NCBI GenBank assembly: GCA_023473585.1
Contig: JAMCYU010000001.1
Location: forward strand, 66,507-130,506
Direction: 5' to 3'
DNA length: 64,000 nt
Origin: Patescibacteria group bacterium
Lineage (GTDB): Bacteria; Patescibacteriota; Microgenomatia; JAMCYU01
Part shown: piece after piece, positions 1 through 64,000 of the stretch
Numbering within the stretch: position 1 is the first letter of the stretch
Layout of the letters: every line of letters begins with the position of its first letter
Notes under the pieces: generated by a model
What the model was told of the DNA's origin: nothing
Databases searched by the model: none
Seen by the model: only the letters and a program-made list of their open reading frames with translations
Made by a program: the position numbers and the translations under genes

Positions 1-7
1 TAACGGT

Positions 8-535
8 TTGCCGATTATTGCTTCCTTTTATATCGTTCTTTTATTGCATAAAAAAATTAGACCTCTTGTTTTTTTCACTCTAACTCTTCCCTTAGCCCTA
101 TTGGTCTTAATCTTAAGTTATTCAAAAGTTTTTTTAGACGGAGAGGGAATCCGTCGTTTTTTTGGTATTCAAAAATGGATATTCTTATATCATCAAAGCA
201 AGCTTATTTTGCCTTTTTCTATTTGGCCCTTAATTCTTCTTAATAAATGGTATGTTTGGTGGGGAGACAAACCGATACTCTCCGATTCACAGTGGCAGAT
301 TACCTGGCCTCTTGTCTTTATTGTCAGCTTGATAACCATTGCGCTTTATTTCTTAAAAAAAATTCCGCAAAAACTGGAGTTTGAAGTTTTAGCCGTCTGG
401 ACAATATGTTATGTTTTCTTTTTTAGTTTCGGACAAATAACAACACGTTATTTAATTCTTTATCTACCGATTCTTTATCTGGTTGCGGTTTTTGGCTTAA
501 AAAATCTTTTTTTAAAAGAACAATATGGAAAATAA
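8..535 (+). CDS. Polytopic membrane protein, C-terminal fragment (start probably upstream of window); paralog of CDS 38425-39516
   Basis: Hydrophobic multi-TM sequence; shares C-terminal motifs G(I/V)QKWI and (S/E)xWQITWP(L/I)(V/L)FI with the 38425-39516 protein; ORF abuts window edge. Confidence 0.45.
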   Translation: MPIIASFYIVLLLHKKIRPLVFFTLTLPLALLVLILSYSKVFLDGEGIRRFFGIQKWIFLYHQSKLILPFSIWPLILLNKWYVWWGDKPILSDSQWQITWPLVFIVSLITIALYFLKKIPQKLEFEVLAVWTICYVFFFSFGQITTRYLILYLPILYLVAVFGLKNLFLKEQYGK

Positions 536-1355
536 TCCTTTAGTTTCTGTCGTTATTCCCGCAAAAAATTCCGGTACGGTTTTAGAGACCTGTTTTAAAT
601 ACATCAAAAACCAAACTTACCCCAATATCGAAATAATTGTCGTTGACAGCCATTCGAAAGATAAGACGCAGAAAATTTGCGAACAATATAAAGTAAGGCT
701 TATTCAGTTTGACGACAGTAAAACCAGAGGACATTTTGACGCTACCTATAAAAGAAATTTGGGGGCTAAAGAGGCTAGGGGCTCTTTTGTTTATTATCTA
801 GATGCCGATTTTGAACTGACACCAAACGTTATTGCCGAAGCCGTCGCTATCTGCCAAAAGAGGAATGACGCCGTTATTGTCAAGGAAATTGTCAAAGGAC
901 AAGGTTTTTGGACCCGTTGCAAATGGCTGGAGCAAGAAACTTATTGGGGCGATGATAATGTCGAGGCTCCTCGTTTTTTTAAAAAAGAGGTTTGGGATAA
1001 ATTGGGGGGTCTTGATGAAAATTTGGGCGCCGGCTGTGACGATTGGGACCTATATCAAAGATTTAGACAAAAGGGTTATAAAGTCTTTCGGATAAAAGCA
1101 CCGCTTTATCATAATGAGGGCAAAATCACTCTTTCTCATTTATGGAAAAAGGCTTTTCTTTACGGCAAAGACGCTTCAAAATTTGTTAAAAAAAACCCGA
1201 GAGGCGGCTTAATTTATTTTTTCCCGATAAGGCCTGCCTATTTAAAACACTGGAAAATGTTTGTAAAGTATCCTTTAGAGGGAATTGGCCTTATTTTTAT
1301 GAGGATTTTTGAATATTTAGGAGGTTTTGCGGGCATTGTCGCTTCGAAAATTTAA
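525..1355 (+). CDS. Glycosyltransferase family 2
   Basis: ATG at 525; N-terminal VSVVIPAKN...IEIIVVDSHSKDKT and YLDADFEL (DxD-like) motifs typical of GT2; 11-nt overlap with upstream ORF. Confidence 0.7.
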   Translation: MENNPLVSVVIPAKNSGTVLETCFKYIKNQTYPNIEIIVVDSHSKDKTQKICEQYKVRLIQFDDSKTRGHFDATYKRNLGAKEARGSFVYYLDADFELTPNVIAEAVAICQKRNDAVIVKEIVKGQGFWTRCKWLEQETYWGDDNVEAPRFFKKEVWDKLGGLDENLGAGCDDWDLYQRFRQKGYKVFRIKAPLYHNEGKITLSHLWKKAFLYGKDASKFVKKNPRGGLIYFFPIRPAYLKHWKMFVKYPLEGIGLIFMRIFEYLGGFAGIVASKI

Positions 1356-1365
1356 AAAGTTATCT

Positions 1366-2280
1366 ATGACAAATTATTGGCAAGGTAAAAAAGTTTTGGT
1401 TACCGGAGCTTCCGGTTTTACCGGCGTACGCTTATGTTTAGAACTTCACAAAAAGGGTGCCAGGGTCAGGGCTCTAACCCATAAAGATGTTGACTTAACT
1501 AACTACAATCAAACAAAACAAGCCATTACCGACGAAACCATTATTATCCACGCTGCCTGTCTTGATGGCGGAGCCGCTTTCAAAAAAAAGTTTGCCAAGA
1601 AAATCTTTTTTGATAATTTAAAGATGACCCAGAATCTTGTCAGGGCTCTTGAGAATAAAAATATTGAGAAATTTGTTTATATAAGCTCCGCCGAAGTTTA
1701 TGGCAAACCGGCAAAAAAAGGAAAAATCAAAGAAGAAGATTTAAATAATTACCCACCATTTATCCCGGAATATTATTATGCTTGGTCAAAAATTATTAAT
1801 GAGTCCTTATGTCAAACACTGGAAAATCCTGTCAAGGTTATAATCATAAGACCCGCCAATCTTTATGGGATTGGTGACCGCTACGAACGAGGCAGGCTTG
1901 TACCAACGATTCTCGAGAAGATTAAAAGAGGCCAAAGATCGCTTCTTTTAAAAGGCGACGGTCGGCAAGAAAAAACTTTTCTTTATCTTGATGATTATAT
2001 CAAAAATCTGCTTCAGTTAGTCGAAAAAAGCAAGGGAGGAATTTATAATTTTGCCGGGGAAAAGATTATTAAGATTAAAGACTTTGTTAGAATTTTTAGC
2101 AGAATTTCTGGGTTAAAAATAACCTTCAGCGATAAAAACCAAACGCCTCAATCGCCTTTTGTTTTAGACATTACGAAAGCGAAGAAAATTGTTGACTATT
2201 GGTATGACTCAACTTACGAAGAAAATATTAAGAATCTCGTTAAGAAAACAAATTCCGCAAAAGCTTCACTAACTCCTTAA
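1366..2280 (+). CDS. NAD-dependent sugar epimerase/dehydratase (extended SDR)
   Basis: KKVLVTGASGFTG Rossmann motif, YAWSK (YxxxK) catalytic motif; track ORF begins at TTG 1327 but first ATG is 1366 directly before the Rossmann fold. Confidence 0.65.
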   Translation: MTNYWQGKKVLVTGASGFTGVRLCLELHKKGARVRALTHKDVDLTNYNQTKQAITDETIIIHAACLDGGAAFKKKFAKKIFFDNLKMTQNLVRALENKNIEKFVYISSAEVYGKPAKKGKIKEEDLNNYPPFIPEYYYAWSKIINESLCQTLENPVKVIIIRPANLYGIGDRYERGRLVPTILEKIKRGQRSLLLKGDGRQEKTFLYLDDYIKNLLQLVEKSKGGIYNFAGEKIIKIKDFVRIFSRISGLKITFSDKNQTPQSPFVLDITKAKKIVDYWYDSTYEENIKNLVKKTNSAKASLTP

Positions 2281-3097
2281 CGCTTAAGAAAGCAACGTCG
2301 GTTAAGTAGTCTTCGTGTGTTTTTTCGCCAGTCTTCGCCCCGATAACTTTTATTTCTGTTTTTTTATCACCAAAAACTTCTATAAAAGCCTTACCCAGAT
2401 CATCAAGGTGAAATTTTTTGGTAAATTCCAAAGGATAATAAATTTTGGCAGGATTTAAATTATCCTCAAGGCTTTTCTCCACAATAAATTTAGCTGCGTC
2501 CGGCAGGGTTATGAAAAACCTGGTCATTTTAGGATCGGTGATTTCGATTTTATTTTGCTTTTTTATTTGTCTTTGCCAAAGATCCAAAACGCTTCCTCGT
2601 GAACCAAGAAAATTAGGGCAACGAATATTAATAAATTTTCCTTCAAAAAAATTATTTGTTTCCGAAACCAAATACTCGCCTAAAAGCTTCGAAGCACCAT
2701 AGCAGTTAACCACTCCTATGGCCTTATCCGATGAAATATTAATAAATCTTGAGACATTTTGAGACTGTTCCAGTAAATTTAAAATCCCAAAGATATTAAT
2801 TCTTAAAACTTCTCTCGGATATTTTTCTGCCAAGCTAACGTGCTTGATAGCCGCCGTGTGATAAACAAAATCAATCCCCTTTAAAAGGTATTTAACAGAT
2901 TCCGTGTCGGCAATATTGCCCACTCTCCAAATAACACGCCTGTCATTTATTTCCGCTTCGGCTTCTTTAATCAACCCTTCGTCACGGGAAACTGAAACGA
3001 TATTTTCCGCTTTTCTTCCCAAAAGCTCTTTAATCAATTGCCTGCCTAAACTTCCAGAACCACCGGTAATCAGAATTTTTTTATTTTTTAAGTTCAT
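2240..3097 (-). CDS. UDP-GlcNAc 4,6-dehydratase-like (CapD/PseB/FlaA1 family) short-chain dehydratase
   Basis: KILITGGSGSLG, SRDE, HTAAIKHV, ISSDKA, YGASKLLGE motifs match PseB/CapD family; convergent with and overlapping (41 nt) the epimerase gene. Confidence 0.55.
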   Translation of the reverse strand: MNLKNKKILITGGSGSLGRQLIKELLGRKAENIVSVSRDEGLIKEAEAEINDRRVIWRVGNIADTESVKYLLKGIDFVYHTAAIKHVSLAEKYPREVLRINIFGILNLLEQSQNVSRFINISSDKAIGVVNCYGASKLLGEYLVSETNNFFEGKFINIRCPNFLGSRGSVLDLWQRQIKKQNKIEITDPKMTRFFITLPDAAKFIVEKSLEDNLNPAKIYYPLEFTKKFHLDDLGKAFIEVFGDKKTEIKVIGAKTGEKTHEDYLTDVAFLSVKELVKLLRNLFS

Positions 3098-3098
3098 T

Positions 3099-4598
3099 TT
3101 ATTTCCTAAATTCCCAAAGTTTGGCTAGATACTTTAGTCCCTGAAAGCCCACGTATTTTACCCCGTCAAGAGAATTTAATTGTTTTAAAGTGTTAAAGAT
3201 AAAACGCGGCGTCCAAATGGACCGGCTATAAAGACTCCTGACCGCCCTTAGTAATTTTTCTTCATTGATCCCCGTTTTAATAATCGGTTCGCGCATATCA
3301 TACCGCTCCCAGTCTTTGGTTTTAAGTAAGTTATTCTCATCGCAATATTTAAAAAGCGGCGTCCCGGGATACGGAATCACCACGGTTGCCTGCAGGGAAT
3401 CTGCCAAACCCTGTTGAAAGAAATCATGAGCTAAAGAAATCGTTTTCATAACCTCTTTTTCTTTCTCCCAAGGATAACCAACCATCACCGTTAAATGGGG
3501 CATCAGTCCGGCCTCTTTAGCCCATTGAAGAACCTGGCTAATTTGTCCAACTTTTAAGTTTTTATTGATCTTATCAAGAGTCGCCTGTGAAGCCGATTCT
3601 AAACCGTAAAGGATAAATCGGAAACCGGCTTTTCCCATTAATTGGTAGTCTTTCTTGCTAAGTCCAGCGTTAAATCTCATATTGCAGTTTATTCTTATTT
3701 TTTTAGCATAACCGCGTTTAATCATTCCTTCGCAGAATTCTTTAAGCCATAAACCTACTGGAAAAGTCCCGCTATCGTCCATAATTTCCCTGATTTTATA
3801 TTTATTGATCAAAAATCCTATCTCGTCAAGAGCTTTTTCTACTTTAACTACCCGCCAATAGGCTCCCGGATAAAGAGTTGTCCACGAACAAAAGGTACAC
3901 CTGCCCCACCAACAATCTCTGCCAAACATTGTATAGGCCCCCGGAGCTCGATAGAAATTGGAGTTTTTATAAGCGTAAAGTTCCCATTTCGTCAGTTTTC
4001 TGTCAATTGTCGGCAAACTATTAAGATCATGATTTAACTGAAACTTTCCCGTATTTTTTATTTCAGATTTCATGTCCAAAGTTTCATTTCTATACCAGAT
4101 CCCCGGCTCTAATTTTTCTCCTTTTATTAAATGATTAACCAAATTCAGAAGTAAAAAATCATAATCGCCACCGGTCAAAATATAATCTACTTTAGAATTT
4201 TCCATCGATTCCTCTGGCAAAGCCGTCACGTGATCCCCAACTAAGATATATCTGGTTTTATTTCTTTTGTCTTTTAAATTATCGATAATCTTCCAATAAC
4301 GTTTGACAACGGGCGTTTTTGTTTCAAAAAAAACTAAATCTGGTTTTATTTTCTGTAATTCTTTTTCCCATTTTTTATAGCTCCATTTCTCGGCAATCCC
4401 GTCTAACCAGTAAATTTCGTGTCCCGCCTTTTTAAGAAGCGTCGCGGCCGAAGCCGGAACGACCGGATAAATACTGTAAGTCGTCAAAAGACTGGGAAAC
4501 CACTGAAATTGCCGGTTTTGAGAAAGAAGGGGCACTCCTTTTTCTGATTCAAGCGGCGGATAGGCAATAGCAATCTTCATCTTGTTTCTAGGACTCAT
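3099..4598 (-). CDS. B12-binding-domain radical SAM protein (class B-like), variant cysteine motif
   Basis: N-terminal B12-binding-like domain (KIAIAYPP...ILVGDHVTALPE...DYILTGGDYDF), then GRDCWWGRCTFCSW (Cx4Cx2C rather than canonical Cx3Cx2C) followed by TIM-barrel-like region. Confidence 0.55.
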   Translation of the reverse strand: MSPRNKMKIAIAYPPLESEKGVPLLSQNRQFQWFPSLLTTYSIYPVVPASAATLLKKAGHEIYWLDGIAEKWSYKKWEKELQKIKPDLVFFETKTPVVKRYWKIIDNLKDKRNKTRYILVGDHVTALPEESMENSKVDYILTGGDYDFLLLNLVNHLIKGEKLEPGIWYRNETLDMKSEIKNTGKFQLNHDLNSLPTIDRKLTKWELYAYKNSNFYRAPGAYTMFGRDCWWGRCTFCSWTTLYPGAYWRVVKVEKALDEIGFLINKYKIREIMDDSGTFPVGLWLKEFCEGMIKRGYAKKIRINCNMRFNAGLSKKDYQLMGKAGFRFILYGLESASQATLDKINKNLKVGQISQVLQWAKEAGLMPHLTVMVGYPWEKEKEVMKTISLAHDFFQQGLADSLQATVVIPYPGTPLFKYCDENNLLKTKDWERYDMREPIIKTGINEEKLLRAVRSLYSRSIWTPRFIFNTLKQLNSLDGVKYVGFQGLKYLAKLWEFRK

Positions 4599-4638
4599 AT
4601 AATAACAATTTTATAAAAAATTTGGTATGATAACATAG

Positions 4639-4664
4639 CGATTAATTCGTTTCACTCATTATAT
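4639..4664 (-). promoter_or_regulatory. 26-nt conserved promoter/leader motif (minus-strand reading ATATAATGAGTGAAACGAATTAATCG, contains perfect TATAAT) upstream of radical SAM gene; identical copy at 53714-53739
   Basis: Exact 26/26 nt identity between two intergenic loci, both about 40-65 nt upstream of a minus-strand start codon. Confidence 0.4.
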
Positions 4665-4680
4665 CATAATATCATACCCT

Positions 4681-6462
4681 ATGGCTCTCACTCATTCTCA
4701 AAAAAAATATCTCAAGAAAAATCTCAAAAGATTTTCGTTGACTAAAATTGCCGCTGATTTAAATATCTCTCAAAAAGAGATCAGTGATTATTTAAAAAAT
4801 TCTTTGCCAGAAAATAAGTACCAAAGAATTCTTCACAATAATGAAACGGTTGTCAATAAAAAAATTTCTTGGAAATCTCTTATTTTTTTATTATTTTTAG
4901 TTTTGGCTGTCTATTTTAATAGTTTATCCGGCGATTTTCTCTCCGACGATATTGCCGCTATCAGCCATAATCTCACTATCGGTCATTTTTCTCATTTCCT
5001 TTTTCCTTATCTGCCCTTCTTTTCTCCGCCCAACTTCTTTGAGTCAATCATTTATCTTCTTTTCGGTCCGACGCCAATTTTTTATCATTTACTCAATGTT
5101 TCTTTCCATCTCGGAGCGGTTTTAATCATTTTTATCCTTAGCGATCTTTTGTTTGCTTTTCCAGCCAGTCTTTTTATCGCCAGTCTTTTCGCTGTCCATC
5201 CGCTTTTAACGGAATCTGTTACCTGGATTTCCGGAATTCCATATACTCTTTCTTCTTTGTTTCTGCTTTGGTCGCTTCTTAACTATATTGCAGCTAAAAA
5301 CAGAGTTGTTTATTTTTTCTCTTTTCTTGCTTTCTTTTTAGGATTAGCTTCGAACGAAAAAACGGTTGTTTTTCCTTTTGTTTTATTTTTGTATGAATTT
5401 TCTTTTGGAAATTTTAAGAAGCACTGGCCAAAATTGCTTCCTTATTTTGCCTTGTCCTTTTTTTGGGCTTTCTTGTATCTTGGCAGTATCGGACAAAGAG
5501 CCTCTATCTTACAGACATCCTTTTACCAAGAACCCGGGATAAATAATCCTTTCCTACAAATTCCTGTCGCCCTCAGCTCTTACTTAAAACTGCTCTTTTT
5601 CCCTATAAATTTAAGTTTTTATCACACGGAGCTTAGTTTCTCCCGAAATCAATATTTTTTAATGTTGGGAGTTTTGTTTTTCTTCTTGATAGTTCTTTTT
5701 TATGCGTTTTTTAAAAACCGCCGCATATTTTTTGGGCTTTCTTTTTTTCTAATTCTTCTCTCGCCAACCTTAACTCCCCTGAAAATAACCTGGGTGGTTG
5801 CAGAAAGATATGTCTATTTGCCTTCATTAGGAATAATTATCCTTATTGGTCTGGCGATCAAAAAAATCGGGGAAATTTTAAAAAGTCAAAACGTTTCTTA
5901 TTTTCTTTTCTTTCTTCTCCTTGTTCTTTTGTCTTTCCGAACAATCATCCGCAATTTTGATTTTCAAAATCAAGACAATCTTTGGCTGGCAACCGCCAAG
6001 ACTTCCCCCTCGAGTCCGCAAAATCATAATAACTTAGGCGATCTCTATAGCCGCCGGGGAGAGCTAAACGAAGCCTTATTCCATTTCAAAAAAGCCATTG
6101 AACTCCAACCTAATTATGGCGATGCTTATCACAACCTTGCCAACACTCTTAATCAAATGGGGAAAACAGAAGAGGCCATTGCTAATTATCAAAAGGCTTT
6201 AACTTTAAATCCCGGTCTTTGGCAGTCATACCAAAACCTGGCCGCAATTTATTTTAATCACGGAAATTTCCAAGAAGCCGCTGTAAACCTGGAAAAAGCC
6301 ATTAAAATTAATTCTCAAGATTTTAATTTATACACCAATTTAGGGTTCACCTACCTTAAACTTGGCAATAAAGAAAAAGCGGTCAAAAATTTTCAACAGG
6401 CTTTAATTCTTAATCCTCAAGACCAAAAAGCACAAGTGGGTCTGGAAGAGTCTTTAAAATAA
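4681..6462 (+). CDS. TMTC-like membrane protein: N-terminal HTH-like segment, polytopic GT-C/PMT-like core, C-terminal TPR repeats
   Basis: About 10 TM helices followed by at least 4 TPR units (AxxxFxxAIELxPNYGDAYHNLAN..., NPGLWQSYQNLAAIY...); N-terminal LTKIAADLNISQKEISDYL resembles HTH; no SD upstream (possibly leaderless). Confidence 0.55.
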   Translation: MALTHSQKKYLKKNLKRFSLTKIAADLNISQKEISDYLKNSLPENKYQRILHNNETVVNKKISWKSLIFLLFLVLAVYFNSLSGDFLSDDIAAISHNLTIGHFSHFLFPYLPFFSPPNFFESIIYLLFGPTPIFYHLLNVSFHLGAVLIIFILSDLLFAFPASLFIASLFAVHPLLTESVTWISGIPYTLSSLFLLWSLLNYIAAKNRVVYFFSFLAFFLGLASNEKTVVFPFVLFLYEFSFGNFKKHWPKLLPYFALSFFWAFLYLGSIGQRASILQTSFYQEPGINNPFLQIPVALSSYLKLLFFPINLSFYHTELSFSRNQYFLMLGVLFFFLIVLFYAFFKNRRIFFGLSFFLILLSPTLTPLKITWVVAERYVYLPSLGIIILIGLAIKKIGEILKSQNVSYFLFFLLLVLLSFRTIIRNFDFQNQDNLWLATAKTSPSSPQNHNNLGDLYSRRGELNEALFHFKKAIELQPNYGDAYHNLANTLNQMGKTEEAIANYQKALTLNPGLWQSYQNLAAIYFNHGNFQEAAVNLEKAIKINSQDFNLYTNLGFTYLKLGNKEKAVKNFQQALILNPQDQKAQVGLEESLK

Positions 6463-7437
6463 TTATCTTCGGAGCTTTCTGGAGAAAAAACCCTTGATAA
6501 ACAAAAGACCATAGGTAAAATGGGTCACAAAAATTGAAAGGCCAACCAAAATCCCCAGTTTCAAATTTTTTTCCAAAAGGGAAATCTTAAAAGAAGTTAT
6601 CAAAAGAAGCAAGAAATAAAAGGACAAGGTCAGCAAATAAAAAGGCCAAAGCGGTCTTAGGATAAAAGAAACAGGTATCCCCCCAATAAGTCCCAAAGCA
6701 AAAAGGGTCGGCAGAAGATAACCCAAGCGGAAAGAGGTTTTAGGCAATGTTTTGGCAAAGTATCCTCGATGGACGGCATAGCGGCTGATTTGTTCAAGAT
6801 GTGCTCTAAAAACCGCGCGCCGATGATGATAAACTAAAATACGAGGGTCATAAATGATTTTTTTGTTTAATTTATAAACCAAATCATAACATAATTTTGT
6901 GTCCTCCCCCGGCCAGAAATGGGAATCAAAACCGCCGATTTTCACAAAATCTTCTTTGCGAACTAAGAAATTAACCGTCGGATAGTCATTAACTTCACGC
7001 CTTTTACTTACAAGACAACGATATGTCCCTGCTCCACCACTGCCTAACCAACTAGACCAGACATATCCCGAAGCTTTTTGGAATAAATTATCAGAAGGAG
7101 GAGTTACAGTCGGACCGCAAAGCCCCGCTATTCCTTTATTATTTTTGAATAACTCCAGGGCATTTTTTAGCCAGTTTTGGTCCGGATAAGAATCATCGTC
7201 TAAAAAGGCCAAAATCTCACCCTTGGCTCTTTTCGCTCCCAAATCTCGTTTATCGGCCGGTCCGCTTTTTTTTGCGTCTACTAAAATCGTCGTTTTGGGA
7301 AATTTTTCCAAAGACTCTTTATCGACGACAATCAGTAATTCAAAATCTTTTTCTGTTTGAGATAAAATTGCCGGAATTGTCTCTTGACGAAGAAAGTCAT
7401 TAATTTCTTTAACCGGAATAATAATTGAGGCTTTCAT
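6463..7437 (-). CDS. Glycosyltransferase family 2 with C-terminal TM region
   Basis: ASIIIPVKE...LLIVVDKES and AFLDDDSYPD motifs; stop codon back-to-back with stop of 4681-6462 (taatta). Confidence 0.65.
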   Translation of the reverse strand: MKASIIIPVKEINDFLRQETIPAILSQTEKDFELLIVVDKESLEKFPKTTILVDAKKSGPADKRDLGAKRAKGEILAFLDDDSYPDQNWLKNALELFKNNKGIAGLCGPTVTPPSDNLFQKASGYVWSSWLGSGGAGTYRCLVSKRREVNDYPTVNFLVRKEDFVKIGGFDSHFWPGEDTKLCYDLVYKLNKKIIYDPRILVYHHRRAVFRAHLEQISRYAVHRGYFAKTLPKTSFRLGYLLPTLFALGLIGGIPVSFILRPLWPFYLLTLSFYFLLLLITSFKISLLEKNLKLGILVGLSIFVTHFTYGLLFIKGFFSRKLRR

Positions 7438-7450
7438 TTTGAGTAAAGCG

Positions 7451-7486
7451 AAAAAAGTAGCCCTGCCCTAGGCGGGGCGTCTTTTT
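7451..7486 (-). terminator. Rho-independent terminator candidate (GC-rich hairpin GCCCTGCC-cta-GGCGGGGC with U-runs on both strands)
   Basis: Only GC-rich hairpin in an AT-rich 49-nt gap between two minus genes; 7/8 bp stem, 3-nt loop, flanked by A6 (7451-7456) and T5 (7482-7486). Confidence 0.45.
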
Positions 7487-8359
7487 CTAGCCAATATTGA
7501 CCCGATAATCTAAATCTTTATCATAGCGCCATTTGCGCTTATTGGAATTATCGTAATAATGAAGAATTTTAAGCCGATAAAAAACCGCCGCCGTATCCCA
7601 AAGAGTACTAAAAATTGCCCTTAAAATTGACTGGGAAACAATACTTCCTTCCAGATTCCAGACAAGACGAATGGGCGCCTCAAAAATTCTTTTATAACCC
7701 AATCTGTGAGCTACCGCTAAAATCTCAATGTCAAAAGCGTACGTTTTGACGATAAGACGCGGCAAGACATTTTCCAAAACTTCCCTCTTGAAGAATTTTA
7801 TACCTGCTTGAGTATCACGGACATTTAATCCGAAAAGAATTCTCACCATCATTTGATAAACCCGACTGATAATCTTTCTTTGCCAAGGATAATCTATTTG
7901 AGAAGCAGGGTGACGTTTCGAACCAACAATGATGTCTGCGTTGTACCATTCAAAATGTTCCAAAAGCATGGAGAGACCATTAGGATCTAAATCCATGCCT
8001 GCGTCAATAAAAGCTACGATGTCTCCTTTGGTTCTGGCCATACCGAATCTGACAGCGTAACCTTTTCCATGATTAGTCTCGTAGCCAACAACCTTGATTT
8101 TTTTATCTTCGATTTTTTTAGCCCGGCTAAAGGTTTTATCGTCTTTCCCATCGACAACCACAATAATTTCATAATCATATCTGATTTTTTTAAGAACAGC
8201 GTTTATTTTTTTAACGTCTTTAACAATGATTTTTTCTTGGTGATAAGTAGGAATTACGACAGATAAGAAGCGGTGATTAATGTTTTTCATTTCGAAGGTA
8301 ATATAACAGAAGCGTAAATAATAGTAAAGTCGCTTGATGCTTATGTTCTTTTTGACCAC
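7487..8359 (-). CDS. GT2, polyprenyl-phosphate sugar synthase-like (DPM1/GtrB-like)
   Basis: LSVVIPTYHQE...YEIIVVVDGKDDKT...VAFIDAGMDLDP; DPM1-like spacing. Confidence 0.6.
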   Translation of the reverse strand: MVKKNISIKRLYYYLRFCYITFEMKNINHRFLSVVIPTYHQEKIIVKDVKKINAVLKKIRYDYEIIVVVDGKDDKTFSRAKKIEDKKIKVVGYETNHGKGYAVRFGMARTKGDIVAFIDAGMDLDPNGLSMLLEHFEWYNADIIVGSKRHPASQIDYPWQRKIISRVYQMMVRILFGLNVRDTQAGIKFFKREVLENVLPRLIVKTYAFDIEILAVAHRLGYKRIFEAPIRLVWNLEGSIVSQSILRAIFSTLWDTAAVFYRLKILHYYDNSNKRKWRYDKDLDYRVNIG

Positions 8360-9597
8360 GCGTAATACAACGAGAGAAAGGAAAAGAGCAGAGTTGAAGT
8401 TAAAATAAAAATTGAAAGTATTTGCAAGAGTGATTGATGAAAAATAATAATTAAAACAATCTGTAAAATTGCCGCCGTCACGGCCAGTATGGTTGGAAAA
8501 ATAATTTTTAGGGCTAAAAAGATATTGAGGATAACGACGTTAAGAGTGTATAAAGAAATTCCCACAGCAAAATAAATTACATACGGCTCCATGGAAAGAT
8601 AGCTTTTACCGAAAAGCATAAGGATCATTAATTTCGGGAAAAAACCAAAGATAATAAACGATCCTCCGATAATGAGACCGATTAATAAGATGCCGAAAAG
8701 GGCAACTTCTTTAACATTTTTATTCGCCGCCTGAGCTTCAGAGATGGTGGGGAAAATGACACTGACAACCGGAAGGGCGGCAAAATAAATTATTTTTCCC
8801 AGAGTAGAAAGGGCAGCATATAAACCCGCCTCAAGCGGAGGAAGAAAATGGCGTACTAAAATAACATCCGAGGTAATTAACGAAGTGATACTTAAATTGC
8901 TGAAAAAAACCGGAAAGAGAAAAGAAAAGATTTCTTTTTTTTCCGGAATGGGTTCTTTTTTTTCTCCGCCAATCAAATCCTTGACTAGGAAAAAAACAAG
9001 ACCAATAGAAAATAAAGACAGAAGAAAGAAAGGAAAAACCGCTCCGGCTAAACCCCAACCGATATAAAGAAGAAAAATCGTTGCTAATAAGCGAAAAATT
9101 CCTTCGGCAATCCCGGTAACTGTTAGGGCGCCAAAACGACCAAGCCCCTGGAGAAAACTTTTTCCCAAGATCGCAAAAACTCCCAAGATAAAAGATAAGG
9201 CAACCCAAATAAATAAGAAAGGCGAGGGCAAGTGTAAAAAATTGACGACAATTGGGGTAGCCAAGATCATTATTAAAATAACTAGGGGTAATATAAAAAA
9301 TAATTTTTTATTTATTTTCCAAAAAAAAGATTCTATGGTTGTTACCCTATTTTGACCCTTAAACGAAGAAACATATTTAGTAATAACTAAGGAAATCGTA
9401 CTTAAAGGAACGCCCAGTTGATAAATAAGAGAAATTAAACTGTCTAAAATTCCATAATCACTCGGTCCTAAACTGCGGGCGATAACCAAGTGGTATAAAT
9501 AATTAGTCAGGCTCCCGATAAAACCACCAATGACCATGATAAAACTTCCCGAAATAACCTTGTTTTCTTTAATTAAGGAAAAAACTTTTCTGATCAT
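8341..9597 (-). CDS. Wzx/MOP-family oligosaccharide flippase (polysaccharide biosynthesis protein)
   Basis: About 12 TM helices, N-terminal GSFIMVIGGFIGSLTNYLYHLVIARSLGPSDYG typical of Wzx flippases. Confidence 0.5.
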   Translation of the reverse strand: MIRKVFSLIKENKVISGSFIMVIGGFIGSLTNYLYHLVIARSLGPSDYGILDSLISLIYQLGVPLSTISLVITKYVSSFKGQNRVTTIESFFWKINKKLFFILPLVILIMILATPIVVNFLHLPSPFLFIWVALSFILGVFAILGKSFLQGLGRFGALTVTGIAEGIFRLLATIFLLYIGWGLAGAVFPFFLLSLFSIGLVFFLVKDLIGGEKKEPIPEKKEIFSFLFPVFFSNLSITSLITSDVILVRHFLPPLEAGLYAALSTLGKIIYFAALPVVSVIFPTISEAQAANKNVKEVALFGILLIGLIIGGSFIIFGFFPKLMILMLFGKSYLSMEPYVIYFAVGISLYTLNVVILNIFLALKIIFPTILAVTAAILQIVLIIIFHQSLLQILSIFILTSTLLFSFLSLYYAWSKRT

Positions 9598-9610
9598 AAT
9601 TTATCAGCTT

Positions 9611-10705
9611 TTAGGAGACGAAATAACCACGAAAAAAAAACATTGTTATCAATATTAGCAACAAAAGACTTAAAGATAAAGAGATTATTTTTACTTTTCC
9701 TTCTAACCGACCCAAGATAATCATCAGGGGAAAATTAATCAAAAGGTAGCGCGGTAGAGAAGAAAGGGTCCCCGACAGTGTCGGTGTAAGAAGAACTAAC
9801 CAGCCGAATAAAAGATAAGATAGGGAAATTTGCTTATAATATCTTAACAATAAATAAACCGCTAGGATAAAAACCACAAATTCAAAAACGGCAATTAAAT
9901 AATCATAAGATAATTGCGCTGTCGTAAAAATCTTAAGATATCGATATAAGACTTGCGGCAATAAAATAATCTTTTCGCCGCTTCGACCCGCGCCAAACGC
10001 CGGTTGGACATGGAAAAACATTAAGGGGTCAGCGTAAGTTCGCCAAAGATAAAACATATAGAAAAGAAGTCCCATGGGGCTTATTAAAATTGCCAGGAAT
10101 TTAAGAATTGGCTTCTTTTTTTCTTTCCACCATTCATAGAAAAAAACCGGCAGCAAGAATATTCCCACCAATCTGGTAGCACTGGCTAACCCTGCCAGAA
10201 TCCCCGCCAAGAGCCATTTTTTCTTTGCCAGGTTGTAGATACTGCCTATCGTCAAAAAGAAAAATAAACTTTCCGTATAAACGCCGGCAAAGAAAAAAGA
10301 GGTCGGAAAAACCAAAAGAGAAATGATTACCCATTTGGTCACTTTTAAAGAAAACTCTTGCCCTAACAGTTTGTAGAGAATAATAAGACTCCCTAAAAAG
10401 GAAAAATGAGAAATAAGAAGAGCGCTTAAAAGATAATTACTCCCCAAAAGATTACCAAAAAATCTTATTAATAAAGGGTAGAGAGGGAAAAAGGCCTGCT
10501 CGAATTGAAAATAACCGTTTTGAGCAATGGAAAGATAGTGTTGACCATCCATATTCGCCCACCCCCAAAGTAAGGGATTTTGAAGATAATTTTCCGTTCC
10601 CCCCCCTAGAAAACCAAAACGGACAGGAATGACTAACAGACTTAAAGAGGTTATAACAATTAAAAATATTCTCCAGATGAGAAAACTGACGATAACGAAT
10701 TTCAT
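9611..10705 (-). CDS. GT-C membrane glycosyltransferase, PIG-V/GT76-like mannosyltransferase family
   Basis: Multi-TM; WANMDGQHYLSIAQNGYFQFEQAFFPLYPLL matches the conserved WDxxHFLxIAExGYxxExxxAFFP block of PIG-V-type mannosyltransferases. Confidence 0.45.
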   Translation of the reverse strand: MKFVIVSFLIWRIFLIVITSLSLLVIPVRFGFLGGGTENYLQNPLLWGWANMDGQHYLSIAQNGYFQFEQAFFPLYPLLIRFFGNLLGSNYLLSALLISHFSFLGSLIILYKLLGQEFSLKVTKWVIISLLVFPTSFFFAGVYTESLFFFLTIGSIYNLAKKKWLLAGILAGLASATRLVGIFLLPVFFYEWWKEKKKPILKFLAILISPMGLLFYMFYLWRTYADPLMFFHVQPAFGAGRSGEKIILLPQVLYRYLKIFTTAQLSYDYLIAVFEFVVFILAVYLLLRYYKQISLSYLLFGWLVLLTPTLSGTLSSLPRYLLINFPLMIILGRLEGKVKIISLSLSLLLLILITMFFFRGYFVS

Positions 10706-12357
10706 CGTTTATTTTTTAGCTTAATATCTTTATAGATAAAGGTAAGTAAAATCATCAACCCAATCAGGCTTACCAAATTTGACGTTTTTCTGATTAAAGT
10801 TTCGGTAAATTTTGCTTCAAGAGTGAGTTTGTCTTTGGGAATCGGTATCTCCATTACCCCCTCCGAAGACATAACCCTGGTTTGTTCTTTCTGATTGAGC
10901 CAAACCTGCCAGCCGGGGTAGTAAGCGATATTGAGCTTAATTAAGCTCTTTTGATTTGCCTCTCCTTCCAAGAAAAGATAATTTGAGGAAGAAATTTCTT
11001 TTTCAAGATTGATTTCTTTTTTAGAAAATTCAACCCTTTCTCTTTTGACTTTTACATACTCATGATTAAGAGTCTTGGCTCTGTATTCATCGAATTGATT
11101 GGTTGTCTGGAGGTTGTTAATATAAACTTCATCATGATTGTAGACATACTGATTAACGCGCAAATGGTTTTTATTGGTATAGAAAGCCAGAGAGATAAAA
11201 AAAATTACCACCAGCCAGACACGCTCTTTTAAGTGCTTGGCCACCAGGGCCGCGCCCAAACTGCCGCTAAAAACAGCCAAACTTAAAAATCTCCAGGGAA
11301 AATCAAAGTAACTGTATTTCGTAATTTGTTCCCAGGCCGGTTTGGAAACTGAAATCATCATGATTATGGAAAAAACAAAACAACCGACAGCAAAAAAACC
11401 CAACCAGTCGATTTTTTTCTGACGGAACCAGGTTATTAAGCTTAGAATCGCCAAAAGAATCATGGCCAGCCATTGAGCAATGCCTACCTGAAACGACATC
11501 TCGTCATTGACCGTTCCCGGAAAGTCAAAACCATAACCCCATTTTGAATAGATTAATTGCTTTAAGGTGACGAAGTGATCCAAAAAATGAGACTGTAATA
11601 TTTGTGTGGCAACCGTAAACTGTTTTTCAAAAATAGCGGGGATCAGATAATACGAAGAAAGGATTATCCCTAAAAACGACCCGGCAATTATTCCCCCAAT
11701 AAAGAGTTTGTTATTTTTGGCCTCTTTCCCTTGAAGTAAAACCCAAAAGAAGAGAGGCAAAGCAAAAATAATAAGAACCATTAAGTGAGAGAGAATTACT
11801 CCGGCTAGTCCCAAACTTACTAAAATTATTCCCTTCGTTGTTTCTCGTTTTTCCCTGACTTTCCATATCCCCCAAAACACTAAGGGTATAAATATAAAAG
11901 CTGTTGCTTCTCCCAACGAAGCTCTGACAAAAATATTGGAAAACCGGTAAGGCGCCCAAAGATAAAGGACCGAACCTAATAATCCCGGAAAAAGCCCCAG
12001 CATTTCTTTGAGCCATAAATACATGAAAATTCCAGATAATAAATAACCAATAATAAAAACTCCTTTTATGGCGTCGGTCAGTGACAATCCTACTTTCAGA
12101 AGAGGAATCCCGATAAACCATGGGGATTGATAAGAAAAAATGAAGAGCGGATAACCATAACCATTATCAGCCGTCCCGGCCCAACGAGGAGGAACCTGGC
12201 CGTCCTTTAAGGCCTGATTAAAATGATAAAGCCTGATAACCTGATGCTCGCCATCATGACTGGTATAAAAACCACTGTGAAATAAAGCTTTCACCCCGAA
12301 AAAACCAATTAAAATAACTAAAAGAAGAAAAACGTTTTTTTTTAAAATATTCATCAT
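10702..12357 (-). CDS. Polytopic membrane protein, putative GT-C glycosyltransferase (HSGF/HDGEH/PPRW/GYGYP family, copy 1 of 3)
   Basis: N-terminal FHSGFYTSHDGEHQVIRL...DGQVPPRWAGTADNGYGYPLFIFSYQSP conserved with CDS 31295-32998 and 32991-34556; 12 or more TM helices plus C-terminal soluble domain. Confidence 0.4.
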   Translation of the reverse strand: MMNILKKNVFLLLVILIGFFGVKALFHSGFYTSHDGEHQVIRLYHFNQALKDGQVPPRWAGTADNGYGYPLFIFSYQSPWFIGIPLLKVGLSLTDAIKGVFIIGYLLSGIFMYLWLKEMLGLFPGLLGSVLYLWAPYRFSNIFVRASLGEATAFIFIPLVFWGIWKVREKRETTKGIILVSLGLAGVILSHLMVLIIFALPLFFWVLLQGKEAKNNKLFIGGIIAGSFLGIILSSYYLIPAIFEKQFTVATQILQSHFLDHFVTLKQLIYSKWGYGFDFPGTVNDEMSFQVGIAQWLAMILLAILSLITWFRQKKIDWLGFFAVGCFVFSIIMMISVSKPAWEQITKYSYFDFPWRFLSLAVFSGSLGAALVAKHLKERVWLVVIFFISLAFYTNKNHLRVNQYVYNHDEVYINNLQTTNQFDEYRAKTLNHEYVKVKRERVEFSKKEINLEKEISSSNYLFLEGEANQKSLIKLNIAYYPGWQVWLNQKEQTRVMSSEGVMEIPIPKDKLTLEAKFTETLIRKTSNLVSLIGLMILLTFIYKDIKLKNKR

Positions 12358-12375
12358 CAGGTTCGTGATAAAAAT

Positions 12376-13116
12376 TTACTGACTGAAAATTTTATCTTTG
12401 CTAAAACCCCATTTATTAAGAGTGAAGCGCAAAAGAACGAAAAGTGTTTGCAGTAAAAACTTTGTCCCTTTGATAAATCTGATTGAGGAGCTTTCAGAAA
12501 AATAGCGGACAGGAACGGGAATTTCTCCGACTTTAAACCCCAGGGCAATCGCCGAAGCCATCATTTCCTGGTCAAAAACAAAATCATTGGAAAAACGCTG
12601 GTACGGCACTGTTTCTAGAACTTTTCTACTGTAAGCTCTAAAACCGCTGAAATGCTCGGAGAAATTGACGCCAAGAATAATGTTTTCGATAACGCAAAAA
12701 AACCTGTTAAGAAAATATTTGGTTAACGGCATGCCTCCCCGGAGAGTTTCTTCCCGCGTGCGAATACGAGACCCGAACATTAAGTCGTATTCACCTTGTA
12801 AAATTGGTTCAATAAGAGCTTTGGTTTTAGTTCCATCATACTGATAGTCGGGGTGAAGCATAACGATAACATCGGGATTTTTCTTTAAAGCCTCTCGATA
12901 ACAGGTTTTCTGATTTCCCCCGTAACCTAGATTTTGCGAATGGACAAAAACTTTAAGCCCTAATTTTTGAGCAATAGCTACGGTTCTATCCACGCTTTTA
13001 TCGTCAACAACGATAACCTCGCTGATTATCTCTTTCGGTAAATCCCGGTATGTCTTTTCTATGGTCTTTTCGGCATTAAACGCCGGCATGACAATAATGA
13101 CTTTAGATTTTCTCAT
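12376..13116 (-). CDS. Glycosyltransferase family 2
   Basis: VIIVMPAFNAEKTIEKT...VIVVDDKSVDRT GT2 N-terminal signature. Confidence 0.65.
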   Translation of the reverse strand: MRKSKVIIVMPAFNAEKTIEKTYRDLPKEIISEVIVVDDKSVDRTVAIAQKLGLKVFVHSQNLGYGGNQKTCYREALKKNPDVIVMLHPDYQYDGTKTKALIEPILQGEYDLMFGSRIRTREETLRGGMPLTKYFLNRFFCVIENIILGVNFSEHFSGFRAYSRKVLETVPYQRFSNDFVFDQEMMASAIALGFKVGEIPVPVRYFSESSSIRFIKGTKFLLQTLFVLLRFTLNKWGFSKDKIFSQ

Positions 13117-14167
13117 AGATTTTTTTATAAATTCGCATCGTTTCTTTTGTTGTTTTTTCCCAACTGAATTTGCTTGCCTGGATTAACCCCTTTTCCACCA
13201 AAAGATTTCTTTCTTTAGTATCTTTTACCACTTTTTCTATTGCTTTGGCAAGATTTTCTCTGTCATAGGGATCAACCAAAATGGCCGCCTCACCGCAAAT
13301 CTCCGGTAGGCTGGATGTTTTGGAGGCAACTACCGGTGTCCCACAGGCCATGGCTTCCAAAACCGGTAAACCAAAACCTTCGTAAATTGAAGGCATGACA
13401 AAAACAGTCGCCAAATTATACAAAACCACTAAATCTTCTGTTGGCACAAAACCTAATCTTAAAATCCGAGTGTTGTTTTTGGCCAAGGTTTGGACTTTAA
13501 CTAAATCCTGATTCCAGACGTTATCTTTATCATAATTATCCGCCGTCAGGGCCTTACCCACCAAAACCAACGGAAAGTCTAGCGTCTTAACCGCCTCGAG
13601 CAATCGCGGTAAGTTTTTGTTCCAGGTTACGTCACCCACATAAAGGACAAATTCTTTTGGTAATTTGTATTTTTCTCTAATCCTGTCTAGTAAAAGGGTG
13701 TCTTTAATTTGTCTAAATTCAGCCGCCGGAGCAAGATAAACCACATGAACCTTTTCTTTGGGAAAACCAGTCAAACGAACGATGTCTTGTTTTGAGTTTT
13801 CCGAATCGGTAATAATCGCTTCGGCTTTCTTTAATAAACATTTCTGAACTCCCCATTTTAATCTGCCTCTTATCCCCGAAGGAAAATACTGGGGAAAAAC
13901 CAAGGGAGTCAGATCATGAACCGTGACGACGGTTTTTTTTCCTTTAAAAATCGGTAGGCTTAAAAAAAATGGCTCAAAATAAGGATAATGAATTAAATCA
14001 ACGTCTTGAGGTAATTTTTCTTTGCGAGTAAAAAAAAGATATTGATTTTGCGGAAAGTATGTTTCTAATGACTTTTTCAGGTTTTCTATATAAAAACCAG
14101 TCCCTCTGACCCTATGCCATAAAACTCTTTCTTCTTTGAGAGGCGTAATATCAATGGCAATTTTCAT
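13103..14167 (-). CDS. Glycosyltransferase family 4 (GT-B, retaining)
   Basis: C-terminal EGFGLPVLEAMACGTPVVASKTSSLPEICG motif (EX7E GT4 signature). Confidence 0.7.
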   Translation of the reverse strand: MKIAIDITPLKEERVLWHRVRGTGFYIENLKKSLETYFPQNQYLFFTRKEKLPQDVDLIHYPYFEPFFLSLPIFKGKKTVVTVHDLTPLVFPQYFPSGIRGRLKWGVQKCLLKKAEAIITDSENSKQDIVRLTGFPKEKVHVVYLAPAAEFRQIKDTLLLDRIREKYKLPKEFVLYVGDVTWNKNLPRLLEAVKTLDFPLVLVGKALTADNYDKDNVWNQDLVKVQTLAKNNTRILRLGFVPTEDLVVLYNLATVFVMPSIYEGFGLPVLEAMACGTPVVASKTSSLPEICGEAAILVDPYDRENLAKAIEKVVKDTKERNLLVEKGLIQASKFSWEKTTKETMRIYKKIYEKI

Positions 14168-14943
14168 TTTTTAAAAAAATAAATTTTAAGATATTTTAGA
14201 TAGCCGACTGGAAATCTCAGAGCCGAAAAGAAGGAAAAAACAAAACCCTGCCAAGAATCCACAAATCCCTTATGACGAAGATAGGTTAACAAAAACCACC
14301 AGGTTGGTTTGATAAAAAGAAATTTAAGGCTCTCGTAAAATTTAGAAACCGCATCTTTTTGTGCAGATTCTTGTTTCAATTCACTGGCCATCAGATCTGT
14401 ATAGCGATCCCAGCGTCTTAAATATCGACGAAAACTTGTATCGGCCATATGAATCAGGGGATTTTTGAGATAACCTACTTCGCCCTCCACCACGGCTTGC
14501 TCATGGACACTTTGACAAGGCAGTTTCCCTTTCCCCTTTCGGAAAAGCCGTAAAGTATAATCCGGATACTGACCACCTTTGGTTAAGAATCTTCCCAAAA
14601 ACCAATTCTTACGAGGAATCCAATAGCCGTTGGCAGATAATGGATTATTGATCGCTGATCGTATTTCTTCCTTAAGCTCCGGTGTCACCCGCTCGTCAGC
14701 ATCTAACTGTAAAATCCAATCACCCAAAGCCAAATCAATAGCTTTTTGTTTATTAAGATGAAAGATCGGCGGGTTATCGGCAACAATAACTTTTGCGCCG
14801 TATTTCTTGGCAATTTCCACGGTTCTATCCGAGGATCTTCCGTCGACAATAACAATCTCGTCAGCGATATCTTTTATAAGATTAAGGCATGATCCAAGAT
14901 TTTTTTCCTCATTGTATGTTGCTAACACTACTGACAGTTTCAT
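14164..14943 (-). CDS. Glycosyltransferase family 2 (paralog set with 23948-24706 and 28220-29134)
   Basis: MKLSVVLATYNEEKNLGSCLNLIKDIADEIVIVDGRSSDRTVEIAKKYGAKV; same architecture/motifs as the two paralogs. Confidence 0.6.
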   Translation of the reverse strand: MKLSVVLATYNEEKNLGSCLNLIKDIADEIVIVDGRSSDRTVEIAKKYGAKVIVADNPPIFHLNKQKAIDLALGDWILQLDADERVTPELKEEIRSAINNPLSANGYWIPRKNWFLGRFLTKGGQYPDYTLRLFRKGKGKLPCQSVHEQAVVEGEVGYLKNPLIHMADTSFRRYLRRWDRYTDLMASELKQESAQKDAVSKFYESLKFLFIKPTWWFLLTYLRHKGFVDSWQGFVFSFFSALRFPVGYLKYLKIYFFKK

Positions 14944-14954
14944 CTTTCTCCTTT

Positions 14955-16562
14955 TTACATGCCGGCAATTTTTATGGCTTCGGTGCCGTCAAGATAATAA
15001 ATGGTTTTAAAGGCTTTTTCTGATAGTTCTCTTTGGGTTCCAACTAAAAGCGTTCTCGGAGGGAATTTCTCATTATCGGCAATCGGTCTAAATTCAAACT
15101 TGGCAAATTTATTTCTATGGTCGGCAAAACCTCCGGTAGCGGTTCCACCCTCCCTAAGATATTTTTGAGGATCATATTTAAGGTAAAAAAGGAAAAACAT
15201 ATTGGGTTGTTCAAGTTTCGTGGAAACGATAATCTTGTCGTAATGATCATAAACTTTTTTAACTTCCTCAACGGCCTCTTGATAGCCGTACTGCCAGTAT
15301 TGAGAGGTTTCAATTGGTAAATGAACGTAGTATTGATGAAAATAATAAAAAATATTAAAAGGAATAAAAAATAAAAACGGCACAATCAATAATTTCTTAA
15401 GTAAACCAAGAGAGGGGAATTTTTTTAAAGCTGCCAATAAACCATAGGCAATCATTATTTGGAAAGTCGGTAAAAAAGTTAAGGTCCTTACGGCATGAGG
15501 CAATTCTGTCGTCGGGGAAGCAGCGACGGGCGCCATCAAAAACCACCAAAAGATGATTTTCCTCGCCTCCTTTTCCTTAAAAGCTATTTGATAAATCCCT
15601 ACAAAAAGAAACGGCAGTTCCCATAAATATAAAATTCCTAATCCCGGCGCGTGGTGCCGAGGAATATCACCGTCTAAAAACAACCATTTCAAATCAAAAT
15701 GTCGTAAGTATCCGTCGATCACAACCAAAGCGTAAGTTAATCTTCGATTATGGATTAAATTGACAAAAGGAAACCCGTTTTTCTGATCATCTTCAATTTT
15801 AATGATATCTCTTCTTAAAACCCCTGTTTGGTCAGCCAAAGCGCTTACCCCCTTAAGCCTTAATCTTCCCTCGGGAGAAAGAAGGGTTAATCCCAAGGGA
15901 ATCGTTATAATCAGTAAGAGCAATCCAAAAGTCATAGCCCATTTTTTGTTTTTGAAAAGATTAATTCTGAAGAAAAAAACCAAACCCATGATCAAAAGTG
16001 GCGTAAAAACCCGGGCACTATGATAAGTATAGGGTGCTAAAGCAAAAGAAATGGCTGAAAGCACCCATAATTTTGGCCGAGTTAATCCTTCCAGAAAAAG
16101 CCAAACACCGGCAACATTAAAAAACAAAGCGGCATTGGTTTCAAAAGCGACACGCGAAAACTGTAGGTGCCATGGCGAAATGGCTAAAAGCAGGGCGCTT
16201 AAAAAAGCCAGGTTTTTATTTTTAAACAATCTCCTGACTAAAAGATAGGTGATAATAACTGTCAATGTCCCTAAAACAACCGAAGGAAATCTGACGGCAA
16301 AAGTATTCAAACCAAAAACCGCAACCGAAGGAATAGTTAAATAAATATAAACAGGCGGCTTATAATCGTCAAAAGACCTAAAAACAATAGGCAGGAATTT
16401 TCCGTATTCGTCTTTACCGGTCTTTAAAATTGAATAGGCATTGTAACCTAAGGCCGCTTCGTCCCAATCGGGACTTGGAGGAATGACCCCCAATTTATAG
16501 ACTCTTAGGCTAAAAGCCAAAATTAGTAAAAAAACGATCAGCAGTAATTCTTTAATTTTCAT
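14955..16562 (-). CDS. PMT/ArnT-like GT-C glycosyltransferase (GT39/GT83-like, polyprenyl-P-sugar dependent), tandem copy A
   Basis: LRVYKLGVIPPSPDWDEAALGYNAYSILKTGKDEYGKFLPIVFRSF N-terminal loop with DE motif; 11 or more TM helices. Confidence 0.55.
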   Translation of the reverse strand: MKIKELLLIVFLLILAFSLRVYKLGVIPPSPDWDEAALGYNAYSILKTGKDEYGKFLPIVFRSFDDYKPPVYIYLTIPSVAVFGLNTFAVRFPSVVLGTLTVIITYLLVRRLFKNKNLAFLSALLLAISPWHLQFSRVAFETNAALFFNVAGVWLFLEGLTRPKLWVLSAISFALAPYTYHSARVFTPLLIMGLVFFFRINLFKNKKWAMTFGLLLLIITIPLGLTLLSPEGRLRLKGVSALADQTGVLRRDIIKIEDDQKNGFPFVNLIHNRRLTYALVVIDGYLRHFDLKWLFLDGDIPRHHAPGLGILYLWELPFLFVGIYQIAFKEKEARKIIFWWFLMAPVAASPTTELPHAVRTLTFLPTFQIMIAYGLLAALKKFPSLGLLKKLLIVPFLFFIPFNIFYYFHQYYVHLPIETSQYWQYGYQEAVEEVKKVYDHYDKIIVSTKLEQPNMFFLFYLKYDPQKYLREGGTATGGFADHRNKFAKFEFRPIADNEKFPPRTLLVGTQRELSEKAFKTIYYLDGTEAIKIAGM

Positions 16563-18189
16563 AAACTCTTAAAATAATTTTCCCGTCTGGCAAAAAAATG
16601 TCTTTTAAGGGTTTTTTATCTTGAGGCAGATCTTGTGACGAGACGACAGAAAGAGTTTTTTTGTCTCTATCGGTTTGAAGAAGATCCAACCCTCCGAAAA
16701 CGTATTTGTCAAAACTTTTAACGTTAACAAAGCCGAAAGCATTACGTTCGACAACGGCTGTTTGCCGAAACTTAAGCGGTGAATATTTTTTATAAAAAAG
16801 AAAATAAATGTAAGGTCGGCCCAAATTATCCGTAAAGGTAATCCGCTCGTAATTTTCATACTGGCTATTTAGATAACCAATCGCTTCTTTATAACCATAC
16901 TGCCACTCGCTGGCAAACTCCTTCGGGTAATGAACATAATAATGATGGAGATACCAAAAGAAGTTTAAAACCAAAACTATTCCCAGAATGACCGCTCCCC
17001 CTTTCTTTAGAGTCTTGTTTTTACACCACAGGAAAAGTTCCAGCCAACCTATGGCGAGAATAATTTGCCAGGTAGGCAGGGTCTGCAAAATTCGCAAGGC
17101 ATGAGGTGTCTCCCGAGCCGTCGCGGCCGGAATAAGACCGACCAGCAACCAAAGAAAAATTAATTTCGCCTGTTTTGGATATTTTTTAAGCAAAAAGAAC
17201 AAACCGGCGATAAAGAAAGGCAAATCGATTAAATAAAGATGACCAACGTCTTGAATAGAAAACTTAGGATTTATATCTCCATGAAGAAATAAAAAGTTTA
17301 GATTAAGGTTATCGGTATAATGTCTTAAAAACTCTGTCGTAAACATCCATCTTCGATTGTGGAGAATTCGCGACCACCAACTGTCTTGATCTATGGCTAT
17401 CCTGGAATTGCTTAACTCTATCGGCTTAAGGTCAGAAAAAATATTCACTTCTCTGAACCTAAGATTAGCCTGAGGAGAAATAAGATGGGGAACAATAGGT
17501 AAAAGTAACAGTAAAAAGAAAATGGCAAAGAAGAGACTCTGCTTCCAAAGTTTTTTTCCTTCTTTAAAGAAGAGGAGAACTAGTCCAGCCAAAAAAATAG
17601 GCACGAAGGCCCGGGTGCTGTTAAAAGTATAAAAAGTAGCGGCAAAAGGCAACGCCGATAAAAATAAGCTTATTTTCCCCCCGTTTAAACCACGAAGAAA
17701 AAGATAGACACCTAAAACGACCAAAAAAAGGCCTAAATTGGCTTCAAAAGCAACTCTGGACATCTGCAGATGCCAGGGAGAAATGGCCATAAAGAAAGAA
17801 GTCAGTAAAGCCAGGATCTTTTTATTTTTATTTTTGAAAAACATTTCCTCAACCAAATAATATGACAAAAGTACCGTTAATGTTCCGAAGAAAGCGGAGG
17901 GAAATCTGGTAGAGAATTCGTTTAAGCCCCAAATTTTAACCGGGATGACGGCCATATAGGTATAAAGAACAGGCTTAAAGTCACCAAAAGACTCCAAATA
18001 ATCCAAAGGAAGAAATCGCCCAAATTCGTCTTTACCGGTCGTTCCCAAGCTATAAGCGTTATAACCTTGGGCAACTTCATCCCAAGACAACGCCGGCGGA
18101 ATTTCCCCAAGTTTGAAAAATCTTAGGATTCCCGCTAAGATAAGTATCAGTAAGAGTAAAATCCGGGGTGAGGTAATTATTTTTTTCAT
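16552..18189 (-). CDS. PMT/ArnT-like GT-C glycosyltransferase, tandem copy B
   Basis: LRFFKLGEIPPALSWDEVAQGYNAYSLGTTGKDEFGRFLPLDYLESF; clear paralog of 14955-16562. Confidence 0.55.
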   Translation of the reverse strand: MKKIITSPRILLLLILILAGILRFFKLGEIPPALSWDEVAQGYNAYSLGTTGKDEFGRFLPLDYLESFGDFKPVLYTYMAVIPVKIWGLNEFSTRFPSAFFGTLTVLLSYYLVEEMFFKNKNKKILALLTSFFMAISPWHLQMSRVAFEANLGLFLVVLGVYLFLRGLNGGKISLFLSALPFAATFYTFNSTRAFVPIFLAGLVLLFFKEGKKLWKQSLFFAIFFLLLLLPIVPHLISPQANLRFREVNIFSDLKPIELSNSRIAIDQDSWWSRILHNRRWMFTTEFLRHYTDNLNLNFLFLHGDINPKFSIQDVGHLYLIDLPFFIAGLFFLLKKYPKQAKLIFLWLLVGLIPAATARETPHALRILQTLPTWQIILAIGWLELFLWCKNKTLKKGGAVILGIVLVLNFFWYLHHYYVHYPKEFASEWQYGYKEAIGYLNSQYENYERITFTDNLGRPYIYFLFYKKYSPLKFRQTAVVERNAFGFVNVKSFDKYVFGGLDLLQTDRDKKTLSVVSSQDLPQDKKPLKDIFLPDGKIILRVYEN

Positions 18190-19754
18190 ATGGAAAATTT
18201 CATTAGCTTTATTCCCTCAAGCTGCCAAACCTCAAGTTCCTGCAACTTGTCTTTTCTAATAAAAAGAGGGGTATCATTATTTTCTCTTTTCACCCGTATA
18301 TAATCATACTGCCATTTTTTAAACAAATCCATATTTTGTTCGTCATATAAAAATTCGGGGGGAGATTTTTCCCAATACTCATAAAGTTCTTTTTTATATT
18401 TCGGGTTAATAAAAAGATAAACATATAAAAACCTGCTTGCGTGCGGAAGACCAGATTGCCAGTAAATCAGCTGCTCGGCCGGTAGAACCATCAATTTGTC
18501 ACCTGGCTTTGATAAAATCTTAATTGTTTGACCAAAATCATAAAGTCTGGAAAAATTAACATACCAATCTGTTTCCCGATTAGTTTTTCGATAATAGTCG
18601 TTAATTAAAAAAGAACCAAAGCGCCAAAAGCCCACGACACAAATTAAAACCAAGACATAAGAGACAAGGTTTTTCCGCATCATTTTTTTACCGACATTGT
18701 CATTTGGCAAAGAGAATAGTTGCCATATCGTCAGCCATAAAAAAAGTCCCAGCCATGGAAGCCCATGAAAACCGCCATAGAAGGTTGCCTCGGGATCAGT
18801 AATCCTTAAATTCGCTAGTCCCAGAAAAACAAAACCGGCAAAAAGAGTCTTGCGGAGTTCCTTTTTGGTTACGAATAAAAGAAAGAAGGAAAAGAGATAG
18901 ACGATTGATAGTCCTTTTTGAAAAACTAACCAGTCAGACATTCCCCTTAGCCTCATTATTTCTGCTGGCCTTAAGACTGAATTCAGAATCATTTTCCCTG
19001 GACCGCCGACACTGTTGCCTGTCAAGTATATAGATGAAATCGCATTTTTAGTGTTTACCAAATATTCCCGGTAATCAACAAAAAAACCGATCGTGACGAA
19101 AAAGATGAGTCCCAAGAAAACCGTAAAAAAGAAAAAATAGCGTTTTTTCTTCGTGATCATGAGTGTCGTCGTTAAGGCCGCCACAACTAAAGGAATAAGC
19201 GTAAATTGCAGGAAAATTATTAAAATTGAGCTTAGCGAAATCAAAGACAAATCCAGATGACTGCATAGGGTTTTCTTTTTTATAATTTTAATAAGTAACC
19301 CGATTAAAAGAACGAGGGGAAATAAAATTAACGATTCGGACAGAAATAAATTTCCTAATAAAAATTGTTTAACAATTTCGACAGACAGACTAAAAATTAA
19401 ACCCACGCTTCCAAAGGCTAAAATTAAAATAACGCTCCAAATAAAAGAATAAAAATAAACGAATTCCCGATGGCGTTTTATAAGAAGATAAAGACTATTG
19501 GGACGTTGGATTTTTTGCTCCGCCATGCTTATTACCGCCGGAAGGGGCTGCTTATGGGAAAAAATATCGCTGTATAATTTTTCGCCTTTAGTCATGTAGT
19601 AACCGGCAACGATATTTTCGTCTTCGTCAACAAAATGAAAATTAAAAATATGAGACTGAAAAGCACGCCAGCTTATGATTGTAAACAAGAAAAAAATAGT
19701 TAAGAAAAATACTTTTTTAATCATCGAGAAACAATTCTTTGTCTTTTTTAACAA
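18186..19754 (-). CDS. Polytopic membrane protein, function unknown (start uncertain; ATG at 19724 also possible)
   Basis: Long hydrophobic ORF in operon context; no motif recognised. Confidence 0.35.
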   Translation of the reverse strand: MLKKTKNCFSMIKKVFFLTIFFLFTIISWRAFQSHIFNFHFVDEDENIVAGYYMTKGEKLYSDIFSHKQPLPAVISMAEQKIQRPNSLYLLIKRHREFVYFYSFIWSVILILAFGSVGLIFSLSVEIVKQFLLGNLFLSESLILFPLVLLIGLLIKIIKKKTLCSHLDLSLISLSSILIIFLQFTLIPLVVAALTTTLMITKKKRYFFFFTVFLGLIFFVTIGFFVDYREYLVNTKNAISSIYLTGNSVGGPGKMILNSVLRPAEIMRLRGMSDWLVFQKGLSIVYLFSFFLLFVTKKELRKTLFAGFVFLGLANLRITDPEATFYGGFHGLPWLGLFLWLTIWQLFSLPNDNVGKKMMRKNLVSYVLVLICVVGFWRFGSFLINDYYRKTNRETDWYVNFSRLYDFGQTIKILSKPGDKLMVLPAEQLIYWQSGLPHASRFLYVYLFINPKYKKELYEYWEKSPPEFLYDEQNMDLFKKWQYDYIRVKRENNDTPLFIRKDKLQELEVWQLEGIKLMKFSI

Positions 19755-20637
19755 ATAATTTTACTGTTTTTAATCGGTGAACAAGAATCGTCGGCAATTT
19801 TCCTATCGCCATCATAAAACCTAACCAAAAAGGCAAATCCAAAGAGATAATTCTTCTTATGAGGTGATACGACAACCAAAGAAAATGGCTTCTTAGCAAA
19901 TCATAATCTGTAATATTTTTCCAAATAAAGATGAACTGATTACGGTAGGATATGGTTTTTATATAAAATTGGCTGAATTTTTGTTTGATAATTCCCTCTT
20001 CATGTCGGTGGATTACCTGGCTTAAAGGCTCGAAAATAATTTTATAACCAGACTTTCGAGCCCGGTAGGAAAGATCAATATCTTCCCAATAAAAGGGGTT
20101 ATATAAAGAATCAAGTCCGCCGAGTTTTTCCCATAAGTCTTTTCTAAAAGCGCCGCTGCCGCAGGATACCCAAAAGGTCTCTGTTTTATTTACTTCCCCT
20201 CTTTTATGAATAAGAAACCCATGGTGCCATTTGGCTAGTCCCCGGCCTCTTTGAATTTCTTTCTCTCCCTCAATACTTATGTCCAAACAGCCAACGGCAA
20301 AAACTTGTAAGTCAGTGAAGTGTTGAACCAGCGGCCTAAGGAAGTCGGCTTTAGGCGTAACGTCGGTATTTAGCAAAACCACAATCTCGCCGATTGCTTC
20401 TTTAACTCCTCTATTAATCGTTGAAGAAAAACCAAGGTTCTTTTTATTTTCTATAATTTTGACTTTTGAACTGTAATTTTGCTTTTGAATAAACTCCCGG
20501 AGGATTGAGCTTTGAAACTGTTCCGAACCATCATCAACAACGATGACTTCGGAAGCTCCCGTTTCTAAAATTAAAGGCAAGTTTTTAACTAAATCGTCAG
20601 TTCGGTTGTAATTAGGAATGATAATGGAAACTTTCAT
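19717..20637 (-). CDS. Glycosyltransferase family 2
   Basis: MKVSIIIPNYNRTDDL...EVIVVDDGSEQ; LLNTDV DxD-like. Confidence 0.65.
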   Translation of the reverse strand: MKVSIIIPNYNRTDDLVKNLPLILETGASEVIVVDDGSEQFQSSILREFIQKQNYSSKVKIIENKKNLGFSSTINRGVKEAIGEIVVLLNTDVTPKADFLRPLVQHFTDLQVFAVGCLDISIEGEKEIQRGRGLAKWHHGFLIHKRGEVNKTETFWVSCGSGAFRKDLWEKLGGLDSLYNPFYWEDIDLSYRARKSGYKIIFEPLSQVIHRHEEGIIKQKFSQFYIKTISYRNQFIFIWKNITDYDLLRSHFLWLSYHLIRRIISLDLPFWLGFMMAIGKLPTILVHRLKTVKLFVKKDKELFLDD

Positions 20638-22931
20638 AAGAAACTCATGCTAAATTCGATCTCGTGCTTCCCTCGGGGAACGAAAACTCCGCGGAAAGCG
20701 TAATTAGTACGATAAATTTTCGTTTCCAAACTATCGATGGTGGCTTTCCAGGCCGGATAATACGGATCCATTAAAACCAAAAAACCGTCTTCTGTATTTT
20801 GTGTTTTGATAATTATCTTATTTTCAGAGTATTCCTTTATTTCTGCTTGACAATTATTGCAATTCGACTTTAAATCCGAATCGTTAGTTTCGATTCTCTC
20901 CAGGGAAACTATTTTTTTCCGATTAAAATCCTGGGTAAAGATTGACTCAATGGCCTCCTGTTTATTACCAGCCACCTTAATACCATCGGCAAAAAACGTT
21001 CTCGGCAAAACATCGGCATTTTCATAAACTCTTGTTTGGCCTTCTTGAAAGACTAATTTAAGTTTTGGTGATTTTTCCTCCTTAAGGCTCAAAATATATT
21101 TTACATTAAGTAAATCGGTTAGCTTCGAGTCGTAATCCTGGGGGGTTAATATCCGATTAAAGGACAAAGGTTTAATATCGGCCCTCCCTCGATACCAGGC
21201 GCTGGTAAACTCTCCGTAATCACGAAGATATAAAGGATCGTAACCAGCCACGTCTTCTAGTTTGTAAAAGGTCGCAAAATTTGGGGGGAAAATTCTTCTG
21301 TCGGTAGTCATAAAGCGAAAAGGTTTAGGTTGATTTTTTAAAAATTTAATTGTTTCCGTTTGGGGAAAAAGCCATTCTTTATCGGTAAAAGGCGTAAATT
21401 TCCAGCCAAACCGGAAAAGATCTAAAATCGTCAAGATTAAAATCCCCCCATAAAAGAAATTCCGAACGGGAAAAGAATTGTTTAGTTTCTCTAGACGATA
21501 TTTTAGTCCGTGATAGACACCAACAAGACAAAGAAAAATTAAGAAAGTCAATGATGGGAAAATTAAATTTCGTTTCGCAATTAATAAATTTTCCAAACTC
21601 AGTGCTTTAAACCAGGTGGGGCCGGTTAAAACAAAAAGCCATAAGCTAAAAAGAAGAAGGCCCAAAAAAACAAGAACCGCTCCGGCTTTTTTCCTGTGCT
21701 TTAAATTTTTTATCAAAAAATCTAACCCTAAACCGGCCAAAACAGACAAGGAGAAGTCAGTCATAAATAAAAGTCTCGTCGGCTGGCTGGTTGACATTAA
21801 CGGCAGGCGCCACTGATACGGCAATTTAGCCAAAAAAGTCGGCAGGGCAAAAATTAAGGAAAGAAATGTTATTCCGCCAAAAAATAACGTTTTTTTATCA
21901 CGACGCCAAAGAATGGCCAAAAGAGCAAAAAACAGAGGAACAACGCCGATATAACTCACAAACTCTCCATAATTCCACTCTCCCCAGTAATTTAGGGTCG
22001 CCGGATTACCGAAAAAATCCGGAACCAGAAGCTGGATGAGATTTTGCCAGGGAATAAACCACCCCGGTTGCTGCCAATCAATCTGATCAAGATTGCGGGC
22101 GCTTTGACTTATAAATTGTAAAGTAGGAAACCATTGAATAACCGTTATTAAAGAAAAAAACAAAAAACAAAAAGAAAAAAGCAAGAACATTTTTTTTGAT
22201 CTTCCGTTTTGCCACCATCTAAAGATTAGGTAAAGTAATGAAAAAATGATAACGTAAAAAAAGACCTGTAAATGACCGGCAAAAAACGAAGAAATCAGGC
22301 TTAAAAATAAAAGACCGCTCCAAATCACAAGATTTTTGTTTCTTGACTGAAAAATTTTATCTATCGAAAGTAAAATTAGAGGTAACCACAATCCCGTGTG
22401 AATAATTGTATTCCATTCCAACCAGGCAATTGAAAATCCGGAGAAAGAAAAGACAATAGCCCCTAAAAAACTTGCCCACTTATCTATTTTTAAATTTCGT
22501 AAATATTGATATAAAAAAAGGCCGGCTAAAAAAGGCTGAAGCATGACCATTATTGCCCAACCAAGATTAAAAGGAAAAATTAAGAAGAGAATATTCAGAG
22601 GATAAAAGACGGCGCTTTGAAAATTAGCCAAAAGTGGCATTCCGGAAAAATTATACGGATTCCACAATGGAAGATGATTATTTTTCAATTGATCAAAAGA
22701 CAAGGATCGCCAAACATATTGCTGACGAACAGGGTCGGTTACTAAAAAATTCTTAAAGGGAATACCGCTGGGATAATCCTTAAGATAATAATCTCGCCAA
22801 GGATGATACAGACCAACAATCGTATCGGCCGGAAGGGGTAATTTATTCTCAAAGATAACCGGCTTAAAAAAGAAAAGAGAAAGAATAAGAAAAAAAACAA
22901 TCGGGAAAATTTTAACTAAAAATAATTTCAT
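20634..22931 (-). CDS. YfhO-like large polytopic membrane protein (GT-C-like), copy 1
   Basis: N-terminal GLYHPWRDYY...PLWNPYNFSGMPLLANFQSAVFYPLN pattern shared with CDS 34525-36921; 765 aa, many TM helices plus C-terminal domain. Confidence 0.4.
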   Translation of the reverse strand: MKLFLVKIFPIVFFLILSLFFFKPVIFENKLPLPADTIVGLYHPWRDYYLKDYPSGIPFKNFLVTDPVRQQYVWRSLSFDQLKNNHLPLWNPYNFSGMPLLANFQSAVFYPLNILFLIFPFNLGWAIMVMLQPFLAGLFLYQYLRNLKIDKWASFLGAIVFSFSGFSIAWLEWNTIIHTGLWLPLILLSIDKIFQSRNKNLVIWSGLLFLSLISSFFAGHLQVFFYVIIFSLLYLIFRWWQNGRSKKMFLLFSFCFLFFSLITVIQWFPTLQFISQSARNLDQIDWQQPGWFIPWQNLIQLLVPDFFGNPATLNYWGEWNYGEFVSYIGVVPLFFALLAILWRRDKKTLFFGGITFLSLIFALPTFLAKLPYQWRLPLMSTSQPTRLLFMTDFSLSVLAGLGLDFLIKNLKHRKKAGAVLVFLGLLLFSLWLFVLTGPTWFKALSLENLLIAKRNLIFPSLTFLIFLCLVGVYHGLKYRLEKLNNSFPVRNFFYGGILILTILDLFRFGWKFTPFTDKEWLFPQTETIKFLKNQPKPFRFMTTDRRIFPPNFATFYKLEDVAGYDPLYLRDYGEFTSAWYRGRADIKPLSFNRILTPQDYDSKLTDLLNVKYILSLKEEKSPKLKLVFQEGQTRVYENADVLPRTFFADGIKVAGNKQEAIESIFTQDFNRKKIVSLERIETNDSDLKSNCNNCQAEIKEYSENKIIIKTQNTEDGFLVLMDPYYPAWKATIDSLETKIYRTNYAFRGVFVPRGKHEIEFSMSFL

Positions 22932-23967
22932 CCATTCTCCTTAAAAAAACTTCCCTGGAAAAATCCTCGGCCCTTTTTATTCCCTCTTTTGCCATTTTTA
23001 TTCTTAAATCCTCATCTTGAGCAACAGCCAATGTCTGATCAATTAATTCTTTTTCGTTTTGCCATAAAAAGCCGCTCACCCTGTCATTGACTATTTCTTT
23101 CTGTCCGCCGGCATCATAAACCAAGGGCACACAACCGGAAGCCATCGCTTCTACCGTCGAAATCCCAAAATGTTCCATCCCGGCCGGATTGTTTTTTTCA
23201 TCTTCGTTAAAACCGGCCGCATGCCAATAAATTTTAGCTTGAGAATAGTGTTTTTTAAGATTAGCAAACGGCTCATTGGGAAAAAGTTTAACAGGGAAAC
23301 CCTTGGCTAATTGTTTAATTTCGTTAAAATAGGCCATGTCTTGCTCAAGCAATCCCCCGATTAAATATAATTCCCAACCTCCAAGAATCTGGTGAAGTTT
23401 TTTGAAAAAAATAATCATTTCTTTTTGTTTTTTACCGGCGTCTTTACTGAACCTGCCTACCGAGACAATTAAGTTTTCCTTCTCTTGCGGTTTGAATTGC
23501 CCGACATCGACGGGCGGATAAACAACTGAAGAGTTAACACGGTATTCCTGGTCAATATAATTTTTGGTAAAGAAAGAGTTACAGATAATTTTTTGATAGC
23601 GACTTAACTTAACTCTGTCCGTTAGACTTTGCGTCTTGATCTTTGTGAAAGGACGTTGGAAATGAAGAATGTTTTTTTTGGCTAGGGTCGTAGGAAGACT
23701 ACCGTCACTTAGAATAAAAATGAGGTCATATTGAGAAGTCATTCTTAATTTTTGCCATAAATTTAATCTTTTGGAAAAAACATTACGATAAAATTCAGCT
23801 TTATCTAAATTTATCGCCAGTCTTTCTTTAATTCTTTCCTTAATTTCTTCTTCGTCCCAAAAAATCCTAACCAGATGATTTTCGCTTAAGTGTTCGGCCA
23901 GGGTTAAAACATAACGTTCTCCCCCGCCCAAACTGTCTAAATAAGGATCAAAAATTCCGATCTTCAT
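22912..23967 (-). CDS. Glycosyltransferase family 4
   Basis: FGISTVEAMASGCVPLVYDAGGQKEIV GT4 motif; start moved to internal ATG 23967 (MKIGIFDPY) to avoid 83-nt overlap. Confidence 0.6.
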   Translation of the reverse strand: MKIGIFDPYLDSLGGGERYVLTLAEHLSENHLVRIFWDEEEIKERIKERLAINLDKAEFYRNVFSKRLNLWQKLRMTSQYDLIFILSDGSLPTTLAKKNILHFQRPFTKIKTQSLTDRVKLSRYQKIICNSFFTKNYIDQEYRVNSSVVYPPVDVGQFKPQEKENLIVSVGRFSKDAGKKQKEMIIFFKKLHQILGGWELYLIGGLLEQDMAYFNEIKQLAKGFPVKLFPNEPFANLKKHYSQAKIYWHAAGFNEDEKNNPAGMEHFGISTVEAMASGCVPLVYDAGGQKEIVNDRVSGFLWQNEKELIDQTLAVAQDEDLRIKMAKEGIKRAEDFSREVFLRRMDEIIFS

Positions 23968-24706
23968 TTTGCCTTTCCCAAAGACGAACGTAGGTAATAA
24001 AAATACTGAATGACTGATAAAGGCTTTCAATAAGACCGACGGTCCCGAGTTTCCATCCTCCTTGTCCCAGGTAATATTTAAGGAATTCTGTTAACATCAT
24101 CCGGGGAAATCTCCACCAGGTCATTTTGGGATGACCAGCTTTAAACCGTAAGTCTGCTTCTACTTTCGACCACTCGATGGTTTTTTTAAGCATTGAGGAA
24201 AGATCACGATGGGTATAATGATTTAAATAACCCTTTAATTCCCCAATTTTACCGCTGATTATCGGACTTTCGTGGAGTTCTCCATACCAACCTTTCAGTT
24301 GATCTTTTTTAAAAAATCGTTCAAGTTCTTCGATCTTTGGCCATTCGTGATCACCCAAATAAAAGTTTTTTCTCTTAACCCTGTAGGCCACAAAATTATT
24401 ATTGGTGTTTTCCGTTTGATCTTTTATGCTTGACGCTAATTCCGGTGTCACCCTTTCGTCTGCATCCAGATATAAAACCCAACGACAAGAAGCTTTAATC
24501 ATGGCAAAATTACGCTGACCGGCGAAATCTTTAAAAGGATTAAGAAAAACTTGGGCGCCTGTTTTTTTGGCAATTTCTCCGGTTTTATCCGAAGACTCCG
24601 CATCCACAACGATTATTTCGCCCGCCAACTGACGGGTAGATTCAATGCAGGCAAAAATATTTTTCTCTTCGTTTTTTGTCAGTATCAGAATAGAAATTCT
24701 ATTCAT
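23948..24706 (-). CDS. Glycosyltransferase family 2 (paralog of 14164-14943, 28220-29134)
   Basis: NRISILILTKNEEKNIFACIESTRQLAGEIIVVDAESSDKTGEIAKKTGAQV. Confidence 0.6.
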   Translation of the reverse strand: MNRISILILTKNEEKNIFACIESTRQLAGEIIVVDAESSDKTGEIAKKTGAQVFLNPFKDFAGQRNFAMIKASCRWVLYLDADERVTPELASSIKDQTENTNNNFVAYRVKRKNFYLGDHEWPKIEELERFFKKDQLKGWYGELHESPIISGKIGELKGYLNHYTHRDLSSMLKKTIEWSKVEADLRFKAGHPKMTWWRFPRMMLTEFLKYYLGQGGWKLGTVGLIESLYQSFSIFITYVRLWERQNEDRNF

Positions 24707-26655
24707 AAAAATTTAAGAATTAAAGCCGAATTATTTTCGAAAACGACATTATAAGGAATATAAATATTTTCCCTAAAACCCTCTTCTTCTTTCTTTAAAT
24801 ATAACGTATTTAGATGATATTTGGAAATAAACTCCTTCTGAAAAATTAGCCCGTCTTTCTTTTTTTCCGGATTAAAAAACTCTGAAAGCTCTTTTTCCCT
24901 CTGAACATTATTTTTTAAGGTGTTTTCTGCCATCAGTTTATGAGAATAATAGGTATTTCTTTCGGAAACTACGGAAACATACATCGAGAAAAGATTCTCT
25001 CCGGTTGGCGGTAAAAGGATAATATCGTCAGGTTTGGTTATTTTTTTAAGAGTTAAAAGACTTTCGGTCGTACTTTTATCCAAGACAAAATAAGTTCTGC
25101 TCGCTGCGGTCCTTACGGTCGTTGGAAGGGAAAGTAAAATAATAAAAAGACTCCCAATAACGGTTAAATACTTATCCCTTGAAAAAAAGTGTTTGAGGAC
25201 AAAAACCGTGAGAATATTGCCGATTATTAAACTGTAATAAAAAAATTGAATCGTATTGCCGACACTGCCTTTTTGAATAAAAAAAAGCGGTAGTATCATC
25301 CCCGTTATAAAAGCCGTTAATAAAAAGAGGGAGAATTTCGAAAAGGGAAGTTTTTTTAAAAGATACAAAGGCATGATAAAAAAACCGACGACTCTTATCC
25401 CTAAGTTTCCGGCAATAAAAAGAAAAAGTTCGGCAATTCTTAATCTGACAACGGCAAAGAGATTATGGGTTGCCCAATAATATTGTTCTTTGAGAGCCCA
25501 TTCCGGAACATTCAATCTGTCTTTATTTTCTACCATCGTGTGTAAAAACCAAAACGGTGCATACGTAAGAAATGACGAAGAATCCTTTCCGGACACGGGT
25601 AAAAAAACCAAGAGGCCACAAAGCAAGGTAAAAAAATAAACGATTAGAAAATCATGTCTTTTTTTGAAGATGTTAACCATCGCCACTGCCCCTAAACCAA
25701 TCAAGAGTATTATCCCCGCATAAACTTTAAAAGAAATTAAGAAACCGGCAAGAATTACAAGCGGAATTTCCATTCTTTCTTTTTCGATTAAATATTTATA
25801 AAGGCAAAAAATAATAAGGTAGAAAAGACTAAGAGAAAGGATTACCGACGGATTGAGAATACTGCCAAATGTTTGGCTGCTCCAGAAAGTTGATTCACCC
25901 CAAAGAAAATTCATCCCCAGCCAAAAGGGCAAAAGATAAGAAAAACTGCCGGCCACATAAGTTAAAATAACCAAAATATCGGCAAAAAAATAGCTTTTAA
26001 ATAATTTACGGCCCAAAACAAAAGCCGATAATCCCAAAAACAACGAAAAGAAAAACAAAAAATAATTATAATAAAGATTGATTATCGGTATTTGGGTAAA
26101 ACGATAGATTGTCCCGATAAATAAATGAGTAAAATAATGGTAATTAGTCACAACTTCAGGGGCGAATCCGGGGTGTGTCGGTGGGACATTTTTAGACAAT
26201 TCGCGACTTAAGCTGATAATCCACATGGAGTCACCAGAATCTTTCATTTTTATTGTCCCGCTGTTTTCGTCATAGCCACAGCCCGGGAAAGAAGAAGATT
26301 GGAAAAGGCTAAGAATCATTATCAGCAGTAAGGAAACTATTATGGGCAGTGATTTTAAGTTCTTGAGCAGATATTTTTTCTTAAACAACTCGATAAGAAA
26401 AACAATGAAGGCAACCGCAATCATAAAATCTGCTAAAAATTTGATTTTAAAAAGACCGGAAAAAAAATATAAAGCTGAAGAAACCGTTATTCCCATTCCC
26501 AAACTTAGGACTAATCTTTCTAATTTCGTCAGATTGATTTTTAAAAAAGAGAGAACAACAAAACCCGGTGAAACGGCAAAGATAATAATTGAAAGGAAGA
26601 ATAAGACGAATCGCCAAATAGTACTAAATAGTTCCATAAGATTTACCCTTCCCAA
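24703..26655 (-). CDS. Large polytopic membrane protein, function unknown (possible GT-C)
   Basis: 650 aa, mostly hydrophobic; operon context only. Confidence 0.35.
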   Translation of the reverse strand: MGRVNLMELFSTIWRFVLFFLSIIIFAVSPGFVVLSFLKINLTKLERLVLSLGMGITVSSALYFFSGLFKIKFLADFMIAVAFIVFLIELFKKKYLLKNLKSLPIIVSLLLIMILSLFQSSSFPGCGYDENSGTIKMKDSGDSMWIISLSRELSKNVPPTHPGFAPEVVTNYHYFTHLFIGTIYRFTQIPIINLYYNYFLFFFSLFLGLSAFVLGRKLFKSYFFADILVILTYVAGSFSYLLPFWLGMNFLWGESTFWSSQTFGSILNPSVILSLSLFYLIIFCLYKYLIEKERMEIPLVILAGFLISFKVYAGIILLIGLGAVAMVNIFKKRHDFLIVYFFTLLCGLLVFLPVSGKDSSSFLTYAPFWFLHTMVENKDRLNVPEWALKEQYYWATHNLFAVVRLRIAELFLFIAGNLGIRVVGFFIMPLYLLKKLPFSKFSLFLLTAFITGMILPLFFIQKGSVGNTIQFFYYSLIIGNILTVFVLKHFFSRDKYLTVIGSLFIILLSLPTTVRTAASRTYFVLDKSTTESLLTLKKITKPDDIILLPPTGENLFSMYVSVVSERNTYYSHKLMAENTLKNNVQREKELSEFFNPEKKKDGLIFQKEFISKYHLNTLYLKKEEEGFRENIYIPYNVVFENNSALILKFL

Positions 26656-27553
26656 GTCTGCCTAAAAAGAAATCAGAGACGGCCCAACGTTCAACGTCGC
26701 TCTTGAAATAAAGTCTTATCGATTCTCTAAGAAGAGCTAATTTTGTTCTCAAGGAAGCATGGCGCATCCCGAAAATTAAACGATTTCTGGTCAAATAATA
26801 GGTATGCAAGGGTGATCCTGGCTGCCCGCTTGATTGGGCATTTTTATGCCAAACGATTCCCTGGGGTTTATAAAGTATTTTAAAACCCGCTTTCCGGGCT
26901 CGAAGACATAAATCGACGTCTTCTAAATACATAAAATATTTTTCGTCAAGAAATCCAATTTCTCCAAAAACCTCCTTTTTAACCAACATGGCGCAGCCGG
27001 TCGTAAAAGCTGTTTCCTCAACTTTATCATATTGTCCAATATCAACCTCATCGACCCCCCGATGAGAAGCATAAACATTACGCCAATCAATCAAACCCCC
27101 GGCATACCAAATAATCCTGCCAAGTTCAGTCTCTTTATAGCGATGTCGATGGTATTCATAGCCCTTGGCAAAATAAATTTTGGGACCAACGATACCAACG
27201 TTTTTATTCTGTTCCATCGCTTTCAATAATTCCGTCATGAGATTTTTATCAACTTGAGTATCATTATTAATAAGCATCACGTAGTCCGCTTCGTTTTCTA
27301 GGGCGTGTTTTATCCCGATATTGTTCCCCCCCGCAAACCCCAGATTTTCCTGATTCTCTACCAACTTTATCGCTGATTTTTCCGAATCAATAAATTTTTT
27401 AATTCTATCAACCGAATCATCGGTCGAACCGTTATCAACCACAATAACTTTAAGGTTAAATGTTCCCTGTTCCATGTTTTGTATCGATTCCAAACATTCA
27501 AGCGTATCTTCTTTTCCATTCCAATTAAGAATAATAACGGCAATTTTTTTCAT
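26624..27553 (-). CDS. Glycosyltransferase family 2
   Basis: MKKIAVIILNWNGKEDTLECLESI...KVIVVDNGSTDDS; MLINNDTQV. Confidence 0.65.
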   Translation of the reverse strand: MKKIAVIILNWNGKEDTLECLESIQNMEQGTFNLKVIVVDNGSTDDSVDRIKKFIDSEKSAIKLVENQENLGFAGGNNIGIKHALENEADYVMLINNDTQVDKNLMTELLKAMEQNKNVGIVGPKIYFAKGYEYHRHRYKETELGRIIWYAGGLIDWRNVYASHRGVDEVDIGQYDKVEETAFTTGCAMLVKKEVFGEIGFLDEKYFMYLEDVDLCLRARKAGFKILYKPQGIVWHKNAQSSGQPGSPLHTYYLTRNRLIFGMRHASLRTKLALLRESIRLYFKSDVERWAVSDFFLGRLGKGKSYGTI

Positions 27554-27577
27554 TTTGGCAAAAACTAAACTTTTGTC

Positions 27578-28216
27578 TTATTCGTAAATAATTCTAATCC
27601 GGGCATTATCAAGAAAAACTTCGTAGCCTAAACTGGAATAAAGCTGAACTCGGTAAAGTCTATTTCCTAAAGCAAAAGAAATCTTTTCTGACCTTACCAT
27701 ATTTCCGGCTTGACCCTCTACCCAAACCTCGCTGTTCCAAACAGGATGATCGTCGTTAACGTTATAAAGTCTGGCGTAAGCTCTCCCGTTAGCGGTCGGA
27801 ATACGCAAAGCTGCCTCAAAGTTTGCTTCTTTGATCTTGGTATATTTAGAAGTGTCAATATATGTTTCTATTCCGCCGATGTTTACCCAAGAAGTGTTTT
27901 TTGTCGAACCGCTGCCTAGGGGAATAAAAATTTCTTTTGTGGCCACAGCCTTATTTTGAGCTTCTTTTTCCGCCGTTGGCAATTTAATTGAGGCCGTGGC
28001 CGTTTCAATCGCTTGCAAACAAGCCGGTGAACAATTCATTATTTCTTCGTTTATTATGGCTGAGGGGGTCGGGGTAACCGGGGACTCCGTCACCGTTTCT
28101 GTTTTTTCTTCTGGCTCTTTGGTTAAAAACAACTTTATGTCAAGAATAATAAGATTAAAGGCCAGTAAAAAAAGAAGAAGGAATATCCCCATGGTTATAA
28201 TTTTAGTTTTATTCAT
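27578..28216 (-). CDS. Membrane-anchored secreted protein with Pro/Thr linker, function unknown
   Basis: N-terminal TM (IITMGIFLLLFLLAFNLIIL), PEEKTETVTESPVTPTPS linker, soluble C-terminal domain. Confidence 0.3.
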   Translation of the reverse strand: MNKTKIITMGIFLLLFLLAFNLIILDIKLFLTKEPEEKTETVTESPVTPTPSAIINEEIMNCSPACLQAIETATASIKLPTAEKEAQNKAVATKEIFIPLGSGSTKNTSWVNIGGIETYIDTSKYTKIKEANFEAALRIPTANGRAYARLYNVNDDHPVWNSEVWVEGQAGNMVRSEKISFALGNRLYRVQLYSSLGYEVFLDNARIRIIYE

Positions 28217-28219
28217 AAA

Positions 28220-29134
28220 TTAAAGGCTAAGTTTCCTTTTAATTTTTAACACTAATTTTTTAAAAGGATTTTTTGTTTCCTCAAGGTAACTTTCGCTAAA
28301 CCAATAATTTAAATCTTTTTTTGTCTTGGCAAATTCGCCCTCCACCTTTTTTAAAAAGTCTTCTTCTTTCGGTTCCCAAAATCCTTGTTTCTCCCAAATC
28401 TTAGCAAAGACTATTTCTGCATAAAAAGCCTGTAAAAGGCTCAAAACTAGTCCATGTAAGCCGTCTTTGTAGCCCTTTTGGGCAAAAAAGGTTTTTAAAA
28501 AATCTTCAACGGGCCACGTTATGGCGTCCGTCCATTTTAATTTTTTCCCACTTCGTAAAAAAACATCGGTTTCGTTTTCGGTATAAATTTTATCGAGTTT
28601 ATAAAGAAATTGAGAAACAGAAACGTAATTTAGGTGTGTCAGCGGATTTTTCAAATGACCCGTTGAACCGTTAACCTCAAGAGCTTCATGAATATGCTTT
28701 TCGGGAAATCTGCCCCTGCCCTTACGAAAGAGCCGTAGCTGCTCATCCGGCGACCAAAGAGAATGCTGAATCCATTTTCCAAAAATAATATTTTTCCGGG
28801 GAATCCAATAACCGTCGACGCTTGATGCTTGATCCTTAACACTTGCTGCTATTTCATCTCTTAATTCCGGAGTAACGCGTTCGTCGGCGTCCAAATTAAG
28901 AAGCCAGTCTCCGCTGGCCTTCTCAAAGCCAAAATTTTTATTAATATTGAGCATTAAATTATTCGGTTGGGTATAAATTTTTGCTCCATACGCCTGACCA
29001 ATTTCCTGTGTTTTATCCGTGGAGTTATTGTCAATTAAGATAATCTCATCTCCTAATTGTCTTACGGATTCAAGACAATCCTTGATGTTTTTTTCCTCGT
29101 TATAGGCAGAAATTACGACCGAAAGTTTTGCCAT
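28220..29134 (-). CDS. Glycosyltransferase family 2 (paralog of 14164-14943, 23948-24706)
   Basis: MAKLSVVISAYNEEKNIKDCLESVRQLGDEIILIDNNSTDKTQEIGQAYGAKI. Confidence 0.6.
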   Translation of the reverse strand: MAKLSVVISAYNEEKNIKDCLESVRQLGDEIILIDNNSTDKTQEIGQAYGAKIYTQPNNLMLNINKNFGFEKASGDWLLNLDADERVTPELRDEIAASVKDQASSVDGYWIPRKNIIFGKWIQHSLWSPDEQLRLFRKGRGRFPEKHIHEALEVNGSTGHLKNPLTHLNYVSVSQFLYKLDKIYTENETDVFLRSGKKLKWTDAITWPVEDFLKTFFAQKGYKDGLHGLVLSLLQAFYAEIVFAKIWEKQGFWEPKEEDFLKKVEGEFAKTKKDLNYWFSESYLEETKNPFKKLVLKIKRKLSL

Positions 29135-30564
29135 AAAGTTTTCGCCTCCTCAAAAATTCTCCCTTTGGTCAAAATATAAACCGAAACTAAATAAATTATA
29201 CTCCCCATCAAAAGAACAAAGATTAACCAGGTCATTTTGGTCGTTAAAGCCAATGTCAGATAAAAAAAGACGGCTAAGATCATTGAGGCAACCAAAGATG
29301 GCATAATATTGGCAACCAGATGAAAACGAACAAAGCGTTTGACCATAAGAACCGGAATAACGACGGTTAAACCGATCATGGCCGAAGAAACGGCCACCCC
29401 ATTAAAGCCTAACTTAAAAACCAAAAACGGCCCTAAAAGCCAAGTCAGAACAGTCCAAACAATCATCAGATAAAGGGTTATTTTTATTTTGCCGATCGCA
29501 TTTAAAACATTGGTTAAGGGCGTGGAGAGGCCGGCAAAAATGCTGGCAATAACGAAAAGGTAAAAAGAGAAAAGTGCCGGTTCCCACTTAAGGTACTTCG
29601 GGATGAAAAAGACGAGCGGTTTGATGGCAAAAACAAAAGCCACGCTTAACGGTAGAATCAAAAACGAAAGAAAAAAGATTGATTTATCCAAGGCTTTACC
29701 TAAATACTCGGGTTTTTCCTGAAGTCTGGCGTAGGCGGGGAAAGTAACCTTAATGACATTGTCCATAACAAGCCTTAAAGGAAATTCGGCCCATTTTTTC
29801 GCCCAGCCGATATAACCTATCTGATTAAAAGGCAAAACTTTCCCTAAAAAAATCGTAAAAAGATCATCCTTAATCAGGGCTAAAATTGAGTTTGCCTGAA
29901 AAGGTAAACCGAAAGATAATAGCCTTTTGGCTACCGTTTTGGAAAAACCGATACCTATTTTCCAGGGAGAAAGAACATAAATGGCTGCTAGACCAATAAC
30001 GCCCCTTGCCAAAACCGCCCAGGTAAAAGAGGTCAGACCAAAACCCTTAACGGCCAAAACAACCACGATGAGGCTAAAGGCGTTGGTTTCGAGAATCTGC
30101 GGGATAACCAATTTATTAAAAGCTAATTTCCGCTCGAGAAGAATGGAAGGAATGGTTTTTAAGGAAGACAAAAAGAAAGAGACTACCAGTGCCCGAAAAA
30201 GCCAAAGACCAGCCGTGTCTAAATTATAAAAACTTGAAAGCTGCCTTGAAAGGAGTAAGGCTATAATCACGATTGCTCCCACTAAGACCTGTTGAATGGT
30301 AAAGGTCGTTTTTAAGTCGTCCTCTGTAACCGCTTCTCTTTTTTGAATTAAGGCTGCCGCCAGACCAATATCAGAAAAATAACCCAGAAAGGAAATGACG
30401 GCGGAAACGACAAAAAAGACACCAAAAACCGAAGGCGCCAAGAAAATGGTTAAGAGAAAGGTCGTAAGAAAAGAAATTATCTGTAGAAGAAAAGTCCTTG
30501 AGGTTAAAGCCAAAACACCGCCTACAGCCCGTTTTTTCACCTCTTCAAGACCAATTTCATCCAT
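29113..30564 (-). CDS. Wzx/MOP-family polysaccharide flippase
   Basis: 483 aa, 12 or more TM; N-terminal RAVGGVLALTSRTFLLQIISFLTTFLLTIFLAPSVFGVF typical of polysaccharide biosynthesis protein family. Confidence 0.55.
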   Translation of the reverse strand: MDEIGLEEVKKRAVGGVLALTSRTFLLQIISFLTTFLLTIFLAPSVFGVFFVVSAVISFLGYFSDIGLAAALIQKREAVTEDDLKTTFTIQQVLVGAIVIIALLLSRQLSSFYNLDTAGLWLFRALVVSFFLSSLKTIPSILLERKLAFNKLVIPQILETNAFSLIVVVLAVKGFGLTSFTWAVLARGVIGLAAIYVLSPWKIGIGFSKTVAKRLLSFGLPFQANSILALIKDDLFTIFLGKVLPFNQIGYIGWAKKWAEFPLRLVMDNVIKVTFPAYARLQEKPEYLGKALDKSIFFLSFLILPLSVAFVFAIKPLVFFIPKYLKWEPALFSFYLFVIASIFAGLSTPLTNVLNAIGKIKITLYLMIVWTVLTWLLGPFLVFKLGFNGVAVSSAMIGLTVVIPVLMVKRFVRFHLVANIMPSLVASMILAVFFYLTLALTTKMTWLIFVLLMGSIIYLVSVYILTKGRIFEEAKTLWQNFRS

Positions 30565-30588
30565 AGTCTAAATTATACCAAAGTAGCC

Positions 30589-31311
30589 TTACTTTCTCCA
30601 AGGACGACTAAAGAAGAGACGAAGAAGACCTTTTAGATCTCCAGAGACTGTTTTGAGGACACGGACGGTTGAACCGGGATTATCGGTCCAAATTACCGGC
30701 TCTTCATAAAGCTTGTAACCGGATTTTTCTCCGGTAATTAAAAGCTCGCTGTCGAAAAACCACTCGTTATCTATTATTTTGGGCAAAAGTTCGCTTACGA
30801 CTCGTCTATTAACAGCCTTAAATCCGCATTGGGCGTCTGAAAAACTGATCTGGAAAAGAAGTTTGACGATGAGATTGTAGCTTCTTGAAAGAATTTCTCT
30901 TTTAAGAGTTCTGCCGCTAACCCTTGATTTCGGCAAGAGCCTTGAACCCAAAGCGATATCAAAACCATTCTCAAGGGCCTTGATGATCGCCGGCAGATGA
31001 CCTAAATTGGTTGAAAGATCTATGTCCATATAACAATAATAATCAGCCCTATAAGATGCCCAGGCTTTTTTAAGAGCCAAACCTCGGCCTTTTTCTTCAA
31101 GACGCAAAAAACTTATTCTTGGGTATTTTTGTCCTAAATTCTTACCGATCTCTCGTGTTTTATCTGTCGAGGCATTATCAACAATCATAATCTGGAAGTT
31201 TTTTTCACCTAACGGCGCGATAAAATCCTTAATTTTTAAGACATTTTTTTCCAGTTCTTGTTCTTCGTTATAAACCGGCAAAGCGATCAATATTTTAGGA
31301 CCGTTTTTCAT
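30589..31311 (-). CDS. GT2, polyprenyl-phosphate sugar synthase-like (DPM1/GtrB-like)
   Basis: ILIALPVYNEEQELEKNVLKIKDF...QIMIVDNASTDKT...YMDIDLS. Confidence 0.6.
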   Translation of the reverse strand: MKNGPKILIALPVYNEEQELEKNVLKIKDFIAPLGEKNFQIMIVDNASTDKTREIGKNLGQKYPRISFLRLEEKGRGLALKKAWASYRADYYCYMDIDLSTNLGHLPAIIKALENGFDIALGSRLLPKSRVSGRTLKREILSRSYNLIVKLLFQISFSDAQCGFKAVNRRVVSELLPKIIDNEWFFDSELLITGEKSGYKLYEEPVIWTDNPGSTVRVLKTVSGDLKGLLRLFFSRPWRK

Positions 31312-32998
31312 GTTTAGGCAAAAATAATAGCATAATCAGGCTAAAAAAACTAATTACCGACGCAAAATTACCCAAGGTCCTTAATGGTGTATCGTTAAAG
31401 ACGACCTCAACCAAATGACTCCCTTTGGGAACAGCGACGGTTATCAATTTAAATTTATTGTTGTCGTCAATTTTGGTTTTTTGACCGTCGATTTTAACCT
31501 CCCAGCCGGGAAAATTATAGGTGTTAACCGTTAATTTCCCTCCTTCGCCAAAGACTTCATATTTTTTCTCATGAGGTAAAATTTGTTTTTCTTTAACCTG
31601 AAGCCTACCATCCGAAACAAAAGAATTTATCGGTATTTCTTCCCTTTTAATATCAACTTGAGTCGTTTGAATATCCGAAAGCACGGTCGCAATTCCCTTT
31701 GGGACATATTCAAACGACATTTTGCTTACCCGCCAATTTAACTCTTCTTTTGTCGTGTAGTCTTTATCCGTAACTTCAAGATAACGGGCCGGCCGAAAAT
31801 AATCCCTATTAAGGAGGACAACAAAGGCAATCAAGAAAGCTAACATTAACCATTTGGTAAAAGGCTGACGAATTTTAGAGACGTAACTTGCCAAACCGCC
31901 CGCCAAAAGAGAGGAAAAAAGAGCGGTAAAAACTAAAAACCGCCAGGGAAATTGAACATACCAAAGCGGCTGCAGCTTATCCCAAATGAATTGGGAGTAA
32001 AAACTCGCCATGAATAAAGAAAACATAAAACATAAAACATAAAACATAAAAACTTGCCACTCTTTTCTCTTTTTCAAAAAAAGATATAAACCGAAAACGC
32101 CTCCCAAGAAACTTAAAAGCAGGTGCAATTTGCCCACCTCAAAGGAGATCCCGTCGTTTAGTCCGTAAATTGACCCTCCATAACCCCAGGGAGAACTTAT
32201 AAACTGACGTAAATAAACAAAGTGAAGTTTATAAGATGCCAACTCTCCGGTTAAAATCTGATCAACCAGAGTATATTGCCGTTCAAGAAGGGCCGGCAAC
32301 CAAAAGTAAGCGCTTAAGCCTAAAAATAGCATGAAGGAACAAAGAAAAGACAGGATAATTTTTTTCTTATCCTTCTTTGGTAAAACTAAAAAGCCGGCAA
32401 AGGCAAAATAAAATGGCAAAAAGATTAAAGCTATCAGATTGTGGCTTAGAAGCAGTAATGACAAAAAACAACTATTGATAACTAGCCAATTTCTGTTTCT
32501 TTCTTTAATTAATTTGAAGGTCGACCATAAAACCGCCGGTAAGAAAACAAAAGCGTAAAATTCTGCCAAGGCTCCCCGAACATAGAGATCAAGCGAATGA
32601 TACGGCGCATAAAGATAAAAAACCGCCGTAACCAAGCCGCCGCTTTTGCCAAAGAATTCTTTAGCCAGAAGATAACTGAAAAGTCCCGATAAAAGAAACC
32701 CCAGTCCCATCACTATCTTTGTGGAGTCAATTAAAGAAATTCCCAGAAGATGGAAAATCTCTCCAAAGTAATAAACAAAGGGCGGATAAAAATTGAAAAA
32801 AGGATAACCAAAACCAAAGCCTAATCCGTCAATCCACCTTGGTGGAAATTGACCGGCGGAAAGGGTTTGGTTCAGCTCAAAAAGTCTGGCAATCTGTTCA
32901 TCGTCATGCATGGGGAAAAATCCCGAATGAAAAAGAGGGAAAACGGCCCAAAAGCTTAAAAACAAAAGAAGAAAAAACGGCAATAATTTTTTAAACAT
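31295..32998 (-). CDS. Polytopic membrane protein, putative GT-C (HSGF/HDxEQ/PPRW/GYGYP family, copy 2)
   Basis: FHSGFFPMHDDEQIARL...GQFPPRWIDGLGFGFGYPFFNFYPP; paralog of 10702-12357. Confidence 0.4.
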   Translation of the reverse strand: MFKKLLPFFLLLFLSFWAVFPLFHSGFFPMHDDEQIARLFELNQTLSAGQFPPRWIDGLGFGFGYPFFNFYPPFVYYFGEIFHLLGISLIDSTKIVMGLGFLLSGLFSYLLAKEFFGKSGGLVTAVFYLYAPYHSLDLYVRGALAEFYAFVFLPAVLWSTFKLIKERNRNWLVINSCFLSLLLLSHNLIALIFLPFYFAFAGFLVLPKKDKKKIILSFLCSFMLFLGLSAYFWLPALLERQYTLVDQILTGELASYKLHFVYLRQFISSPWGYGGSIYGLNDGISFEVGKLHLLLSFLGGVFGLYLFLKKRKEWQVFMFYVLCFMFSLFMASFYSQFIWDKLQPLWYVQFPWRFLVFTALFSSLLAGGLASYVSKIRQPFTKWLMLAFLIAFVVLLNRDYFRPARYLEVTDKDYTTKEELNWRVSKMSFEYVPKGIATVLSDIQTTQVDIKREEIPINSFVSDGRLQVKEKQILPHEKKYEVFGEGGKLTVNTYNFPGWEVKIDGQKTKIDDNNKFKLITVAVPKGSHLVEVVFNDTPLRTLGNFASVISFFSLIMLLFLPKHEKRS

Positions 32999-34556
32999 CT
33001 TTTAATTTCCTCCTGAAGAGCAAACCCAAAATTAAACCTGTAAAGGTGACGAAACTTAAAATATCGCTTAACTTCCGCAGGGTCGTTTCTTCCCATAAAA
33101 CTTCAATTTTATGTTTACCCTGGGGAACTGATAGAAAAATCAGCCCGCCTTCATTCTCAAAAAAAATTGCGGTCTTAACTTCGTCGATTTCAGCCAGCCA
33201 GCCGGGGAAATAAACGAGATTAACTTTGATTGTTGTTTCTGTCTGGTTTTCTGTCGTAAAAATAATTCTTCGCGAATTTTGCAAAATCAGGTTTATTTGG
33301 CCTTGACCAGAAACTAATTCGATCTTTTTTCCCGGATGATTAGCGGGAAAATTTTTTACCCATCGCGGGGTGTATTCTCTTTTTACCGTCGTCGTGTCTT
33401 CATTAGTCGTATAAAACTCTTCTGTTCTTAGCTCATATTTTATTTGGTTAAGACGCGGCCATGAGGAAAGAAAAAAGACAACAAGGATTAAAATTCCGAC
33501 ACTCAATTTAGTTTTCGAAGACAGAGTATTAAGCGAAAAAGCGGTTAAAAAACTTAAACAAATGATCGCTAAAGAAAGAAAACGCCAGGGAAACTGAACC
33601 AGTTTGGGTAGCGGTATAACCTGCCAAACAACGCTAGATAGCGGCATGGCCAAAAAAATAGAAAGAAGAAAAATTATTAAAAATAATAAAGCTTTTTTGT
33701 CTCTTTTCTTTAAAAGAATTAATAAAGAACCTGAAGCCAAAATAAGACTCTCCCAACCCAAAAGAGAGAAATTTTTGCTGTTTAGGAAAAAGTTTTGCCA
33801 TTGGGAAACCGTTACCTGACTAAAAATGGTGTCTTGTTGATCCCAAAGGGCCGGTACCCAGAAAAAAGCGGAAAGAAGAAAGGCAAGAAGAAAGGAAAGT
33901 ATCAGACCGGAGGTCTTAAACATTTTTCCCAAAAAACCGTAGAGAAAAATTACCGGTAAAAAAATCAGAGCCAGGGTGTTGTGCGAGGTAATTAAGATTG
34001 CGGTAAAAAGGGCGGTCAAAAAAATATTTTTCTTTTCCACCAACCAGAAAATTAACGGTAAAATGGCCAAAGCTACCGCCTCGCCCAACGAACCTCTGGT
34101 ATAAATGTCGAAAAGATGATAAGGAGCGTAAAGATAAACAAAACTGCCAACCAAAGCCGGCCAAGAAGGAAACAATTTCCTAAGCCAAAGATAACAAAAG
34201 ATACCCGAGAAAATGAGACTTAGACCAAAGAGTATTTTAATCGACAAAATAAAATTAAATCCCAAAAGATGGATCATTTCTCCCAAATAAAGAGCTCCGG
34301 GGTAAAGAAAATTGAAAACAGGGTAACCATACCCGAAGTTTAAACGGCCGGCCCAGCGAACCGGAAATTGGCCATCACGAAGACTACGGTGAAAATCAGA
34401 CAGCCTAACAATCATCCAACCGCCGTCATCACTCACAAACATCCCTGGCCGAAAAAGTGGTAAAAGCAAAGGAACAGTCAAAACAAAAAGAAGCAAAAAC
34501 GGCCAAAGGTGAGTTTTGTTTTTTTTAAGATAAGTTTTTATTTTTTCCATAGACAT
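32991..34556 (-). CDS. Polytopic membrane protein, putative GT-C (same family, copy 3)
   Basis: FRPGMFVSDDGGWMIVRL...DGQFPVRWAGRLNFGYGYPVFNFLYPG; tandem with copy 2. Confidence 0.4.
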   Translation of the reverse strand: MSMEKIKTYLKKNKTHLWPFLLLFVLTVPLLLPLFRPGMFVSDDGGWMIVRLSDFHRSLRDGQFPVRWAGRLNFGYGYPVFNFLYPGALYLGEMIHLLGFNFILSIKILFGLSLIFSGIFCYLWLRKLFPSWPALVGSFVYLYAPYHLFDIYTRGSLGEAVALAILPLIFWLVEKKNIFLTALFTAILITSHNTLALIFLPVIFLYGFLGKMFKTSGLILSFLLAFLLSAFFWVPALWDQQDTIFSQVTVSQWQNFFLNSKNFSLLGWESLILASGSLLILLKKRDKKALLFLIIFLLSIFLAMPLSSVVWQVIPLPKLVQFPWRFLSLAIICLSFLTAFSLNTLSSKTKLSVGILILVVFFLSSWPRLNQIKYELRTEEFYTTNEDTTTVKREYTPRWVKNFPANHPGKKIELVSGQGQINLILQNSRRIIFTTENQTETTIKVNLVYFPGWLAEIDEVKTAIFFENEGGLIFLSVPQGKHKIEVLWEETTLRKLSDILSFVTFTGLILGLLFRRKLKDV

Positions 34557-36921
34557 AAACCGCCAGAACGGTCATAAAACCAAAAACCAACGTGATAGTA
34601 AAACCGGCCTTCAGCGAATCAGGCTCATAGGCAAACTCAACTTTATGCTCTCCCTTAGGAACAATAATCCCTCTAAAGGAATAATTTGTCCTGTATGTTT
34701 TCGTTTGCTTCCCGTCAACTCTGGCATACCATCCGGGATAATAATTATCGGTAAGAACCAAAAGGCCGCTTTTGTCATTGACAGTTTCCATTGACATCTT
34801 GTTGGGAGAGGAAACGGTTAATTTAATTTTTCCCCCAGATTCTACGGGTGGCGGATTGATTTCTTCCTCTAAAACAGCGATTTTTTCCTTATAATCCTTC
34901 TTTAAAAGTTCATCAATAATCTCCTGATTATTGTTTTTGACGATTATTTTTTCGGCAAAATAGATCCTCGGATAGGCTTTTTTATTCTCATAAATCTTAA
35001 ATTTCCCGTCCTGCCAAAGAAGTTCATAACGTTCTGGGGGAAATTTCCATAATTCCGGCTCAAAATTTTCTTTGGGGATATCATTTTTGTCTAAAATGTA
35101 TTTTATGCTCAAGAGATCAAGCATTTTTTCCTTATACTTCCACTCTTCTTTATTGGGATCTAAATTGACATCACTTCTGGGAATAGTTGCCGGAATTTGG
35201 CCATTTCTGGCCGAATAAACAAACTCGCCGTATCTTTTCATAAATAAGGAGTCATAACCATCAGAATAATGCAAAGAGTAAACGGTCGGAAAATTAGTCG
35301 TCACGTAGGTTGCGGCCTGTCCCCAAAATCTGTCAATGCCTGCCTTTTCTTGCAAATAAGTAAAAACCGGATGTTCGGGGAAAAGATATTCTTTTTTGGC
35401 CATGGGCAAATATTTATTGCCAAGATACAAGTATTCCAAAGCGGTAAGGGCAATAAGGCCGTAAAAACAATATCTTCGTAACGCCCCAAATTTGGTCAGA
35501 AACAAGAAAAATAAACCGGCGCCAAAGATTACCGAGGAAAAAGCGAGATTTCTGTAAGTCACCTTAGAAATCTTCAGAACATAGACATTAAGAGAATATT
35601 TGGAGAGAAAGAAATACGTTATGGTCAAAAGCGCGGTCAACAAGAAAAGGAATAGGGCCGGTTTTAGAGAAATTTTTAAATCTTTATTCTTTATCATTTT
35701 GTCTAGGCTTATGGCCGCAACGATAACCAGACAAAATTGAAAAATAAATAAAAATCTGGCCACAACGCCGGTTGAAAGAATGGGAATTTTAAAAATCATG
35801 GGAAAATAACCAAGAGGGGTTTGAAGAGAAAAAATCCAGGCCACCAAACCCATGATTAAAAACCACTTGCCTACTCCCAGCTCAATCTTTTTTTTGTACC
35901 AAAGGTAAAGCCCCGTAAGGGTAACCATTAAAGGGACGCAACCAAACCAGTGATTAAAGTCGGTGTGTTGGTCTCCCCAATAATTATGGGTAGCCATATT
36001 GCCGAAAAAATCTGCCGAAAGCAAGGTTAAAATATTTCTTGGCGGAGCCAGTGATTTTTCATAAAGACTCTCCGAAAAGGTTCCTTCCCTTGCGGAAAAT
36101 TTATAAATTTCCCAGGTCGGAAAAAGTTGAATGGCGCTTAGACCTAAGGCCAAGATAAAAACAAGGGTTCCAAAAACAAAAAGCGAGGTTTTTTTGGCCC
36201 TGTCTTTTTCTAGGGCTACCTTCAGAAGCAAAAAAGAAACGCTGATAAAAAGAACATAGAGACTTGTTTGTGAATAACCTCCCAGAATTGAAAGAGCGGT
36301 CGCGATAATGCCGACGAGAAACCATTTTTTCTTCCCTTCGCTCATTTTTTGAAGAGCAAGAAGAATTAAAGGAAGCCATAGGGTTGTATGGCCGATAATC
36401 ATTTGTTCCATCCAGAAAAGTTCAAAACTCATAAAGGCAAAACCCAAACCTCCTAAAAGAGAACTTTCCTGCCCTAATTTTTGGGAACGAAGAAAAAAAT
36501 ACATAAACAGAACCGAAAGAACGGGCTGAATAAGAACAAGAATTGTCCAGGCAATCTTCGGATTGATGAAAATAAACAAAAGATTAAGGGGGTAAAATGT
36601 CCCTGTTTGAACATTGGCGGTTAAGGGGTATCCCGAAAAAGCATAAGGATTCCAAAGCGGTAATTCACCCTTCTTTATTTGAGTTGTATAAAACATTTTC
36701 CAGGGATATTGTTGCCGAAGAGAATCGTCGGCAACTTGGGCTTTATTAGGAACCCAAGAAGAGTATTCCTTAAATCCTCCTGAAGAGAAAGGAAAATAGA
36801 AAGAAACAAGAAGATCGGAGGGAATCGGAAGAAGGCCTCCAAAAATTACTTTTCTGAAAAAAATCAGGAAAAAAAGAACCAAAAAAACCAGAGGAAATCT
36901 TTTTTTAAAGGTTTCAATCAT
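34525..36921 (-). CDS. YfhO-like large polytopic membrane protein, copy 2
   Basis: QQYPWKMFY...ELPLWNPYAFSGYPLTANVQTGTFYPLN; paralog of 20634-22931. Confidence 0.4.
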   Translation of the reverse strand: MIETFKKRFPLVFLVLFFLIFFRKVIFGGLLPIPSDLLVSFYFPFSSGGFKEYSSWVPNKAQVADDSLRQQYPWKMFYTTQIKKGELPLWNPYAFSGYPLTANVQTGTFYPLNLLFIFINPKIAWTILVLIQPVLSVLFMYFFLRSQKLGQESSLLGGLGFAFMSFELFWMEQMIIGHTTLWLPLILLALQKMSEGKKKWFLVGIIATALSILGGYSQTSLYVLFISVSFLLLKVALEKDRAKKTSLFVFGTLVFILALGLSAIQLFPTWEIYKFSAREGTFSESLYEKSLAPPRNILTLLSADFFGNMATHNYWGDQHTDFNHWFGCVPLMVTLTGLYLWYKKKIELGVGKWFLIMGLVAWIFSLQTPLGYFPMIFKIPILSTGVVARFLFIFQFCLVIVAAISLDKMIKNKDLKISLKPALFLFLLTALLTITYFFLSKYSLNVYVLKISKVTYRNLAFSSVIFGAGLFFLFLTKFGALRRYCFYGLIALTALEYLYLGNKYLPMAKKEYLFPEHPVFTYLQEKAGIDRFWGQAATYVTTNFPTVYSLHYSDGYDSLFMKRYGEFVYSARNGQIPATIPRSDVNLDPNKEEWKYKEKMLDLLSIKYILDKNDIPKENFEPELWKFPPERYELLWQDGKFKIYENKKAYPRIYFAEKIIVKNNNQEIIDELLKKDYKEKIAVLEEEINPPPVESGGKIKLTVSSPNKMSMETVNDKSGLLVLTDNYYPGWYARVDGKQTKTYRTNYSFRGIIVPKGEHKVEFAYEPDSLKAGFTITLVFGFMTVLAVYVYGKNKNLS

Positions 36922-36924
36922 TTT

Positions 36925-38415
36925 TTAGGGCTTAATTTGATAGACGTAGTTGTATCTATCCGTTGTCCCTTTTTTTGTTTTTAAAATAAGTTCAGCCAGC
37001 CAACCCGGTGGTGGTTGATTCTGAAAGAAAATAATATAGGTAGGTTCTGTTTTTGCTTTTTCCATAACCTCCGCCGTCGGTTTGTCCGGTATGGGCCAAA
37101 TTCCCTTAATAAAGACATTGGTATCGTCAACCAGGTATAATTCTATGGCCGCCGGCAATAAACCAAAAGTCCCTTCGGTAAACACCGCAATTTTCTCTTG
37201 CCTGGCTTTCTCCTTAAAAAGGTCAACGCTCTCTTTTATCCCCCAACCCGATGGCCAGTCGTTAAAATACTGATGAGAGTCCGAGCGGGGAATTGGTGCT
37301 TCCGTGGGATTAACGAAAAGTTCATAATCCGTCTTTAAAGGAACAATAAACAAAATAACCAGCAAAAAAATGGTCACTATTTTTTTCTTAAGAAGAGTCC
37401 CTAAATTAAAAAGGGTCTTGGCGCTTAATAAGAAAAGCGGTAGCGTCATAAAAAATATAAAGCGAGGATAGATAACTTTGCCAAATAAGGCTAAACCGAC
37501 AAACGGCACCATAAACCAAGAAAAAAGAAGCAGTTTTTCCCTGAAGAATTTCATCGCCAGAAAACTTAGAAAAACAGTCACAACCAATGGCCAACTTAGA
37601 TAACCAATTATCCAACTCCAAAGGCCCGCCAAATTTCCATAGAAAAAAGTAAACGGATGATTCAACCATTCGGATAATGGGTAAATAAAGGTTGTGTCTT
37701 TTTGAGAAACCATGTGAAAAAACGGGGAAAGACGTAAGACCGAATAGATCATCTGGGAAACAAAACAACTTATTAAAACAAGACATAACCACTTACTTAA
37801 TCTTTTAAGTCTCTCTTTGCAACTGAAATCAAAAAGCAATAAGGAAAAAGGTAAGAGATAGAGAGAGATGAAGCCCGAGGTCTTCGTTAGCATGGTAAAG
37901 CCCATCAGGCCACCCAAAAGGAGGGCGATATCTAAACGCAGGTTTTTCATAAGAAGAATCTCCAGAATTAAGGCCCAAAGCATCAACATGGCCAATAATC
38001 CATCCATGAGCGCCATTCGATCGTAAACCATCGCAAACGGAGAAATCAGGTATAAAAAGCCGGCAATTATCCCAACCTGCCATTTTTGAAAAATGAGTTT
38101 TCCGCCAAAGATTAAACCTAAAATAGACCCCGCTCCGGCCAAAACCGAAATAAATCTGCCGGCCGTGATCGGATCGGAAATTACCCTCATGGCCATCATG
38201 GTTAACCAAATAAAAAGAGGTTGCTTGCCGTCAGTTAGAGAAATAAAACGCCAGTTGGCATCATTCTTGGCAATTTGCGCCCAGCGAAGATAAATCGCCT
38301 CATCAGTAAAGATCGGGAAATTATTCAGTGACAAAAATCGCGAGAAAAAATAAGCTACAAAAATAACAAAAACGGCAAAAATCTCAATTTTCCTAAGATC
38401 CTTAAAAATGGCCAT
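36925..38415 (-). CDS. ArnT/PMT-like GT-C glycosyltransferase (GT83/GT39-like)
   Basis: FPIFTDEAIYLRWAQ (DE loop motif), multi-TM, FISVLAGAGSILGLIFGGKLIF; ArnT-like layout. Confidence 0.5.
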   Translation of the reverse strand: MAIFKDLRKIEIFAVFVIFVAYFFSRFLSLNNFPIFTDEAIYLRWAQIAKNDANWRFISLTDGKQPLFIWLTMMAMRVISDPITAGRFISVLAGAGSILGLIFGGKLIFQKWQVGIIAGFLYLISPFAMVYDRMALMDGLLAMLMLWALILEILLMKNLRLDIALLLGGLMGFTMLTKTSGFISLYLLPFSLLLFDFSCKERLKRLSKWLCLVLISCFVSQMIYSVLRLSPFFHMVSQKDTTFIYPLSEWLNHPFTFFYGNLAGLWSWIIGYLSWPLVVTVFLSFLAMKFFREKLLLFSWFMVPFVGLALFGKVIYPRFIFFMTLPLFLLSAKTLFNLGTLLKKKIVTIFLLVILFIVPLKTDYELFVNPTEAPIPRSDSHQYFNDWPSGWGIKESVDLFKEKARQEKIAVFTEGTFGLLPAAIELYLVDDTNVFIKGIWPIPDKPTAEVMEKAKTEPTYIIFFQNQPPPGWLAELILKTKKGTTDRYNYVYQIKP

Positions 38416-38424
38416 AATCTTTTT

Positions 38425-39516
38425 TTATTTTGTTTTAACTATTATATTACTAAACTTTTCTTTAACCAAATAAGTCAGGAATAAATAAAGGAAGGGCATT
38501 ATTAAAAGAAAATATCTGGGCCAAACGGGAATAAAAAATAAAAACACAAAATAAATCACTAACCAAATGACGATTAGAGAAAGGCTATCGCGCTTCCTTT
38601 TTAAAAGATGAGAGACCAAATACCAGCTGCCGGCGATAAATAAAATCGGCCAGGTAATTTGCCACTCAGAAATATTGACAACGCCATCCCACCAAGTAGG
38701 CCATCGATTTAAAATCATCATGGGAAAGACCATTCCCATTTCCCCTTTAGCCCCCACCGTATAAAAATTCAAAATCCATTTTTGAACTCCCAGAAATTCA
38801 CGAAAGCTATGGCCTAAGAAAAAATAACGGCCATAGGTTAACAAAAAAACGATTATGGCCAAAGGTAAACTTCGAAGAAAATTAATTAGATTCTTCCTTT
38901 TGCTCACAAAAAGATACAGGCCGCAGGTAGCTCCGACTAAAAGACCTGTGGAAACCGTATTTTTTGTTCCGGCCATTAACCCAAAACAAACGGCAAAGAG
39001 AAAAAATTTTTCCTTAAGAAGAAAATAAAAAGTCAGAATAAGAAACATTAAATAAAGCGTATCCAAGTAAGGAGCCCGAAGCTGTTTGTAAAAAAGCGGC
39101 TCGAAAGAAAAAAAAGTTACGGGCAAAAGACTCCAAAATTTATCTTTTAAAAAAAAGAGGTTCAGTTTGTAAAAGCAAAATAAGACTAAGATGCCGGTTA
39201 AAAGCGCAAAAATGTTTTGGTTTTGGAAAATAATAATGGACAAACCGATAAGATATTTCCCAAGCGGCGGCATTTCGGCATTTAAAATACTGGGGTCTTC
39301 TCCGTTAACATAAGCCCAGCCCGCATAAGCGTAAAGACCATCGTCACCGATCGATTCCTTTGACTGCGGATCAACCCATTGTGATTTTAGATAGCGATTT
39401 TGCCAATAAACCGGATCAAATTTCGTTAAGTATTCCTGCCGATATTCAAAAATCCGGAAAAAGAAATTAAAGATAAGAATAAAAAGCAAAATAAAAAGGC
39501 CCAGTTTCTGTTTCAT
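38425..39516 (-). CDS. Polytopic membrane protein; paralog of window-edge fragment 8-535
   Basis: Shares GVQKWI and EWQITWPILFI motifs with CDS 8-535. Confidence 0.35.
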   Translation of the reverse strand: MKQKLGLFILLFILIFNFFFRIFEYRQEYLTKFDPVYWQNRYLKSQWVDPQSKESIGDDGLYAYAGWAYVNGEDPSILNAEMPPLGKYLIGLSIIIFQNQNIFALLTGILVLFCFYKLNLFFLKDKFWSLLPVTFFSFEPLFYKQLRAPYLDTLYLMFLILTFYFLLKEKFFLFAVCFGLMAGTKNTVSTGLLVGATCGLYLFVSKRKNLINFLRSLPLAIIVFLLTYGRYFFLGHSFREFLGVQKWILNFYTVGAKGEMGMVFPMMILNRWPTWWDGVVNISEWQITWPILFIAGSWYLVSHLLKRKRDSLSLIVIWLVIYFVFLFFIPVWPRYFLLIMPFLYLFLTYLVKEKFSNIIVKTK

Positions 39517-40694
39517 GATTTTCTTTTTGAAAATTTAAGAGAATAAAATCCGGTGATGATCCAGATTAATAAAGAAATCCCTAACGGGATAAGAGTTAAC
39601 CAAAGAGTTAAGTCAGACACGGGCGGTTGATAATGGCCAAAATAAAGAAAGGGCGCATAGCGCAAAAGTAAACCCAAAGTTAAACCCATCGTCATCATCG
39701 TTACGAACCTGCTTTCGGCAATCAGGCTGGCCATGCCGATAACGGTTATAAAATACCAGGGATACGATTCTCTTTGCACGATAACCGGTATTAAAGAAAC
39801 GAGAAAACCAAAAAGTAGCATTTTGATAAACAAAAACCAATTCACGTTTTTCCTCAGTAAGGCGAGAAAATAAAAAGGGAGAAAACTTACGGAGATAAAT
39901 TTAATGCCAAAAGAAAGAAAAAGAAAGAAAAAAGAACTTATTTTTTTTCTTAAAATTAATAAATAAAAGGACACCAGGGCAAAAAACAACATTAAAATAT
40001 CATTATGACTGCTCACTAACGATTCAATGATAATCAGCGGATTAAAGGCAAAAAAAACAAGGGAAAAAAGTTTATCCTGGGGTTTTATCTTTTCCATGAT
40101 TTTGCTTATAAAGAAAGCGCTGCCCAAATAGCCAAGAGTCATTAAGAGTTTAAAATTAAAAAGAGTTAAGGTAAATTTACCCAGACCCAAAAACGAGGGA
40201 ATTAAAGAAAGTCCCAGGAAAACCGGTCCGTGATTATAGGTCGTATGGGTCCAACGCATAAAACGAATCCAAGAATCATCGGGAAAATCAAGCGGTCTAA
40301 ATTGATACGGAGAAAGTCCGTAATGAGTAAAAATTCTTGCCCAAAAAAGATAATTGAAAAGGTCATAAGAAAAGGCAGCGTAGGCAAAAAGTAAAATTCC
40401 GGAGAGGAAAATAAGCAAAAACCATATTTTTCTTTCCGTAAATTTATTTTTCCTAACTAAAGATAAAAAGAGGAAATAAAAAAGAATCAACAATAAAATG
40501 ATGATCAAAAAAATGACTGCGGAAAGCGGACGCTGAAAATACCCAATTTTTATAAAGATGTTTTGTAAGTCACGTGTTATCGGAAAATTGGGAAGAGTCA
40601 GATTAAGGTCTACTTGAGTAAACGAATAAAAAAACAAAGCAAAAATAAGAATTAAGTAGCTTATGGCCAGTATGAAATAGCTTTTATTATTCAT
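39513..40694 (-). CDS. Polytopic membrane protein, function unknown
   Basis: 393 aa hydrophobic ORF, operon context. Confidence 0.35.
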   Translation of the reverse strand: MNNKSYFILAISYLILIFALFFYSFTQVDLNLTLPNFPITRDLQNIFIKIGYFQRPLSAVIFLIIILLLILFYFLFLSLVRKNKFTERKIWFLLIFLSGILLFAYAAFSYDLFNYLFWARIFTHYGLSPYQFRPLDFPDDSWIRFMRWTHTTYNHGPVFLGLSLIPSFLGLGKFTLTLFNFKLLMTLGYLGSAFFISKIMEKIKPQDKLFSLVFFAFNPLIIIESLVSSHNDILMLFFALVSFYLLILRKKISSFFFLFLSFGIKFISVSFLPFYFLALLRKNVNWFLFIKMLLFGFLVSLIPVIVQRESYPWYFITVIGMASLIAESRFVTMMTMGLTLGLLLRYAPFLYFGHYQPPVSDLTLWLTLIPLGISLLIWIITGFYSLKFSKRKS

Positions 40695-41442
40695 ACAATC
40701 CCTGGAGACTCTTCAGGCGAATTTTAAGCAAGTCACAAAAAGCCTGCCACGAATCCTTCAGGGGACTGACTCTTCTTGTCTCGACATAATGCCATTCAAC
40801 CGGAACTTCTTTGATTTTAAAACCTAATTTCTTGGCGACAAACAGGATCTCGATATCAAAACCCGCCGTCACCATTGAACCGGAGACCAGTTTTTTTTGA
40901 CCATAGAGTTTAAGACGATTAAAGATTTTCTTGGCGACTTCATTTTTAAAGATCTTAAAACCACATTGTGTATCGGTTATGCCCGACAAACCAAGAATAA
41001 GGGTTCTTAAAAACATAAATCCCCTGGCCATAATGATTCTTGAAAGGGGCGCCCCTTCTCTTTCCGTATTTCTTGAACCGATAACAACATCATAGTCTTT
41101 TTGAATCAGGGGAAGAAGTTTTTCCAACTCATTAATTGGCGTAGCCTGATCTAAATCGCAAAAGAGAACGTATTGTCCGTTGGCCCCAACCATGCCCGTA
41201 ATAACGGTCGCCGCTTTCCCCTGATGCTTATTTTTAATCAAAGAAAAACCAAGATGGCTTTTCCTAAATTCTTCAATTAAACTTCTGCTTTCATCTTCCG
41301 ACCCATCATCAACAATGATGACTTCCCATGAATACGGCTGTTTTTGTAAATAATCAGAAACTTTTCCCAAGGCGCCAAGTCTGATATTTTTTTCTTCGTT
41401 ATAACAAGGGATAACGACTGATAAAAAGATTTCCTTGTCCAT
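40687..41442 (-). CDS. GT2, polyprenyl-phosphate sugar synthase-like (DPM1/GtrB-like)
   Basis: FLSVVIPCYNEEKNI...EVIIVDDGSEDES...FCDLDQATP. Confidence 0.6.
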   Translation of the reverse strand: MDKEIFLSVVIPCYNEEKNIRLGALGKVSDYLQKQPYSWEVIIVDDGSEDESRSLIEEFRKSHLGFSLIKNKHQGKAATVITGMVGANGQYVLFCDLDQATPINELEKLLPLIQKDYDVVIGSRNTEREGAPLSRIIMARGFMFLRTLILGLSGITDTQCGFKIFKNEVAKKIFNRLKLYGQKKLVSGSMVTAGFDIEILFVAKKLGFKIKEVPVEWHYVETRRVSPLKDSWQAFCDLLKIRLKSLQGLYE

Positions 41443-41450
41443 ATCTTTTT

Positions 41451-42242
41451 TTAATTAAGTTTAACTAACCTTCCATGCTCGCGAGCATTTTCAAACATCC
41501 AATTAAAAAATAATAATGACAGAACCAAATAAATGATGTTCAAACCAAAGCTTATCATTAAGTTGCCAGTATTTATTGACCCTGTCATAATCACTCTTCG
41601 CATTTCTTCAAAAATATAGGTTGAGGGAAGCATCTGCCCGATTTTTTGAGCCCAAGTGGGGATCGAAGAAAGAGGATAATAGATACAAGAAAAGGGAGAC
41701 ACCCAAGCTAACAAAGCCCACGCCAACTCTTGAGCTCCAAAACCAAAACGAACAATTAAGCCATTGATGATAACGCCGAAGGATAAACCGAAGATTAAAA
41801 GATTGATAATCAAAAAAGGAAGATAGAGACCATAAAGACCAAAGATATTAAATTTATAAAAAATAAATGCTCCCAAGAGCATAACCAGCATTGTCAATGT
41901 TAGTTTAATTAAGCCCAAGATTACGCTGGCTAACAAAAATTCAGCCGTGGTCAGCGGTGTCGAAAAGATATTAATTAAGTTTTGATTCCAGGCCTCATCT
42001 AGGAAATTAACCGACATTTCTCTTTGGGAAATTGAGGTGAATTCCCAAAAAATAACTCCTCCTAAAAGAAAAGCGATAATTGAAAAACCAAAGGAGGCAT
42101 TTTTCTCAAAAAAAGACATCGTCATTCCCCAACTGATCAGTCCTAAAAGCGGCCAGCCCAAAGATCCCTGCCACCTCTCCAGGCTTCTGGGCCAAATATA
42201 AAGATGACGGATAACAACGGCCACGATTCTTTTTAAGCTCAT
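41451..42242 (-). CDS. ABC-2 type transporter permease (Wzm/TagG-like)
   Basis: 263 aa, 6 TM, N-terminal RHLYIWPRSLERW typical of ABC-2 permeases; 4-nt overlap with ATPase gene. Confidence 0.55.
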   Translation of the reverse strand: MSLKRIVAVVIRHLYIWPRSLERWQGSLGWPLLGLISWGMTMSFFEKNASFGFSIIAFLLGGVIFWEFTSISQREMSVNFLDEAWNQNLINIFSTPLTTAEFLLASVILGLIKLTLTMLVMLLGAFIFYKFNIFGLYGLYLPFLIINLLIFGLSFGVIINGLIVRFGFGAQELAWALLAWVSPFSCIYYPLSSIPTWAQKIGQMLPSTYIFEEMRRVIMTGSINTGNLMISFGLNIIYLVLSLLFFNWMFENAREHGRLVKLN

Positions 42243-43171
42243 GTCATTTTCTCCCGAGTGACTTTTAGAAAAAAATCCTCTAATGTTGGTTTTTCGATCG
42301 TAATTTGCGAATATTTAAGCTTCGCTAATGACAATCTTCCCAGGAGCTGGCCTATTTTTTCCTCTTCGATCTCAATAATCGTTTCGTTTCCCTCTAATAA
42401 ATATTGATAACCGTAATTATCAAGCAATAAATTAACTTTTTCTTGTGTGACTAAAAAAAGCAATCGCACTTTACAGGTTTTTATTTTCTGCGACAAACCA
42501 ACGGGGGTATCTTCAGCAACGATTTTACCTTTATGTAAGAAAATTACCCGATCACAGATTTCCGTTATTTCCGCCATATTGTGTGAGGTAAAAAGAACGG
42601 TCGTTTTATCTTCTCTGACTTTCTTCAAAATAAATTTTCTGGTTAAATCGGCCACATCGGGATCTAAAAAAGCCGTCGGTTCGTCCAGAAGAAGAAGCTT
42701 AGGGTTATTAATAAAGGCTTTACACAAATAAAGACTGGTTAACTGACCGGACGACAAATCATTGGTTGTTTTATTCTTCAAATGAAAAATTTTAAATTCC
42801 TGTAAAAGTTGATCTGTTTTTGCCTTATAGTCGCTTACCTGATAAAGCCTGGCAAAAGTGTATAAATTCTCACAAACCTTAAGCCGCCAGGGAAGATTAA
42901 CGTAAGCGGCAGAAAAATTCATGTTTCCTAAAATTTCGACTCTATTTTTCTCAAGCGGCAGATTAAAGATCTTAATCTCTCCGCTGGTTGGCTTGGTTAA
43001 ACCAAGCAGCATGTCTATCGTCGTGGTTTTTCCGGCACCATTTGGGCCCAACAATCCCAAGATCTCCCCTTCTCTCATCTCAAAAGAAATATTGTTAACA
43101 GCCACAAATCCGTCGGTTGGCGAACCGAATCTTTTTATCAGGTTTTTAACTTCTAAAACGGGCTTTTCCAC
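42239..43171 (-). CDS. ABC transporter ATP-binding protein (Wzt/TagH-like) with C-terminal extension; GTG start
   Basis: Walker A GPNGAGKTT, signature LSSGQ, Walker B LLLLDEPT, H-loop TSHNM. Confidence 0.75.
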   Translation of the reverse strand: MEKPVLEVKNLIKRFGSPTDGFVAVNNISFEMREGEILGLLGPNGAGKTTTIDMLLGLTKPTSGEIKIFNLPLEKNRVEILGNMNFSAAYVNLPWRLKVCENLYTFARLYQVSDYKAKTDQLLQEFKIFHLKNKTTNDLSSGQLTSLYLCKAFINNPKLLLLDEPTAFLDPDVADLTRKFILKKVREDKTTVLFTSHNMAEITEICDRVIFLHKGKIVAEDTPVGLSQKIKTCKVRLLFLVTQEKVNLLLDNYGYQYLLEGNETIIEIEEEKIGQLLGRLSLAKLKYSQITIEKPTLEDFFLKVTREKMT

Positions 43172-43178
43172 AAATTTA

Positions 43179-43207
43179 ATTGTAGACTATAGATATTCAT
43201 TTTGCAA
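43179..43207 (-). promoter_or_regulatory. Candidate sigma70-type promoter of the ABC/GT mega-operon (TTGCAA-17-TACAAT, 7 nt before GTG start; possibly leaderless)
   Basis: Minus-strand TTGCAA (43207-43202), 17-nt spacer, TACAAT (43184-43179). Confidence 0.3.
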
Positions 43208-43285
43208 AGATAAAACGTCATTACTACCCGTAGGGGAATTGTGTTTTTCCTGGATGGATCGTCCTCCTTTTCTTGCCTCATTTTC

Positions 43286-43314
43286 TTGACATAAAATAAA
43301 TATCCCACTATGAT
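43286..43314 (+). promoter_or_regulatory. Candidate promoter of YerC/TrpR-like regulator gene (TTGACA-17-TATGAT)
   Basis: TTGACA 43286-43291, 17-nt spacer, TATGAT 43309-43314; repeat element 43324-43350 lies in the leader. Confidence 0.35.
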
Positions 43315-43323
43315 AATCTTAAT

Positions 43324-43350
43324 GAATTCTTTTCAATGATTTGAAACATT
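43324..43350 (+). repeat. 27-nt direct repeat copy A (GAATTCttttcAATGATTTGAAACATT), candidate operator
   Basis: 22/27 identical to copy B at 43878-43904; core AATGATTTGAAACATT is an imperfect palindrome. Confidence 0.45.
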
Positions 43351-43368
43351 GAGTGTAAGTCAGAATTT

Positions 43369-43815
43369 ATGAGTCAGGTTTCTAAAAGATTCATTTCTAA
43401 AGAAATCGAGGACAGGATGCTAGAGATTTTTTGGCAGTCACTGGCCTCTTGCTCGACAAAGGAAACCGTGGCTTCTTTCCTGGAAGATCTTTTAACTCCC
43501 ACCGAAAAAATTATGCTATCTAAAAGAGTCTCTATTGCTCTGCTTTTATTGAAAGGTTACGATTACAAATCTATTAATAATATCCTCAAAGTCAGTGCTC
43601 CGACTATTTGGACAGTCAGTCTTTGGCTAAAAACAAAAGGCAAGGGCTACCGCATGGTCTTAAAAAGGATAATTCAGAATGAAAAATGGGATAAATTATG
43701 GCAAAACGTAGAAAAACAGATTCAAGACATTCTGCCTCCTAGGCCAGGAACGAATTGGGCTGAAGTCAGAAAAAGACAATGGGAGAAACGCCGCCAGCAA
43801 CAAAAACCCTATTAA
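43369..43815 (+). CDS. YerC/YecD (TrpR-like) family DNA-binding protein with C-terminal basic extension
   Basis: LLTPTEKIMLSKRVSIALLLLKGYDYKSINNILKVSAPTIWTVSLWLK matches the LLTPxE...RxxIAxxLLxG...I...LxxSxATIxRxSxxLK YerC/TrpR-like signature. Confidence 0.45.
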   Translation: MSQVSKRFISKEIEDRMLEIFWQSLASCSTKETVASFLEDLLTPTEKIMLSKRVSIALLLLKGYDYKSINNILKVSAPTIWTVSLWLKTKGKGYRMVLKRIIQNEKWDKLWQNVEKQIQDILPPRPGTNWAEVRKRQWEKRRQQQKPY

Positions 43816-43877
43816 ATTTCCATATTCATACCTCTTAATACCTCGTTTATATACTGACCGTACACCGTACCTGATCT

Positions 43878-43904
43878 GAATTCGCTTAAATGATTTGAAA
43901 CATT
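43878..43904 (+). repeat. 27-nt direct repeat copy B (GAATTCgcttaAATGATTTGAAACATT)
   Basis: See copy A; located in the 180-nt convergent gap downstream of the regulator gene. Confidence 0.45.
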
Positions 43905-43994
43905 TAAGTTGATTCATAAATTATCGTTCTTTTTTTTCATTGTTCTAAAACCATTTTTGATAACGATTTTCTCTTTGTCATCGGCAGGAAAAGC

Positions 43995-45500
43995 TTATTC
44001 GCCTTTGTAATGACCGAGTTTAACGACGCGGACGACGGAGACCTGCCATTCGCCTTCAATTTCAGCCCGGCCGAAACCGGCAATCTCCCAAAGAGAATGA
44101 CCCAGTGGCTGGCAGGAAGAAACTTCACAGATAACAAGAAGTTGACTCGTGACTGTTTTTCTTTGCGGGTCGACTTCCTGATTCTCGATGGTGACCGGCT
44201 TATTCCCCCAGATTTCGAAAAAATAACGATAGGCATGATCCGAATTCTGGCCCGTAATTAAGGCAAAATTAAAGGGTTGACCATTCGTTTTGTCCAGAAC
44301 AAAGCGGCTGATGGTTTTTGTCTGTAATAATTGACGATTAGGGGTAAACTTAAATGGCCTGCCTTCCCAATTAATCCAAGCTAAGATTCCGACAAAAAGA
44401 AGGGCAATTATTTTTACAGGCCGATATTTAAAGTGGAGAAAAAAAGAAGCTGTTTGCCCAACCAGTAAAAATGGCAGGGAAAACATAAAACCAAAATAAT
44501 AATCATAAATTGGTTTTTTATAAAATCCGAAAAGAAAAACACCGACTGTCAACCAAAGAAAAAGAAGAACTCTCGCTTTATTGTTCTTTTTAAGAAAGAG
44601 GTAAAAGAAGATCGGTAAAGTCACCGCCATAACGAAGTAAGTTAACCAAGAACCCGAATTGGGAAAATAAGAAACTAATCTTCCAAAGAGCCGAAAGAGA
44701 ACATCCCAACTAATAACCAAAAAATTTTGACCGGTAAACCCGGTTTCTCCGGAAGAGAAAATAAATTTAATAACGGTTTGCAGATTAGTAAAGCCATGAC
44801 GAAGTTCAAAGGCTAAAAAGGGTGAAAAACCCACCAAAAAACCCAAAATCGCCAGAAAATAATATTTTATTTTGGTAAAATTCCGACCATAGATTAAAAA
44901 ATAAATAAAGGCTACGGGGACGAGAAAAACAAAAAGGTAATGAAGCTGCAAACCAATGCCTAAAACAATCCCTAATAAAAATAAATAAGACCATTTTTGT
45001 TTTTCCACAATCAGCCAAAGAAGATAAATAAAGAGAGTCGAGAAAAACGGCACCAAGTTCGGATTCCACGAGGCGCGCGAATAGGCGATAACCAGGGGCG
45101 ATAAAGTAAAAAGAAGAGCCGCCAAAAGACCAGCCCAAAGATTAAAAAGGTCCTTCCCTACTTTATAGACTAAAAAAATCGTTAAGATGCCAAAGAGGGC
45201 CACCATAACGGCAGGCCCCACAGGATCAAGTTTAAAAAGCCACAAAAAGGGCAGCATAAAATAATAGTAAATCGGACCTAAGAAAAATCCTCCCACCGAA
45301 GCCGTAGGCCCCAAAAGCGTCAATTTATGATCAACGATCATCCTTTTAACGACCAAAACATCTCTGCCCTCATCGCCCAAAAAGGTTAGATAGTCGGCGA
45401 TTCGGTAAAGCCGAAGATAGGCCCCCAAGAGAAGAATGGCAAAAACTAATAACGGAAGAAGAAGTTTTTTAAAATTTATATTTCTTGTTCCACGTTCCAT
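43995..45500 (-). CDS. ArnT/PMT-like GT-C glycosyltransferase (polyprenyl-P-sugar dependent)
   Basis: YLRLYRIADYLTFLGDEGRDVLVVKRM...FFLGPIYYYFMLPF N-terminal loop with DE motif; 501 aa multi-TM. Confidence 0.5.
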   Translation of the reverse strand: MERGTRNINFKKLLLPLLVFAILLLGAYLRLYRIADYLTFLGDEGRDVLVVKRMIVDHKLTLLGPTASVGGFFLGPIYYYFMLPFLWLFKLDPVGPAVMVALFGILTIFLVYKVGKDLFNLWAGLLAALLFTLSPLVIAYSRASWNPNLVPFFSTLFIYLLWLIVEKQKWSYLFLLGIVLGIGLQLHYLFVFLVPVAFIYFLIYGRNFTKIKYYFLAILGFLVGFSPFLAFELRHGFTNLQTVIKFIFSSGETGFTGQNFLVISWDVLFRLFGRLVSYFPNSGSWLTYFVMAVTLPIFFYLFLKKNNKARVLLFLWLTVGVFLFGFYKKPIYDYYFGFMFSLPFLLVGQTASFFLHFKYRPVKIIALLFVGILAWINWEGRPFKFTPNRQLLQTKTISRFVLDKTNGQPFNFALITGQNSDHAYRYFFEIWGNKPVTIENQEVDPQRKTVTSQLLVICEVSSCQPLGHSLWEIAGFGRAEIEGEWQVSVVRVVKLGHYKGE

Positions 45501-45503
45501 GTT

Positions 45504-46631
45504 TTAATGATTGGTCTTTTTCCAAATGACTCGAGAATAAATAAACCAACTGTAGGGAACAACAAGAAAAATAACGGCTCCGGCCATAAAGATCATTCGA
45601 TATTGATCGCCGAAAAAATTAGTTCCCAAACCGACAACGATACCTTGAATAATGACGGCTCCTATCGAAGTAAAATTAAACTGAATAAATTTAGCAATGA
45701 GAGTTGTAATTTTACTTACTTTTTGATCATTAAAGGTCCAAAAATTATTAAGAGTAAAATTGGAGATAATGGCCATTTCTGCTCCCAGGGAAGCCGCCGG
45801 ACCGGGTCTTAAACCAAATTTGTAAAAAATTTCCAGCCCTAGGGCGTTAATGACAAAACCAATCGTCCCGACGATAAAAAATTTTAAAAAACCGCTTTCC
45901 CAAAGTTCTTTTGTCCTTGCCGTAATCAGATATCTTAAAAGATTCGTAATATATTCCATGGGAGTCAGTTTTGATCGCCCGTAATATCTTTCGGAAAAAG
46001 TAATGGGGAATTCGGCGATCTTTGCCCCGTTTTTAAGACTCTTGTGCAGGAAAGCAACTTGAAAAGTATAGCCGCTGACGTTTTGAAGTTCATTTTTGGC
46101 TTTTTCAAAAAAATTCTTCTTAATCGCCCGGAAACCGCTTGTCCACTCGTGTATCCAAAAAATACCCAAAAGAGTGCGCACGATTAAATTCCCAGCTCTG
46201 CTAAAAATCTTGCGATGAAGTCCCCATCTTTTGGGGATGGAACCACCCTTTACATAGCGACTGCCGACAACGAAATCGGCCCCTTCCTCGATTTTTTTTA
46301 AAAACTCGGGGATTTTTTTAGGATCGTGAGAAAGATCAGCGTCCATTTGGACAATAATGTCGGCTCCAAGTTTTTGGATCGCATAATCCATACCAATAAC
46401 CAAGGCTCTCCCCAACCCGACTTTTTCCTTATTTAAAAGTAAAAAAAGATTGTGATATTTATTTTTTAAATCTTTAATAACCGAAGCCGTTCCGTCGGGA
46501 GAAGAGTCGTCAACGACGAGAAGATCAAATTGATAAAAAGGTAATTTTTTAGCTACTTCTTGTATTTCCCTAATCAACTTCTCGATATTACCTTTTTCAT
46601 TATAAGTGGGAAGAAGAACAACGACTTTCAT
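45504..46631 (-). CDS. Polyprenyl-phosphate sugar synthase, GT2 catalytic domain fused to C-terminal GtrA-like TM domain (Ppm1-like)
   Basis: MKVVVLLPTYNEKGNIEKLI...DLLVVDDSSPDGT...QMDADLSHDP (DPM1 signature) plus about 4 C-terminal TM helices (GtrA-like). Confidence 0.65.
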   Translation of the reverse strand: MKVVVLLPTYNEKGNIEKLIREIQEVAKKLPFYQFDLLVVDDSSPDGTASVIKDLKNKYHNLFLLLNKEKVGLGRALVIGMDYAIQKLGADIIVQMDADLSHDPKKIPEFLKKIEEGADFVVGSRYVKGGSIPKRWGLHRKIFSRAGNLIVRTLLGIFWIHEWTSGFRAIKKNFFEKAKNELQNVSGYTFQVAFLHKSLKNGAKIAEFPITFSERYYGRSKLTPMEYITNLLRYLITARTKELWESGFLKFFIVGTIGFVINALGLEIFYKFGLRPGPAASLGAEMAIISNFTLNNFWTFNDQKVSKITTLIAKFIQFNFTSIGAVIIQGIVVGLGTNFFGDQYRMIFMAGAVIFLVVPYSWFIYSRVIWKKTNH

Positions 46632-47584
46632 AGTGATCGAAAATAGGCTATGGTTTGTTTTAATCCTTCTTCAAGACTGACTTTCGGCATCCAACCTAAA
46701 ATTTGTTTAATCCGCGTAATGTCCGGCTGACGACGGGTTGGGTCATCTTCGGGAAGATCGGTAAATTTAATTTCTGAAGACGATTCGGTTAATTGTTTAA
46801 TAAACTTGGCAAATTCCAGGATAGTGTGCTCTTCGGGATTCCCTAAATTAAAAACTTCACCCCTGGCTTTTTCGTTTTCCATAAGAATCAGAAAACCCGA
46901 AACTAAATCATCCACGTAACAGAAGCTTCGGGTTTGACTGCCGTCGCCGTAAACCGTAATCGGCATCCCCGAAAGCGCCTGAACCGTAAAGTTAGAAACA
47001 ACCCGGCCGTCGTCTTTGTCCATGCGCGGTCCATAGGTATTGAAAATTCTGACGATTCTGGCATCAAGGTCGTCTTTCCTTACATAAGCCATGACCATGG
47101 CTTCGCCAAATCTCTTGCCCTCATCGTAACAGGATCTCACCCCGATCGGATTAACATTCCCCCAATAAGATTCACGCTGCGGATGCTGCTGAGGATTGCC
47201 GTAAACTTCACTTGAGGAGGCATATAAAAATTTCGCTCCGTTGGCTTTGGCAATTTCCAAAAGATTAAAGGTTCCTAAAGAATTGGCTAAAAGTGTTTCC
47301 GCCGGATATTTTTGGTATTGACCGGGACTGGCCGGCGAAGCCAGATGGTAGATAAATTGAACGCCTGATATTAAAGATTGGGAAGTTTTGTCTAAGGGTT
47401 TGGTGACGTCGCCCTCGACCAGATGGAATAAGGGATTATTTATCATGGGTTCTACATTTTTCCGGTTGCCGGTTATAAAATTATCCAAACAAATGACCTC
47501 GAGATCTTGAGCAAGAAGAGTTTCGCAAAGATGAGAACCGATAAAACCAGCGCCGCCGGCGATTAAACATTTAACTTTTGACAT
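46628..47584 (-). CDS. UDP-glucuronate decarboxylase (UDP-xylose synthase)-like
   Basis: CLIAGGAGFIGSHL, NFITGNRKNV, YASSSEVYGNPQQHPQRESYWGNVNPIGVRSCYDEGKRFGEAMVMAY closely matches UXS signature block. Confidence 0.65.
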   Translation of the reverse strand: MSKVKCLIAGGAGFIGSHLCETLLAQDLEVICLDNFITGNRKNVEPMINNPLFHLVEGDVTKPLDKTSQSLISGVQFIYHLASPASPGQYQKYPAETLLANSLGTFNLLEIAKANGAKFLYASSSEVYGNPQQHPQRESYWGNVNPIGVRSCYDEGKRFGEAMVMAYVRKDDLDARIVRIFNTYGPRMDKDDGRVVSNFTVQALSGMPITVYGDGSQTRSFCYVDDLVSGFLILMENEKARGEVFNLGNPEEHTILEFAKFIKQLTESSSEIKFTDLPEDDPTRRQPDITRIKQILGWMPKVSLEEGLKQTIAYFRSL

Positions 47585-47594
47585 TTGTAATTTC

Positions 47595-48548
47595 TTAAAC
47601 CCTGGCCCGCCAATAATTCAGAAGATCTTCCATGGTTTTTGCAAACGGAATTTCCGGCTTCCAGCCTGTAGCCTGACGAAATTTACTGCAGTCTCCCAAA
47701 AGAATAGAAACATCTGACGGTCGCAGCCGGGTTTGATCCTCTTTGACTTTAACCTTAACCTTGCTCATCTTTAAAAGCATATTTAACATATCGCTGACCC
47801 TAACCGCTTTTTCCGAACAGATATTATAGACTTCTCCCGGGCTGCCCTTTTTAACCGCTAAAAGATAAGCCCTAACCATGTCCCGAACGTCAGTCCAGTC
47901 CCGTTGTGATTCTAAATTGCCGACTTCAATGACGGGTTCTTTTTTCCCTTTTTCAATTTCGGCAATTTGTTTGGCAAAATTACTGGTGACAAAAACCTCG
48001 CCTCTTCTTGGACCGGTATGGTTAAAACCTCTGGTTCTTATAATTTTTATACCGTAACTTTGAAAATATTGATAACCCAAATAATCCATAGCCACCTTAG
48101 AAACCGCATAAGGAGACTGCGGACGTAGCGGATTCTCTTCCTTGATGGGAATTTCGTCAGGATGCACCAATCCGTACTCTTCCGAGGAACAGGCGATTTG
48201 AATGACTGGACTGATTTCCGCCCTCCTTAACGCTTCAAACAAATGAACGCTGCCGACAACATTCATTTCCATTGTCGTCGCCGGTGAAGCCCAGGATGTC
48301 TGCACAAACGACTGTGCCGCCAAGTGGAAAACATAATCCGGTTTAACGTTTATAAAAATGGAGTAAAGGCTGTGTGAATCTAAAATATCGGCATCGTAAA
48401 GCTTCAGCTTGTATTTGATGTCGTCAATATTATCGGTTTTACTCCGCGGTCTGGTGGTACCAAAAACCTCATAACCCTCCTTAAGAAGAAGTTCTGCCAA
48501 ATGACTGCCGGCAAAACCTGTAATCCCAGTAATTAAAGCTTTTTTCAT
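47595..48548 (-). CDS. GDP-mannose 4,6-dehydratase family (Gmd/Rmd-like)
   Basis: ALITGITGFAGSHLAELLLKEGYEVFG and FNHTGPRRGEVFVTSNFAKQIAEIEKG match Gmd/Rmd conserved blocks; 317 aa is closer to Rmd length. Confidence 0.5.
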   Translation of the reverse strand: MKKALITGITGFAGSHLAELLLKEGYEVFGTTRPRSKTDNIDDIKYKLKLYDADILDSHSLYSIFINVKPDYVFHLAAQSFVQTSWASPATTMEMNVVGSVHLFEALRRAEISPVIQIACSSEEYGLVHPDEIPIKEENPLRPQSPYAVSKVAMDYLGYQYFQSYGIKIIRTRGFNHTGPRRGEVFVTSNFAKQIAEIEKGKKEPVIEVGNLESQRDWTDVRDMVRAYLLAVKKGSPGEVYNICSEKAVRVSDMLNMLLKMSKVKVKVKEDQTRLRPSDVSILLGDCSKFRQATGWKPEIPFAKTMEDLLNYWRARV

Positions 48549-49837
48549 CTTCCGACTCCTTTATAAATAAAACCAAGTTTTATAATTTTTTCCGGATCGT
48601 AAATATTCCGACCGTCAACAATAATCGGCTGATTCATTAATTTTTTGATTTTAACCAAATCCAATTGTTTAAACTCATTCCATTCTGTCATAATCAAAAG
48701 AGCATCCGCACCTTTAACGGTTTCTTCGGGATTTTTACAGTATACCACATTTTTAAGAATTTCCTGGGCCTTAGAAATAGCAACCGGATCAAAGGCGCGA
48801 ATTTTGACTCCCTTACTTTGAAGAGCCTCGATAACCTTAATTGAGGGCGCTTCCCGCATATCATCGGTATTAGGTTTAAAGGCAAGACCTAAAACCGCCA
48901 CGGTTTTCCCTTTGACAGGATCAAGAAGTTTTATGACCTTATTAACAAAGTTCTCGGCCGCCTGCCGGTTAATTTCTTCAACTTCTGCAAAAAGGTTAAC
49001 TTTTATTTGCGCTTTTTTAAACATGGCGTTTAAAGCTTTAACATCCTTAGGAAAACAACTCCCCCCATAGCCGACTCCGGGATTAAGAAAACTACGGCCC
49101 AGACGTTTATCCAAACCCACTCCGTCTAAAACCTGAAGGACGTCAGCCCCGACTTCTTCGCATAAAAAGGCGATGGCGTTGGCAAAAGAAATCTTGGTTG
49201 CCAAAAGCGAGTTAGAGGCGTATTTAATCATTTCCGCTGAAGGAATATTCGTTAAGACGAAATGTCCGTTGATGGGTTTATGAAGTTCCATAAGAATTTT
49301 TTGGGCTGATAACGAATCCGTTCCGATCACAATTCGGTCGGGTTGCAAAGTGTCAGCAAGGGCGGTCCCTTCACGCAAAAATTCGGGGACAAAAGCAACT
49401 TCAAGATCGGCCCCTTTGGGCTTAACCTTCTTGATAATTTCGGCAACTCTTTTGGTCGTCCCGACCGGCACCGTGCTTTTAACCACAATCACTTTTTGGC
49501 CTTTACCCAAATTTTTCCCGATCGTTTCGGCAGACGCATAAACCTGGGAAAGATCAGCCTCGCCGCTTTGAAGAGAGGGTGTACCAACGCAAATAAAAAT
49601 AATGTCCGATCCGGAAATGGTTTCTTCGTAAGAAAGAGTGAACCTAAGTCTTTGGGCAGTGGCGTTTTTCCTAACCACCTCTTCAAGTCCGGGCTCAAAA
49701 AAGGGAATCATTCCCTTTTTAAGCTTTTCAATTTTTTCTTTGGTTCTTCCGACACACCAGACATCGTTGCCTAAATCCGCAAAAACCGCGGCGGTGACTA
49801 AACCAACGTAACCGTTGCCAATAACCGTTATTTTCAT
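48545..49837 (-). CDS. ugd: UDP-glucose 6-dehydrogenase
   Basis: MKITVIGNGYVGLVTAAVFADLGNDV N-terminal NAD fold; GGSCFPKDVKAL catalytic Cys motif; 430 aa. Confidence 0.75.
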   Translation of the reverse strand: MKITVIGNGYVGLVTAAVFADLGNDVWCVGRTKEKIEKLKKGMIPFFEPGLEEVVRKNATAQRLRFTLSYEETISGSDIIFICVGTPSLQSGEADLSQVYASAETIGKNLGKGQKVIVVKSTVPVGTTKRVAEIIKKVKPKGADLEVAFVPEFLREGTALADTLQPDRIVIGTDSLSAQKILMELHKPINGHFVLTNIPSAEMIKYASNSLLATKISFANAIAFLCEEVGADVLQVLDGVGLDKRLGRSFLNPGVGYGGSCFPKDVKALNAMFKKAQIKVNLFAEVEEINRQAAENFVNKVIKLLDPVKGKTVAVLGLAFKPNTDDMREAPSIKVIEALQSKGVKIRAFDPVAISKAQEILKNVVYCKNPEETVKGADALLIMTEWNEFKQLDLVKIKKLMNQPIIVDGRNIYDPEKIIKLGFIYKGVGR

Positions 49838-50715
49838 CGCCTTTGCCCTTTCAAAACCATTAAACCCTGCTTAAGGGTTAACATCTCAACTTTTAATTTT
49901 TTCAGTTTATCATTTTTTAATCTTAAAGAAAAGGGGCGAGGGGCTTTATTTTGGTAGTAAGTAATTCTGTCTATTTCTTTAATTAAAGATTTATCCAAAG
50001 AAAAGGTTTCGGCAAGAAGTTGGGCAACCTCAAAAGGCGTGTGGAAACTGCTGCCAACGACATGGAAAATACCTTCGGCCTCCTTAGCGATTAGGCAATC
50101 AATGGCGATGGCGATATCGTCAATAAAAGTCGGTGTCATGAACTGATCCGAAACCATTTTCAGTTCTTCGTGATTTTTGAGTTTTTCCAAAAGTCCCCTG
50201 ACGAGGTCTTTTTTGGGAGCGAAATTAGCTCTGTAAGGAAAGGCTAACCGGCAAATTAAATAAGGTAAGCCGGAACTTTGAACGATTTTTTCTCCCTCAT
50301 ATTTGGTGACGGCATACCAGTTAATCGGATTGGGCATATCTTCTTCTTGGTAAAAATCCTTATTCCCGTCAAAAACGAAATCGGTTGAGATATAAATAAA
50401 TTTCTTTTTTGTTTTTTGAGCCGCTTCAAGGAGATTCCTCGTCCCCTCAACATTAATAAGCCACGCGCTTCCTTGGTTTTTAAGTTCCCTGTCTTTTTCG
50501 CAGGCATCAACGTCGGTTTTAGCGGCAAAATGCAGGATTATTTTTGCTTTAGAAGCAAAAACGGCGTTTTTAACTTGTTCTTTATTGGTGATGTCAATAC
50601 CGGTTTCATAGCTTAAGTTTTCAAATTCGTATTTCTTTTCCAGAAGTTCGACGATTCTTGAGCCGACCAATCCTGTTAAACCCGTCCCTAAAATAGAAGT
50701 TTTATCTTTCGCCAT
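49834..50715 (-). CDS. rmlD: dTDP-4-dehydrorhamnose reductase
   Basis: ILGTGLTGLVGSRI, HFAAKTDVDACE, YISTDFVFDG, NWYAVTKYEGE motifs; start set at internal ATG 50715 (MAKDK) instead of track start 50907, which would overlap rmlB by 200 nt. Confidence 0.6.
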   Translation of the reverse strand: MAKDKTSILGTGLTGLVGSRIVELLEKKYEFENLSYETGIDITNKEQVKNAVFASKAKIILHFAAKTDVDACEKDRELKNQGSAWLINVEGTRNLLEAAQKTKKKFIYISTDFVFDGNKDFYQEEDMPNPINWYAVTKYEGEKIVQSSGLPYLICRLAFPYRANFAPKKDLVRGLLEKLKNHEELKMVSDQFMTPTFIDDIAIAIDCLIAKEAEGIFHVVGSSFHTPFEVAQLLAETFSLDKSLIKEIDRITYYQNKAPRPFSLRLKNDKLKKLKVEMLTLKQGLMVLKGQRR

Positions 50716-51715
50716 ATTGCTTTTGGTAATACTTTTGATACTCTCCTGATTTAACTTTCTTCCACCAGTCTTCGTTGTTTTGATACCAAGCCACGGTTTT
50801 TTCAAGCCAACTGTCAAAAGCAAATTGCGGTTGCCAACCGAGCTCGTTTTTGATTTTTGACCAATCCAAAGCGTAGCGACGATCATGACCTGGCCTGTCC
50901 TTAACAAATTCTAAAAAGCTTTCGTCTTTGCCTAAGATCTTTAAAATTTTCTTAATGACACTTAGATTATTAATATCTTCTGTTAAACCGCCAACGCAAT
51001 AGGTCTCCCCGAGTTCTCCTTTTTCCAAAACCAAATCAATGGCCCGACAATGATCTTCAACATAAAGCCAATCGCGAACGTACAAACCGTCGCCGTAAAC
51101 CGGAACTTTTTTACCCTCTAAAAGATTCGTAATGGTTAAAGGAATAAATTTTTCCGGAAACTGGAAAGGACCGAAGTTATTAGAACAATTCGTGATTGTG
51201 ACCGGCAGATTAAAGGAATGAAAGTATGCTCTGACCAGATGGTCAGACGCGGCTTTGGTTGCGGCGTAAGGACTTCTGGGATTATAGAGAGTTTTTTCGT
51301 TAAATTTATGAGGATCGTCAAGCTTTAAAGAGCCGAAAACCTCATCGGTTGAGACATGATGAAACCTTTTAACGTTATTTTGCAGGGCATTTTCCAAAAG
51401 AATCTGCGTGCCCAAAACATTGGTTTTAACAAAAACCGCAGGCGTCAAAAGCGACCGGTCCACATGAGATTCGGCGGCAAAATGAACGACAATGTCGGTA
51501 CCCTTTATAACCCTGCTCACCATTTCTTGGTCGCTTATATCGCCTTTAATAAATTGGTAATTGGGGTTATCTTTGATAGATTCTAGATTAGCTAAATTCC
51601 CGGCGTAAGTTAATTTATCAAAATTGATGATTTGATCCTGGGGATGATTTTTGAGCCAATATAAAATAAAATTGGCACCAATAAAACCAGCTCCGCCGGT
51701 CACTAAGATTTTCAT
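50702..51715 (-). CDS. rfbB: dTDP-glucose 4,6-dehydratase
   Basis: MKILVTGGAGFIGANFILYWLKNHPQDQIINFDKLTYAGNLANLE..., YAATKAASDHL, classic RmlB blocks. Confidence 0.8.
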   Translation of the reverse strand: MKILVTGGAGFIGANFILYWLKNHPQDQIINFDKLTYAGNLANLESIKDNPNYQFIKGDISDQEMVSRVIKGTDIVVHFAAESHVDRSLLTPAVFVKTNVLGTQILLENALQNNVKRFHHVSTDEVFGSLKLDDPHKFNEKTLYNPRSPYAATKAASDHLVRAYFHSFNLPVTITNCSNNFGPFQFPEKFIPLTITNLLEGKKVPVYGDGLYVRDWLYVEDHCRAIDLVLEKGELGETYCVGGLTEDINNLSVIKKILKILGKDESFLEFVKDRPGHDRRYALDWSKIKNELGWQPQFAFDSWLEKTVAWYQNNEDWWKKVKSGEYQKYYQKQYGER

Positions 51716-51722
51716 AAATTTT

Positions 51723-52445
51723 TTATTTTTCGACTTTTTCCGCCCAATAACGGCTGGCTAAATAGAGAGTTTTAAAAGTCCCGGCATCAGACCAAAAGCC
51801 GTCAAGCTTAGCCCAACGTAATTTTCCTTCACGAAGATAACAATTATTGACATCCGTTATCTCCAGTTCCCCCCTGTCTGAAGGTTTAATACTTTTAATA
51901 TGAGAAAAAACTTTATTGTCGTAAAGATAAAGACCGGTCACCGCAAAATTACTTTGCGGTTTTTTGGGTTTTTCCTCAATCGCCATAATTTTTTTAGAAT
52001 CTTCTTTGTCAAAAACCGGCACGCCAAAACGCTCGGGATCCGGAACCTCTTTTAGGAAAACCATCGCCCCGTCTTCAAAAGACTTAACCTGCTCGGAAAT
52101 ATCAACATCGGTCGTATTGTCGCCTAAAATGGCCGCGATTGACTCCCCGTCAGCAAAATCCTCAGCCAAAGCCAAAGCCTGAGCGATCCCTCCTTCTTTT
52201 TCCTGATAGGCAAATTCTAAATGCTTAACTCCTAATTGTTTACCGTTTCTTAAAACCTGAATAAAATGACCGGCGTGAGGTCCGCCGACAACCACCAAAA
52301 TTTCCGAGATATCGGCCCGCAATAAAGTTTCCAGAGGATAAAAAACCATGGGTTTATTGTAAATAGGTAAAAGATGCTTGTTCGTGGCGTAAGTTAAAGG
52401 ATAAAGCCTGGTTCCCAAGCCTCCGGCTAAAACAACCCCTTTCAT
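51723..52445 (-). CDS. rmlA: Glucose-1-phosphate thymidylyltransferase-like sugar nucleotidyltransferase (short form)
   Basis: MKGVVLAGGLGTRLYPLTYATNKHLLPIYNKPMVFYPLETL; start at internal ATG 52445 with AGGAGG about 8 nt upstream; the track's 36-aa N-terminal extension rejected. Confidence 0.65.
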   Translation of the reverse strand: MKGVVLAGGLGTRLYPLTYATNKHLLPIYNKPMVFYPLETLLRADISEILVVVGGPHAGHFIQVLRNGKQLGVKHLEFAYQEKEGGIAQALALAEDFADGESIAAILGDNTTDVDISEQVKSFEDGAMVFLKEVPDPERFGVPVFDKEDSKKIMAIEEKPKKPQSNFAVTGLYLYDNKVFSHIKSIKPSDRGELEITDVNNCYLREGKLRWAKLDGFWSDAGTFKTLYLASRYWAEKVEK

Positions 52446-52696
52446 AGTAAAATCCCTCCTAATAAAATGATACTTAAGAGCCCAATAAGCGTATATTCTA
52501 TCACAATTTTTAAATTTAGGTTCTTTTCCCAAAGATGATGAAAAATTCCCCAAAAAATGTAAGTTAGGGCCATAAGGAGGGAAATTTGAAATTTAACGAT
52601 TTTATCGGGATGATAAATAAAACAAGTCACGCCTAAACCTATTAATAAAACTAAAATCAGATAATGCCAAAAATGAGTTTTAATTTCTTCCATCAT
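52442..52696 (-). CDS. Small membrane protein (2-3 TM), function unknown
   Basis: Hydrophobic 85-aa ORF translationally coupled (4-nt overlaps) between CAP-domain gene and rmlA; start chosen at MMEEIK. Confidence 0.3.
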   Translation of the reverse strand: MMEEIKTHFWHYLILVLLIGLGVTCFIYHPDKIVKFQISLLMALTYIFWGIFHHLWEKNLNLKIVIEYTLIGLLSIILLGGILL

Positions 52697-53664
52697 ATAA
52701 TCACTCCTTGACTCGTCACCCAAAGAACCCCCAAAAGAGCTCCCAGGAAAATCAAATGAGCCAGGTTATGACCGCTGACTCTCACAATCCGTCGACGCCA
52801 GATAAGAATACCGTCCGAAGCTAAAATGAGTAATAACCCACCGGTTAAGAGACTGGCTAAATTTTTAGAAGTGGCAAAAAAATTAACTAAGGGATGACGC
52901 GAAACGCCGGCGACCCTAAGAGCCGAAAGGGCCATCGGCGGAAGATTCTGGCTGATAATAACGGGTCTTTCTGTGGGAGAGGGTGAGGGTTCCAGGGTGG
53001 CCCCAGGTGAAGCGACGGCTTCAGACGGCGAGGTTGGTAACGGTGTTTGGGTTTGGGCGGCCCGGGGCGAAATCGTGACGGGTTTTTGGACCAAAGTGTT
53101 CCGTTGTCTGGCGCCAAACATCTGCACAACCAAAGTTGTCTCCTCTCCTCCTAACCGATTATTAACCACGGCAAAACCGATTTCCTGATATTCTCTTTTT
53201 AAGATATTTTCCTTATGTGAGGGCGAACCCATCCAAGCCGACACAACCGATTCGGAATCGTTAAAATCACGGGCCAGATTTTCACCGGCGTAAAGATATT
53301 GGTAACCGGCCTGACTTATAAAAACCCACGGCGTTGTCCCGTCCGGAGCGTTATGAGCCCAATAATTTTTACTGAACATATCATTGGCTTTAGCCAAAGC
53401 GGCGTCTGAGAGTTGACCGTTTAAAGAAACCGGCTGCAAACCTGCCTCCGCCCTTCTAAGATTGGTTAAATTTAAAAGTTTTTCGACATTAATGTCGGTC
53501 GCGTAACCTAAAATATCGGGCCGTGTCAGTTTCAAAACCCTGAAGGAAAGCTGCAGTAATAAAAAAAGCGTTATGTAAAAAATTAAAGCGGAAAAATGAA
53601 GCGTTTTTGGACGAAAATTATTACTTTCGTGGGGCAAAAAATAATGAGCAGCCAAAGTTTTCAT
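52693..53664 (-). CDS. CAP/SCP/PR-1 (YkwD-like) domain surface protein with Pro/Ser/Thr linker and C-terminal TM anchor
   Basis: N-terminal signal-anchor, CAP block (GENLARDF...SAWMGSPSHKENILKREYQEIGFAVV), TPLPTSPSEAVASPGATLEPSPSPT linker, C-terminal hydrophobic helices. Confidence 0.6.
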   Translation of the reverse strand: MKTLAAHYFLPHESNNFRPKTLHFSALIFYITLFLLLQLSFRVLKLTRPDILGYATDINVEKLLNLTNLRRAEAGLQPVSLNGQLSDAALAKANDMFSKNYWAHNAPDGTTPWVFISQAGYQYLYAGENLARDFNDSESVVSAWMGSPSHKENILKREYQEIGFAVVNNRLGGEETTLVVQMFGARQRNTLVQKPVTISPRAAQTQTPLPTSPSEAVASPGATLEPSPSPTERPVIISQNLPPMALSALRVAGVSRHPLVNFFATSKNLASLLTGGLLLILASDGILIWRRRIVRVSGHNLAHLIFLGALLGVLWVTSQGVII

Positions 53665-53688
53665 GTAGATATATTATATCGAAGATAA

Positions 53689-53739
53689 ATGAGTGAAACA
53701 AGAAAAGCATCTTCGATTAATTCGTTTCACTCATTATAT
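53689..53739 (-). promoter_or_regulatory. Promoter/leader element upstream of CAP gene: 26-nt motif (53714-53739, TATAAT on minus strand) plus 11-bp inverted repeat ATGAGTGAAAC/GTTTCACTCAT forming a leader hairpin
   Basis: 26-nt exact repeat of 4639-4664; inverted repeat arms 53689-53699 and 53723-53733. Confidence 0.4.
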
Positions 53740-53772
53740 GGCCAAAAGTTGTCTTTGGTCAAGCAAAAGAAG

Positions 53773-55107
53773 CTAGCGGCAGATTCCTGGCAGGAGCAAA
53801 CACCACCATGGTTTTTGGTTTTCTGAAAGCGAACTTACTTGTGAGGCAACGCTCGGCACAAAATCGGTTTTGACGGGGTTATTAATCACTTCCGCTCCGG
53901 CTGTTTTCGGTTCGGAAGAAGGCAAGGCGATCCCTGGAATGGCGGCTATAGCCTTATAAGCGTTAATTCTGCCTTTTAACCAATAATTACCGGTTCCGGC
54001 AATTTTATCGGTATTTTCCTCAATCAGATTACGAACTTGACTGGAGGAAAGAGTCGGATCCGCGCCGAACAAAAGACCGGCTAAACCTGAAACCAGGGGC
54101 GTGGCCATCGAAGTTCCCGAACCCAAGTCATAGTTTAACTGTTTGTTAATTTTATAAGTGTGGTTGGGAAAGGTGGAAAAGATGTTCACGCCCGGCGCCG
54201 CCAGATCGACCCAACTGCCGAAACTGGAAAAATCGGCTTTCTGATCGTTCTCGTCAGTCGCGGCCACGGCCAAACAATTTTTATAATAAGCCGGGTAGGT
54301 CGGCGATTTGTTCGCCGAGTTGCCGGCCGCACACGCCAAAACCACCCCTTTCCCCCAGGCATAATCAACCGCTCTTTCTAAAGTTTTGGAACGATTCTGA
54401 CCCCCAAGACTTAAATTAATAACCTTAGCGCCGCTGTCAGCTGCCTTATAAAGGCCTTCGGCAATCCAGGAATAATAACCAAAACCCTTATCGTCCAAGA
54501 CTTTAAACGATAAAAGACGCGCGTTAAAACCTAAACCGGCAATCCCTAAAAGATTATTGGTCTCGGCGGCGGCAATACCGGCCACGTGGGTCCCGTGACC
54601 GTAAAGATCATCGTTAGTTTGACTTGAAGTTAAATTAACCCTTAAGTCAACTTTATTTTTCAAGTCTTCGTGATCCTCGTCAATGCCGCTGTCTAAAATA
54701 GCGATTTTGGCACTTTGCGAACCCTTATTGATATCCCAAGCCTCGGGCGCCAGAATTTTGCCCAAAGACCATTGTTTACTAAAATAAGAGTCATTGGGCA
54801 CAAAACTGCCATAAGCTTGCGCTAAATAATCCGGTTCGGCGTATTCAACGAAAGGATTTTTTTCAAAATTCTTCAGATGTTTGTCAATGTCCTGATCGGG
54901 AATTTTAATGGTAAAGGTCTGGGGTAAAGATAACTTCCGTTCAATGCCTAAGCCTAATTTCTTACTGACTTCATCTATCTGTTTCTCATTAACCTCATCC
55001 TGAAATTTAACGATAATTTCGTCCGTGGCTGATTCTGTCTTTTGGGCCAAAACAGGCGAAGGGAAAAGGAGAAAAAAGCTTAAAACTAAAAAGATTTTCT
55101 TAAACAT
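53773..55107 (-). CDS. Secreted subtilisin-like serine protease (peptidase S8) with N-terminal propeptide
   Basis: Signal peptide MFKKIFLVLSFFLLFPSPVLA; catalytic triad blocks DSGIDEDHEDL (Asp), HGTHVAGIAAA (His), GTSMATPLVSGLAGLL (Ser). Confidence 0.8.
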   Translation of the reverse strand: MFKKIFLVLSFFLLFPSPVLAQKTESATDEIIVKFQDEVNEKQIDEVSKKLGLGIERKLSLPQTFTIKIPDQDIDKHLKNFEKNPFVEYAEPDYLAQAYGSFVPNDSYFSKQWSLGKILAPEAWDINKGSQSAKIAILDSGIDEDHEDLKNKVDLRVNLTSSQTNDDLYGHGTHVAGIAAAETNNLLGIAGLGFNARLLSFKVLDDKGFGYYSWIAEGLYKAADSGAKVINLSLGGQNRSKTLERAVDYAWGKGVVLACAAGNSANKSPTYPAYYKNCLAVAATDENDQKADFSSFGSWVDLAAPGVNIFSTFPNHTYKINKQLNYDLGSGTSMATPLVSGLAGLLFGADPTLSSSQVRNLIEENTDKIAGTGNYWLKGRINAYKAIAAIPGIALPSSEPKTAGAEVINNPVKTDFVPSVASQVSSLSENQKPWWCLLLPGICR

Positions 55108-55174
55108 AAAAATAACAATGTTAAATTAATATAATAAAAAAGATTCTTTGTCAATGGAGCAAAATTATATAGGA

Positions 55175-55966
55175 TTAGTGTCTGGAAATGACTTCAACCA
55201 AATCAATTCTTTCTTGCTGAAGATAATCATTTTTAACCCATGAAAGGTCTAATTCAACTTTCTTAACGACCTCTTTTCCGGGTTCTGACTGGTAGATGAC
55301 TTCACCAAGCGGCGAAACTACCAGGGAGGGTTGTGTTTGAGGCACCTCGGCATTATTAACACTACAAACAAAATATTGATTTTCAAAAGCTCTGGATATT
55401 ACCAAATGACTTTTGAGAGAATCTCCGGGTTTAATGGCATTATTAAGATGAAAAACTACTTGTGCGTCTTGTTTTTTTAAATATTTCCACTGCTCGGGAA
55501 AAACAAGTTCTCTGCACATTTGTATACCGAATCTGACGCCATTTTCTTCATAAACTTCTAATTTATTCCCTTGCTTAAAATGTTTTCTGTCTAAAGTAGC
55601 CAGATTATTCTTAAAATAATATTTTGTTCCTGATTTGCTAACAATAACCGTGGCATTATACCAATCATTAGTGAATTTATAAGCAGTCCCAAAAAGACAG
55701 AGACAATTTTTTTCTTTAACAACAGCTTCTATTTTTAAAATCCCCTCTTTTATCTCTTTAAAATTAAGCTGTCCCGGGTAATTATCGTCTTCTGGATAGT
55801 AACCAGACAACATGCCTTCAGGAAAAACTATCCATTCATTTTTTTCTGAACCATAAATGATTTTTAAAATTTTATTAAGATTATGGGCTATTTTTCTTGT
55901 TACTATAAGCTGAGCAATTTTAACTATCATTAACTGAATTATAGCAAAAGGCTTTATCTTTCCCAA
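55175..55966 (-). CDS. Carbon-nitrogen hydrolase (nitrilase superfamily) protein
   Basis: E-K-C triad context: WIVFPEGMLSGY (Glu), LDRKHF (Lys), GIQMCRELVFPE (Cys); 9-nt gap after adhesin gene. Confidence 0.5.
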   Translation of the reverse strand: MGKIKPFAIIQLMIVKIAQLIVTRKIAHNLNKILKIIYGSEKNEWIVFPEGMLSGYYPEDDNYPGQLNFKEIKEGILKIEAVVKEKNCLCLFGTAYKFTNDWYNATVIVSKSGTKYYFKNNLATLDRKHFKQGNKLEVYEENGVRFGIQMCRELVFPEQWKYLKKQDAQVVFHLNNAIKPGDSLKSHLVISRAFENQYFVCSVNNAEVPQTQPSLVVSPLGEVIYQSEPGKEVVKKVELDLSWVKNDYLQQERIDLVEVISRH

Positions 55967-55975
55967 AGAAGAGCA

Positions 55976-58900
55976 TTACGAAGAGCGGCGGGAGAAAAAG
56001 TAGAAAGCTAAAGCTAAAAGTCCTAATCCGCCCAGAACCCAAATTAACTTACTGCCTCCGCCTAAAATACCGTTCGTGGCGCCGGTATTCGTCCCCGACG
56101 ATGGCTGTGTCCCCGCTTGAGGCTCTGCTCCGGCCGCTGGACTGCCTTCGGTTCCTTGTCCGAGCACTTCTCCGCCGGCCACACCACCGGCCACCGGTAA
56201 GGGCTGGGTCTCTCCGGCTGATTGGGTTCCCGGCGAGGGTGAAACTTCAACATAAGTTATTGAGCCGCCGTCGCCGACTAAATCTGAAGCATTCCCGGCT
56301 TTATCAATGGCGCGAAGAGCATAATAGGTTTCTCCACTCCAGGGAATACTATTATCAAGGTAATTTATGTCTTCGTTCGGCACTCCGCCTCGTTCTCCAA
56401 TTTTCGTTCCGTTGTCCGCTGTAAAGTCACGCTTGTCAGAACGGTAGATAAAAACTTTATAAAAATCGCTACTGTCCGGATTTTTCCAGAATATTTTAAA
56501 GGCGTTGGCCCCGGCTCTGTCTTTACGGTAATTAGTGGGTGTTTTGGGATTGTTCCAATCAACCGTTGTTGAAGTTTCGCTTGATGCTGATTCTCCTCCG
56601 CCGGTCGCCGCCACTTTAAAATAATATTTTCCCTGCTCATTGACGATCGCGGTGGTTGTTTCGATTGAACCGGTTTCGCCGTTTAATAAACTCCCGAAAG
56701 CCAGTTCCGGACCACCCTCTTTATGATAATAAAATTGGGCCTGAATCGGCTCGCCCTTAGTTTGCAGCGCCGTATAGGAAAGTTTAAAAACCGGGGTGTT
56801 TTTATATTCGGGTAAAGTGGTGATTTGCACGGTCAAATTAGCGGCTTGAGCCGGTTTCGCGTAAGTTAAACCGAAAAGCAACGGTGCGACCAAAATCATC
56901 ATCTTGATTAATTTTCTTAATTTACCCAGGTTTTTCAAAGCCAAGCCCAGGAAAATCATTAAAATAGCTAAGATCAACCAGCCTGTTTCCGCTCCGGTCG
57001 CGGCGCCTAAAACTTTTCCTGTTTCAGTTGAGGCTCCCAAAACTTGCTGGATTGTTCCGCCAATACCGGCGGAAAGACTGACTCCGGGTATTAAGTTAAC
57101 CCAAGACCAAGCCGGATCAGTATAAGTTTTGTAATTATCCGCAGCATTTAAAACCCGATTATTACCCCAGGCCAGAGCGACATTAGGATATTTGCCTTCC
57201 TGTAAACTGCTGTCTGTTTTGGCTTGATAAGTGATCGTCACAATCGCATCCGGATTAAGATTTCCCAAACTCCAAACAATATTTTGACCGGTAACTGTCG
57301 GTTCAGAAGCGCCAGTCGTACTGCTTGCCACATAACCAAACCCAATCGGTAAAGTATCCCGAACCGAAACATCTCTAGCGATAATTTTTGAAGTATTGGT
57401 TACGGTTAAAGTATAAGTTACGGTTCCTCCCGGACCCATTGAACCAAGAATATTATTAATTTTACTTAAGGTCAAAGTTATTGGCTGAAGTTCGTTACCA
57501 AAATTCGTGCAAAAAGGCTGTCGAACGAGATTAGTTACGAATTCGCCACCACGTGGCTGACCGTTACATTCCTCACCACCGTAAGAAGACCCGGAATTAA
57601 TCGTCAAATCGTAGTAATTCGGATCAACCGGCCAAGTTTGATCCCAACCCGGTTGAGCGGTTTCGGTCAGACGATAATTACCAGCTCTTAATCCGGTAAA
57701 TTCAAAGTAACCATTATCATTTGTCTGCACACAATTACCATTATCCTGCTCGGTAAACCTAAAGGTCGGTTCTTCACTCGGGCTTAAACAAATTTCCCAA
57801 CCACTTAAGGCCGGTTCTCCTTCATCCCAAAAACCATTACCATTATAATCATCCCACTTCCAGCCACTAACTTCTCCTAACTTGAAGTTGCCAAAATTCA
57901 TATCAGTTGTTTCTTGACCGGGATTAACGACAACCGTCTGACAATCGGAATCTGTCGGTTGAGTTCTTTGCCAACCTTTTTGAGATTCTTCACAAACCTG
58001 ATAAGTTCCGGAAATAACGTTTTCAAAGGTGTAAGTTCCGCTTTCCGTCGCTGTTGTCGTCGTTCTCAAAATCGTGCCTTCGATATCCTTTAATTGAATT
58101 GTCCATTCCGATAACCCTCCTTCATTTTCTTCTCTAGAACCATTAACATTAATATCCTCGTATTTCAAACCGGAAATCGAACCGTAATGAAGATTGCCGA
58201 AATTTTTACCGGTGTTATCTCTGTCTCCGGAATGATTAATAATCGCTTTCCGGCATCTTGGAGCTTCATCGGTTGCTCGCGACTGATTGGCAAAACCCTC
58301 TTTTCCTCGAGGATCAGTCTGAATCCACCCTGATGGTAAAACTTCACAAAGGTAATATGTTCCCAAAGACAAACCATCAGCGCGATACTGACCGGTGATT
58401 CCGGTGTGTCCAGTTATTAATTCATCAACTTTATTCCAACCCTCTTCTGCCGCTTTGTAAACTCTGATTGTCCATTGATCTAAATAAGGCTCTCCCGCGT
58501 TATATTTACTATTATCATTTAAATCTTCATATTTTTTGCCTTGGATCATTCCTAATCTGAAATTACCAAACTTAATGATTTTTTCCTCTCCCAAGGTCAA
58601 ATCAACGTTCTGGCAAAGATCGGTCGTGTTCGTCCAACCCTCCGTTAAGTTTTCTTCTCTAACTGAATATTCTCCCGGAACCAAATTGGGAAAAACCGCA
58701 TTCCCGTTTTGGTCGGTGTCCTCCGTTCCTTCCCCAATCATTTGACCTCCACAGTCGAAACCCTCGTAAACTCCCATTTCCCAACCAGCTAAACCACGAT
58801 CATTACCGTTTTCCAAACCATCCTGATTATTATCTTCAAATTTATGAGCCGTAATTTGACCTAACTTGGTATTGATAAAAGTACAGGTGCCTCCGTCTTC

Positions 58901-61900
58901 GGTAACGGTCAAAGTCGCGGATCGGTCTTCGGTATTTAAATCACTGCATAATCCGGCCACTGATTCGGCTTGATAGGTTAAATCATTTTCCGAACTTTCC
59001 CTCACCCTATAAGTGCCAACCGGAATAACGGCGTCCTGACCGGTAATAAAAGATCCATCAATTCCGTCTATAGCAAATGACCAAGAGTTAGGTGAAGCGT
59101 CTCCTTGAGAAACGACTTTTTCAAAGGTAACTCTTCCGTAAGTTGTGGCCGGAGCATTCCCAAAATCTTTACCGGTTGCGTTTGATCCTTGAGTTATTGT
59201 CCAGTAACCGTCAGGCATTGGATAAGTTTGGGTGTAGCCGTTTTGCGTTACCTCACCGATAATGACATTGCCAGAAATGTTGGGCAAAGAAAACGTATAA
59301 TTACCGGAATCATCAGTTAACGTCTGGGTAATTACTTTATAGATCTCAACATGCAAAGCTCCCGTATCGTTGCTTGGGTAAAAATCACTGATTTGAAATT
59401 TAAGAGCCGCGCCGCTACCGGTTACCATCTGCCAATAAACATGGCTTGCATTGTACGCTCCCCAATTCGGCGAAGTTCCGTCGATCTGCAAATCAAGCAG
59501 GGTTGGCCCGTAACTTTCGTAATGCTGAACATAATCCGTCCAACCGGTATTGGGCGCGCGTTTGGAATATTTGGCGTCGGCCGTAATCCCATCACCCGCG
59601 TCATAGGTGTTGGAAACCCTAATGGCATAAGCGATCCCGCTATTTAATACAGGCGAAGTAACTTCAGGCGTATTTAAAGCCTGGACATCGCTTTCCCATG
59701 CTTTCTGTCCGACAAAAATCGTCCAATCCGAAAGACCCGATTCTCCTTCATCTTTAATTCCATCCCCATTTAAATCATTGAATTTCACCCCAGTGATTTT
59801 CTTATTAAGCGGATCGTTTTCAAAATTATAAGTTTCCTGTCTATTTACTTGATAAACACCACCTTCTGGGGCAACTTGAATCCACCCTGGACGAGAACCT
59901 TCAGCAACATAAATTCCATCATTAACTACCTCACAAATCCTTCCAAATTCATAACCACCTTCTTCATCGGTCGGGGTCTTGGAAATAATTCTGTAGATGT
60001 TAACCGTTAATGAACCAGAATTGTCCCCATACCCGCTGTCCCAAATGCTAAAGTTGGCCGGTGAACCACTGCCGGTATAAATTGTTGAGTAACGATGAGT
60101 GGGATTATATTCGCCCCAATCAATGTTTGAACCACTGATTAAGACATCTAAGGCATTCGTCCAGACTGGTGGAAAAACATCCTCTCCTTTTTTCCATCCC
60201 GGCCCATAACTCCAATCTGGTCTATCTGAATATTCAGCATCGGCTTGGCCAGAACTTCCACCGGCTCCTGGAGTAATATAAGTATAAGTTCCCGAAACTT
60301 CTACATAATAATCTTCACTATTGTTAAGGGAAACCGAAGAAGGATAACTGTTACCATTAGGCAAAACATTAACAGTGTCAATTTTTTCCAGAAGATAAAT
60401 TGGCCAATCTTCGACTCCTTCTTCGGTGTCAGCATTTATTTTCCGCCCGGAAATTTCACCACACCACTTACATTCGTATCCCAAAGCTTCTACCCAGTTA
60501 ACGGCAATTTGACCCCATGTTTGACATCCTGACCAAATCGTGTTGGTAGCATGAAGTCGAACATTTATATCACCAGTTAAATTAGGAACTGCAACCTCAA
60601 TCGTGTTCCAAAGCTCGGTACTATCTAAAACATCAGTGTAGTGAGCCGTTAAAACTCCATTGACATAAACATCATAATCATCAAAATTTGAAAGACCATC
60701 TAAAGCCCGAATTTTGAGTTTATTAACATATTTGTTACCCGCATGAATGACAAAAGAGGCATCTCTTTCTACTTCACTTCCACCACATTCAGTATTTCCT
60801 ACAATTAAGCCGAAAGCAGGAACGGGCGTTCCGTCTCGCCCGCCATAATTCCCCGTCCCCGGATCAGCTCCCCAACCGGAAGCATTATGAGCAATTTCAC
60901 TGTCACTATTCCCCAAATCAATAGAATCTACCAGTCCATCATTAGTTGGCTCACCAACCTCACAAATACCACTTTGTTCGATTAGCTCACAGGAAGAATT
61001 GCAAAGAAATCCTTCTTGCCCATTATTCGCCTGCCCATAGTCACATTTCTCGCTTGACTGATTAACAATTCCGTCTCCACAATAAGGACGAGTACAATCA
61101 TATCCGGAAACTTCTGCCCAGTTAACTGTCACTTGTCCCCAACCGTTACATCCTCCCCAGGCCGGATCGGTTGACTTCAGTGTCACCATCACTGGACCCT
61201 CTAACCCATTTCCGGAAGGACCAGGCACTGGAAATATCTGTGTTCCCCAAATCTCTCCACCTTGACCGTTATCTTTATAATGCGCCAGGAAATTCCCATT
61301 GACTAAAACATCAAAACCGTCTGTTCCGCTAATACCATCAAGCGCTCTAATACTCAATGAAGTAATATATTTACCAGTTTGCCCTATGGTAAATCCTGCC
61401 GTTGCCGAAGTTGGACTAATACATTCATCGCTTCCTGGACCAACTACCATCCCGACCCATTCATGACCATCCCATCCTCCATAGGTAGAATCTGAAGGAT
61501 TTCCGTTCGCTGGTCGCCAACCATTCCTATTAAACGGATCACCATTATTTCCGTCAATATCAATCTTTTGAGAAAAGGTTTGAATTTGGGATTGATTTGG
61601 ACAAGAAGAAGTTGCGTTGTTCCACGTACACGAAGTGGAACAAGAAGTTGTAGAACCGTTATTTTGCCCGAAATCACACTGTTCACCTGAGTCTAAAATT
61701 CCATTACCGCAGAGTTGTTGATCTGGATCAACTTGATAATTATCTTTTTTGTTCTCAAAATCAACGCCATATTCGCCACAGTCGTTATTGGCAACTGTGT
61801 AAGCGTCAAAACAAAAGCCGCCATTTATATCTGTTTGACGAGATCCTGAAGCTACGATTTGATTCGGATCACAAGAAGCTCCCTCTGGTTTACCTTCAAT

Positions 61901-62875
61901 ATTCCAATCGTAGGAAGTATTCGGGTTGAAACCACTACCGTTGATATAAACATGATGACCTTTGGGATAATGATTTATATCTTGCTGGTCTGTTCCACAA
62001 CTTCCATCTGTGGTCCAAATTGACCCACTACCTCCATTTACCGACGTATCAGCATCAGTAAATGTCGTTGCGGCGACAATTCTATCACCATCTTTGATTT
62101 CGGCTTTATAATTCGGCCTGTAGGTTCCGTCTAATTGGTAAGAATAGAAAAGATTACCTTTATCATCTGCTGTCACTTTGGTTTCGAAATTAACCGAAGG
62201 CAAGTCTTGGGAAGTAATAATTAAGGTGTAGCCTTTATTTGGCATAAAGCCCGTGCCGGTGATTAAAACCGTATCCGTCGGCGCGTAGTCGAGTTTGTCG
62301 GTGACAATTTTGGCGCTGCCTTCGGTTTGGAAATCTAAGTCGAGTTTGTCAATCGAGGCGGCCTTGGTATCTTCTAAAATAATCGCTGCTAAATGGCCGT
62401 TTTCTTTTGGTTCCGGAGTAGTTGTGGGTTCGGGCGAAGTTGTGGCTTGGGTTTGATCGCCGTTAACTTGGGGCGTGCTGCTTGCGGTTTCTTCTGGTGG
62501 CGCCTGCGGTTGATTGGCAGGAGAAGTCGTTTCCGGTTTTGGAGCTTCTGAAGGCTGCGGACTATTCGTCAGTTCCGGTGTCACGCTTGGTTTAACCGTT
62601 ATCTCCGGCGTCGGACTCACGTTCGGGGTTGGACTTACTTTTGGAGTAATTTCCGGTTCGGGAGAAGAAGTTATCGCTGGTGTCTCTGTTGGTATTGGTG
62701 TTGGTTCAGCCGTAACGGTCGGTTCCGGTGTCGGCGTTGCCCCTTGAGAATAAACCGGCTGATATAAAAAAATGCCGCTGGAAATTTGGAAAATTAAAGA
62801 AAAAATAGAAAAAACGGAGAAAATCCTTTGCAGTTTTTTAAGTTTCCTTTGACTTAGGTTAAGAAAACTGACCAT
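55976..62875 (-). CDS. Giant (about 2300 aa) multi-domain cell-surface adhesin-like protein, probable sortase substrate
   Basis: Signal peptide; Pro/Thr/Glu-rich linker; 2 Myxococcus-type Cys-rich repeats (CGNGILDSGEQCDFG, CGDGIVNQSSEKCDYG); duplicated about 170-aa modules ending WGQ(V/I)xVNW(A/V)E(V/A)xGY(D/E)C; 5 SdrD-B/CnaB-like repeats (DxNxDGxxDxGExGLxxW(T/E)I); DUF11-like domain; Fn3-like domain; two TM-plus-basic sorting-signal-like segments; track start TTG 62932 rejected in favour of ATG 62875. Confidence 0.7.
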   Translation of the reverse strand: MVSFLNLSQRKLKKLQRIFSVFSIFSLIFQISSGIFLYQPVYSQGATPTPEPTVTAEPTPIPTETPAITSSPEPEITPKVSPTPNVSPTPEITVKPSVTPELTNSPQPSEAPKPETTSPANQPQAPPEETASSTPQVNGDQTQATTSPEPTTTPEPKENGHLAAIILEDTKAASIDKLDLDFQTEGSAKIVTDKLDYAPTDTVLITGTGFMPNKGYTLIITSQDLPSVNFETKVTADDKGNLFYSYQLDGTYRPNYKAEIKDGDRIVAATTFTDADTSVNGGSGSIWTTDGSCGTDQQDINHYPKGHHVYINGSGFNPNTSYDWNIEGKPEGASCDPNQIVASGSRQTDINGGFCFDAYTVANNDCGEYGVDFENKKDNYQVDPDQQLCGNGILDSGEQCDFGQNNGSTTSCSTSCTWNNATSSCPNQSQIQTFSQKIDIDGNNGDPFNRNGWRPANGNPSDSTYGGWDGHEWVGMVVGPGSDECISPTSATAGFTIGQTGKYITSLSIRALDGISGTDGFDVLVNGNFLAHYKDNGQGGEIWGTQIFPVPGPSGNGLEGPVMVTLKSTDPAWGGCNGWGQVTVNWAEVSGYDCTRPYCGDGIVNQSSEKCDYGQANNGQEGFLCNSSCELIEQSGICEVGEPTNDGLVDSIDLGNSDSEIAHNASGWGADPGTGNYGGRDGTPVPAFGLIVGNTECGGSEVERDASFVIHAGNKYVNKLKIRALDGLSNFDDYDVYVNGVLTAHYTDVLDSTELWNTIEVAVPNLTGDINVRLHATNTIWSGCQTWGQIAVNWVEALGYECKWCGEISGRKINADTEEGVEDWPIYLLEKIDTVNVLPNGNSYPSSVSLNNSEDYYVEVSGTYTYITPGAGGSSGQADAEYSDRPDWSYGPGWKKGEDVFPPVWTNALDVLISGSNIDWGEYNPTHRYSTIYTGSGSPANFSIWDSGYGDNSGSLTVNIYRIISKTPTDEEGGYEFGRICEVVNDGIYVAEGSRPGWIQVAPEGGVYQVNRQETYNFENDPLNKKITGVKFNDLNGDGIKDEGESGLSDWTIFVGQKAWESDVQALNTPEVTSPVLNSGIAYAIRVSNTYDAGDGITADAKYSKRAPNTGWTDYVQHYESYGPTLLDLQIDGTSPNWGAYNASHVYWQMVTGSGAALKFQISDFYPSNDTGALHVEIYKVITQTLTDDSGNYTFSLPNISGNVIIGEVTQNGYTQTYPMPDGYWTITQGSNATGKDFGNAPATTYGRVTFEKVVSQGDASPNSWSFAIDGIDGSFITGQDAVIPVGTYRVRESSENDLTYQAESVAGLCSDLNTEDRSATLTVTEDGGTCTFINTKLGQITAHKFEDNNQDGLENGNDRGLAGWEMGVYEGFDCGGQMIGEGTEDTDQNGNAVFPNLVPGEYSVREENLTEGWTNTTDLCQNVDLTLGEEKIIKFGNFRLGMIQGKKYEDLNDNSKYNAGEPYLDQWTIRVYKAAEEGWNKVDELITGHTGITGQYRADGLSLGTYYLCEVLPSGWIQTDPRGKEGFANQSRATDEAPRCRKAIINHSGDRDNTGKNFGNLHYGSISGLKYEDINVNGSREENEGGLSEWTIQLKDIEGTILRTTTTATESGTYTFENVISGTYQVCEESQKGWQRTQPTDSDCQTVVVNPGQETTDMNFGNFKLGEVSGWKWDDYNGNGFWDEGEPALSGWEICLSPSEEPTFRFTEQDNGNCVQTNDNGYFEFTGLRAGNYRLTETAQPGWDQTWPVDPNYYDLTINSGSSYGGEECNGQPRGGEFVTNLVRQPFCTNFGNELQPITLTLSKINNILGSMGPGGTVTYTLTVTNTSKIIARDVSVRDTLPIGFGYVASSTTGASEPTVTGQNIVWSLGNLNPDAIVTITYQAKTDSSLQEGKYPNVALAWGNNRVLNAADNYKTYTDPAWSWVNLIPGVSLSAGIGGTIQQVLGASTETGKVLGAATGAETGWLILAILMIFLGLALKNLGKLRKLIKMMILVAPLLFGLTYAKPAQAANLTVQITTLPEYKNTPVFKLSYTALQTKGEPIQAQFYYHKEGGPELAFGSLLNGETGSIETTTAIVNEQGKYYFKVAATGGGESASSETSTTVDWNNPKTPTNYRKDRAGANAFKIFWKNPDSSDFYKVFIYRSDKRDFTADNGTKIGERGGVPNEDINYLDNSIPWSGETYYALRAIDKAGNASDLVGDGGSITYVEVSPSPGTQSAGETQPLPVAGGVAGGEVLGQGTEGSPAAGAEPQAGTQPSSGTNTGATNGILGGGSKLIWVLGGLGLLALAFYFFSRRSS

Positions 62876-62903
62876 AAAAAATCTTCTGGGCAGAATTACG
62901 GTG

Positions 62904-62932
62904 ATTATATAATTAAAAATACGGGTTGTCAA
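62904..62932 (-). promoter_or_regulatory. Consensus sigma70-type promoter for the adhesin gene (TTGACA-17-TATAAT)
   Basis: Minus strand TTGACA at 62932-62927, exactly 17-nt spacer, TATAAT at 62909-62904, 28 nt to ATG 62875 with AGAAGA SD-like element. Confidence 0.5.
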
Positions 62933-62939
62933 GACTGCC

Positions 62940-63527
62940 TCATTTTTTGGCCAAAACCAAAAGACGATAAAGAGTGGTTCCGGCTGGATAACAGGTTTGC
63001 AAAGTTAAAGTTTCTCCCTGAAGATTTTGTAATGTTTCGGCGACTTTATCGGGACTGACAATTTTTTTATCGGTTACCCTATAGGCGTATTTAAGAGAAT
63101 TATAGTAAACGATAATCTCGTCATTTTTTTCCAGTTTGGAGATGAGATAAAAAACGGCGTTATAACGACTGACGTTTAAGGGCGTATCGCTTGAATGGCC
63201 GAAAATAAAAACATTACCCGTCTCATTTGGCAGGATGCTTCCCTTAGCGTGAGCCACGCCTTTGGTTAAAATCGGTAAATATTCCTGAGGGTTGTTCGCA
63301 TCAACGTTGCTAAAAACTTTCACATTGAGTTCCAGCTTAGGGATAACCAAACCGAATTCTTCGGAAACCGGGGTTATTGTTTTGGGAATGGTTAATTCTT
63401 TGCCTCTTTTATTTTCCAGGTTTCGGTAGCGGATTTCCTCATTGACAATCGGCCAATAAACTAAAGCCAAAATAAGAAGACCTCCGCCAAGCAAAATCAG
63501 CCAGACATAATTTAAAACCTTAGTCAT
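62940..63527 (-). CDS. Sortase family transpeptidase (membrane-anchored)
   Basis: N-terminal TM anchor; IFGHS (His), LTLQTCYP (TLxTC catalytic Cys), LYRLLV (Arg) in canonical order and spacing. Confidence 0.7.
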   Translation of the reverse strand: MTKVLNYVWLILLGGGLLILALVYWPIVNEEIRYRNLENKRGKELTIPKTITPVSEEFGLVIPKLELNVKVFSNVDANNPQEYLPILTKGVAHAKGSILPNETGNVFIFGHSSDTPLNVSRYNAVFYLISKLEKNDEIIVYYNSLKYAYRVTDKKIVSPDKVAETLQNLQGETLTLQTCYPAGTTLYRLLVLAKK

Positions 63528-63825
63528 ATTTCGGTTCCACCGGTTCGCCGAGTTTACCCCCGTTTAAGGGGATTTTTAAAGCCCAGCCTAAAGTTTGGGC
63601 AACGGTTATTCCGACGCGAATCCCGGTAAACGAACCTGGCCCGGTTTCCACTTCAATTTCTGTTAGGTCTTCTAATTTAGTTTTATTCTTTTTGAGGATT
63701 TCGTCAACTAAAGATAAAACTTGTTGCGATTTATCAGGACCCGTCGCTTTTTCCAAACGCTCGTGATTTAACCCGACAATCGTTTTCTGATTATCTCTGG
63801 TGTCAATATAAAGTTTATTGCTCAT
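63520..63825 (-). CDS. TsaB/YeaZ-like N-terminal domain protein (short, 101 aa; possibly truncated)
   Basis: GPGSFTGIRVGITVAQTLGWAL matches TsaB/TsaD family glycine-rich block; only about half normal TsaB length; 8-nt overlap with sortase start. Confidence 0.4.
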   Translation of the reverse strand: MSNKLYIDTRDNQKTIVGLNHERLEKATGPDKSQQVLSLVDEILKKNKTKLEDLTEIEVETGPGSFTGIRVGITVAQTLGWALKIPLNGGKLGEPVEPKYD

Positions 63826-63845
63826 AATCTTTTATCGGTTCTCCT

Positions 63846-63871
63846 GATACTATGATTTAAATCATAGTATC
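63846..63871. promoter_or_regulatory. Perfect 26-bp palindrome GATACTATGATTT|AAATCATAGTATC overlapping the stop of the upstream partial ORF and directly before the tsaB-like RBS
   Basis: 13-nt arms, zero spacer, 26/26 self-complementary; AGGAG RBS follows on minus strand. Confidence 0.3.
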
Positions 63872-64000
63872 AACGGCACCCTGGCGGATGATTTTCCAAG
63901 GCTTAACCGAACAATCAAGAACCGTCGAGGCTTTTTTTAATGAACACTCGCCGGGCAAGACCAAATCGACTAACTTAACTAGCTCTGGATCCAAATCGGT
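63857..64000 (-). CDS. C-terminal 47 codons of an unidentified gene continuing beyond the window
   Basis: Only frame open from window edge; ends ...GAVDTMI-TAA with stop in palindrome centre. Confidence 0.25.
   Translation of the reverse strand, partial: TDLDPELVKLVDLVLPGECSLKKASTVLDCSVKPWKIIRQGAVDTMI

Follow-up and report, generated by a model that had tools for sequence, protein, structure and literature searches.

A lineage-conserved, GT-C-rich gene array in a Gottesmanbacteria-like CPR bacterium is a likely envelope-glycan assembly locus

The window analysed here, a stretch of 64,000 nucleotides, holds at positions 6463-43171 a run of 30 consecutive open reading frames (ORFs), all on the minus strand, which were numbered g01 to g30 by rising coordinate, the direction of transcription being g30 to g01. 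The gap table revealed that 28 of the 29 junctions overlap or have a gap of at most 24 nt (20 of the 29 overlap), the sole wider junction being the 49 nt between g02 and g01, which bears out the tight minus-strand run described in the first-pass annotation. The array comprises ten GT2 glycosyltransferases by Pfam (g01, g02, g06, g08, g12, g15, g17, g19, g21 and g28), two GT4 enzymes, two Wzx flippases, one ABC-2 pair, one unknown protein and 13 membrane proteins of GT-C type. Glycosylation-related genes thus make up 29 of the 30, a functional clustering far beyond chance. The earlier counts of GT4, Wzx and ABC-2 genes and of at least ten large polytopic membrane proteins hold, whereas its figure of about 12 GT2 is reduced to ten; two further GT2 genes lie just beyond 6463-43171. 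The genes other than GT-C are as follows.

42239-43171, minus strand: g30, first array gene, ABC transporter ATPase (Pfam ABC_tran, 4e-29)
41451-42242, minus strand: g29, ABC-2 type permease (Pfam ABC2_membrane, 26.4 bits against a cut-off of 26.9)
40687-41442, minus strand: g28, soluble GT2, polyprenyl-phosphate-sugar synthase-like (Pfam GT2)
30589-31311, minus strand: g21, soluble GT2, polyprenyl-phosphate-sugar synthase-like, flanked by GT-C g22 and Wzx g20
29113-30564, minus strand: g20, Wzx/MOP flippase (Pfam Polysacc_synt_3, 1e-45)
28220-29134, minus strand: g19, GT2 of the g08/g15/g19 paralog family (Pfam GT2, 6.5e-28)
27578-28216, minus strand: g18, unknown 212-aa protein with an N-terminal TM, a Pro/Thr-rich linker and a C-terminal domain
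26624-27553, minus strand: g17, GT2 (Pfam GT2, 2.8e-23)
23948-24706, minus strand: g15, GT2 of the g08 family (Pfam GT2, 9e-18)
22912-24030, minus strand: g14, GT4 (Pfam Glycos_transf_1, 1e-19; Glyco_transf_4)
19717-20637, minus strand: g12, GT2 (Pfam GT2, 9e-24; partial PDB matches)
14164-14943, minus strand: g08, GT2 (Pfam GT2, 3e-20; weak PDB matches to GmaR and SunS)
13103-14167, minus strand: g07, GT4 (Pfam Glycos_transf_1, 3e-34)
12376-13116, minus strand: g06, soluble GT2, polyprenyl-phosphate-sugar synthase-like (sole PDB match DPMS 5mlz)
8341-9597, minus strand: g03, Wzx/Polysacc_synt flippase (Pfam Polysacc_synt, 1.7e-14)
7487-8359, minus strand: g02, GT2, polyprenyl-phosphate-sugar synthase-like, adjoining Wzx g03
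6463-7437, minus strand: g01, last gene, GT2 with C-terminal hydrophobic helices (Pfam GT2; hydrophobic peaks at residues 238-296), downstream of a hairpin

Four soluble GT2 proteins (g02, g06, g21 and g28) resemble polyprenyl-phosphate-sugar synthases. The best PDB matches are DPMS 5mlz, GtrB and ArnC for g02 (1e-14 for DPMS) and DPMS 5mlz, ArnC and GtrB for g21 (8e-19), while g28 ranks chondroitin synthase first, over residues 7-124 only, followed by DPMS 5mlz (residues 6-173), ArnC and GtrB. NCBIfam matches of the GT2 and Wzx proteins to named families all fall under the curated cut-offs: PgfS and ArnC for g02; AglJ (6e-21) and PpgS (1e-17) for g06; PgfS and Dol-P-hexose transferase for g21; PRK10073 glycosyltransferase, then PgfS, ArnC, AglJ and PpgS for g28; and MOP flippase, Oglyco_Wzx and TuaB for g20. 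The paralog g19 shares 37-39% identity with g08 and g15. The ABC pair is nearest to DrrAB-type exporters rather than to Wzm/Wzt specifically, the best NCBIfam match of g30 being the DrrA subfamily, below cut-off. The permease g29 overlaps g30 by 4 nt and found no relative in a PDB search; its ortholog at the related locus L004 matches PF01061. Neither Pfam nor NCBIfam gave a match for g18, which occurs only in the closest relative. The GT-C proteins are listed below.

39513-40694, minus strand: g27, MptA/MptB-like, 393 aa, about 10 TM, with a YDLFNY motif
38425-39516, minus strand: g26, small divergent PMT_2-type protein, 363 aa (PMT_2/PMT matches of its homologs)
36925-38415, minus strand: g25, PMT_2 (Pfam 36.2 bits against a cut-off of 26.1), with FTDEA after TM1
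34525-36921, minus strand: g24, YfhO family, 798 aa (Pfam YfhO, 2e-36)
32991-34556, minus strand: g23, PTPS_related, PF10131 (Pfam 4e-14), paralog of g05 and g22
31295-32998, minus strand: g22, PTPS_related/PMT_2 (Pfam), with an HDDE motif
24703-26655, minus strand: g16, Pfam-less Microgenomates family, OST-like fold without WWDxG (AF2 and fold search)
20634-22931, minus strand: g13, YfhO family, 765 aa (Pfam YfhO, 2e-30), 34% identical to g24
18186-19754, minus strand: g11, second Pfam-less CPR family, 522 aa (AF2 and Foldseek)
16552-18189, minus strand: g10, PMT_2/PMT (Pfam above cut-off), SWDEV motif, 39% identical to g09
14955-16562, minus strand: g09, PMT_2/PMT (Pfam PMT_2, 1e-15; PMT, 1e-11), DWDEA motif
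10702-12357, minus strand: g05, PTPS_related/YfhO-like (PTPS_related, 1.6e-11; YfhO, 9e-10), HDGE motif
9611-10705, minus strand: g04, PIG-V-like, Mannosyl_trans2 (Pfam 30.7 bits against a cut-off of 22.4)

Nine of these polytopic proteins exceed the Pfam gathering score for PMT_2/PMT, YfhO, PTPS_related or PIG-V, in agreement with the PMT-like, YfhO-like and PIG-V-like members named earlier; the match of g04, which has the motif NMDGQHY..IAQNGY, covers only profile positions 29-202 of 443. The three-member family noticed in the first-pass annotation consists of g05, g22 and g23, which are 30-32% identical and match PF10131. Profile alignment by hhalign relates g23 to the YfhO protein g13 at 95% probability. 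Among 122 YfhO homologs of g24, D36 is conserved in 94% and D66 in 100%. Four further large membrane proteins, g11, g16, g26 and g27, had no match in the local Pfam scan and are also of GT-C type. For the divergent g27, an identical protein on Logan contig L001 matches PF26314 (MptA_B_family), while its match to TIGR03459 (2e-14) is far below cut-off. The g26 family has 694 representative homologs, an invariant D58 and a PPLGKY motif; among 44 aligned homologs, PMT_2 is matched by 18 and PMT by 10, and PBP domains are fused to some homologs. All 13 GT-C proteins bear an acidic motif in the loop directly following TM1, and their activity is predicted from this motif and the fold. The g22 gene also contains an (ATGTTTT)x4 repeat at 32020-32051.

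The structures of g11 and g16 were predicted by AlphaFold2 with pLDDT values of 91.5 and 93.8, respectively. Pfam and NCBIfam searches gave no match for g11, whose 60 homologs are all from CPR; a count of loci with this family gave 31 at species level. Its D43 within FVDEDE is invariant, as is D142 in the g16 family; like D58 of the g26 family and D66 of the YfhO homologs, these are acidic residues of catalytic type. The best 15 Foldseek matches of g11 are all GT-C, and in the searches with the two models the top 15 to 22 matches are GT-C-fold proteins, transporters appearing at non-significant scores only. Both resemble STT3, PglB, AglB, DPY19 and Pmt4 best, at the superfamily level only (TM-score about 0.44, identity about 10%), and the C-terminal domain of g16 is like the AglB globular domain. 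These confident models thus predict g11 and g16 to be GT-C enzymes.

Could the array instead be an assembly artefact joining separate loci, or its membrane proteins transporters or other non-glycosyltransferases? The source is a metagenome-assembled genome, and mis-joins at the paralog pairs g09/g10, g22/g23 and g13/g24 are conceivable in principle. However, the paralogs are only 30-39% identical, too diverged for this to be plausible. Moreover, the independent contig L001 agrees at 100% identity through 12,494 nt from g31, just upstream, to g22, and L005 and L006 run colinear with the array across window positions 9948-36653 (about 27 kb), with 89% of nucleotides identical, which argues that the array is not misassembled. 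The nine Pfam assignments and the fold matches of g11 and g16 place the membrane proteins in GT-C families and not among transporters. Independent contigs, Pfam and fold searches therefore lent this explanation no support, and we rejected it as extremely improbable.

Comparison with relatives revealed that the array order is conserved, with insertions and differences in GT-C copy number. Two Gottesmanbacteria genomes keep the same gene order at about 54% amino-acid identity, and a third does so at 89% nucleotide identity. The core order recurs across Gottesmanbacteria, Levybacteria, Woesebacteria and Beckwithbacteria and in a MAG labelled 'Saccharimonadales', and about 25 further species have GT-C-rich neighbourhoods around g11 homologs. 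Gottesmanbacteria and Levybacteria still share the block order at about 33% identity, which suggests functional linkage and not mere adjacency. Two candidate transcription signals lie near the ends of the array.

43179-43207, minus strand: sigma-70-like promoter match TTGCAA-17-TACAAT, just upstream of the g30 start
7460-7478, unstranded: G+C-rich hairpin between g02 and g01, with a T-run on both strands

The promoter is no more than a match to the consensus, of a kind that is no commoner here than in shuffled sequences. On the minus strand the hairpin stem contains a single C.A mismatch, with tacTTTTTT after it. Given the T-run that comes next on both strands, the hairpin is a candidate for a terminator or attenuator; it corresponds to the internal terminator previously placed at about 7451-7486. 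A tenable though rather doubtful reading is that the array holds several independent glycosylation modules with different acceptors and several transcription units, forming neither one system nor one operon, their adjacency arising from a compact, strand-biased genome and from local recombination and duplication of surface-glycan genes. Junctions outside the array are equally tight and the minus strand holds about 47 of the 53 window ORFs, which makes spacing and strand weak evidence for one transcript. The hairpin ahead of g01 also fits such modules, as do the relatives: in GCA_040960625.1 the g21 and g20 orthologs are separated by a Trp_repressor-like gene plus one on the opposite strand, GCA_043801155.1 has two inverted GT-C genes and a triplicated YfhO, three PMT_2 genes stand in tandem in the closest relative, and g16 and g18 are variably present. 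By contrast, the block order kept at such low identity, the overlaps at 20 junctions and terminator-like sites no commoner inside the array than in shuffles speak against separate modules. With genes packed tightly throughout, the single mega-operon proposed earlier is not supported, and the regulator and opposite-strand genes that relatives carry within the array speak against one obligate operon. Most of the array is probably co-transcribed, starting upstream of g30, although a single obligate transcript is not required.

The flanking regions carry further genes.

46628-52553, minus strand: nucleotide-sugar supply genes (Pfam, NCBIfam)
43995-46631, minus strand: g31 (PMT_2 GT-C) and g32 (GT2 fused to a GtrA flippase-type TM domain) (Pfam)
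4681-6462, plus strand: polytopic protein of about 10 TM with C-terminal TPR repeats (TPR Pfam matches), convergent with g01

The supply genes encode two SDR dehydratase/epimerases, UDP-glucose 6-dehydrogenase, RmlD, RmlB and RmlA; in NCBIfam, RmlB is above cut-off, and RmlA, RmlD and the TuaD-like protein are below. The compact g31/g32 set lies just upstream of the array and is kept beside it in L002 and L004. The N-terminal 440 aa of the 4681-6462 protein have no Pfam match; it has an FLSDD motif, matches the g26 family at 75% probability only (hhalign) and is possibly a further GT-C. Among the scanned ORFs, which comprised those of at least 100 aa except the giant ORF 55976-62932, we found no initiating phosphoglycosyl transferase, Wzy polymerase, chain-length regulator or LCP ligase, indicating that polymer start and attachment lie elsewhere or use unrecognised proteins.

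Three sets of genes, g22 (GT-C), g21 (GT2) and g20 (Wzx); g06 (GT2), g05 and g04 (GT-C), g03 (Wzx) and g02 (GT2); and g32 (GT2-GtrA) with g31 (PMT_2), match the three-component scheme of GT-A, Wzx or GtrA and GT-C (reviewed in PMC8035078). The array logic also agrees with the switch from GT-A/B to GT-C enzymes for elongation outside the membrane (PMC2157549). We propose that nucleotide sugars would come partly from the upstream rml and UDP-glucose dehydrogenase homologs. The synthase-like g02, g06, g21 and g28, together with the g32 fusion, may load single sugars onto polyprenyl phosphate, whereas the other six GT2 and two GT4 enzymes may make a lipid-linked oligo- or polysaccharide at the cytoplasmic face. 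The two Wzx flippases and the ABC-2 exporter would carry lipid-linked glycans outward, where the thirteen GT-C enzymes would use lipid-linked sugars to polymerise, branch, decorate or attach the glycan. The earlier suggestion of lipid-carrier glycans transferred outside the membrane fits these sets of synthase-like GT2, Wzx and GT-C; how many distinct glycans are made, and whether a protein or a glycopolymer accepts them, are matters of pure inference.

We consider an unlikely alternative to be that the locus serves chiefly for O-glycosylation of proteins, in which GT-C enzymes would move polyprenyl-phosphate-borne sugars to Ser/Thr of Pro/Thr-rich extracytoplasmic linkers and build oligosaccharides stepwise on surface proteins, for example S-layer proteins, pili or the giant sortase-associated protein encoded nearby. 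Pro/Thr/Ser-rich linkers do occur in three of four secreted or anchored non-glycosylation proteins of the window (the giant protein, the CAP protein and g18), but they are frequent in surface proteins, glycosylated or not. Protein acceptors are possible for the YfhO and PMT families, and YfhO-family PgtC2 glycosylates Ser/Thr-rich disordered regions in streptococci (10.1101/2024.05.05.592596). Moreover, g09 and g10 match the PMT (protein O-mannosyltransferase) model besides PMT_2, GT2 enzymes match PgfS and AglJ, and g11 and g16 find their closest folds, at the superfamily level, among protein-glycosylating enzymes, a counterpoint to a glycopolymer acceptor. However, no GT-C member of the array has WWDxG, and a canonical oligosaccharyltransferase is therefore not among them. 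Polymer or lipoglycan assembly would better explain the ABC-2 exporter, the MptA/B-like and PIG-V-like members and the eight ordinary GT-A/GT-B enzymes, and these, with the upstream rml genes and the PBP fusions of some g26 homologs, favour a glycopolymer acceptor.

Altogether, judging from the sequence, the array is rather likely a lineage-conserved envelope-glycan assembly locus of Gottesmanbacteria-like CPR (Microgenomates), consisting of head-to-tail multi-component transmembrane glycosylation systems. Its main acceptor would most likely be a wall- or membrane-anchored glycopolymer, with a logic like that of mycobacterial lipomannan/arabinogalactan and of Gram-positive rhamnose-rich wall polysaccharides, while O-glycosylation of Pro/Thr-rich linkers in surface proteins may be the task of some members.

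The array is an unbroken run of 30 minus-strand ORFs from 6463 to 43171, numbered by ascending coordinate from g01 (6463-7437) to g30 (42239-43171). Pfam searches confirmed most of the gene assignments that the first-pass annotation had made by eye. Ten ORFs belong to GT2 (g01, g02, g06, g08, g12, g15, g17, g19, g21 and g28), fewer than the roughly 12 counted previously in this interval; two more GT2 genes, an ORF at 525-1355 and g32, lie just beyond it. GT4 is represented by g07 and g14, and the Wzx/Polysacc_synt family by g03 and g20. The ABC ATPase g30 is paired with the ABC-2 permease g29, which falls marginally under the gathering score and whose copy in relatives is marked as a match. 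The closest named models of this pair, DrrA and DrrB, are below cut-off, and a PDB sequence search found no relative of g29. Nine polytopic proteins (g04, g05, g09, g10, g13, g22, g23, g24 and g25) score above Pfam gathering thresholds, and five proteins (g11, g16, g18, g26 and g27) have no match in the local Pfam scan. A permissive Pfam search (E<=5) of these five and of the N-terminus of the flanking TPR protein gave only noise. Among them, g18 begins with a TM helix, continues with a linker rich in Pro and Thr and ends in a small domain; it is found only in the closest relative. Altogether, 13 of the 30 array genes encode GT-C-type enzymes (polytopic membrane glycosyltransferases) of at least seven sequence families, or 14-15 counting the flanks. 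The HMM searches placed the membrane proteins in GT-C families, and their identification as transporters was rejected. Direct reading of the sequences revealed an acidic motif soon after the first TM helix in all 13 GT-C proteins, and the key Asp is fully or almost fully conserved in the alignments of g11, g16, g26 and YfhO.

Further analysis of the GT-C enzymes with family models revealed several distinct groups. The proteins g09, g10, g25 and g31, the last just upstream of the array, exceed the gathering score of PMT_2/PMT and carry the D-E motifs DWDEA, SWDEV, FTDEA and LGDEG after TM1, respectively. No MIR domain was matched in any of the four, so their layout is that of bacterial PMT_2/ArnT, unlike that of eukaryotic PMT. 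The proteins g13 and g24 belong to the YfhO family (PF09586), scoring 106 and 126 bits (cut-off 28.5); two loop aspartates of the family, D66 and D36, are conserved in 100% and 94% of 122 sequences. The uncharacterised "three-member family" of the first-pass annotation corresponds to g05, g22 and g23, which Pfam assigns to PTPS_related; they are mutually 30-32% identical and are linked to YfhO by profile comparison. The match of g04 to PIG-V/GT76 (PF04188) has 30.7 bits (cut-off 22.4) and covers only profile positions 29-202 of 443. A protein identical to g27, encoded on the independent contig L001, matches PF26314 (MptA_B_family). The score of g27 against the MptA equivalog TIGR03459 (2e-14, 53 bits) is far short of the equivalog cut-off of 439, so that it is related to MptA at family level through PF26314 alone, and an additional match to EpsG is weak (E 0.08). 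PDB sequence searches with g04 and g27 found no match.

The g26 family has 694 representative homologs. PMT_2 is matched by 18 and PMT by 10 of the 44 that were aligned; Asp58 is invariant in the family, which also has a PPLGKY motif. On this sequence evidence g26 is therefore classed as a small divergent PMT_2-type GT-C. Five of the 44 aligned proteins carry fused penicillin-binding-protein domains (PBP_dimer and MecA_N), which hints that this family acts beside peptidoglycan synthesis. A separate observation concerns g22, which contains a perfect heptanucleotide repeat, (AAAACAT)x4.6, at 32020-32051 (ATGTTTT x4 on the coding strand), encoding part of a TM helix. The repeat is absent in a relative of 89% identity, and an independent Logan contig stops exactly within it. 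Gain or loss of a 7-nt unit would alter the reading frame, which makes the repeat a possible site of phase variation.

Shallow profile comparison by hhalign, using 1-5 orthologs, did not link g04, g11, g16, g26 or g27 to other GT-C families, so structure prediction and deeper homolog sets were required. The protein g11 (522 aa) has 60 homologs, none with a Pfam domain, and those with a source name are all CPR. Its predicted structure has a pLDDT of 91.5, and the top 15 Foldseek hits are all GT-C. The protein g16 (650 aa) has 67 homologs, none with a GT-C-type Pfam domain; most are unnamed, and those with a source name are nearly all Microgenomates, with one labelled Nevskiaceae. The AlphaFold2 model of g16 (pLDDT 93.8, pTM 0.94) has GT-C proteins as its top 16 Foldseek hits, including STT3, DPY19, PglB, AftA, ArnT, Pmt4 and AftD. 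In both predicted models the polytopic N-terminal domain adopts the GT-C fold. The acidic residue of the first loop is invariant in both families, as D43 (FVDEDE) in 48 g11-family sequences and D142 in 38 g16-family sequences. Applied to the models, the positive-inside rule predicts that the acidic loops of g11, g16 and g26 face outwards.

Compared to STT3, PglB and AglB, their neighbours in fold, g16 and g11 share only ~10-12% identity, with no sequence-level relationship detectable by Pfam or NCBIfam, and g16 has three additional N-terminal helices. By regex scan, none of the GT-C proteins here has a WWDxG-type motif; g26 has only a bare WWD at residue 275. Because this motif is missing, membership of g16 in the oligosaccharyltransferase (OST) family was rejected. 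The two proteins represent new, confidently modelled GT-C families that lack a Pfam or NCBIfam model, one of which is OST-like in layout and is devoid of the OST motif. Five g16-family members (P0143, P0148, P0149, P0157 and P0158) are ~1100 aa long and have PF12979 as their sole Pfam domain; this domain of unknown function, of solved structure, forms an extra extracytoplasmic domain.

Sequence comparison divided the GT2 enzymes into three groups: g02/g06/g21/g28 and g32, the last being a fusion of GT2 and a GtrA-type TM domain; g08/g15/g19; and g01/g12/g17. The best solved relative of g02, g06 and g21 is the dolichol-phosphate-mannose synthase (DPMS) of P. furiosus, followed by ArnC and GtrB for g02 and g21. 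The top PDB match of g28 is chondroitin synthase (residues 7-124), and the next are DPMS, ArnC and GtrB. The top NCBIfam matches of g02, g06, g21 and g28 are mostly PgfS, ArnC, AglJ, PpgS and Dol-P-hexose transferase, with the generic glycosyltransferase PRK10073 ranked first for g28, all below cut-off. These four are candidate polyprenyl-phosphate-sugar synthases, and the other two groups look like ordinary chain-building GT-A enzymes.

Some of the synthase-like enzymes sit with flippases and GT-C enzymes, as in the scheme of GT-A, Wzx-type flippase and GT-C described for GacI/K/L and related systems (PMC8035078). In one set, g22 (GT-C), g21 (synthase-like) and g20 (Wzx) are neighbours; in another, g06 (synthase-like), g05 and g04 (GT-C), g03 (Wzx) and g02 (synthase-like) follow one another. 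The pair g32 and g31 just upstream is a two-gene form of the same scheme. Three sets bring the three components together, with synthase calls based on homology below the NCBIfam cut-offs. These neighbouring DPMS/GtrB-like GT2 enzymes and flippases suggest that the GT-C enzymes may use polyprenyl-(pyro)phosphate-sugar donors.

The possibility that such a density of GT-C genes is an artefact of concatenating separate loci was excluded for practical purposes. A Logan contig from SRR10267473 is identical (100%) to window 32023-44516, and the array paralogs are mutually just 30-39% identical. Window 9948-36653 is colinear with a contig of GCA_040960625.1 that has 89% nucleotide identity and carries one additional tandem PMT_2 gene. 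The closest named homologs are from Candidatus Gottesmanbacteria, followed more distantly by Levybacteria, Roizmanbacteria and Daviesbacteria; a protein annotated as Patescibacteria group bacterium is 100% identical to g11 over the aligned 98% (512 aa versus 522). These homologs assign the window to a CPR bacterium within the Microgenomates. At ~54% amino acid identity, gene order is kept on a second contig of GCA_040960625.1 and in GCA_043801155.1. In one of these relatives, a Trp_repressor-like gene and an opposite-strand gene separate the orthologs of g21 and g20. The other carries three further YfhO genes, has two of its GT-C genes in reverse orientation, and totals ~16-17 GT-C in ~43 kb. 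GCA_040960625.1 itself seems to contain two different Gottesmanbacteria genomes, as its contigs JBFOMW010000021.1 and JBFOMW010000009.1 (602 kb and 788 kb) bear versions of the locus at ~54% and ~90% amino acid identity.

A core order of PTPS_related, GT2, Wzx, GT2, GT2, GT2, GT4, YfhO, GT2 and two or three PMT_2 genes was found at locus L009, and with an extra YfhO gene ahead of GT4 at L008. A Levybacteria contig and a MAG labelled Saccharimonadales share this core, with YfhO identity of ~33-36%. A search of genome contigs with the single protein g24 gave no match; an alignment of g11 succeeded, revealing 31 loci among GTDB species representatives, from Gottesmanbacteria, Curtissbacteria, Woesebacteria, Beckwithbacteria and unnamed Patescibacteria. 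When ORFs within +/-10 kb of the g11 homologs were classified against the window proteins, most loci of adequate length had 3-9 GT-C, and a recurrent gene pattern was seen in Woesebacteria. These comparisons mark the GT-C-rich array as a trait of the lineage whose periphery varies; in density, the window lies near the upper end. Homologs of g11 also occur in MAG records titled "uncultured Gammaproteobacteria" or "Pseudomonadales" (L012, L013, L017, L018, L020, L021, L023, L025, L027, L029, L031-L033, L035, L038 and L039). Several of these, such as L025 and L031, share gene order with the Woesebacteria MAGs L026 and L030. The titles of all these records are probably wrong.

The same relatives bear on transcription, which would run from g30 to g01. 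Among the 29 junctions of the array, 20 overlap and eight have gaps of 3-24 nt; the g02/g01 spacer alone is wider (49 nt). This spacer has a G+C-rich hairpin at 7460-7478, read on the minus strand as GCCCCGCC-tag-GGCAGGGC with one C.A mismatch and followed by tacTTTTTT, and a T-run on both strands; it is the candidate internal terminator previously proposed. Window-wide, ~47 of 53 ORFs are on the minus strand, GC skew is monotonic, and junctions beyond the array are equally tight, so that spacing and strand alone do not set the array apart. Relative to shuffled sequence, the window is not enriched in matches to consensus promoters and terminators, which thus carry little information, and Rfam and tRNA scans of the whole window gave no matches. 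The tight co-oriented junctions are compatible with the mega-operon of the first-pass annotation; against it stand the hairpin before g01 and the regulator and opposite-strand genes inserted within the array in relatives. Because of the interruptions in relatives, an obligate single operon is unlikely.

Glycan-related genes extend on both sides of the array.

Flanking features (window coordinates; strand where noted)
8-535, plus strand: ORF cut by the window start, with 29% identity to g26 in its C-terminal part
2240-3097: PseB/CapD-like UDP-sugar 4,6-dehydratase, adjoining the radical SAM gene
3099-4598: B12-binding radical SAM enzyme, HpnJ/BchE-like, below cut-off
4681-6462, plus strand: polytopic and TPR protein, convergent with g01, stop codons abutting
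43369-43815, plus strand: Trp_repressor-like gene, divergent, between g30 and g31
49834-52553: rmlA, rmlB and rmlD (Pfam/NCBIfam)
55976-63527: 2318-aa surface protein and the sortase gene directly upstream of it

The protein of 4681-6462 has ~10 TM helices, C-terminal TPR repeats and a FLSDDIAAISHN motif after the first TM helix, and presumably resembles TMTC-type enzymes that combine GT-C and TPR. Its N-terminal domain has no Pfam match, and hhalign relates it to the g26 family at only 75% probability. Farther downstream follow the radical SAM enzyme, the dehydratase, an epimerase, a GT2 and the truncated g26-like ORF. The radical SAM and dehydratase genes could encode a sugar-modifying pair, for example a C-methylase. 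The g26-like ORF indicates a further small PMT_2-type GT-C at the edge, so the island reaches past the window. Upstream, beyond the Trp_repressor-like gene, lie g31, g32, two SDR dehydratase/epimerases, UDP-glucose 6-dehydrogenase, RmlD, RmlB and RmlA; no rmlC was seen within the window. The Trp_repressor family, a second copy of which is inside a relative's array (L002, 16420-16851), may provide a local regulator. In the RmlD ORF, 70 additional aa at the N-terminus overlap rmlB, probably owing to an over-long start call. These flanks make the functional island wider than the interval first recognized, from about position 1 to 52.5 kb. Farther upstream are a CAP-domain protein, a subtilase, the 2318-aa surface protein and the sortase. 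The 2318-aa protein has an N-terminal TM/signal segment, a Pro/Thr-rich linker at residues ~65-190, an LPVAG sequence ~50 residues ahead of a C-terminal TM helix, and an RRSS tail; from these features it is a candidate glycosylated surface fibre.

The Pfam scan covered ORFs of at least 100 aa, leaving out the giant ORF 55976-62932 and short nested ORFs. None of the scanned ORFs was recognised as an initiating phosphoglycosyl transferase, a Wzy or Wzz protein or an LCP ligase, and Bac_transf, Glycos_transf_4, Wzy_C, O-antigen polymerase and Wzz had no match. A Wzy-dependent O-antigen or capsule locus was therefore rejected, since these ORFs yielded neither initiating transferase nor polymerase nor chain-length regulator.

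Family and fold membership, the conserved loop aspartates, gene adjacency and conservation among relatives are direct observations. Knowledge of the families suggests a division of labour in which the DPMS/GtrB-like GT2 enzymes would make polyprenyl-P-monosaccharides, GT-A and GT-B enzymes would assemble chains on lipid within the cell, translocation of the lipid-linked sugars would fall to Wzx, GtrA or ABC-2 proteins, and GT-C enzymes would consume these donors at the outer face. We propose, as the more probable reading, that the locus is an assembly line for envelope glycans, with a glycopolymer anchored in the wall or the membrane as its main acceptor. The main alternative is protein O-glycosylation of Pro/Thr-rich linkers. 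It draws on the PMT model matches, on the OST-like fold of the g16 model, on the Pro/Thr-rich linkers of neighbouring surface proteins, and on PgtC2, a YfhO-family enzyme that glycosylates Ser/Thr-rich regions in streptococci (10.1101/2024.05.05.592596); as the principal function we consider it unlikely. The glycopolymer and protein O-glycosylation readings are compatible, not mutually exclusive.

The envelope-glycan assembly line proposed here shares its parts with known systems. The Gram-positive CsbB/GtcA/YfhO, GtlA/GtlB and GacI/J/K/L systems likewise combine a polyprenyl-P-sugar GT-A, a GtrA- or Wzx-type flippase and an outside GT-C (PMC8035078), and GT-C side-chain addition on Gram-positive wall polysaccharides follows the same outside-membrane logic (PMC8035078). 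The window has YfhO-family members in common with these three-component systems, as well as two GT2, Wzx and GT-C sets and one GT2-GtrA and PMT_2 set. However, Firmicutes have one to few such systems, scattered, whereas in the window 13 GT-C of at least seven families share a single array of 37 kb, alongside only 4-5 candidate donor synthases. In addition, the C-terminal TM helices of GtrB and CsbB are missing from the GT2 enzymes of the window, in which no teichoic-acid genes were seen. In S. pyogenes, two uncharacterised GT-C enzymes have been reported (10.1101/2024.05.05.592596).

The rhamnose-rich cwps, gac/scc and epa loci of lactococci, streptococci and enterococci (PMC9574508, PMC10821137) resemble the window in upstream rmlA, rmlB and rmlD, an ABC-2 exporter with Wzx in a large co-oriented locus, extracytoplasmic GT-C and strain-variable content. 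They contain ~1-3 GT-C-fold proteins, compared to 13 in the array, and no GacO/TagO-type initiator, LCP ligase or recognisable rhamnosyltransferase was found in the window. Compared to Wzm/Wzt or TagGH pathways, the window has an ABC-2 pair whose named matches are DrrA/DrrB.

Moreover, the proposed assembly line follows the logic of the mycobacterial and corynebacterial LM, LAM and arabinogalactan pathways (PimE, MptA/B/C, Emb, AftA-D, Ppm1 and an ABC exporter; PMC2157549), in which a cytoplasmic GT-A/B phase precedes outside elongation and branching of LM/LAM by many GT-C on polyprenyl-P-monosaccharides. Common to both are MptA/B-like and PIG-V/PimE-like members, a TM-less DPMS-like synthase (as Ppm1) and an ABC-2 exporter. 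Nevertheless, these belong to another phylum, with no orthology (TIGR03459, 53 versus 439) and no Emb/Aft sequence families in the window, and their GT-C genes are dispersed instead of clustered in one locus. The number of GT-C enzymes, 13-15, is comparable to that of the whole M. tuberculosis genome.

A broader reading, somewhat doubtful at present, is that Microgenomates build a major undescribed heteroglycan or lipoglycan nearly entirely at the outer face of the membrane, by a class-wide line of at least 12 GT-C enzymes that includes at least two GT-C families known only from CPR, one OST-like in architecture. It would be an independent, small-genome counterpart to the mycobacterial arabinogalactan/LAM pathway, in which GT-C copy number, and possibly the slipped-strand repeat of g22, may diversify the surface for host or phage contact. 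The component classes are all known already; what is new is the assembly of 13 GT-C in 30 genes of a ~1-Mb genome, its conservation across a CPR class and the two GT-C families. In full-text literature of limited coverage no description of the locus was found, though an earlier one is possible; searches for YfhO, GT-C, glycosyltransferase or O-mannosyltransferase in CPR, Patescibacteria or Microgenomates found nothing relevant, and an older Peregrinibacteria paper notes just multiple "dolichol-phosphate mannosyltransferase" copies.

As the locus is retained in Gottesmanbacteria, Levybacteria, Woesebacteria and Beckwithbacteria, its genes form a defined set on which glycomics, heterologous expression and structural studies can draw. 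CPR bacteria have ~1-Mb genomes and are generally regarded as deficient in many biosynthetic pathways and as living in attachment to, or dependence on, other cells. In this organism ~37-46 kb is devoted to glycosylation, with 13-15 extracytoplasmic GT-C together, exceeding the two uncharacterised ones of S. pyogenes (10.1101/2024.05.05.592596), suggesting that a complex surface glycan is among the core investments of this lineage.

Follow-up and report, generated by a model that had tools for sequence, protein, structure and literature searches.

Three paralogs in a surface sugar gene cluster

The locus raises the question of what three related polytopic membrane proteins, here A, B and C, do and to which family they belong. 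They are encoded in a stretch of 64,000 nucleotides (the window), in a very large gene cluster for cell-surface sugars in an ultra-small, uncultured Patescibacteria bacterium. The first-pass annotation had listed them as three genes of one operon. All three open reading frames were recovered at exactly the coordinates it gave; the strand, which it had omitted, is minus throughout.

10702..12357, minus strand: paralog A, 551 aa; predicted PF10131/YfhO-like GT-C membrane glycosyltransferase
31295..32998, minus strand: paralog B, 567 aa; predicted PF10131/YfhO-like GT-C membrane glycosyltransferase
32991..34556, minus strand: paralog C, 521 aa; predicted PF10131/YfhO-like GT-C, with the variant first-loop motif SDDGGW

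The NCBI start of A is the second Met, giving 550 aa. The genes of B and C overlap by 8 bp, and A sits 18.9 kb downstream of them within one array of 30 co-directional genes separated by no more than 49 bp. A single operon holding A, B and C is therefore plausible. At least 12 GT-C proteins, the trio among them, are encoded in ~37 kb.

All-against-all BLASTP aligned the three proteins over nearly their full length, with identities of 32% for A and B (E 1e-75 to 1e-79), 30% for A and C (E 1e-59 to 1e-67) and 31% for B and C (E 1e-61 to 1e-71). This similarity is far beyond chance and bears out the proposed paralogous family of three.

A conserved motif block in the first loop

The N-terminal signature that had been reported for the trio was found in each protein, and the quoted strings aligned with one another. 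The block reads FHSGF..SHDGEH..QVPPRW..GYGYP in A, FHSGF..MHDDEQ..QFPPRW..GFGYP in B and FRPGM..SDDGGW..QFPVRW..GYGYP in C.

12136..12285, minus strand: A first-loop signature, residues 25-74; LFHSGFYTSHDGEH...GQVPPRW...GYGYPLFIF; Asp35
32789..32935, minus strand: B first extracytoplasmic loop signature, residues 22-70; LFHSGFFPMHDDEQIARL...GQFPPRW...GFGFGYPFFNF; putative catalytic Asp32
34308..34457, minus strand: C first-loop signature, variant form, residues 34-83; LFRPGMFVSDDGGW...GQFPVRW...GYGYPVFNF; Asp44

We measured conservation in 154 sequences drawn from the A, B and C orthogroups, and near-invariant residues were packed most densely in the first-loop block. They are, in B numbering, G26, D32 (99%), R38, P52, R54, G62, G64, Y65, P66 and F70, of which D32, R38, P52, R54, G62, G64, Y65 and P66 were each conserved in at least 94% of sequences. 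Conservation of at least 90% each was seen for D32, R38, R54, R141, E146, H186, R353 and P497-G498-W499. The C orthogroup has the consensus S-[DH]-D-G-E-W and so retains the Asp; the window's own C copy carries Gly after D-G, a position at which Glu or Asn predominates among its orthologs.

The acidic/His motif had been likened to GT-C catalytic loops, and profile-profile alignment agreed: the invariant Asp of H-D-[GD]-E aligned with the conserved P-x-P-S-D of YfhO and lay near the D-W-D-E of the window's PMT_2 proteins. We infer the placement of Asp32 with respect to the membrane and the conserved Arg residues from the order of the sequence and from homology; the loop-1 Asp is a putative catalytic residue.

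Family assignment

The suggestion that the trio may belong to the PTPS-related family held in a Pfam search, where A (43.9 bits), B (38.9 bits) and C (52.6 bits) all exceeded the PF10131 gathering score of 26.4 bits. PF10131 is a member of Pfam clan CL0111 (GT-C) and is of unknown function (PMC7801869). Its match begins at residue 68 of B and covers profile positions 1-343 of 621 only, so the first-loop block falls upstream of the matched stretch and outside the model. B alone passed the PMT_2 threshold, marginally (27.5 against 26.1 bits). A YfhO Pfam score was reached by A only, through a C-terminal stretch (38 bits; profile positions 759-828 of 835), and by neither B nor C. PTPS and transporter families gave no match at E 0.1 or better in the profile search; by these profiles the 'PTPS' name is a misnomer here, with no pterin-synthase domain.

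Against the window's YfhO proteins, hhalign gave probabilities of 98.9-99.6% (E 1e-17 to 4e-24) from TM1 to the last core TM, and against PMT_2 94-98% from TM1 to about TM7. At the sequence level the trio lies nearest to YfhO, and not to PMT or ArnT. No solved structure was detectable by sequence for A, B or C.

The family is already listed and named in databases ('PTPS-related', 'YfhO family'). A is 100% identical to the GenBank entry 'YfhO family protein [Patescibacteria group bacterium]' and B to 'MAG: 6-pyruvoyl-tetrahydropterin synthase-related protein [Patescibacteria group bacterium]'. Annotation of the orthologs is inconsistent: many lack a Pfam label or have one for PMT_2 or YfhO. The family comprises ~25,000 clusters at 50% identity, mostly from Microgenomates, and we found no characterised member in the literature. 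The trio falls in a single large family of integral-membrane proteins, predicted GT-C-fold glycosyltransferases placed between PF10131 and YfhO, within which the three paralogs diverged anciently.

Predicted fold

The AF2 models of A and B (pLDDT 93.9 and 91.3) predict a GT-C fold for both proteins. The top 27 Foldseek matches of the B model were all GT-C, and the confident matches of both models were all GT-C enzymes: STT3/AglB/PglB, ArnT, AftA/AftB/AftD, EmbB, Pmt4, DPY19, ALG3/ALG12 and PimE among PDB entries, at probability 1.00. These matches are distant (TM 0.40-0.46, identity 10-16%), and the top ones are oligosaccharyltransferases, which use pyrophosphate-linked oligosaccharides. Transporters appeared only at probability of 0.23 or less and TM about 0.1. 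A transporter or non-enzymatic family, named at the outset as the outcome that would overturn the enzyme reading, was thus found by neither predicted structure nor profile.

Twelve or more TM helices followed by a C-terminal soluble domain had been described. The soluble domain is present; the models and hydropathy give ~11-13 core helices, which does not make 12 a firm minimum. Nor does the soluble domain end the protein, as one more TM anchor with a basic tail follows it.

31322..31798, minus strand: B beta-sandwich and C-terminal TM anchor, residues about 401-559; extracytoplasmic, with a conserved P-G-W, common to YfhO (DSSP of the model)

The beta-sandwich proper spans residues about 401-537 of B, and the C-terminal domains of the trio matched those of the window's YfhO pair by BLASTP (E 1e-5 to 1e-8). 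The predicted layout would be a basic cytoplasmic N-terminus and TM1, extracytoplasmic loop 1, ~10-12 further TM helices, the beta-sandwich and the TM anchor. Within loop 1 the motifs follow in the order invariant Asp in [HD]-D-[GD]-x, then R, P-x-R and G-Y-G-Y-P.

Conserved neighbours

The genes around the trio include candidate partners in lipid-linked sugar supply and flipping, together with other GT-C genes.

8341..9597, minus strand: second Wzx-like flippase, two genes downstream of A; Polysacc_synt / Polysacc_synt_3
12376..13116, minus strand: soluble 246-aa DPMS-like GT2 directly upstream of A; sole solved relative Dol-P-Man synthase 5mlz, E 4e-6
20634..22931, minus strand: second YfhO-family GT-C, 765 aa; PF09586 106 bits; 34% identical to 34525-36921
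29113..30564, minus strand: Wzx-type (MOP) flippase; Polysacc_synt_3 1e-45; NCBIfam MOP flippase / O-glycosylation flippase
30589..31311, minus strand: soluble 240-aa GT2 directly downstream of B; Pfam Glycos_transf_2; no TM segment; probable polyprenyl-phosphate sugar synthase
34525..36921, minus strand: YfhO-family GT-C, 798 aa, directly upstream of C; PF09586 126 bits
45504..46631, minus strand: GT2 fused to a GtrA/DPMS transmembrane domain; predicted polyprenyl-phosphate sugar synthase with a built-in flippase-type domain

The best solved relatives of the GT2 at 30589-31311 are the P. furiosus Dol-P-Man synthase 5mlz (E 8e-19), then ArnC and GtrB, and this GT2 is probably the donor-making partner of B. 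The most conserved neighbour of B is the Wzx flippase, which in 77 of 80 loci is no more than two genes away from the B ortholog; a DPMS-like GT2 is that close in 49 of the 80. The fused GT2-GtrA/DPMS gene type is found directly upstream of the B ortholog in at least 14 related loci. C orthologs lie directly upstream of B orthologs, with margins of more than 100 bits over A and B in about 22 loci, and the order GT2(246)-A-PIG-V recurs in a Gottesmanbacteria MAG. The YfhO protein at 34525-36921 matched the trio at 99.0-99.6% by hhalign. The same cluster holds nucleotide-sugar genes (RmlA/B/D-like, UDP-glucose dehydrogenase) and an ABC-2 exporter, and the window has four separate true PMT_2 proteins.

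Proposed function and alternatives

We consider it somewhat probable that A, B and C act as lipid-sugar-dependent GT-C glycosyltransferases in the following way. A neighbouring soluble DPMS/ArnC/GacI-like GT2 would place a nucleotide-sugar-derived sugar on polyprenyl phosphate at the inner membrane face, and a Wzx-type or GtrA-type flippase would turn the lipid-linked sugar outward. The GT-C enzyme, with its loop-1 Asp as the catalytic residue, would then pass the sugar to a growing cell-envelope glycan or a surface protein, acceptor binding probably being aided by the beta-sandwich domain. The paralogs may each catalyse a different transfer, distinct in donor, acceptor or both, in a single very large surface-glycan pathway that is rhamnose-associated and uses at least 12 GT-C enzymes. 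Distinct specificities had been read from the presence of three copies; what points to them is the separate conservation of the A, B and C orthogroups in other Microgenomates. There is precedent for such systems: multi-component systems for transmembrane glycosylation combine a GT-A enzyme, a GtrA- or Wzx-type flippase and a GT-C enzyme, in S. pyogenes as soluble GT-A, Wzx and GT-C (review PMC8035078), and YfhO-type enzymes transfer Und-P-sugars onto teichoic acids or Ser/Thr-rich protein regions (PMC12041528).

B, and perhaps C, might instead act on the product of the adjacent Wzx, moving a polyprenyl-pyrophosphate oligosaccharide to protein, peptidoglycan or glycan en bloc or by polymerisation; B would then be an oligosaccharyltransferase, ligase or polymerase substitute and not a single-sugar decorating enzyme. 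We regard this as unlikely, though it has several points in its favour: the closer association of B with Wzx than with the GT2, the conserved run of cytoplasmic GT2/GT4 genes after Wzx that could build a lipid-linked repeat unit, STT3/AglB/PglB as the top Foldseek matches of both models, and the lack of any Wzy, WaaL or LCP family detected by Pfam in the window. However, a WWDYG-type motif is absent from A, B and C, and the models fit oligosaccharyltransferases (TM 0.37-0.46) no more closely than they fit the monophosphate-donor enzymes AftD, ALG12 and, for A, ArnT. Characterised members of the nearest family, YfhO (99%), use Und-P-monosaccharides, and DPMS-like GT2s are often direct neighbours. 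Wzx-type flippases have also been proposed to flip Und-P-monosaccharides, in the S. pyogenes Gac system (PMC8035078), and the polymerase may be among several unassigned polytopic proteins that the cluster also encodes (24703-26655 and 18186-19754).

A reading that differs from the preferred one in acceptor only, and that we hold to be improbable, has the trio O-glycosylating Ser/Thr/Pro-rich linkers of surface proteins, like YfhO-type PgfM1/PgtC2 and PMT. YfhO-type GT-Cs do glycosylate disordered regions rich in Ser/Thr, sortase-anchored adhesins being among their targets (PMC12041528), and immediately upstream of the cluster lie a sortase and a 2318-aa protein that has SdrD_B, SpaA and DUF11 domains. 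Linkers rich in T/P or S/T/P are present in this large protein, in a CAP-domain protein (52693-53664) and in a cluster-internal 212-aa protein (27578-28216). The 2318-aa protein nevertheless has no 40-residue segment reaching 40% Ser+Thr, adjacency to the sortase locus may be coincidence, and a polysaccharide is suggested by the rhamnose/nucleotide-sugar genes, by the ABC-2 exporter and by over 12 cytoplasmic GTs. A non-enzymatic part as transporters, scaffolds or in pterin metabolism is very improbable: it draws on the Pfam name '6-pyruvoyl-tetrahydropterin synthase related' and on the variant motif of C, and it is opposed by the profile and Foldseek results above and by the acidic and basic residues characteristic of GT-C active sites, which are 90-100% conserved in the 154 sequences, C orthologs included.

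Comparison with known systems

Many homologs of the trio carry a precomputed PF10131 label, but the C-terminal half of A, B and C is YfhO-like instead, leaving the second part of the PF10131 model unmatched. Characterised YfhO (PF09586) enzymes include B. subtilis and S. aureus YfhO (LTA GlcNAc transferase), L. monocytogenes YfhO (WTA) and streptococcal PgtC2 and PgfM1. The trio shares with them the first-loop Asp, G-x-x-P-x-W/R and G-Y-P motifs at equivalent positions, a C-terminal beta-sandwich with a Y-[YF]-P-G-W motif before the terminal TM anchor, and genes adjoining GT-A polyprenyl-phosphate sugar synthases and flippases. A, B and C are ~200-250 residues shorter than YfhO, whose loop 1 has an insert of ~35 residues and whose extracytoplasmic region is much larger, and the usual partner flippase of the trio is Wzx-type and not GtcA-type.

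The trio resembles STT3/AglB/PglB (GT66) in combining a GT-C core with a C-terminal extracytoplasmic domain, and these gave the best Foldseek E-values (4e-6 to 1e-3), but it differs in lacking both WWDYG and any sequence-level match to the solved chains, and in the TM anchor after the soluble domain. With the PMT_2/ArnT-type class (GT39/GT83; GacL, GtlB and CsdB-type side-chain transferases) it shares the acidic motif in loop 1, and ArnT matched the A model at TM 0.40/0.41, whereas the C-terminal domain is different. The arrangement of soluble GT2, Wzx and GT-C is like that proposed for GacI/J/K/L of S. pyogenes.

Three paralogous membrane proteins with a conserved first-loop motif block

All-against-all BLASTP of the ORFs in the window showed that three polytopic membrane proteins form one paralog family, aligning over their full length at 30-32% identity (E 1e-59 to 1e-79), and confirmed what the first-pass annotation had observed. 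They are referred to here as A, B and C:

10702-12357, minus strand: A, 551 aa
31295-32998, minus strand: B, 567 aa
32991-34556, minus strand: C, 521 aa

The N-terminal motifs quoted in that annotation were reproduced in the three-way alignment as FHSGF/FRPGM, HDGEH/HDDEQ/DDGGW, PPRW/PVRW and GYGYP/GFGYP. We scored residue conservation in a pool of 154 non-identical sequences from all three orthogroups. The densest run of near-invariant positions was this N-terminal block, with (B numbering) G26, D32 (99%), R38, P52, R54, G62, G64, Y65, P66 and F70. Near-invariant positions were also found beyond the block, at K94, Y128, P132, Y133, R141, E146, P154 and H186 and further on at P235, G289, W339, P351-W352-R353, Y414, E430, P433, P497-G498-W499, G526 and T537. 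The Asp at position 32 belongs to an acidic motif, [HD]-D-[GD]-x, which directly follows TM1 and gives the family the acidic (DxD-like) first loop expected of a GT-C enzyme.

Topology and predicted fold

Hydropathy and two AlphaFold2 models placed a basic N-terminus and TM1 first, followed by a loop of ~45 residues that contains one amphipathic helix and bears the motif block. After the loop, hydropathy and the AF2 secondary structure gave ~10-12 more TM helices, to about residue 400, and the C-terminal part consisted of a beta-sandwich domain of ~135 residues and a final TM helix that ends in a basic tail. With ~11-13 TM helices in the core and an additional one at the C-terminus, the proteins fit the range of about 8-13 for GT-C proteins. 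An earlier description, 12 or more TM helices followed by a C-terminal soluble domain, was roughly right in both parts but missed the terminal TM anchor. Judging from the basic termini and from homology, the motif loop would be extracytoplasmic. If both this loop and the beta-sandwich are extracellular, as in homologs, the number of core TM helices would have to be odd (11 or 13).

The model of B (62-sequence alignment) reached a pLDDT of 91.3 and a pTM of 0.91, and that of A (58 sequences) a pLDDT of 93.9 and a pTM of 0.93. In the fold comparison proposed by the first-pass annotation, the high-probability Foldseek matches of both models in the PDB were exclusively GT-C enzymes (TM 0.40-0.46, probability 1.00). 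These were STT3, AglB and PglB; ArnT; AftA, AftB, AftD and EmbB; Pmt4 and Pmt1-2; DPY19; ALG3 and ALG12; and PimE. A transporter identity, named in the annotation as the competing outcome, was rejected, as sugar/MFS transporters aligned with the A and B models at a TM of ~0.1 with a probability of at most 0.23. We also rejected membership of the oligosaccharyltransferase family STT3/PglB/AglB (GT66) because the WWDYG motif is absent: neither WW[DE] nor W[WF]D[YFW]G occurs in the three proteins. Searching the PDB by sequence gave no credible match for the three-paralog profile, the 62-sequence profile or the two YfhO proteins of the window, so no solved structure appears to exist for either family.

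Family assignment

Pfam placed all three proteins in PF10131, as had been guessed from the sequence, with scores of 43.9 (A), 38.9 (B) and 52.6 (C) bits against a gathering score of 26.4. The model (621 positions) was matched in part, at positions 30-343 (A), 1-334 (B) and 10-316 (C), with its C-terminal half unmatched, and the match of B starts at residue 68, downstream of the motif block. A match that begins past the block and takes in only positions 1-343 of 621 marks A, B and C as partial members of PF10131, the feature most conserved among them falling outside the Pfam model. PF10131 is a member of the Pfam clan CL0111 (GT-C), with function unknown (PMC7801869), and our literature search on PF10131 returned nothing beyond this listing. 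B alone of the three marginally passed the PMT_2 threshold. Against YfhO (PF09586, gathering score 28.5 bits) A scored 38.0 bits, its best stretch lying in the C-terminal domain and matching the end of the model; B and C gave no PF09586 match at E <=0.1, and NCBIfam gave no match for A, B or C. The 6-pyruvoyl-tetrahydropterin synthase reading was ruled out, as the PTPS domain was absent at E <=0.1 in Pfam; the "PTPS" family name is historical and the annotation derived from it is misleading.

Profile-profile comparison, for which the alignments drew on orthologs from 80 related loci, showed that the nearest family in the window is YfhO (98.9-99.6%, E 1e-17 to 4e-24), from TM1 through the last core TM, followed by PMT_2 (94-98%). 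In YfhO a P-x-P-S-D sits where the invariant Asp of A, B and C falls, and the PMT_2 proteins of the window have D-W-D-E close to it. G-E-L-P-L-W-N-P of YfhO aligned with G-Q-F-P-P-R-W of the family, and F-S-G-Y-P with G-Y-G-Y-P. The YfhO pair and A, B and C also have in common a C-terminal beta-sandwich with Y-[YF]-P-G-W, followed by the terminal TM helix. A, B and C are new members of a known GT-C family; Pfam, the profile-profile comparison and the predicted fold thus supported the first GT-C interpretation, with the corrections described. A characterised relative may be AglS, an archaeal Dol-P-Man mannosyltransferase.

Distribution and annotation

B was 100% identical to a GenBank protein annotated as 6-pyruvoyl-tetrahydropterin synthase-related, and A was identical to a GenBank "YfhO family protein". 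The nearest named relatives were from Candidatus Gottesmanbacteria (63%), then Levy-, Curtiss-, Roizman- and Chisholmbacteria, all Microgenomates. When 1.84 billion cluster representatives were searched with a profile, 25,355 matched at E <=1e-3 and 6,830 at E <=1e-30, giving a family of ~25,000 clusters at 50% identity. Labels on the orthologs were inconsistent (PTPS-related, YfhO, GT39, hypothetical). The family is large and already in databases, though inconsistently annotated. We found no characterised member, and the literature search yielded nothing on a GT-C expansion in Gottesmanbacteria or Microgenomates.

Loci L004, L008, L016-L020 and many more were of Microgenomates type, with the same gene order at 40-61% identity, and carried titles such as 'uncultured Gammaproteobacteria', 'Nevskiaceae', 'Acidiferrales' and 'Bathyarchaeia'. 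These look like placeholder or wrong MAG labels, not real horizontal spread. Some family representatives (P0121, P0122, P0125 and P0132) had lengths of 1,093-3,329 aa and matched the profile at 2-5 separate places. Either gene calling has joined tandem paralogs in them, or they are genuine multi-domain fusions of several GT-C units.

The surrounding glycan cluster

A, B and C lie in an array of 30 co-directional genes that runs from 43171 down to 6463 with all gaps <=49 bp. A second block lies upstream at 43995-52553, and an 823-bp gap with one plus-strand ORF separates the two. The cluster contains:

nucleotide-sugar genes: RmlA/B/D-like and other nucleotide-sugar enzymes, UDP-glucose dehydrogenase
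45504-46631: GT2 with a fused GtrA domain
glycosyltransferases: ~12 GT2 and 2 GT4 enzymes
29113-30564 and 8341-9597: two Wzx-type flippases
exporter: an ABC-2 pair
GT-C proteins: A, B and C; two YfhO; four PMT_2; one PIG-V-like
GT-C protein of 393 aa (39513-40694, minus strand): ortholog bears PF26314 MptA_B, no Pfam match in the window copy
GT-C protein of 363 aa (38425-39516, minus strand): PMT_2 profile match 97.7%, no Pfam match in the window copy
18186-19754, minus strand: polytopic protein of 522 aa, no Pfam match in the window copy

The GT-C total is at least 12. Two further proteins are possible additions. The first, 18186-19754 (-), 522 aa, showed weak GT-C similarity (~80%) in the profile-profile comparison. 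The second, 24703-26655 (-), is a polytopic protein of 650 aa conserved in the same synteny, and its match to the B-family profile (94.5%, E 8e-8) suggests that it is perhaps a very divergent GT-C. Among 5.8 billion proteins it had only 67 homologs, all hypothetical and from Microgenomates lineages, some of them fusions of ~1,130 aa bearing PF12979. We found no Pfam match in 32 members and no PDB relative. It could be the polymerase of the pathway.

The gap at 43172-43994 is the sole sizeable one in the array, and its lone plus-strand ORF (43369-43815, 148 aa) may be a small regulator that divides the cluster into two transcription units. The best sigma-70-like match of the scanned region (43286-43314, 11/12) precedes this ORF. 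Promoter and terminator counts at 28-46 kb were at the shuffled level (40 vs 38.7 and 25 vs 23.4), so the scan was uninformative on operon structure.

Several other genes were observed within or beside the cluster. Directly upstream, 55976-63527 (-) comprises a sortase gene and then a 2318-aa protein with SdrD_B x4, SpaA x3 and DUF11, an N-terminal TM or signal, a T/P-rich N-terminal linker, and at the C-terminus a TM helix that ends in a basic tail. It is probably a giant adhesin anchored to the wall. No 40-residue segment of this protein reached 40% Ser/Thr, so the idea of a protein acceptor gained little support. Inside the cluster, a 212-aa protein without a Pfam match (27578-28216, -) begins with a TM segment, continues with a T/S/P/E-rich linker (EEKTETVTESPVTPTPS) and ends in a globular part; it may serve as an acceptor or as an accessory protein. 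In the 593-aa protein at 4681-6462 (+), TPR repeats come after ~9-11 hydrophobic segments (residues 60-426), an architecture that recalls TMTC-type or TPR-bearing membrane glycosyltransferases; none of the 25 Pfam families shown matched its membrane part, and hhalign gave no tie to the GT-C groups of the window. The first ORF of the window, which is truncated (8-535, +), resembles the C-terminal part of the 363-aa protein 38425-39516 (-) at 31% identity (E 9e-23), which points to further paralogs of the cluster membrane proteins beyond the window edge. At the cluster edge, a B12-binding radical SAM enzyme (3099-4598, -) may modify a sugar or lipid. The ORFs 49834-50907 and 50702-51715 (-) overlap by 206 bp; in the RmlD-like ORF the Pfam match does not begin until residue 71, and the TTG start of this ORF is therefore probably placed too far upstream.

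Conserved partners

We examined synteny in 80 related genome loci around B orthologs. In 77 of the 80 loci a Wzx ortholog was no more than two genes away from the B ortholog, and in 45 the two were adjacent. A DPMS-like GT2 lay within the same two-gene distance in 49/80, either as a soluble 240-aa type downstream or as a GT2-GtrA type upstream, and a second family member in 37/80. C orthologs lay directly upstream of B, and in ~22 loci the match to C exceeded those to the other paralogs by >100 bits. A has orthologs of its own, and a Gottesmanbacteria MAG showed the order PMT_2-PMT_2-GT2-GT2(246)-A-PIG-V around A; around B and C, too, the gene order of the window was kept there.

The GT2 beside B (30589-31311) had as its best solved relatives the P. 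furiosus Dol-P-Man synthase 5mlz (E 8e-19), ArnC and GtrB, and the only solved relative of the GT2 beside A (12376-13116) was the same 5mlz (E 4e-6). Neither GT2 showed TM segments. Two modules of GT2, family member and Wzx are visible in the window, one around B/C and one around A. An adjacent GT2 of polyprenyl-phosphate-sugar-synthase type and a flippase of GtrA/Wzx type are thus both present, as in systems of GT-A, flippase and GT-C.

Significance of the cluster

Patescibacteria have tiny genomes and are thought to be epibionts, yet ~45 kb is given here to one surface-glycan pathway. The stretch encodes at least 12 GT-C enzymes of the membrane and ~14 glycosyltransferases of the cytoplasm, besides two Wzx flippases and an ABC exporter. 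This outlay in a tiny genome suggests that the surface glycan is probably central to how these cells face hosts and phages. A, B and C bring no new principle, and the interest is mainly contextual: the GT-C density in a reduced genome, the conserved pairing of B with Wzx, and the orphan family 24703-26655 without a database match. What was gained is a first-loop family signature, the relationship to YfhO, and Wzx and a DPMS-like GT2 as conserved partners, which are handles for biochemistry and for mending the "pterin synthase-related" annotation.

Proposed role

The main rival to the role that we propose is that B acts as an oligosaccharyltransferase, ligase or polymerase on a Wzx-flipped, pyrophosphate-linked oligosaccharide. 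The near-universal linkage of B to Wzx argues for it, as do Foldseek matches led by oligosaccharyltransferases and a window in which no Wzy, WaaL or LCP gene was recognisable; the YfhO kinship of A, B and C, the frequent DPMS-like neighbours and the missing WWDYG motif argue against it. Taken further, given the almost constant tie to Wzx in Microgenomates and the lack of recognisable Wzy, WaaL and LCP genes in the window, B-type proteins could be a new GT-C class that polymerises or transfers en bloc Wzx-flipped polyprenyl-PP-oligosaccharides and, more broadly, a complex surface heteroglycan might be built largely outside the membrane. We consider this improbable. If true, B-type targets would be the wall or surface proteins, B would belong to an unrecognised bacterial oligosaccharyltransferase/ligase family, and an ultra-small Patescibacteria cell would rely on at least 12 GT-C enzymes for an assembly resembling that of mycobacterial arabinogalactan and LAM.

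We propose that A, B and C are outer-face transferases of GT2, flippase and GT-C modules acting on a rhamnose-associated surface glycan. The neighbouring GT-A (the DPMS-like GT2) would load a sugar onto the C55-P lipid, a GtrA- or Wzx-type flippase would carry the lipid-linked sugar outward, and A, B or C would transfer it. From the adjacent DPMS/ArnC/GtrB-like GT2s and flippases we infer that the donor would be a polyprenyl-(pyro)phosphate-linked sugar; a catalytic role of the loop-1 Asp, the acceptor, and distinct specificities of A, B and C are likewise inferred. The assignment rests on an arrangement found in known systems. In multi-component transmembrane glycosylation a GT-A makes C55-P-sugar, a GtrA- or Wzx-type flippase exports it, and a GT-C with a DxD-like loop transfers the sugar to a wall polymer; a variant with a soluble GT-A, a Wzx-type flippase and a GT-C has been proposed for the S. 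pyogenes rhamnose polysaccharide (PMC8035078). YfhO-type enzymes carry out the same transfer onto teichoic acids and Ser/Thr-rich regions of surface proteins (PMC12041528).

Follow-up and report, generated by a model that had tools for sequence, protein, structure and literature searches.

In a 64-kb stretch of DNA from a tiny uncultured Microgenomates/CPR bacterium (hereafter the window), a sortase gene adjoins the gene of a giant surface protein, and comparison with about 120 related Microgenomates loci supports the view that the two are a conserved, dedicated pair. We consider it somewhat better than an even prospect that they belong to a Microgenomates sortase-substrate cassette in which an internal LGAATG signal has replaced LPATG, and in which a cut at LGAAT/G would free the adhesin from an FN3 membrane module. 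In passing from LPXTG to LGAATG, the sortase of this lineage probably changed its recognition motif. A more far-reaching proposal, which we hold tentatively and at slightly less than even, is that this clade re-specified its sortase to a proline-less, one-residue-longer LGAATG with matching β6/β7 changes, and that family-wide the sortase acts as the maturation protease of a two-module polyprotein, cutting at a mid-chain signal, passing the adhesin to the wall and leaving the tandem-FN3 protein behind. If this is true, fusing and splitting the two genes would be functionally equal and recurrent. Two elements of this account, the two-gene fusion and the ancestral canonical LPATG, were absent from an earlier analysis of the letters alone (the sequence-only reading).

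The window sortase matches PF04203 (Pfam; E 1.3e-23, 83.5 bits against a cutoff of 26.6), passes TIGR01076 (47.1 bits, cutoff 39.35), and is predicted to be a type II membrane protein in which an N-terminal TM helix precedes the sortase beta-barrel. An AF2 model of the protein (pLDDT 85.8, pTM 0.81) has the eight-stranded barrel of the sortase fold, and its best 50 Foldseek matches in the PDB are all sortases (top E about 1e-11), including 2xwg, 2w1k, and 6ixz at about 1e-11; matches by sequence in the PDB are 3o0p, 4d70, 6ixz, and 8t28 (E 1e-7 to 1e-6). His111, Cys179, and Arg188 follow one another in canonical order and do not vary across 17 homologues (alignment A1), in agreement with what the sequence-only reading had said of the TLxTC, His, and Arg blocks, and the TC dipeptide (T178, C179) is kept in 45/45 sortases compared. 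With His, Cys, and Arg intact in all sortases compared and a dN/dS of 0.20 against the relative at locus L081, the sortase is, by these measures, under purifying selection and functional. As to placement among the sortase classes, which had also been proposed, the enzyme falls under every NCBIfam class cutoff, scoring highest with class D (59.7 and 60.6 bits, cutoffs 165 and 140) and class C (55.3 bits, cutoff 160), followed by classes E (41.0, cutoff 160), GN (24.5, cutoff 158), and F (16.6, cutoff 166), while the class A and class B models gave no match. In the Foldseek ranking class C sortases come first, but classes A, D, and E follow within two orders of magnitude, too close to tell the classes apart. 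The polypeptide stops at K195, seven residues past the catalytic Arg188, and therefore has no C-terminal TM helix.

The sortase gene closes a housekeeping gene string, in which the TsaD/TsaB-family ORF that overlaps its start serves as context only. A PF00814 neighbor of 97–104 aa likewise directly precedes the sortase in three relatives (L081, L086, and L090); in L085 and L089 it is farther upstream, separated from the sortase by other genes and by between a few hundred bp and about 1 kb. Starting 7 nt past the sortase stop codon is a sigma-70-type promoter for the adhesin gene, the top-scoring site of the scanned region, and this spacing is as the sequence-only reading had given it for its ~2300-aa protein. 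A tRNA scan and an Rfam scan of the window returned no matches. Coordinates of all features are collected in Table 1.

Table 1. Features of the sortase-adhesin locus, in window coordinates.
Feature	Position	Strand	Basis or remark
TsaD/TsaB-family ORF, 101 aa	63520–63825	minus	ORF list; stop overlaps sortase start by 8 nt
Sortase gene, 195 aa	62940–63527	minus	ORF; stop codon 62940–62942
Sortase N-terminal membrane anchor YVWLILLGGGLLILALVYWPIVN	63441–63509	minus	Translation; helix 2–41 in AF2 model
Catalytic His111 (in FGHS)	63195–63197	minus	Invariant, alignment A1
β6/β7 loop segment SPDKVAETLQNLQGE, residues 158–172	63012–63056	minus	Changes specific to LP-less clade
Catalytic Cys179 (in TLQTC block; coordinates of the block)	62991–63005	minus	Invariant, alignment A1
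Catalytic Arg188	62964–62966	minus	Invariant, alignment A1
Sigma-70-type promoter, TTGACA-17-TATAAT	62904–62932	minus	12/12 consensus match
Giant surface protein gene	55976–62875	minus	2299 aa from ATG at 62875; ORF opens at 62932
Export-signal hydrophobic region IFSVFSIFSLIFQISSGIFL, N-terminal	62765–62824	minus	Translation; kept in relatives as AIFSLFLQIGSGIFY
Upstream motif copy VLGAST	57026–57043	minus	Translation; copy varies between relatives
Internal tripartite segment, VLGAATG-AETG + WLILAILMIFLGLAL + KNLGKLRKLIK	56903–57013	minus	Translation
VLGAATG, proposed non-canonical sortase motif	56993–57013	minus	LGAATG invariant in clade
Predicted cut, Thr1979/Gly1980 (ORF numbering)	56996–56998/56993–56995	minus	Predicted from sequence
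Candidate peptide substrate GKVLGAATGAETGW			Counterpart of LPATG peptides
TM1 WLILAILMIFLGLAL, hydrophobic part of sorting signal	56936–56980	minus	Unusually conserved xWLILAILMILxGL
Basic cytoplasmic loop KNLGKLRKLIK (predicted)	56903–56935	minus	Former basic tail plus n-region of next signal peptide
TM2 MMILVAPLLFGLTYAKPAQA, former signal peptide of module 2	56843–56902	minus	Aligns with N-terminal signal peptides of stand-alone homologues
Two FN3/Ig-like beta-sandwich domains (module 2)	56258–56845	minus	AF2 and Foldseek
Disordered linker	56048–56245	minus	pLDDT below 50; LPVAG 56186–56200, VLGQGT motif 56150–56167
C-terminal TM helix LIWVLGGLGLLALAFYFF + SRRSS tail	55979–56047	minus	Translation, AF2

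The giant ORF (55976–62932, minus strand) reads 2318 aa if counted from its first TTG. The ATG at 62875 (MVSFLN...), which gives 2299 aa, is almost certainly the true start, because the database protein P0144 and the closest relative begin alike; P0144, also 2299 aa, is identical to the window protein across a 243-aa query region. Pfam domains in the protein are SdrD_B (four copies), SpaA (three copies), and DUF11, an architecture shared by the 2209-aa protein of L081. The adhesin is fast-evolving, with a dN of 0.48 over the N-terminal 1500 alignment columns versus about 0.1 in the anchor region. A regular-expression scan found LP.TG, LA.TG, and NP.TG absent throughout the giant protein, as had been claimed for LPXTG; the sole near match is LPVAG at residues 2245–2249, and the NCBIfam sorting-signal models (TIGR01167-type LPXTG signal) have no match in the protein. 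The 64-kb window holds no other sortase-type signal, its single LPPTG (25014) being without a downstream TM helix.

The protein carries two segments with the motif/TM/basic-tail layout, one internal and one C-terminal, just where the sequence-only reading had placed them. Chance does not account for either: over 100 related loci have homologous segments that correspond to them position for position. In many relatives the region is encoded by two translationally coupled genes, one for a giant adhesin and one for a ~300-aa tandem-FN3 membrane protein. The adhesin terminates with VLGAST-(E)-LPATG and, behind it, a TM helix and basic tail. At the junction in split relatives, KKGRKLHV-stop is overlapped by the ATG-TTT-AA (MFKKLIKS...) of the next gene. 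Judged by this comparison, the window protein joins the two in frame, with an adhesin module followed by a tandem-FN3 membrane module. The fusion is real, since the independently assembled L081 (NCBI assembly GCA_040960625.1) has it too, in the same frame with conservative substitutions and no junction Met; the same fusion recurs in at least 35 more relatives, drawn from many lineages. Directly after the internal segment comes a signal-peptide-like second hydrophobic helix, TM2, which the earlier analysis had listed and left uninterpreted; stand-alone module-2 homologues of ~300 aa (P0121–P0140) align to it. Since relatives' adhesins end at the internal segment and module 2 is there a separate gene, the comparison identifies this segment as the true sorting signal of the adhesin.

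At the homologous site, 37 relatives (20 with fused genes, 17 with split ones) have LP[ASGEDLF]TG, LPAAG, or MPATG with a TM helix and basic residues behind it. Of these 37 canonical-type motifs 17 are LPATG, and VLGAST stands before the motif. The ancestral motif of the family is canonical LPATG. The LP-less state occupies one branch of a sortase NJ tree (a tree without support values), the window included.

Aligning the related sortase-adjacent proteins, as the sequence-only reading had suggested, gave [VI]LGAATG at the internal site. Its general expectation of a sortase with a non-canonical motif is favored by the comparative data; the motif itself is not TGAETG, TGATNG, or LPVAG, as it had supposed, and [VI]LGAATG lies just upstream of, and overlaps, TGAETG. 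LGAATG is unvaried in 16/16 clade members, which were collected via sortase homology with the motif unused in the search (further cases were found later), while flanking positions and the upstream VLGAxT copy vary. The clade form is [VI]LGAATG[SA]xT, and its spacing to the TM helix, TG-[SA]-x-T-x-W-L-I, equals that of LPATG-[AS]-x-T-x-W-L-I in the 37 relatives. The Thr-Gly pairs of LGAATG and of the sister lineages' LPATG are homologous by position. As in LPXTG signals, a hydrophobic helix and a positive tail directly follow VLGAATG. In the window protein 338 residues come after the motif, which is thus not at the extreme C-terminus; in split relatives with LGAATG it lies 25–31 aa from the stop codon. 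Four of the latter (L084, L085, L087, and L088) read VLGAATGSPT, TM, KKGRKLHV, stop, a standard tripartite C-terminal signal in which the motif alone is altered. A motif-based metagenome scan added 14 C-terminal and 15 fused LGAATG cases, with a sortase of the same family upstream in 12/16 scan loci that had enough flanking DNA. Altogether the window and more than 50 other loci fit a cassette consisting of a sortase, an adjoining SdrD_B/SpaA/DUF11 giant with a VLGAxT signal, and a tandem-FN3 module, either fused or encoded by an overlapping gene.

Motif state is also tracked by the sortase itself. Tyr164 and Leu165 are found in 29/30 and 28/30 LPXTG-paired sortases, respectively, whereas LGAATG-paired sortases have Asp or Glu at 164, Tyr or Phe at 165 (11/15), and Leu, Val, or Ile at 166 (15/15), such that the YL pair of the β6/β7 loop has moved by one residue between motif states. 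Gly171 is present in 14/15 LGAATG-paired versus 4/30 LPXTG-paired sortases. At position 165 the window sortase itself departs from its clade, with Thr in place of the usual Tyr or Phe. In the AF2 model, residues 159–167 form a helix immediately before strand β7, the bearer of Cys179, and in solved sortases the β6/β7 loop touches the sorting signal (PMC5148588).

Our preferred reading would place these elements in the following order. The adhesin-FN3 protein would be exported by the Sec system and held in the membrane by a TM1/TM2 hairpin, with the basic loop on the cytoplasmic side in agreement with the positive-inside rule. The sortase would then cut between Thr1979 and Gly1980 and pass the ~1950-aa adhesin to a cell-envelope nucleophile. 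The remainder (G-AETG, TM1, loop, TM2, FN3x2, TM3) would stay as a membrane protein equivalent to the partner encoded separately in split relatives. Module 2 makes up the last ~310 residues and comprises TM2, two FN3 domains, a linker, and the C-terminal TM anchor. Its residues 20–215 are modeled by AF2 with pLDDT above 90, and Foldseek retrieves tandem FN3 pairs from the PDB (E about 1e-8). A word-index protein search with the C-terminal 380 aa gave 22 matches, mostly stand-alone module-2 proteins, and a search with the DUF11-plus-signal region gave one; in an exhaustive HMMER search multi-DUF11 giants dominated the output, leaving 8 useful full-length matches. We also considered a pilus-like model in which the Lys of module-2 LPKE accepts the adhesin, and rejected it: this lysine occurs in 10/23 module-2 tails, unrelated to motif state (it is kept in some LGAATG loci, such as L004, L008, and L012, and missing from some LPXTG loci), and the domains have an FN3, not a pilin, fold.

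The window pair resembles the class A system of Staphylococcus aureus SrtA in its membrane-anchored Cys transpeptidase with a His-Cys-Arg triad and TLxTC block, and its substrate resembles those of SrtA in the N-terminal export signal, Gram-positive-type adhesin domains (SdrD_B, SpaA, DUF11), and motif/TM/basic tail; the window's sister lineages use textbook LPATG. The window's LGAATG departs from LPXTG in having Gly at P4, Ala at P3, and Leu at P5, and its signal is not terminal: 338 aa separate it from the C-terminus, among them a second TM helix and a folded ectodomain. The sortase reaches no NCBIfam class cutoff, and the organism is a CPR bacterium. Class E sortases (Streptomyces SrtE1, Corynebacterium SrtE/SrtF), which have a housekeeping role, offer a natural P3 proline-to-alanine replacement, a lineage-wide shift to LAXTG with matching β3/β4 and β6/β7 loop changes (PMC5148588). 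They differ in keeping Leu at P4, and the window sortase reaches 41 bits against the class E cutoff of 160, shows no clade-specific β3/β4 Tyr, and has its changes in the β6/β7 loop. Classes C (pilus-polymerizing) and D are nearest to the window sortase by sequence and predicted fold and share the adjacency of sortase and substrate genes, yet the window enzyme scores far under their cutoffs of 140–165 bits, lacks the C-terminal TM of class C, and is partnered by tandem FN3 domains rather than a CnaA/CnaB Lys-donor pilin. Exosortase/PEP-CTERM, archaeosortase/PGF-CTERM, and rhombosortase/GlyGly-CTERM systems similarly combine a short motif, TM helix, and basic tail, and from lineage to lineage the motif co-varies with the enzyme dedicated to processing it. 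The enzymes of these systems are unrelated, polytopic membrane proteins, whereas the gene beside the window's adhesin encodes a true sortase and the ancestral motif is LPXTG.

Sortases are nearly universal in Microgenomates (PMC6744442), and the six described classes recognize LPXTG, (N/S/P)PXTG, LPXTA, or LAXTG (PMC8225981). Our literature search found no paper on the substrates or motifs of Microgenomates sortases, and the motif strings retrieved only unrelated T-cell-receptor and gene-expression papers. To our knowledge, there is no biochemistry for any CPR sortase. If LGAATG works as a signal, it widens the known range of sortase specificity and adds, for protein-ligation work, a natural enzyme and motif that are orthogonal to LPXTG. 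The internal signal further suggests that two surface proteins are made from one chain, an arrangement for which we found no description in the literature searched. The giant adhesin is a plausible host-attachment factor of episymbiotic ultra-small bacteria, and its mode of anchoring therefore matters for CPR cell biology.

Against the preferred reading stands the possibility that the signal is a relic. A four-residue deletion, VLGA[STLP]ATG to VLGAATG, would have killed the site, leaving the adhesin unprocessed, with the TM hairpin (fused forms) or a C-terminal TM helix (split forms) keeping it in the membrane, while the sortase serves substrates elsewhere in the genome. We regard this as unlikely, if worth serious weight. 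A single in-frame deletion accounts for the sequence change, and both the canonical Leu at P4 and Pro at P3 are lost. A motif with Leu at P5 and Gly at P4 is accepted by no characterized sortase, and Ala at P3 is known for class E enzymes only (PMC5148588, PMC8225981). The position of the sortase after tsaE/tsaB-type genes, directly or with others between, is typical of a general-purpose gene, and some related genomes have a second sortase paralogue and extra substrates. However, the TM-proximal LGAATG-[SA]xT has not drifted in 16/16 loci even though their sortases are ~42–60% identical to the window's, while the upstream VLGAxT does drift, and sortase-adhesin adjacency is kept throughout the clade. 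In L091, moreover, a second substrate beside a paralogous sortase also has ILGAATGSKT. A scan for canonical motifs elsewhere found in ~379 kb of LP-less-clade sequence, the window included, 17 LGAATG signals and no LP.TG, LA.TG, or NP.TG signal with a TM helix after it; this covers part of the clade's genomes, and canonical LPXTG substrates may lie elsewhere in them.

Rather improbable, in our judgment, is that the true recognition element is [QEK][VI]LG(xx)T, present in both modules, with the internal signal and the module-2 linker (GEVLGQGT) both processed or bound. The element directly precedes LPXTG in nearly all relatives, often in duplicate, and is nearly invariant in the linker, where G244 and L247, like P236, hardly vary (alignment A2) and [VI]LG is present in 21/23 module-2 tails. 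In two loci of the LPXTG clade (L045 and L050), small neighboring proteins have VLGAST and then YAKTG or MAGTG, lacking LP. An objection to the preferred reading also lies here: VLGAxT is kept at sites that have LPXTG as well, so some of the invariance seen in VLGAATG could reflect another function of this element. The module-2 motif, however, sits 34–79 aa from the TM helix without Thr-Gly, a geometry that resembles no known sortase signal, and the clear conservation of LPXTG in 37 relatives would be needless if VLG sufficed.

The sequence-only reading had taken both tripartite segments for sortase signals. Its internal one proved homologous to LPATG signals; that the C-terminal one (TGATNG, TM, SRRSS), or LPVAG, is a non-canonical signal now seems very improbable, despite the tripartite-looking layout, the resemblance of LPVAG to LPXTG, and an LP that hardly varies among homologues. 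Outside the closest relative (85% sortase identity) TGATNG is not conserved: other relatives have unrelated sequence and no conserved motif beside that TM helix. LPVAG lies in predicted disorder 51 residues (not ~57, as first counted) before the last TM helix and aligns with LPKE in many relatives or with LPLA or LPAS, so that only LP is kept, with no conserved Thr or Gly. By comparison with its homologues, the C-terminal segment is a plain membrane anchor of module 2 and no sortase signal.

Lastly, it is scarcely credible that a sequencing or assembly frameshift has joined two genes into the giant ORF: one extra A in TTGAAAAACCTGGGTAA (the A-run at ~56930 slipping by one base) would indeed end the adhesin module there by restoring a stop (LKKPG*), but this is ruled out by L081, which has the same continuous frame with different junction nucleotides and no Met, by the at least 35 other loci fused alike, and by a dN/dS of 0.19 across the hairpin region.

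The window's sortase carries a TM helix at its N-terminus and none at its C-terminus. His111, Cys179 (within TLQTC) and Arg188 are unchanged in all 17 aligned homologues, and a database search returned hundreds of homologues, every one from Patescibacteria/Microgenomates. The dN/dS of 0.20 against L081, the locus of the window's closest relative (assembly GCA_040960625.1), indicates that the gene is under purifying selection. Placement among the sortase classes, as envisaged in the sequence-only reading, yielded scores against the NCBIfam class models, all under the cutoffs of 140–165 bits (class D highest at 60 bits, then class C at 55 bits). By both sequence and predicted fold, the closest solved structures are class C pilus sortases, with classes A, D, and E nearly as close. 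Unlike the enzymes of known systems, this one belongs to none of the six classes, and we regard it as a CPR sortase without class assignment.

The sequence-only reading had paired this sortase with a giant surface protein whose promoter directly follows the sortase gene, an arrangement that was borne out (Table). It had also described the protein as devoid of LPXTG and as carrying two segments that combine a motif, a TM helix, and basic residues. Both segments are present, and a regular-expression scan of the protein for LP.TG, LA.TG, and NP.TG returned none, leaving only LPVAG at residues 2245–2249. A small correction concerns the start codon, which is probably the ATG at 62875, as in database protein P0144; the protein then has 2299 aa. 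The Pfam domains are SdrD_B, SpaA/prealbumin-like, and DUF11, the usual domains of Gram-positive wall-anchored adhesins.

Table. Features of the window and of related Microgenomates loci.
Feature	Locus	Coordinates	Strand	Remarks
Sortase ORF, 195 aa	window	62940-63527	minus	Pfam PF04203, 83.5 bits; generic NCBIfam sortase model
Sortase stop codon	window	62940-62942	minus	sequence
Promoter TTGACA-17-TATAAT	window	7 nt past sortase stop	minus	sequence scan; 12/12 consensus match
Giant surface protein ORF	window	55976-62932	minus	downstream of promoter
Internal motif/TM/basic segment	window	56903-57013	minus	coordinates rechecked
C-terminal motif/TM/basic segment	window	55979-56047	minus	coordinates rechecked
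TM1	window	56936-56980
CN-hydrolase gene; S8 subtilase with fervidolysin-type prodomain; CAP-domain protein; ~90-aa membrane protein	window	52442-55966	minus	downstream of adhesin
Co-directional genes, ~40 kb	window	8341-46631	minus
[QEK][VI]LG sites	window	56150-56167, 57026-57043
[QEK][VI]LG sites	L004	7031-8221
[QEK][VI]LG sites	L012	5697-6878
[QEK][VI]LG sites	L058	6619-7212
Small proteins, 220-250 aa	L045	10737-11405		adjoin LPXTG-type cassette
Small proteins, 220-250 aa	L050	17704-18447		adjoin LPXTG-type cassette
Second sortase	L087	7717-8409
Second sortase	L005	7665-8360
Second sortase	L091	8967-9656
Adhesin gene in two ORFs	L090	10661-16198		704 + 1104 aa

We compared loci gathered by sortase search (80), by exact sortase proteins (9), and by motif (31). 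The giant protein adjoins the sortase in nearly all fetched loci, in one of two layouts. In the split form, G-Q-VLGAST-E-LPATG-[AS]xT near the end of the giant protein (module 1) leads into a TM helix and then a basic tail, and a gene of ~300 aa (module 2, a tandem-FN3 membrane protein) comes next, overlapping the giant gene by 8–14 nt. At this junction, AAGAAAGGGAGAAAATTAC-ATG-TTT-AA, the start codon of the second gene overlaps the stop codon of the first, and its Shine-Dalgarno sequence lies within the basic-tail codons. In the fused form, both modules share a single frame, with the sorting signal 320–350 aa before the C-terminus and a second hydrophobic helix directly after it. The window locus is the fused form, its loop KNLGKLRKLIK corresponding to the former basic tail plus the n-region of the signal peptide that follows. 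When stand-alone module-2 homologues are aligned with it, their signal peptides fall on its helix MMILVAPLLFGLTYAKPAQA.

Where relatives have a complete substrate gene, the homologous position is occupied in 37 of them by a canonical or near-canonical motif: LPATG in 17, LPSTG in 5, LPAAG in 4, LPGTG in 3, LPETG, LPDTG, and MPATG in 2 each, and LPLTG and LPFTG in 1 each. The window and its nearest relatives have no LP signal there, and these loci form one branch of a sortase neighbor-joining tree built without support values. All 16 members of the branch, gathered without using the motif, have [VI]LGAATG[SA]xT followed directly by a TM helix; LGAATG itself is unchanged throughout, the variable sites being the upstream VLGAxT copy and positions -1 and +8. 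Five more database proteins carry a matching signal. A metagenome motif scan added 31 relatives, which were chosen by motif and hence are uninformative on its invariance; the TM helix directly follows the motif in 30 of 30 placeable cases, with a stop codon after 25–31 aa (n = 14) or 332–352 aa (n = 15) or a contig end (n = 1), and of the 16 loci with sufficient flanking sequence, 12 have the family sortase upstream.

In both groups, Thr-Gly lies equally far from the membrane (TG-[SA]-x-T-x-W-L-I for LGAATG, TG-[AS]-x-T-x-W-L-I for LPATG; peptides GKVLGAATGAETGW and GQVLGASTELPATGNPTW, respectively), indicating that this pair in LGAATG is the positional homologue of the scissile pair in LPATG. 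One four-codon deletion, VLGA[STLP]ATG to VLGAATG, would be enough to give the change. In split LGAATG loci (L084, L085, L087, and L088), VLGAATGSPT is followed by a TM helix, KKGRKLHV, and the stop codon of the giant protein. Save for the pentapeptide, this has every feature of a classical tripartite sorting signal at a C-terminus. Split and fused layouts both occur in the LPXTG and LGAATG groups and are interspersed on the sortase tree, as expected if a sortase cut separates the modules either way.

We lean toward a five-step mechanism. The adhesin precursor would be exported by Sec and kept membrane-bound by a hairpin of TM1 and TM2, the first two helices from the sorting signal onward, with the basic loop cytoplasmic; the sortase would cut at LGAAT|G; the freed adhesin would pass to an envelope nucleophile; and the stub, hairpin, two FN3 domains, and TM3 would stay as a membrane protein. 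The signal homology, the fusion, the invariance of the motif, and the sortase-adhesin adjacency are demonstrated; the cut and the acceptor are what we infer. Such a system would work like housekeeping sortase/LPXTG anchoring, and class E with LAXTG is the closest precedent for a lineage-wide motif change (PMC5148588, PMC8225981). Unlike known systems, however, the window motif has its Leu displaced to P5, with Gly at P4 and Ala at P3, the signal in this cassette family is often internal, and the cut would leave a 340-aa membrane protein instead of a short peptide. Literature searches on the motif and on sorting signals at internal positions turned up nothing relevant.

LGAATG could instead be a relic signal, which we consider rather unlikely: the motif shows no drift and the sortase-adhesin adjacency is conserved. 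This reading keeps some probability because VLGAxT is conserved even beside LPXTG and because the comparison covers individual loci, not whole genomes. It is improbable that VLG is the true recognition element; it does recur in disordered linkers, but in module 2 it lies too distant from the membrane and lacks Thr-Gly.

The sequence-only reading had named TGATNG and LPVAG, both toward the C-terminus, among its candidate motifs; that either is the signal we now regard as very improbable. AF2 modeling of module 2 predicts two FN3/Ig-like sandwiches (residues 20–215, pLDDT >90), then a ~65-aa disordered linker and a TM helix, and its Foldseek matches are tandem FN3 pairs. LPVAG and VLGQGT both lie inside this linker (module-2 peptides QPLPVAGGVAGGEVLGQGTEG and TNTGATNGILGG), where only LP and G-x-[VI]-L-G are near-invariant among homologues. 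LPVAG, which is 51 rather than the reported ~57 residues ahead of the last TM helix, aligns with LPKE, LPLA, or LPAS; TGATNG is kept in L081 only; and no conserved motif adjoining the last TM helix was found among the compared relatives. Hence, we read the C-terminal segment as a plain membrane anchor. The comparison favours a non-canonical motif, as the sequence-only reading had suggested, with LGAATG in place of either candidate.

An assembly artefact behind the fusion merits almost no credence, and an error was ruled out: L081, whose sortase is 85% identical, has the same frame with conservative substitutions and no junction Met, and dN/dS across the fusion region is 0.19. Against the same relative, the adhesin (57100–62875) gives dN 0.48 and dN/dS 0.37 with dS saturated over its N-terminal ~1500 alignment columns, whereas the anchor region and module 2 evolve far more slowly (dN about 0.1), a contrast consistent with a binding end that diversifies while the anchoring end stays conserved. 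TM1 is conserved to an uncommon degree in relatives (xWLILAILMILxGL, Gly 16/16), apparently beyond the needs of a passive anchor, which hints at a specific intramembrane interaction. In L090, the two adhesin ORFs may reflect a frameshift, pseudogene, or assembly error; neither the sorting signal nor module 2 is disrupted.

When 15 LGAATG-paired sortases were compared with 30 LPXTG-paired ones, the strongest differences fell in the segment immediately ahead of the TLQTC strand. LPXTG-paired enzymes have Tyr164 (29/30) and Leu165 (28/30), whereas in LGAATG-paired enzymes the aromatic-aliphatic pair sits one residue on (Y/F165 11/15, L/V/I166 15/15); Gly171 occurs in 14/15 LGAATG-paired versus 4/30 LPXTG-paired sortases. 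The window sortase has Thr at 165, unlike most of its group. In the AF2 model, the segment forms a short helix within the β6/β7 loop, which touches the sorting signal in solved sortases (PMC5148588). These loop differences are correlative and would fit enzyme-motif co-evolution.

Many surface proteins of these genomes carry the short [QEK][VI]LG motif in their disordered linkers, and in adhesins it sits immediately ahead of LPXTG. In the small L045 and L050 proteins, VLGAST-DYAKTG or VLGAST-MAGTG precedes a C-terminal TM helix with basic tail; they are further Pro-less 'xAxTG' variants beside canonical LPATG substrates. Downstream of the adhesin, the CAP-domain protein has two C-terminal TM helices and, with the small membrane protein, follows the cassette in most relatives (L081, L084, L085, L088, L090); the S8 subtilase is confined to the window and L081. 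Five sampled genes of the ~40-kb run are membrane glycosyltransferase-like (YfhO, PMT_2, PTPS_related), and several other proteins there have a '(Y)PGW' motif, then a C-terminal TM helix and basic tail; a very large envelope-glycosylation cluster appears to lie downstream of the adhesin locus within the window. The window has no second sortase, while some relatives have one of about 230 aa near the main enzyme. Those of L087 and L005 are alike (TLITCVPPGTY), share only ~29% identity with the window sortase, and come after a 770–790-aa bitopic protein lacking an LGAATG-type signal. The one in L091 is far nearer the main family (LVLQTCYPPGTT) and comes after a 653-aa fused substrate bearing ILGAATGSKT. 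Public MAG records for L001, L002, L005, L008, L010, and others are titled 'uncultured Gammaproteobacteria', 'Pseudomonadales' or 'Bdellovibrionales'; because gene content and sortase relationships point to Microgenomates, these titles are probably mislabelled.
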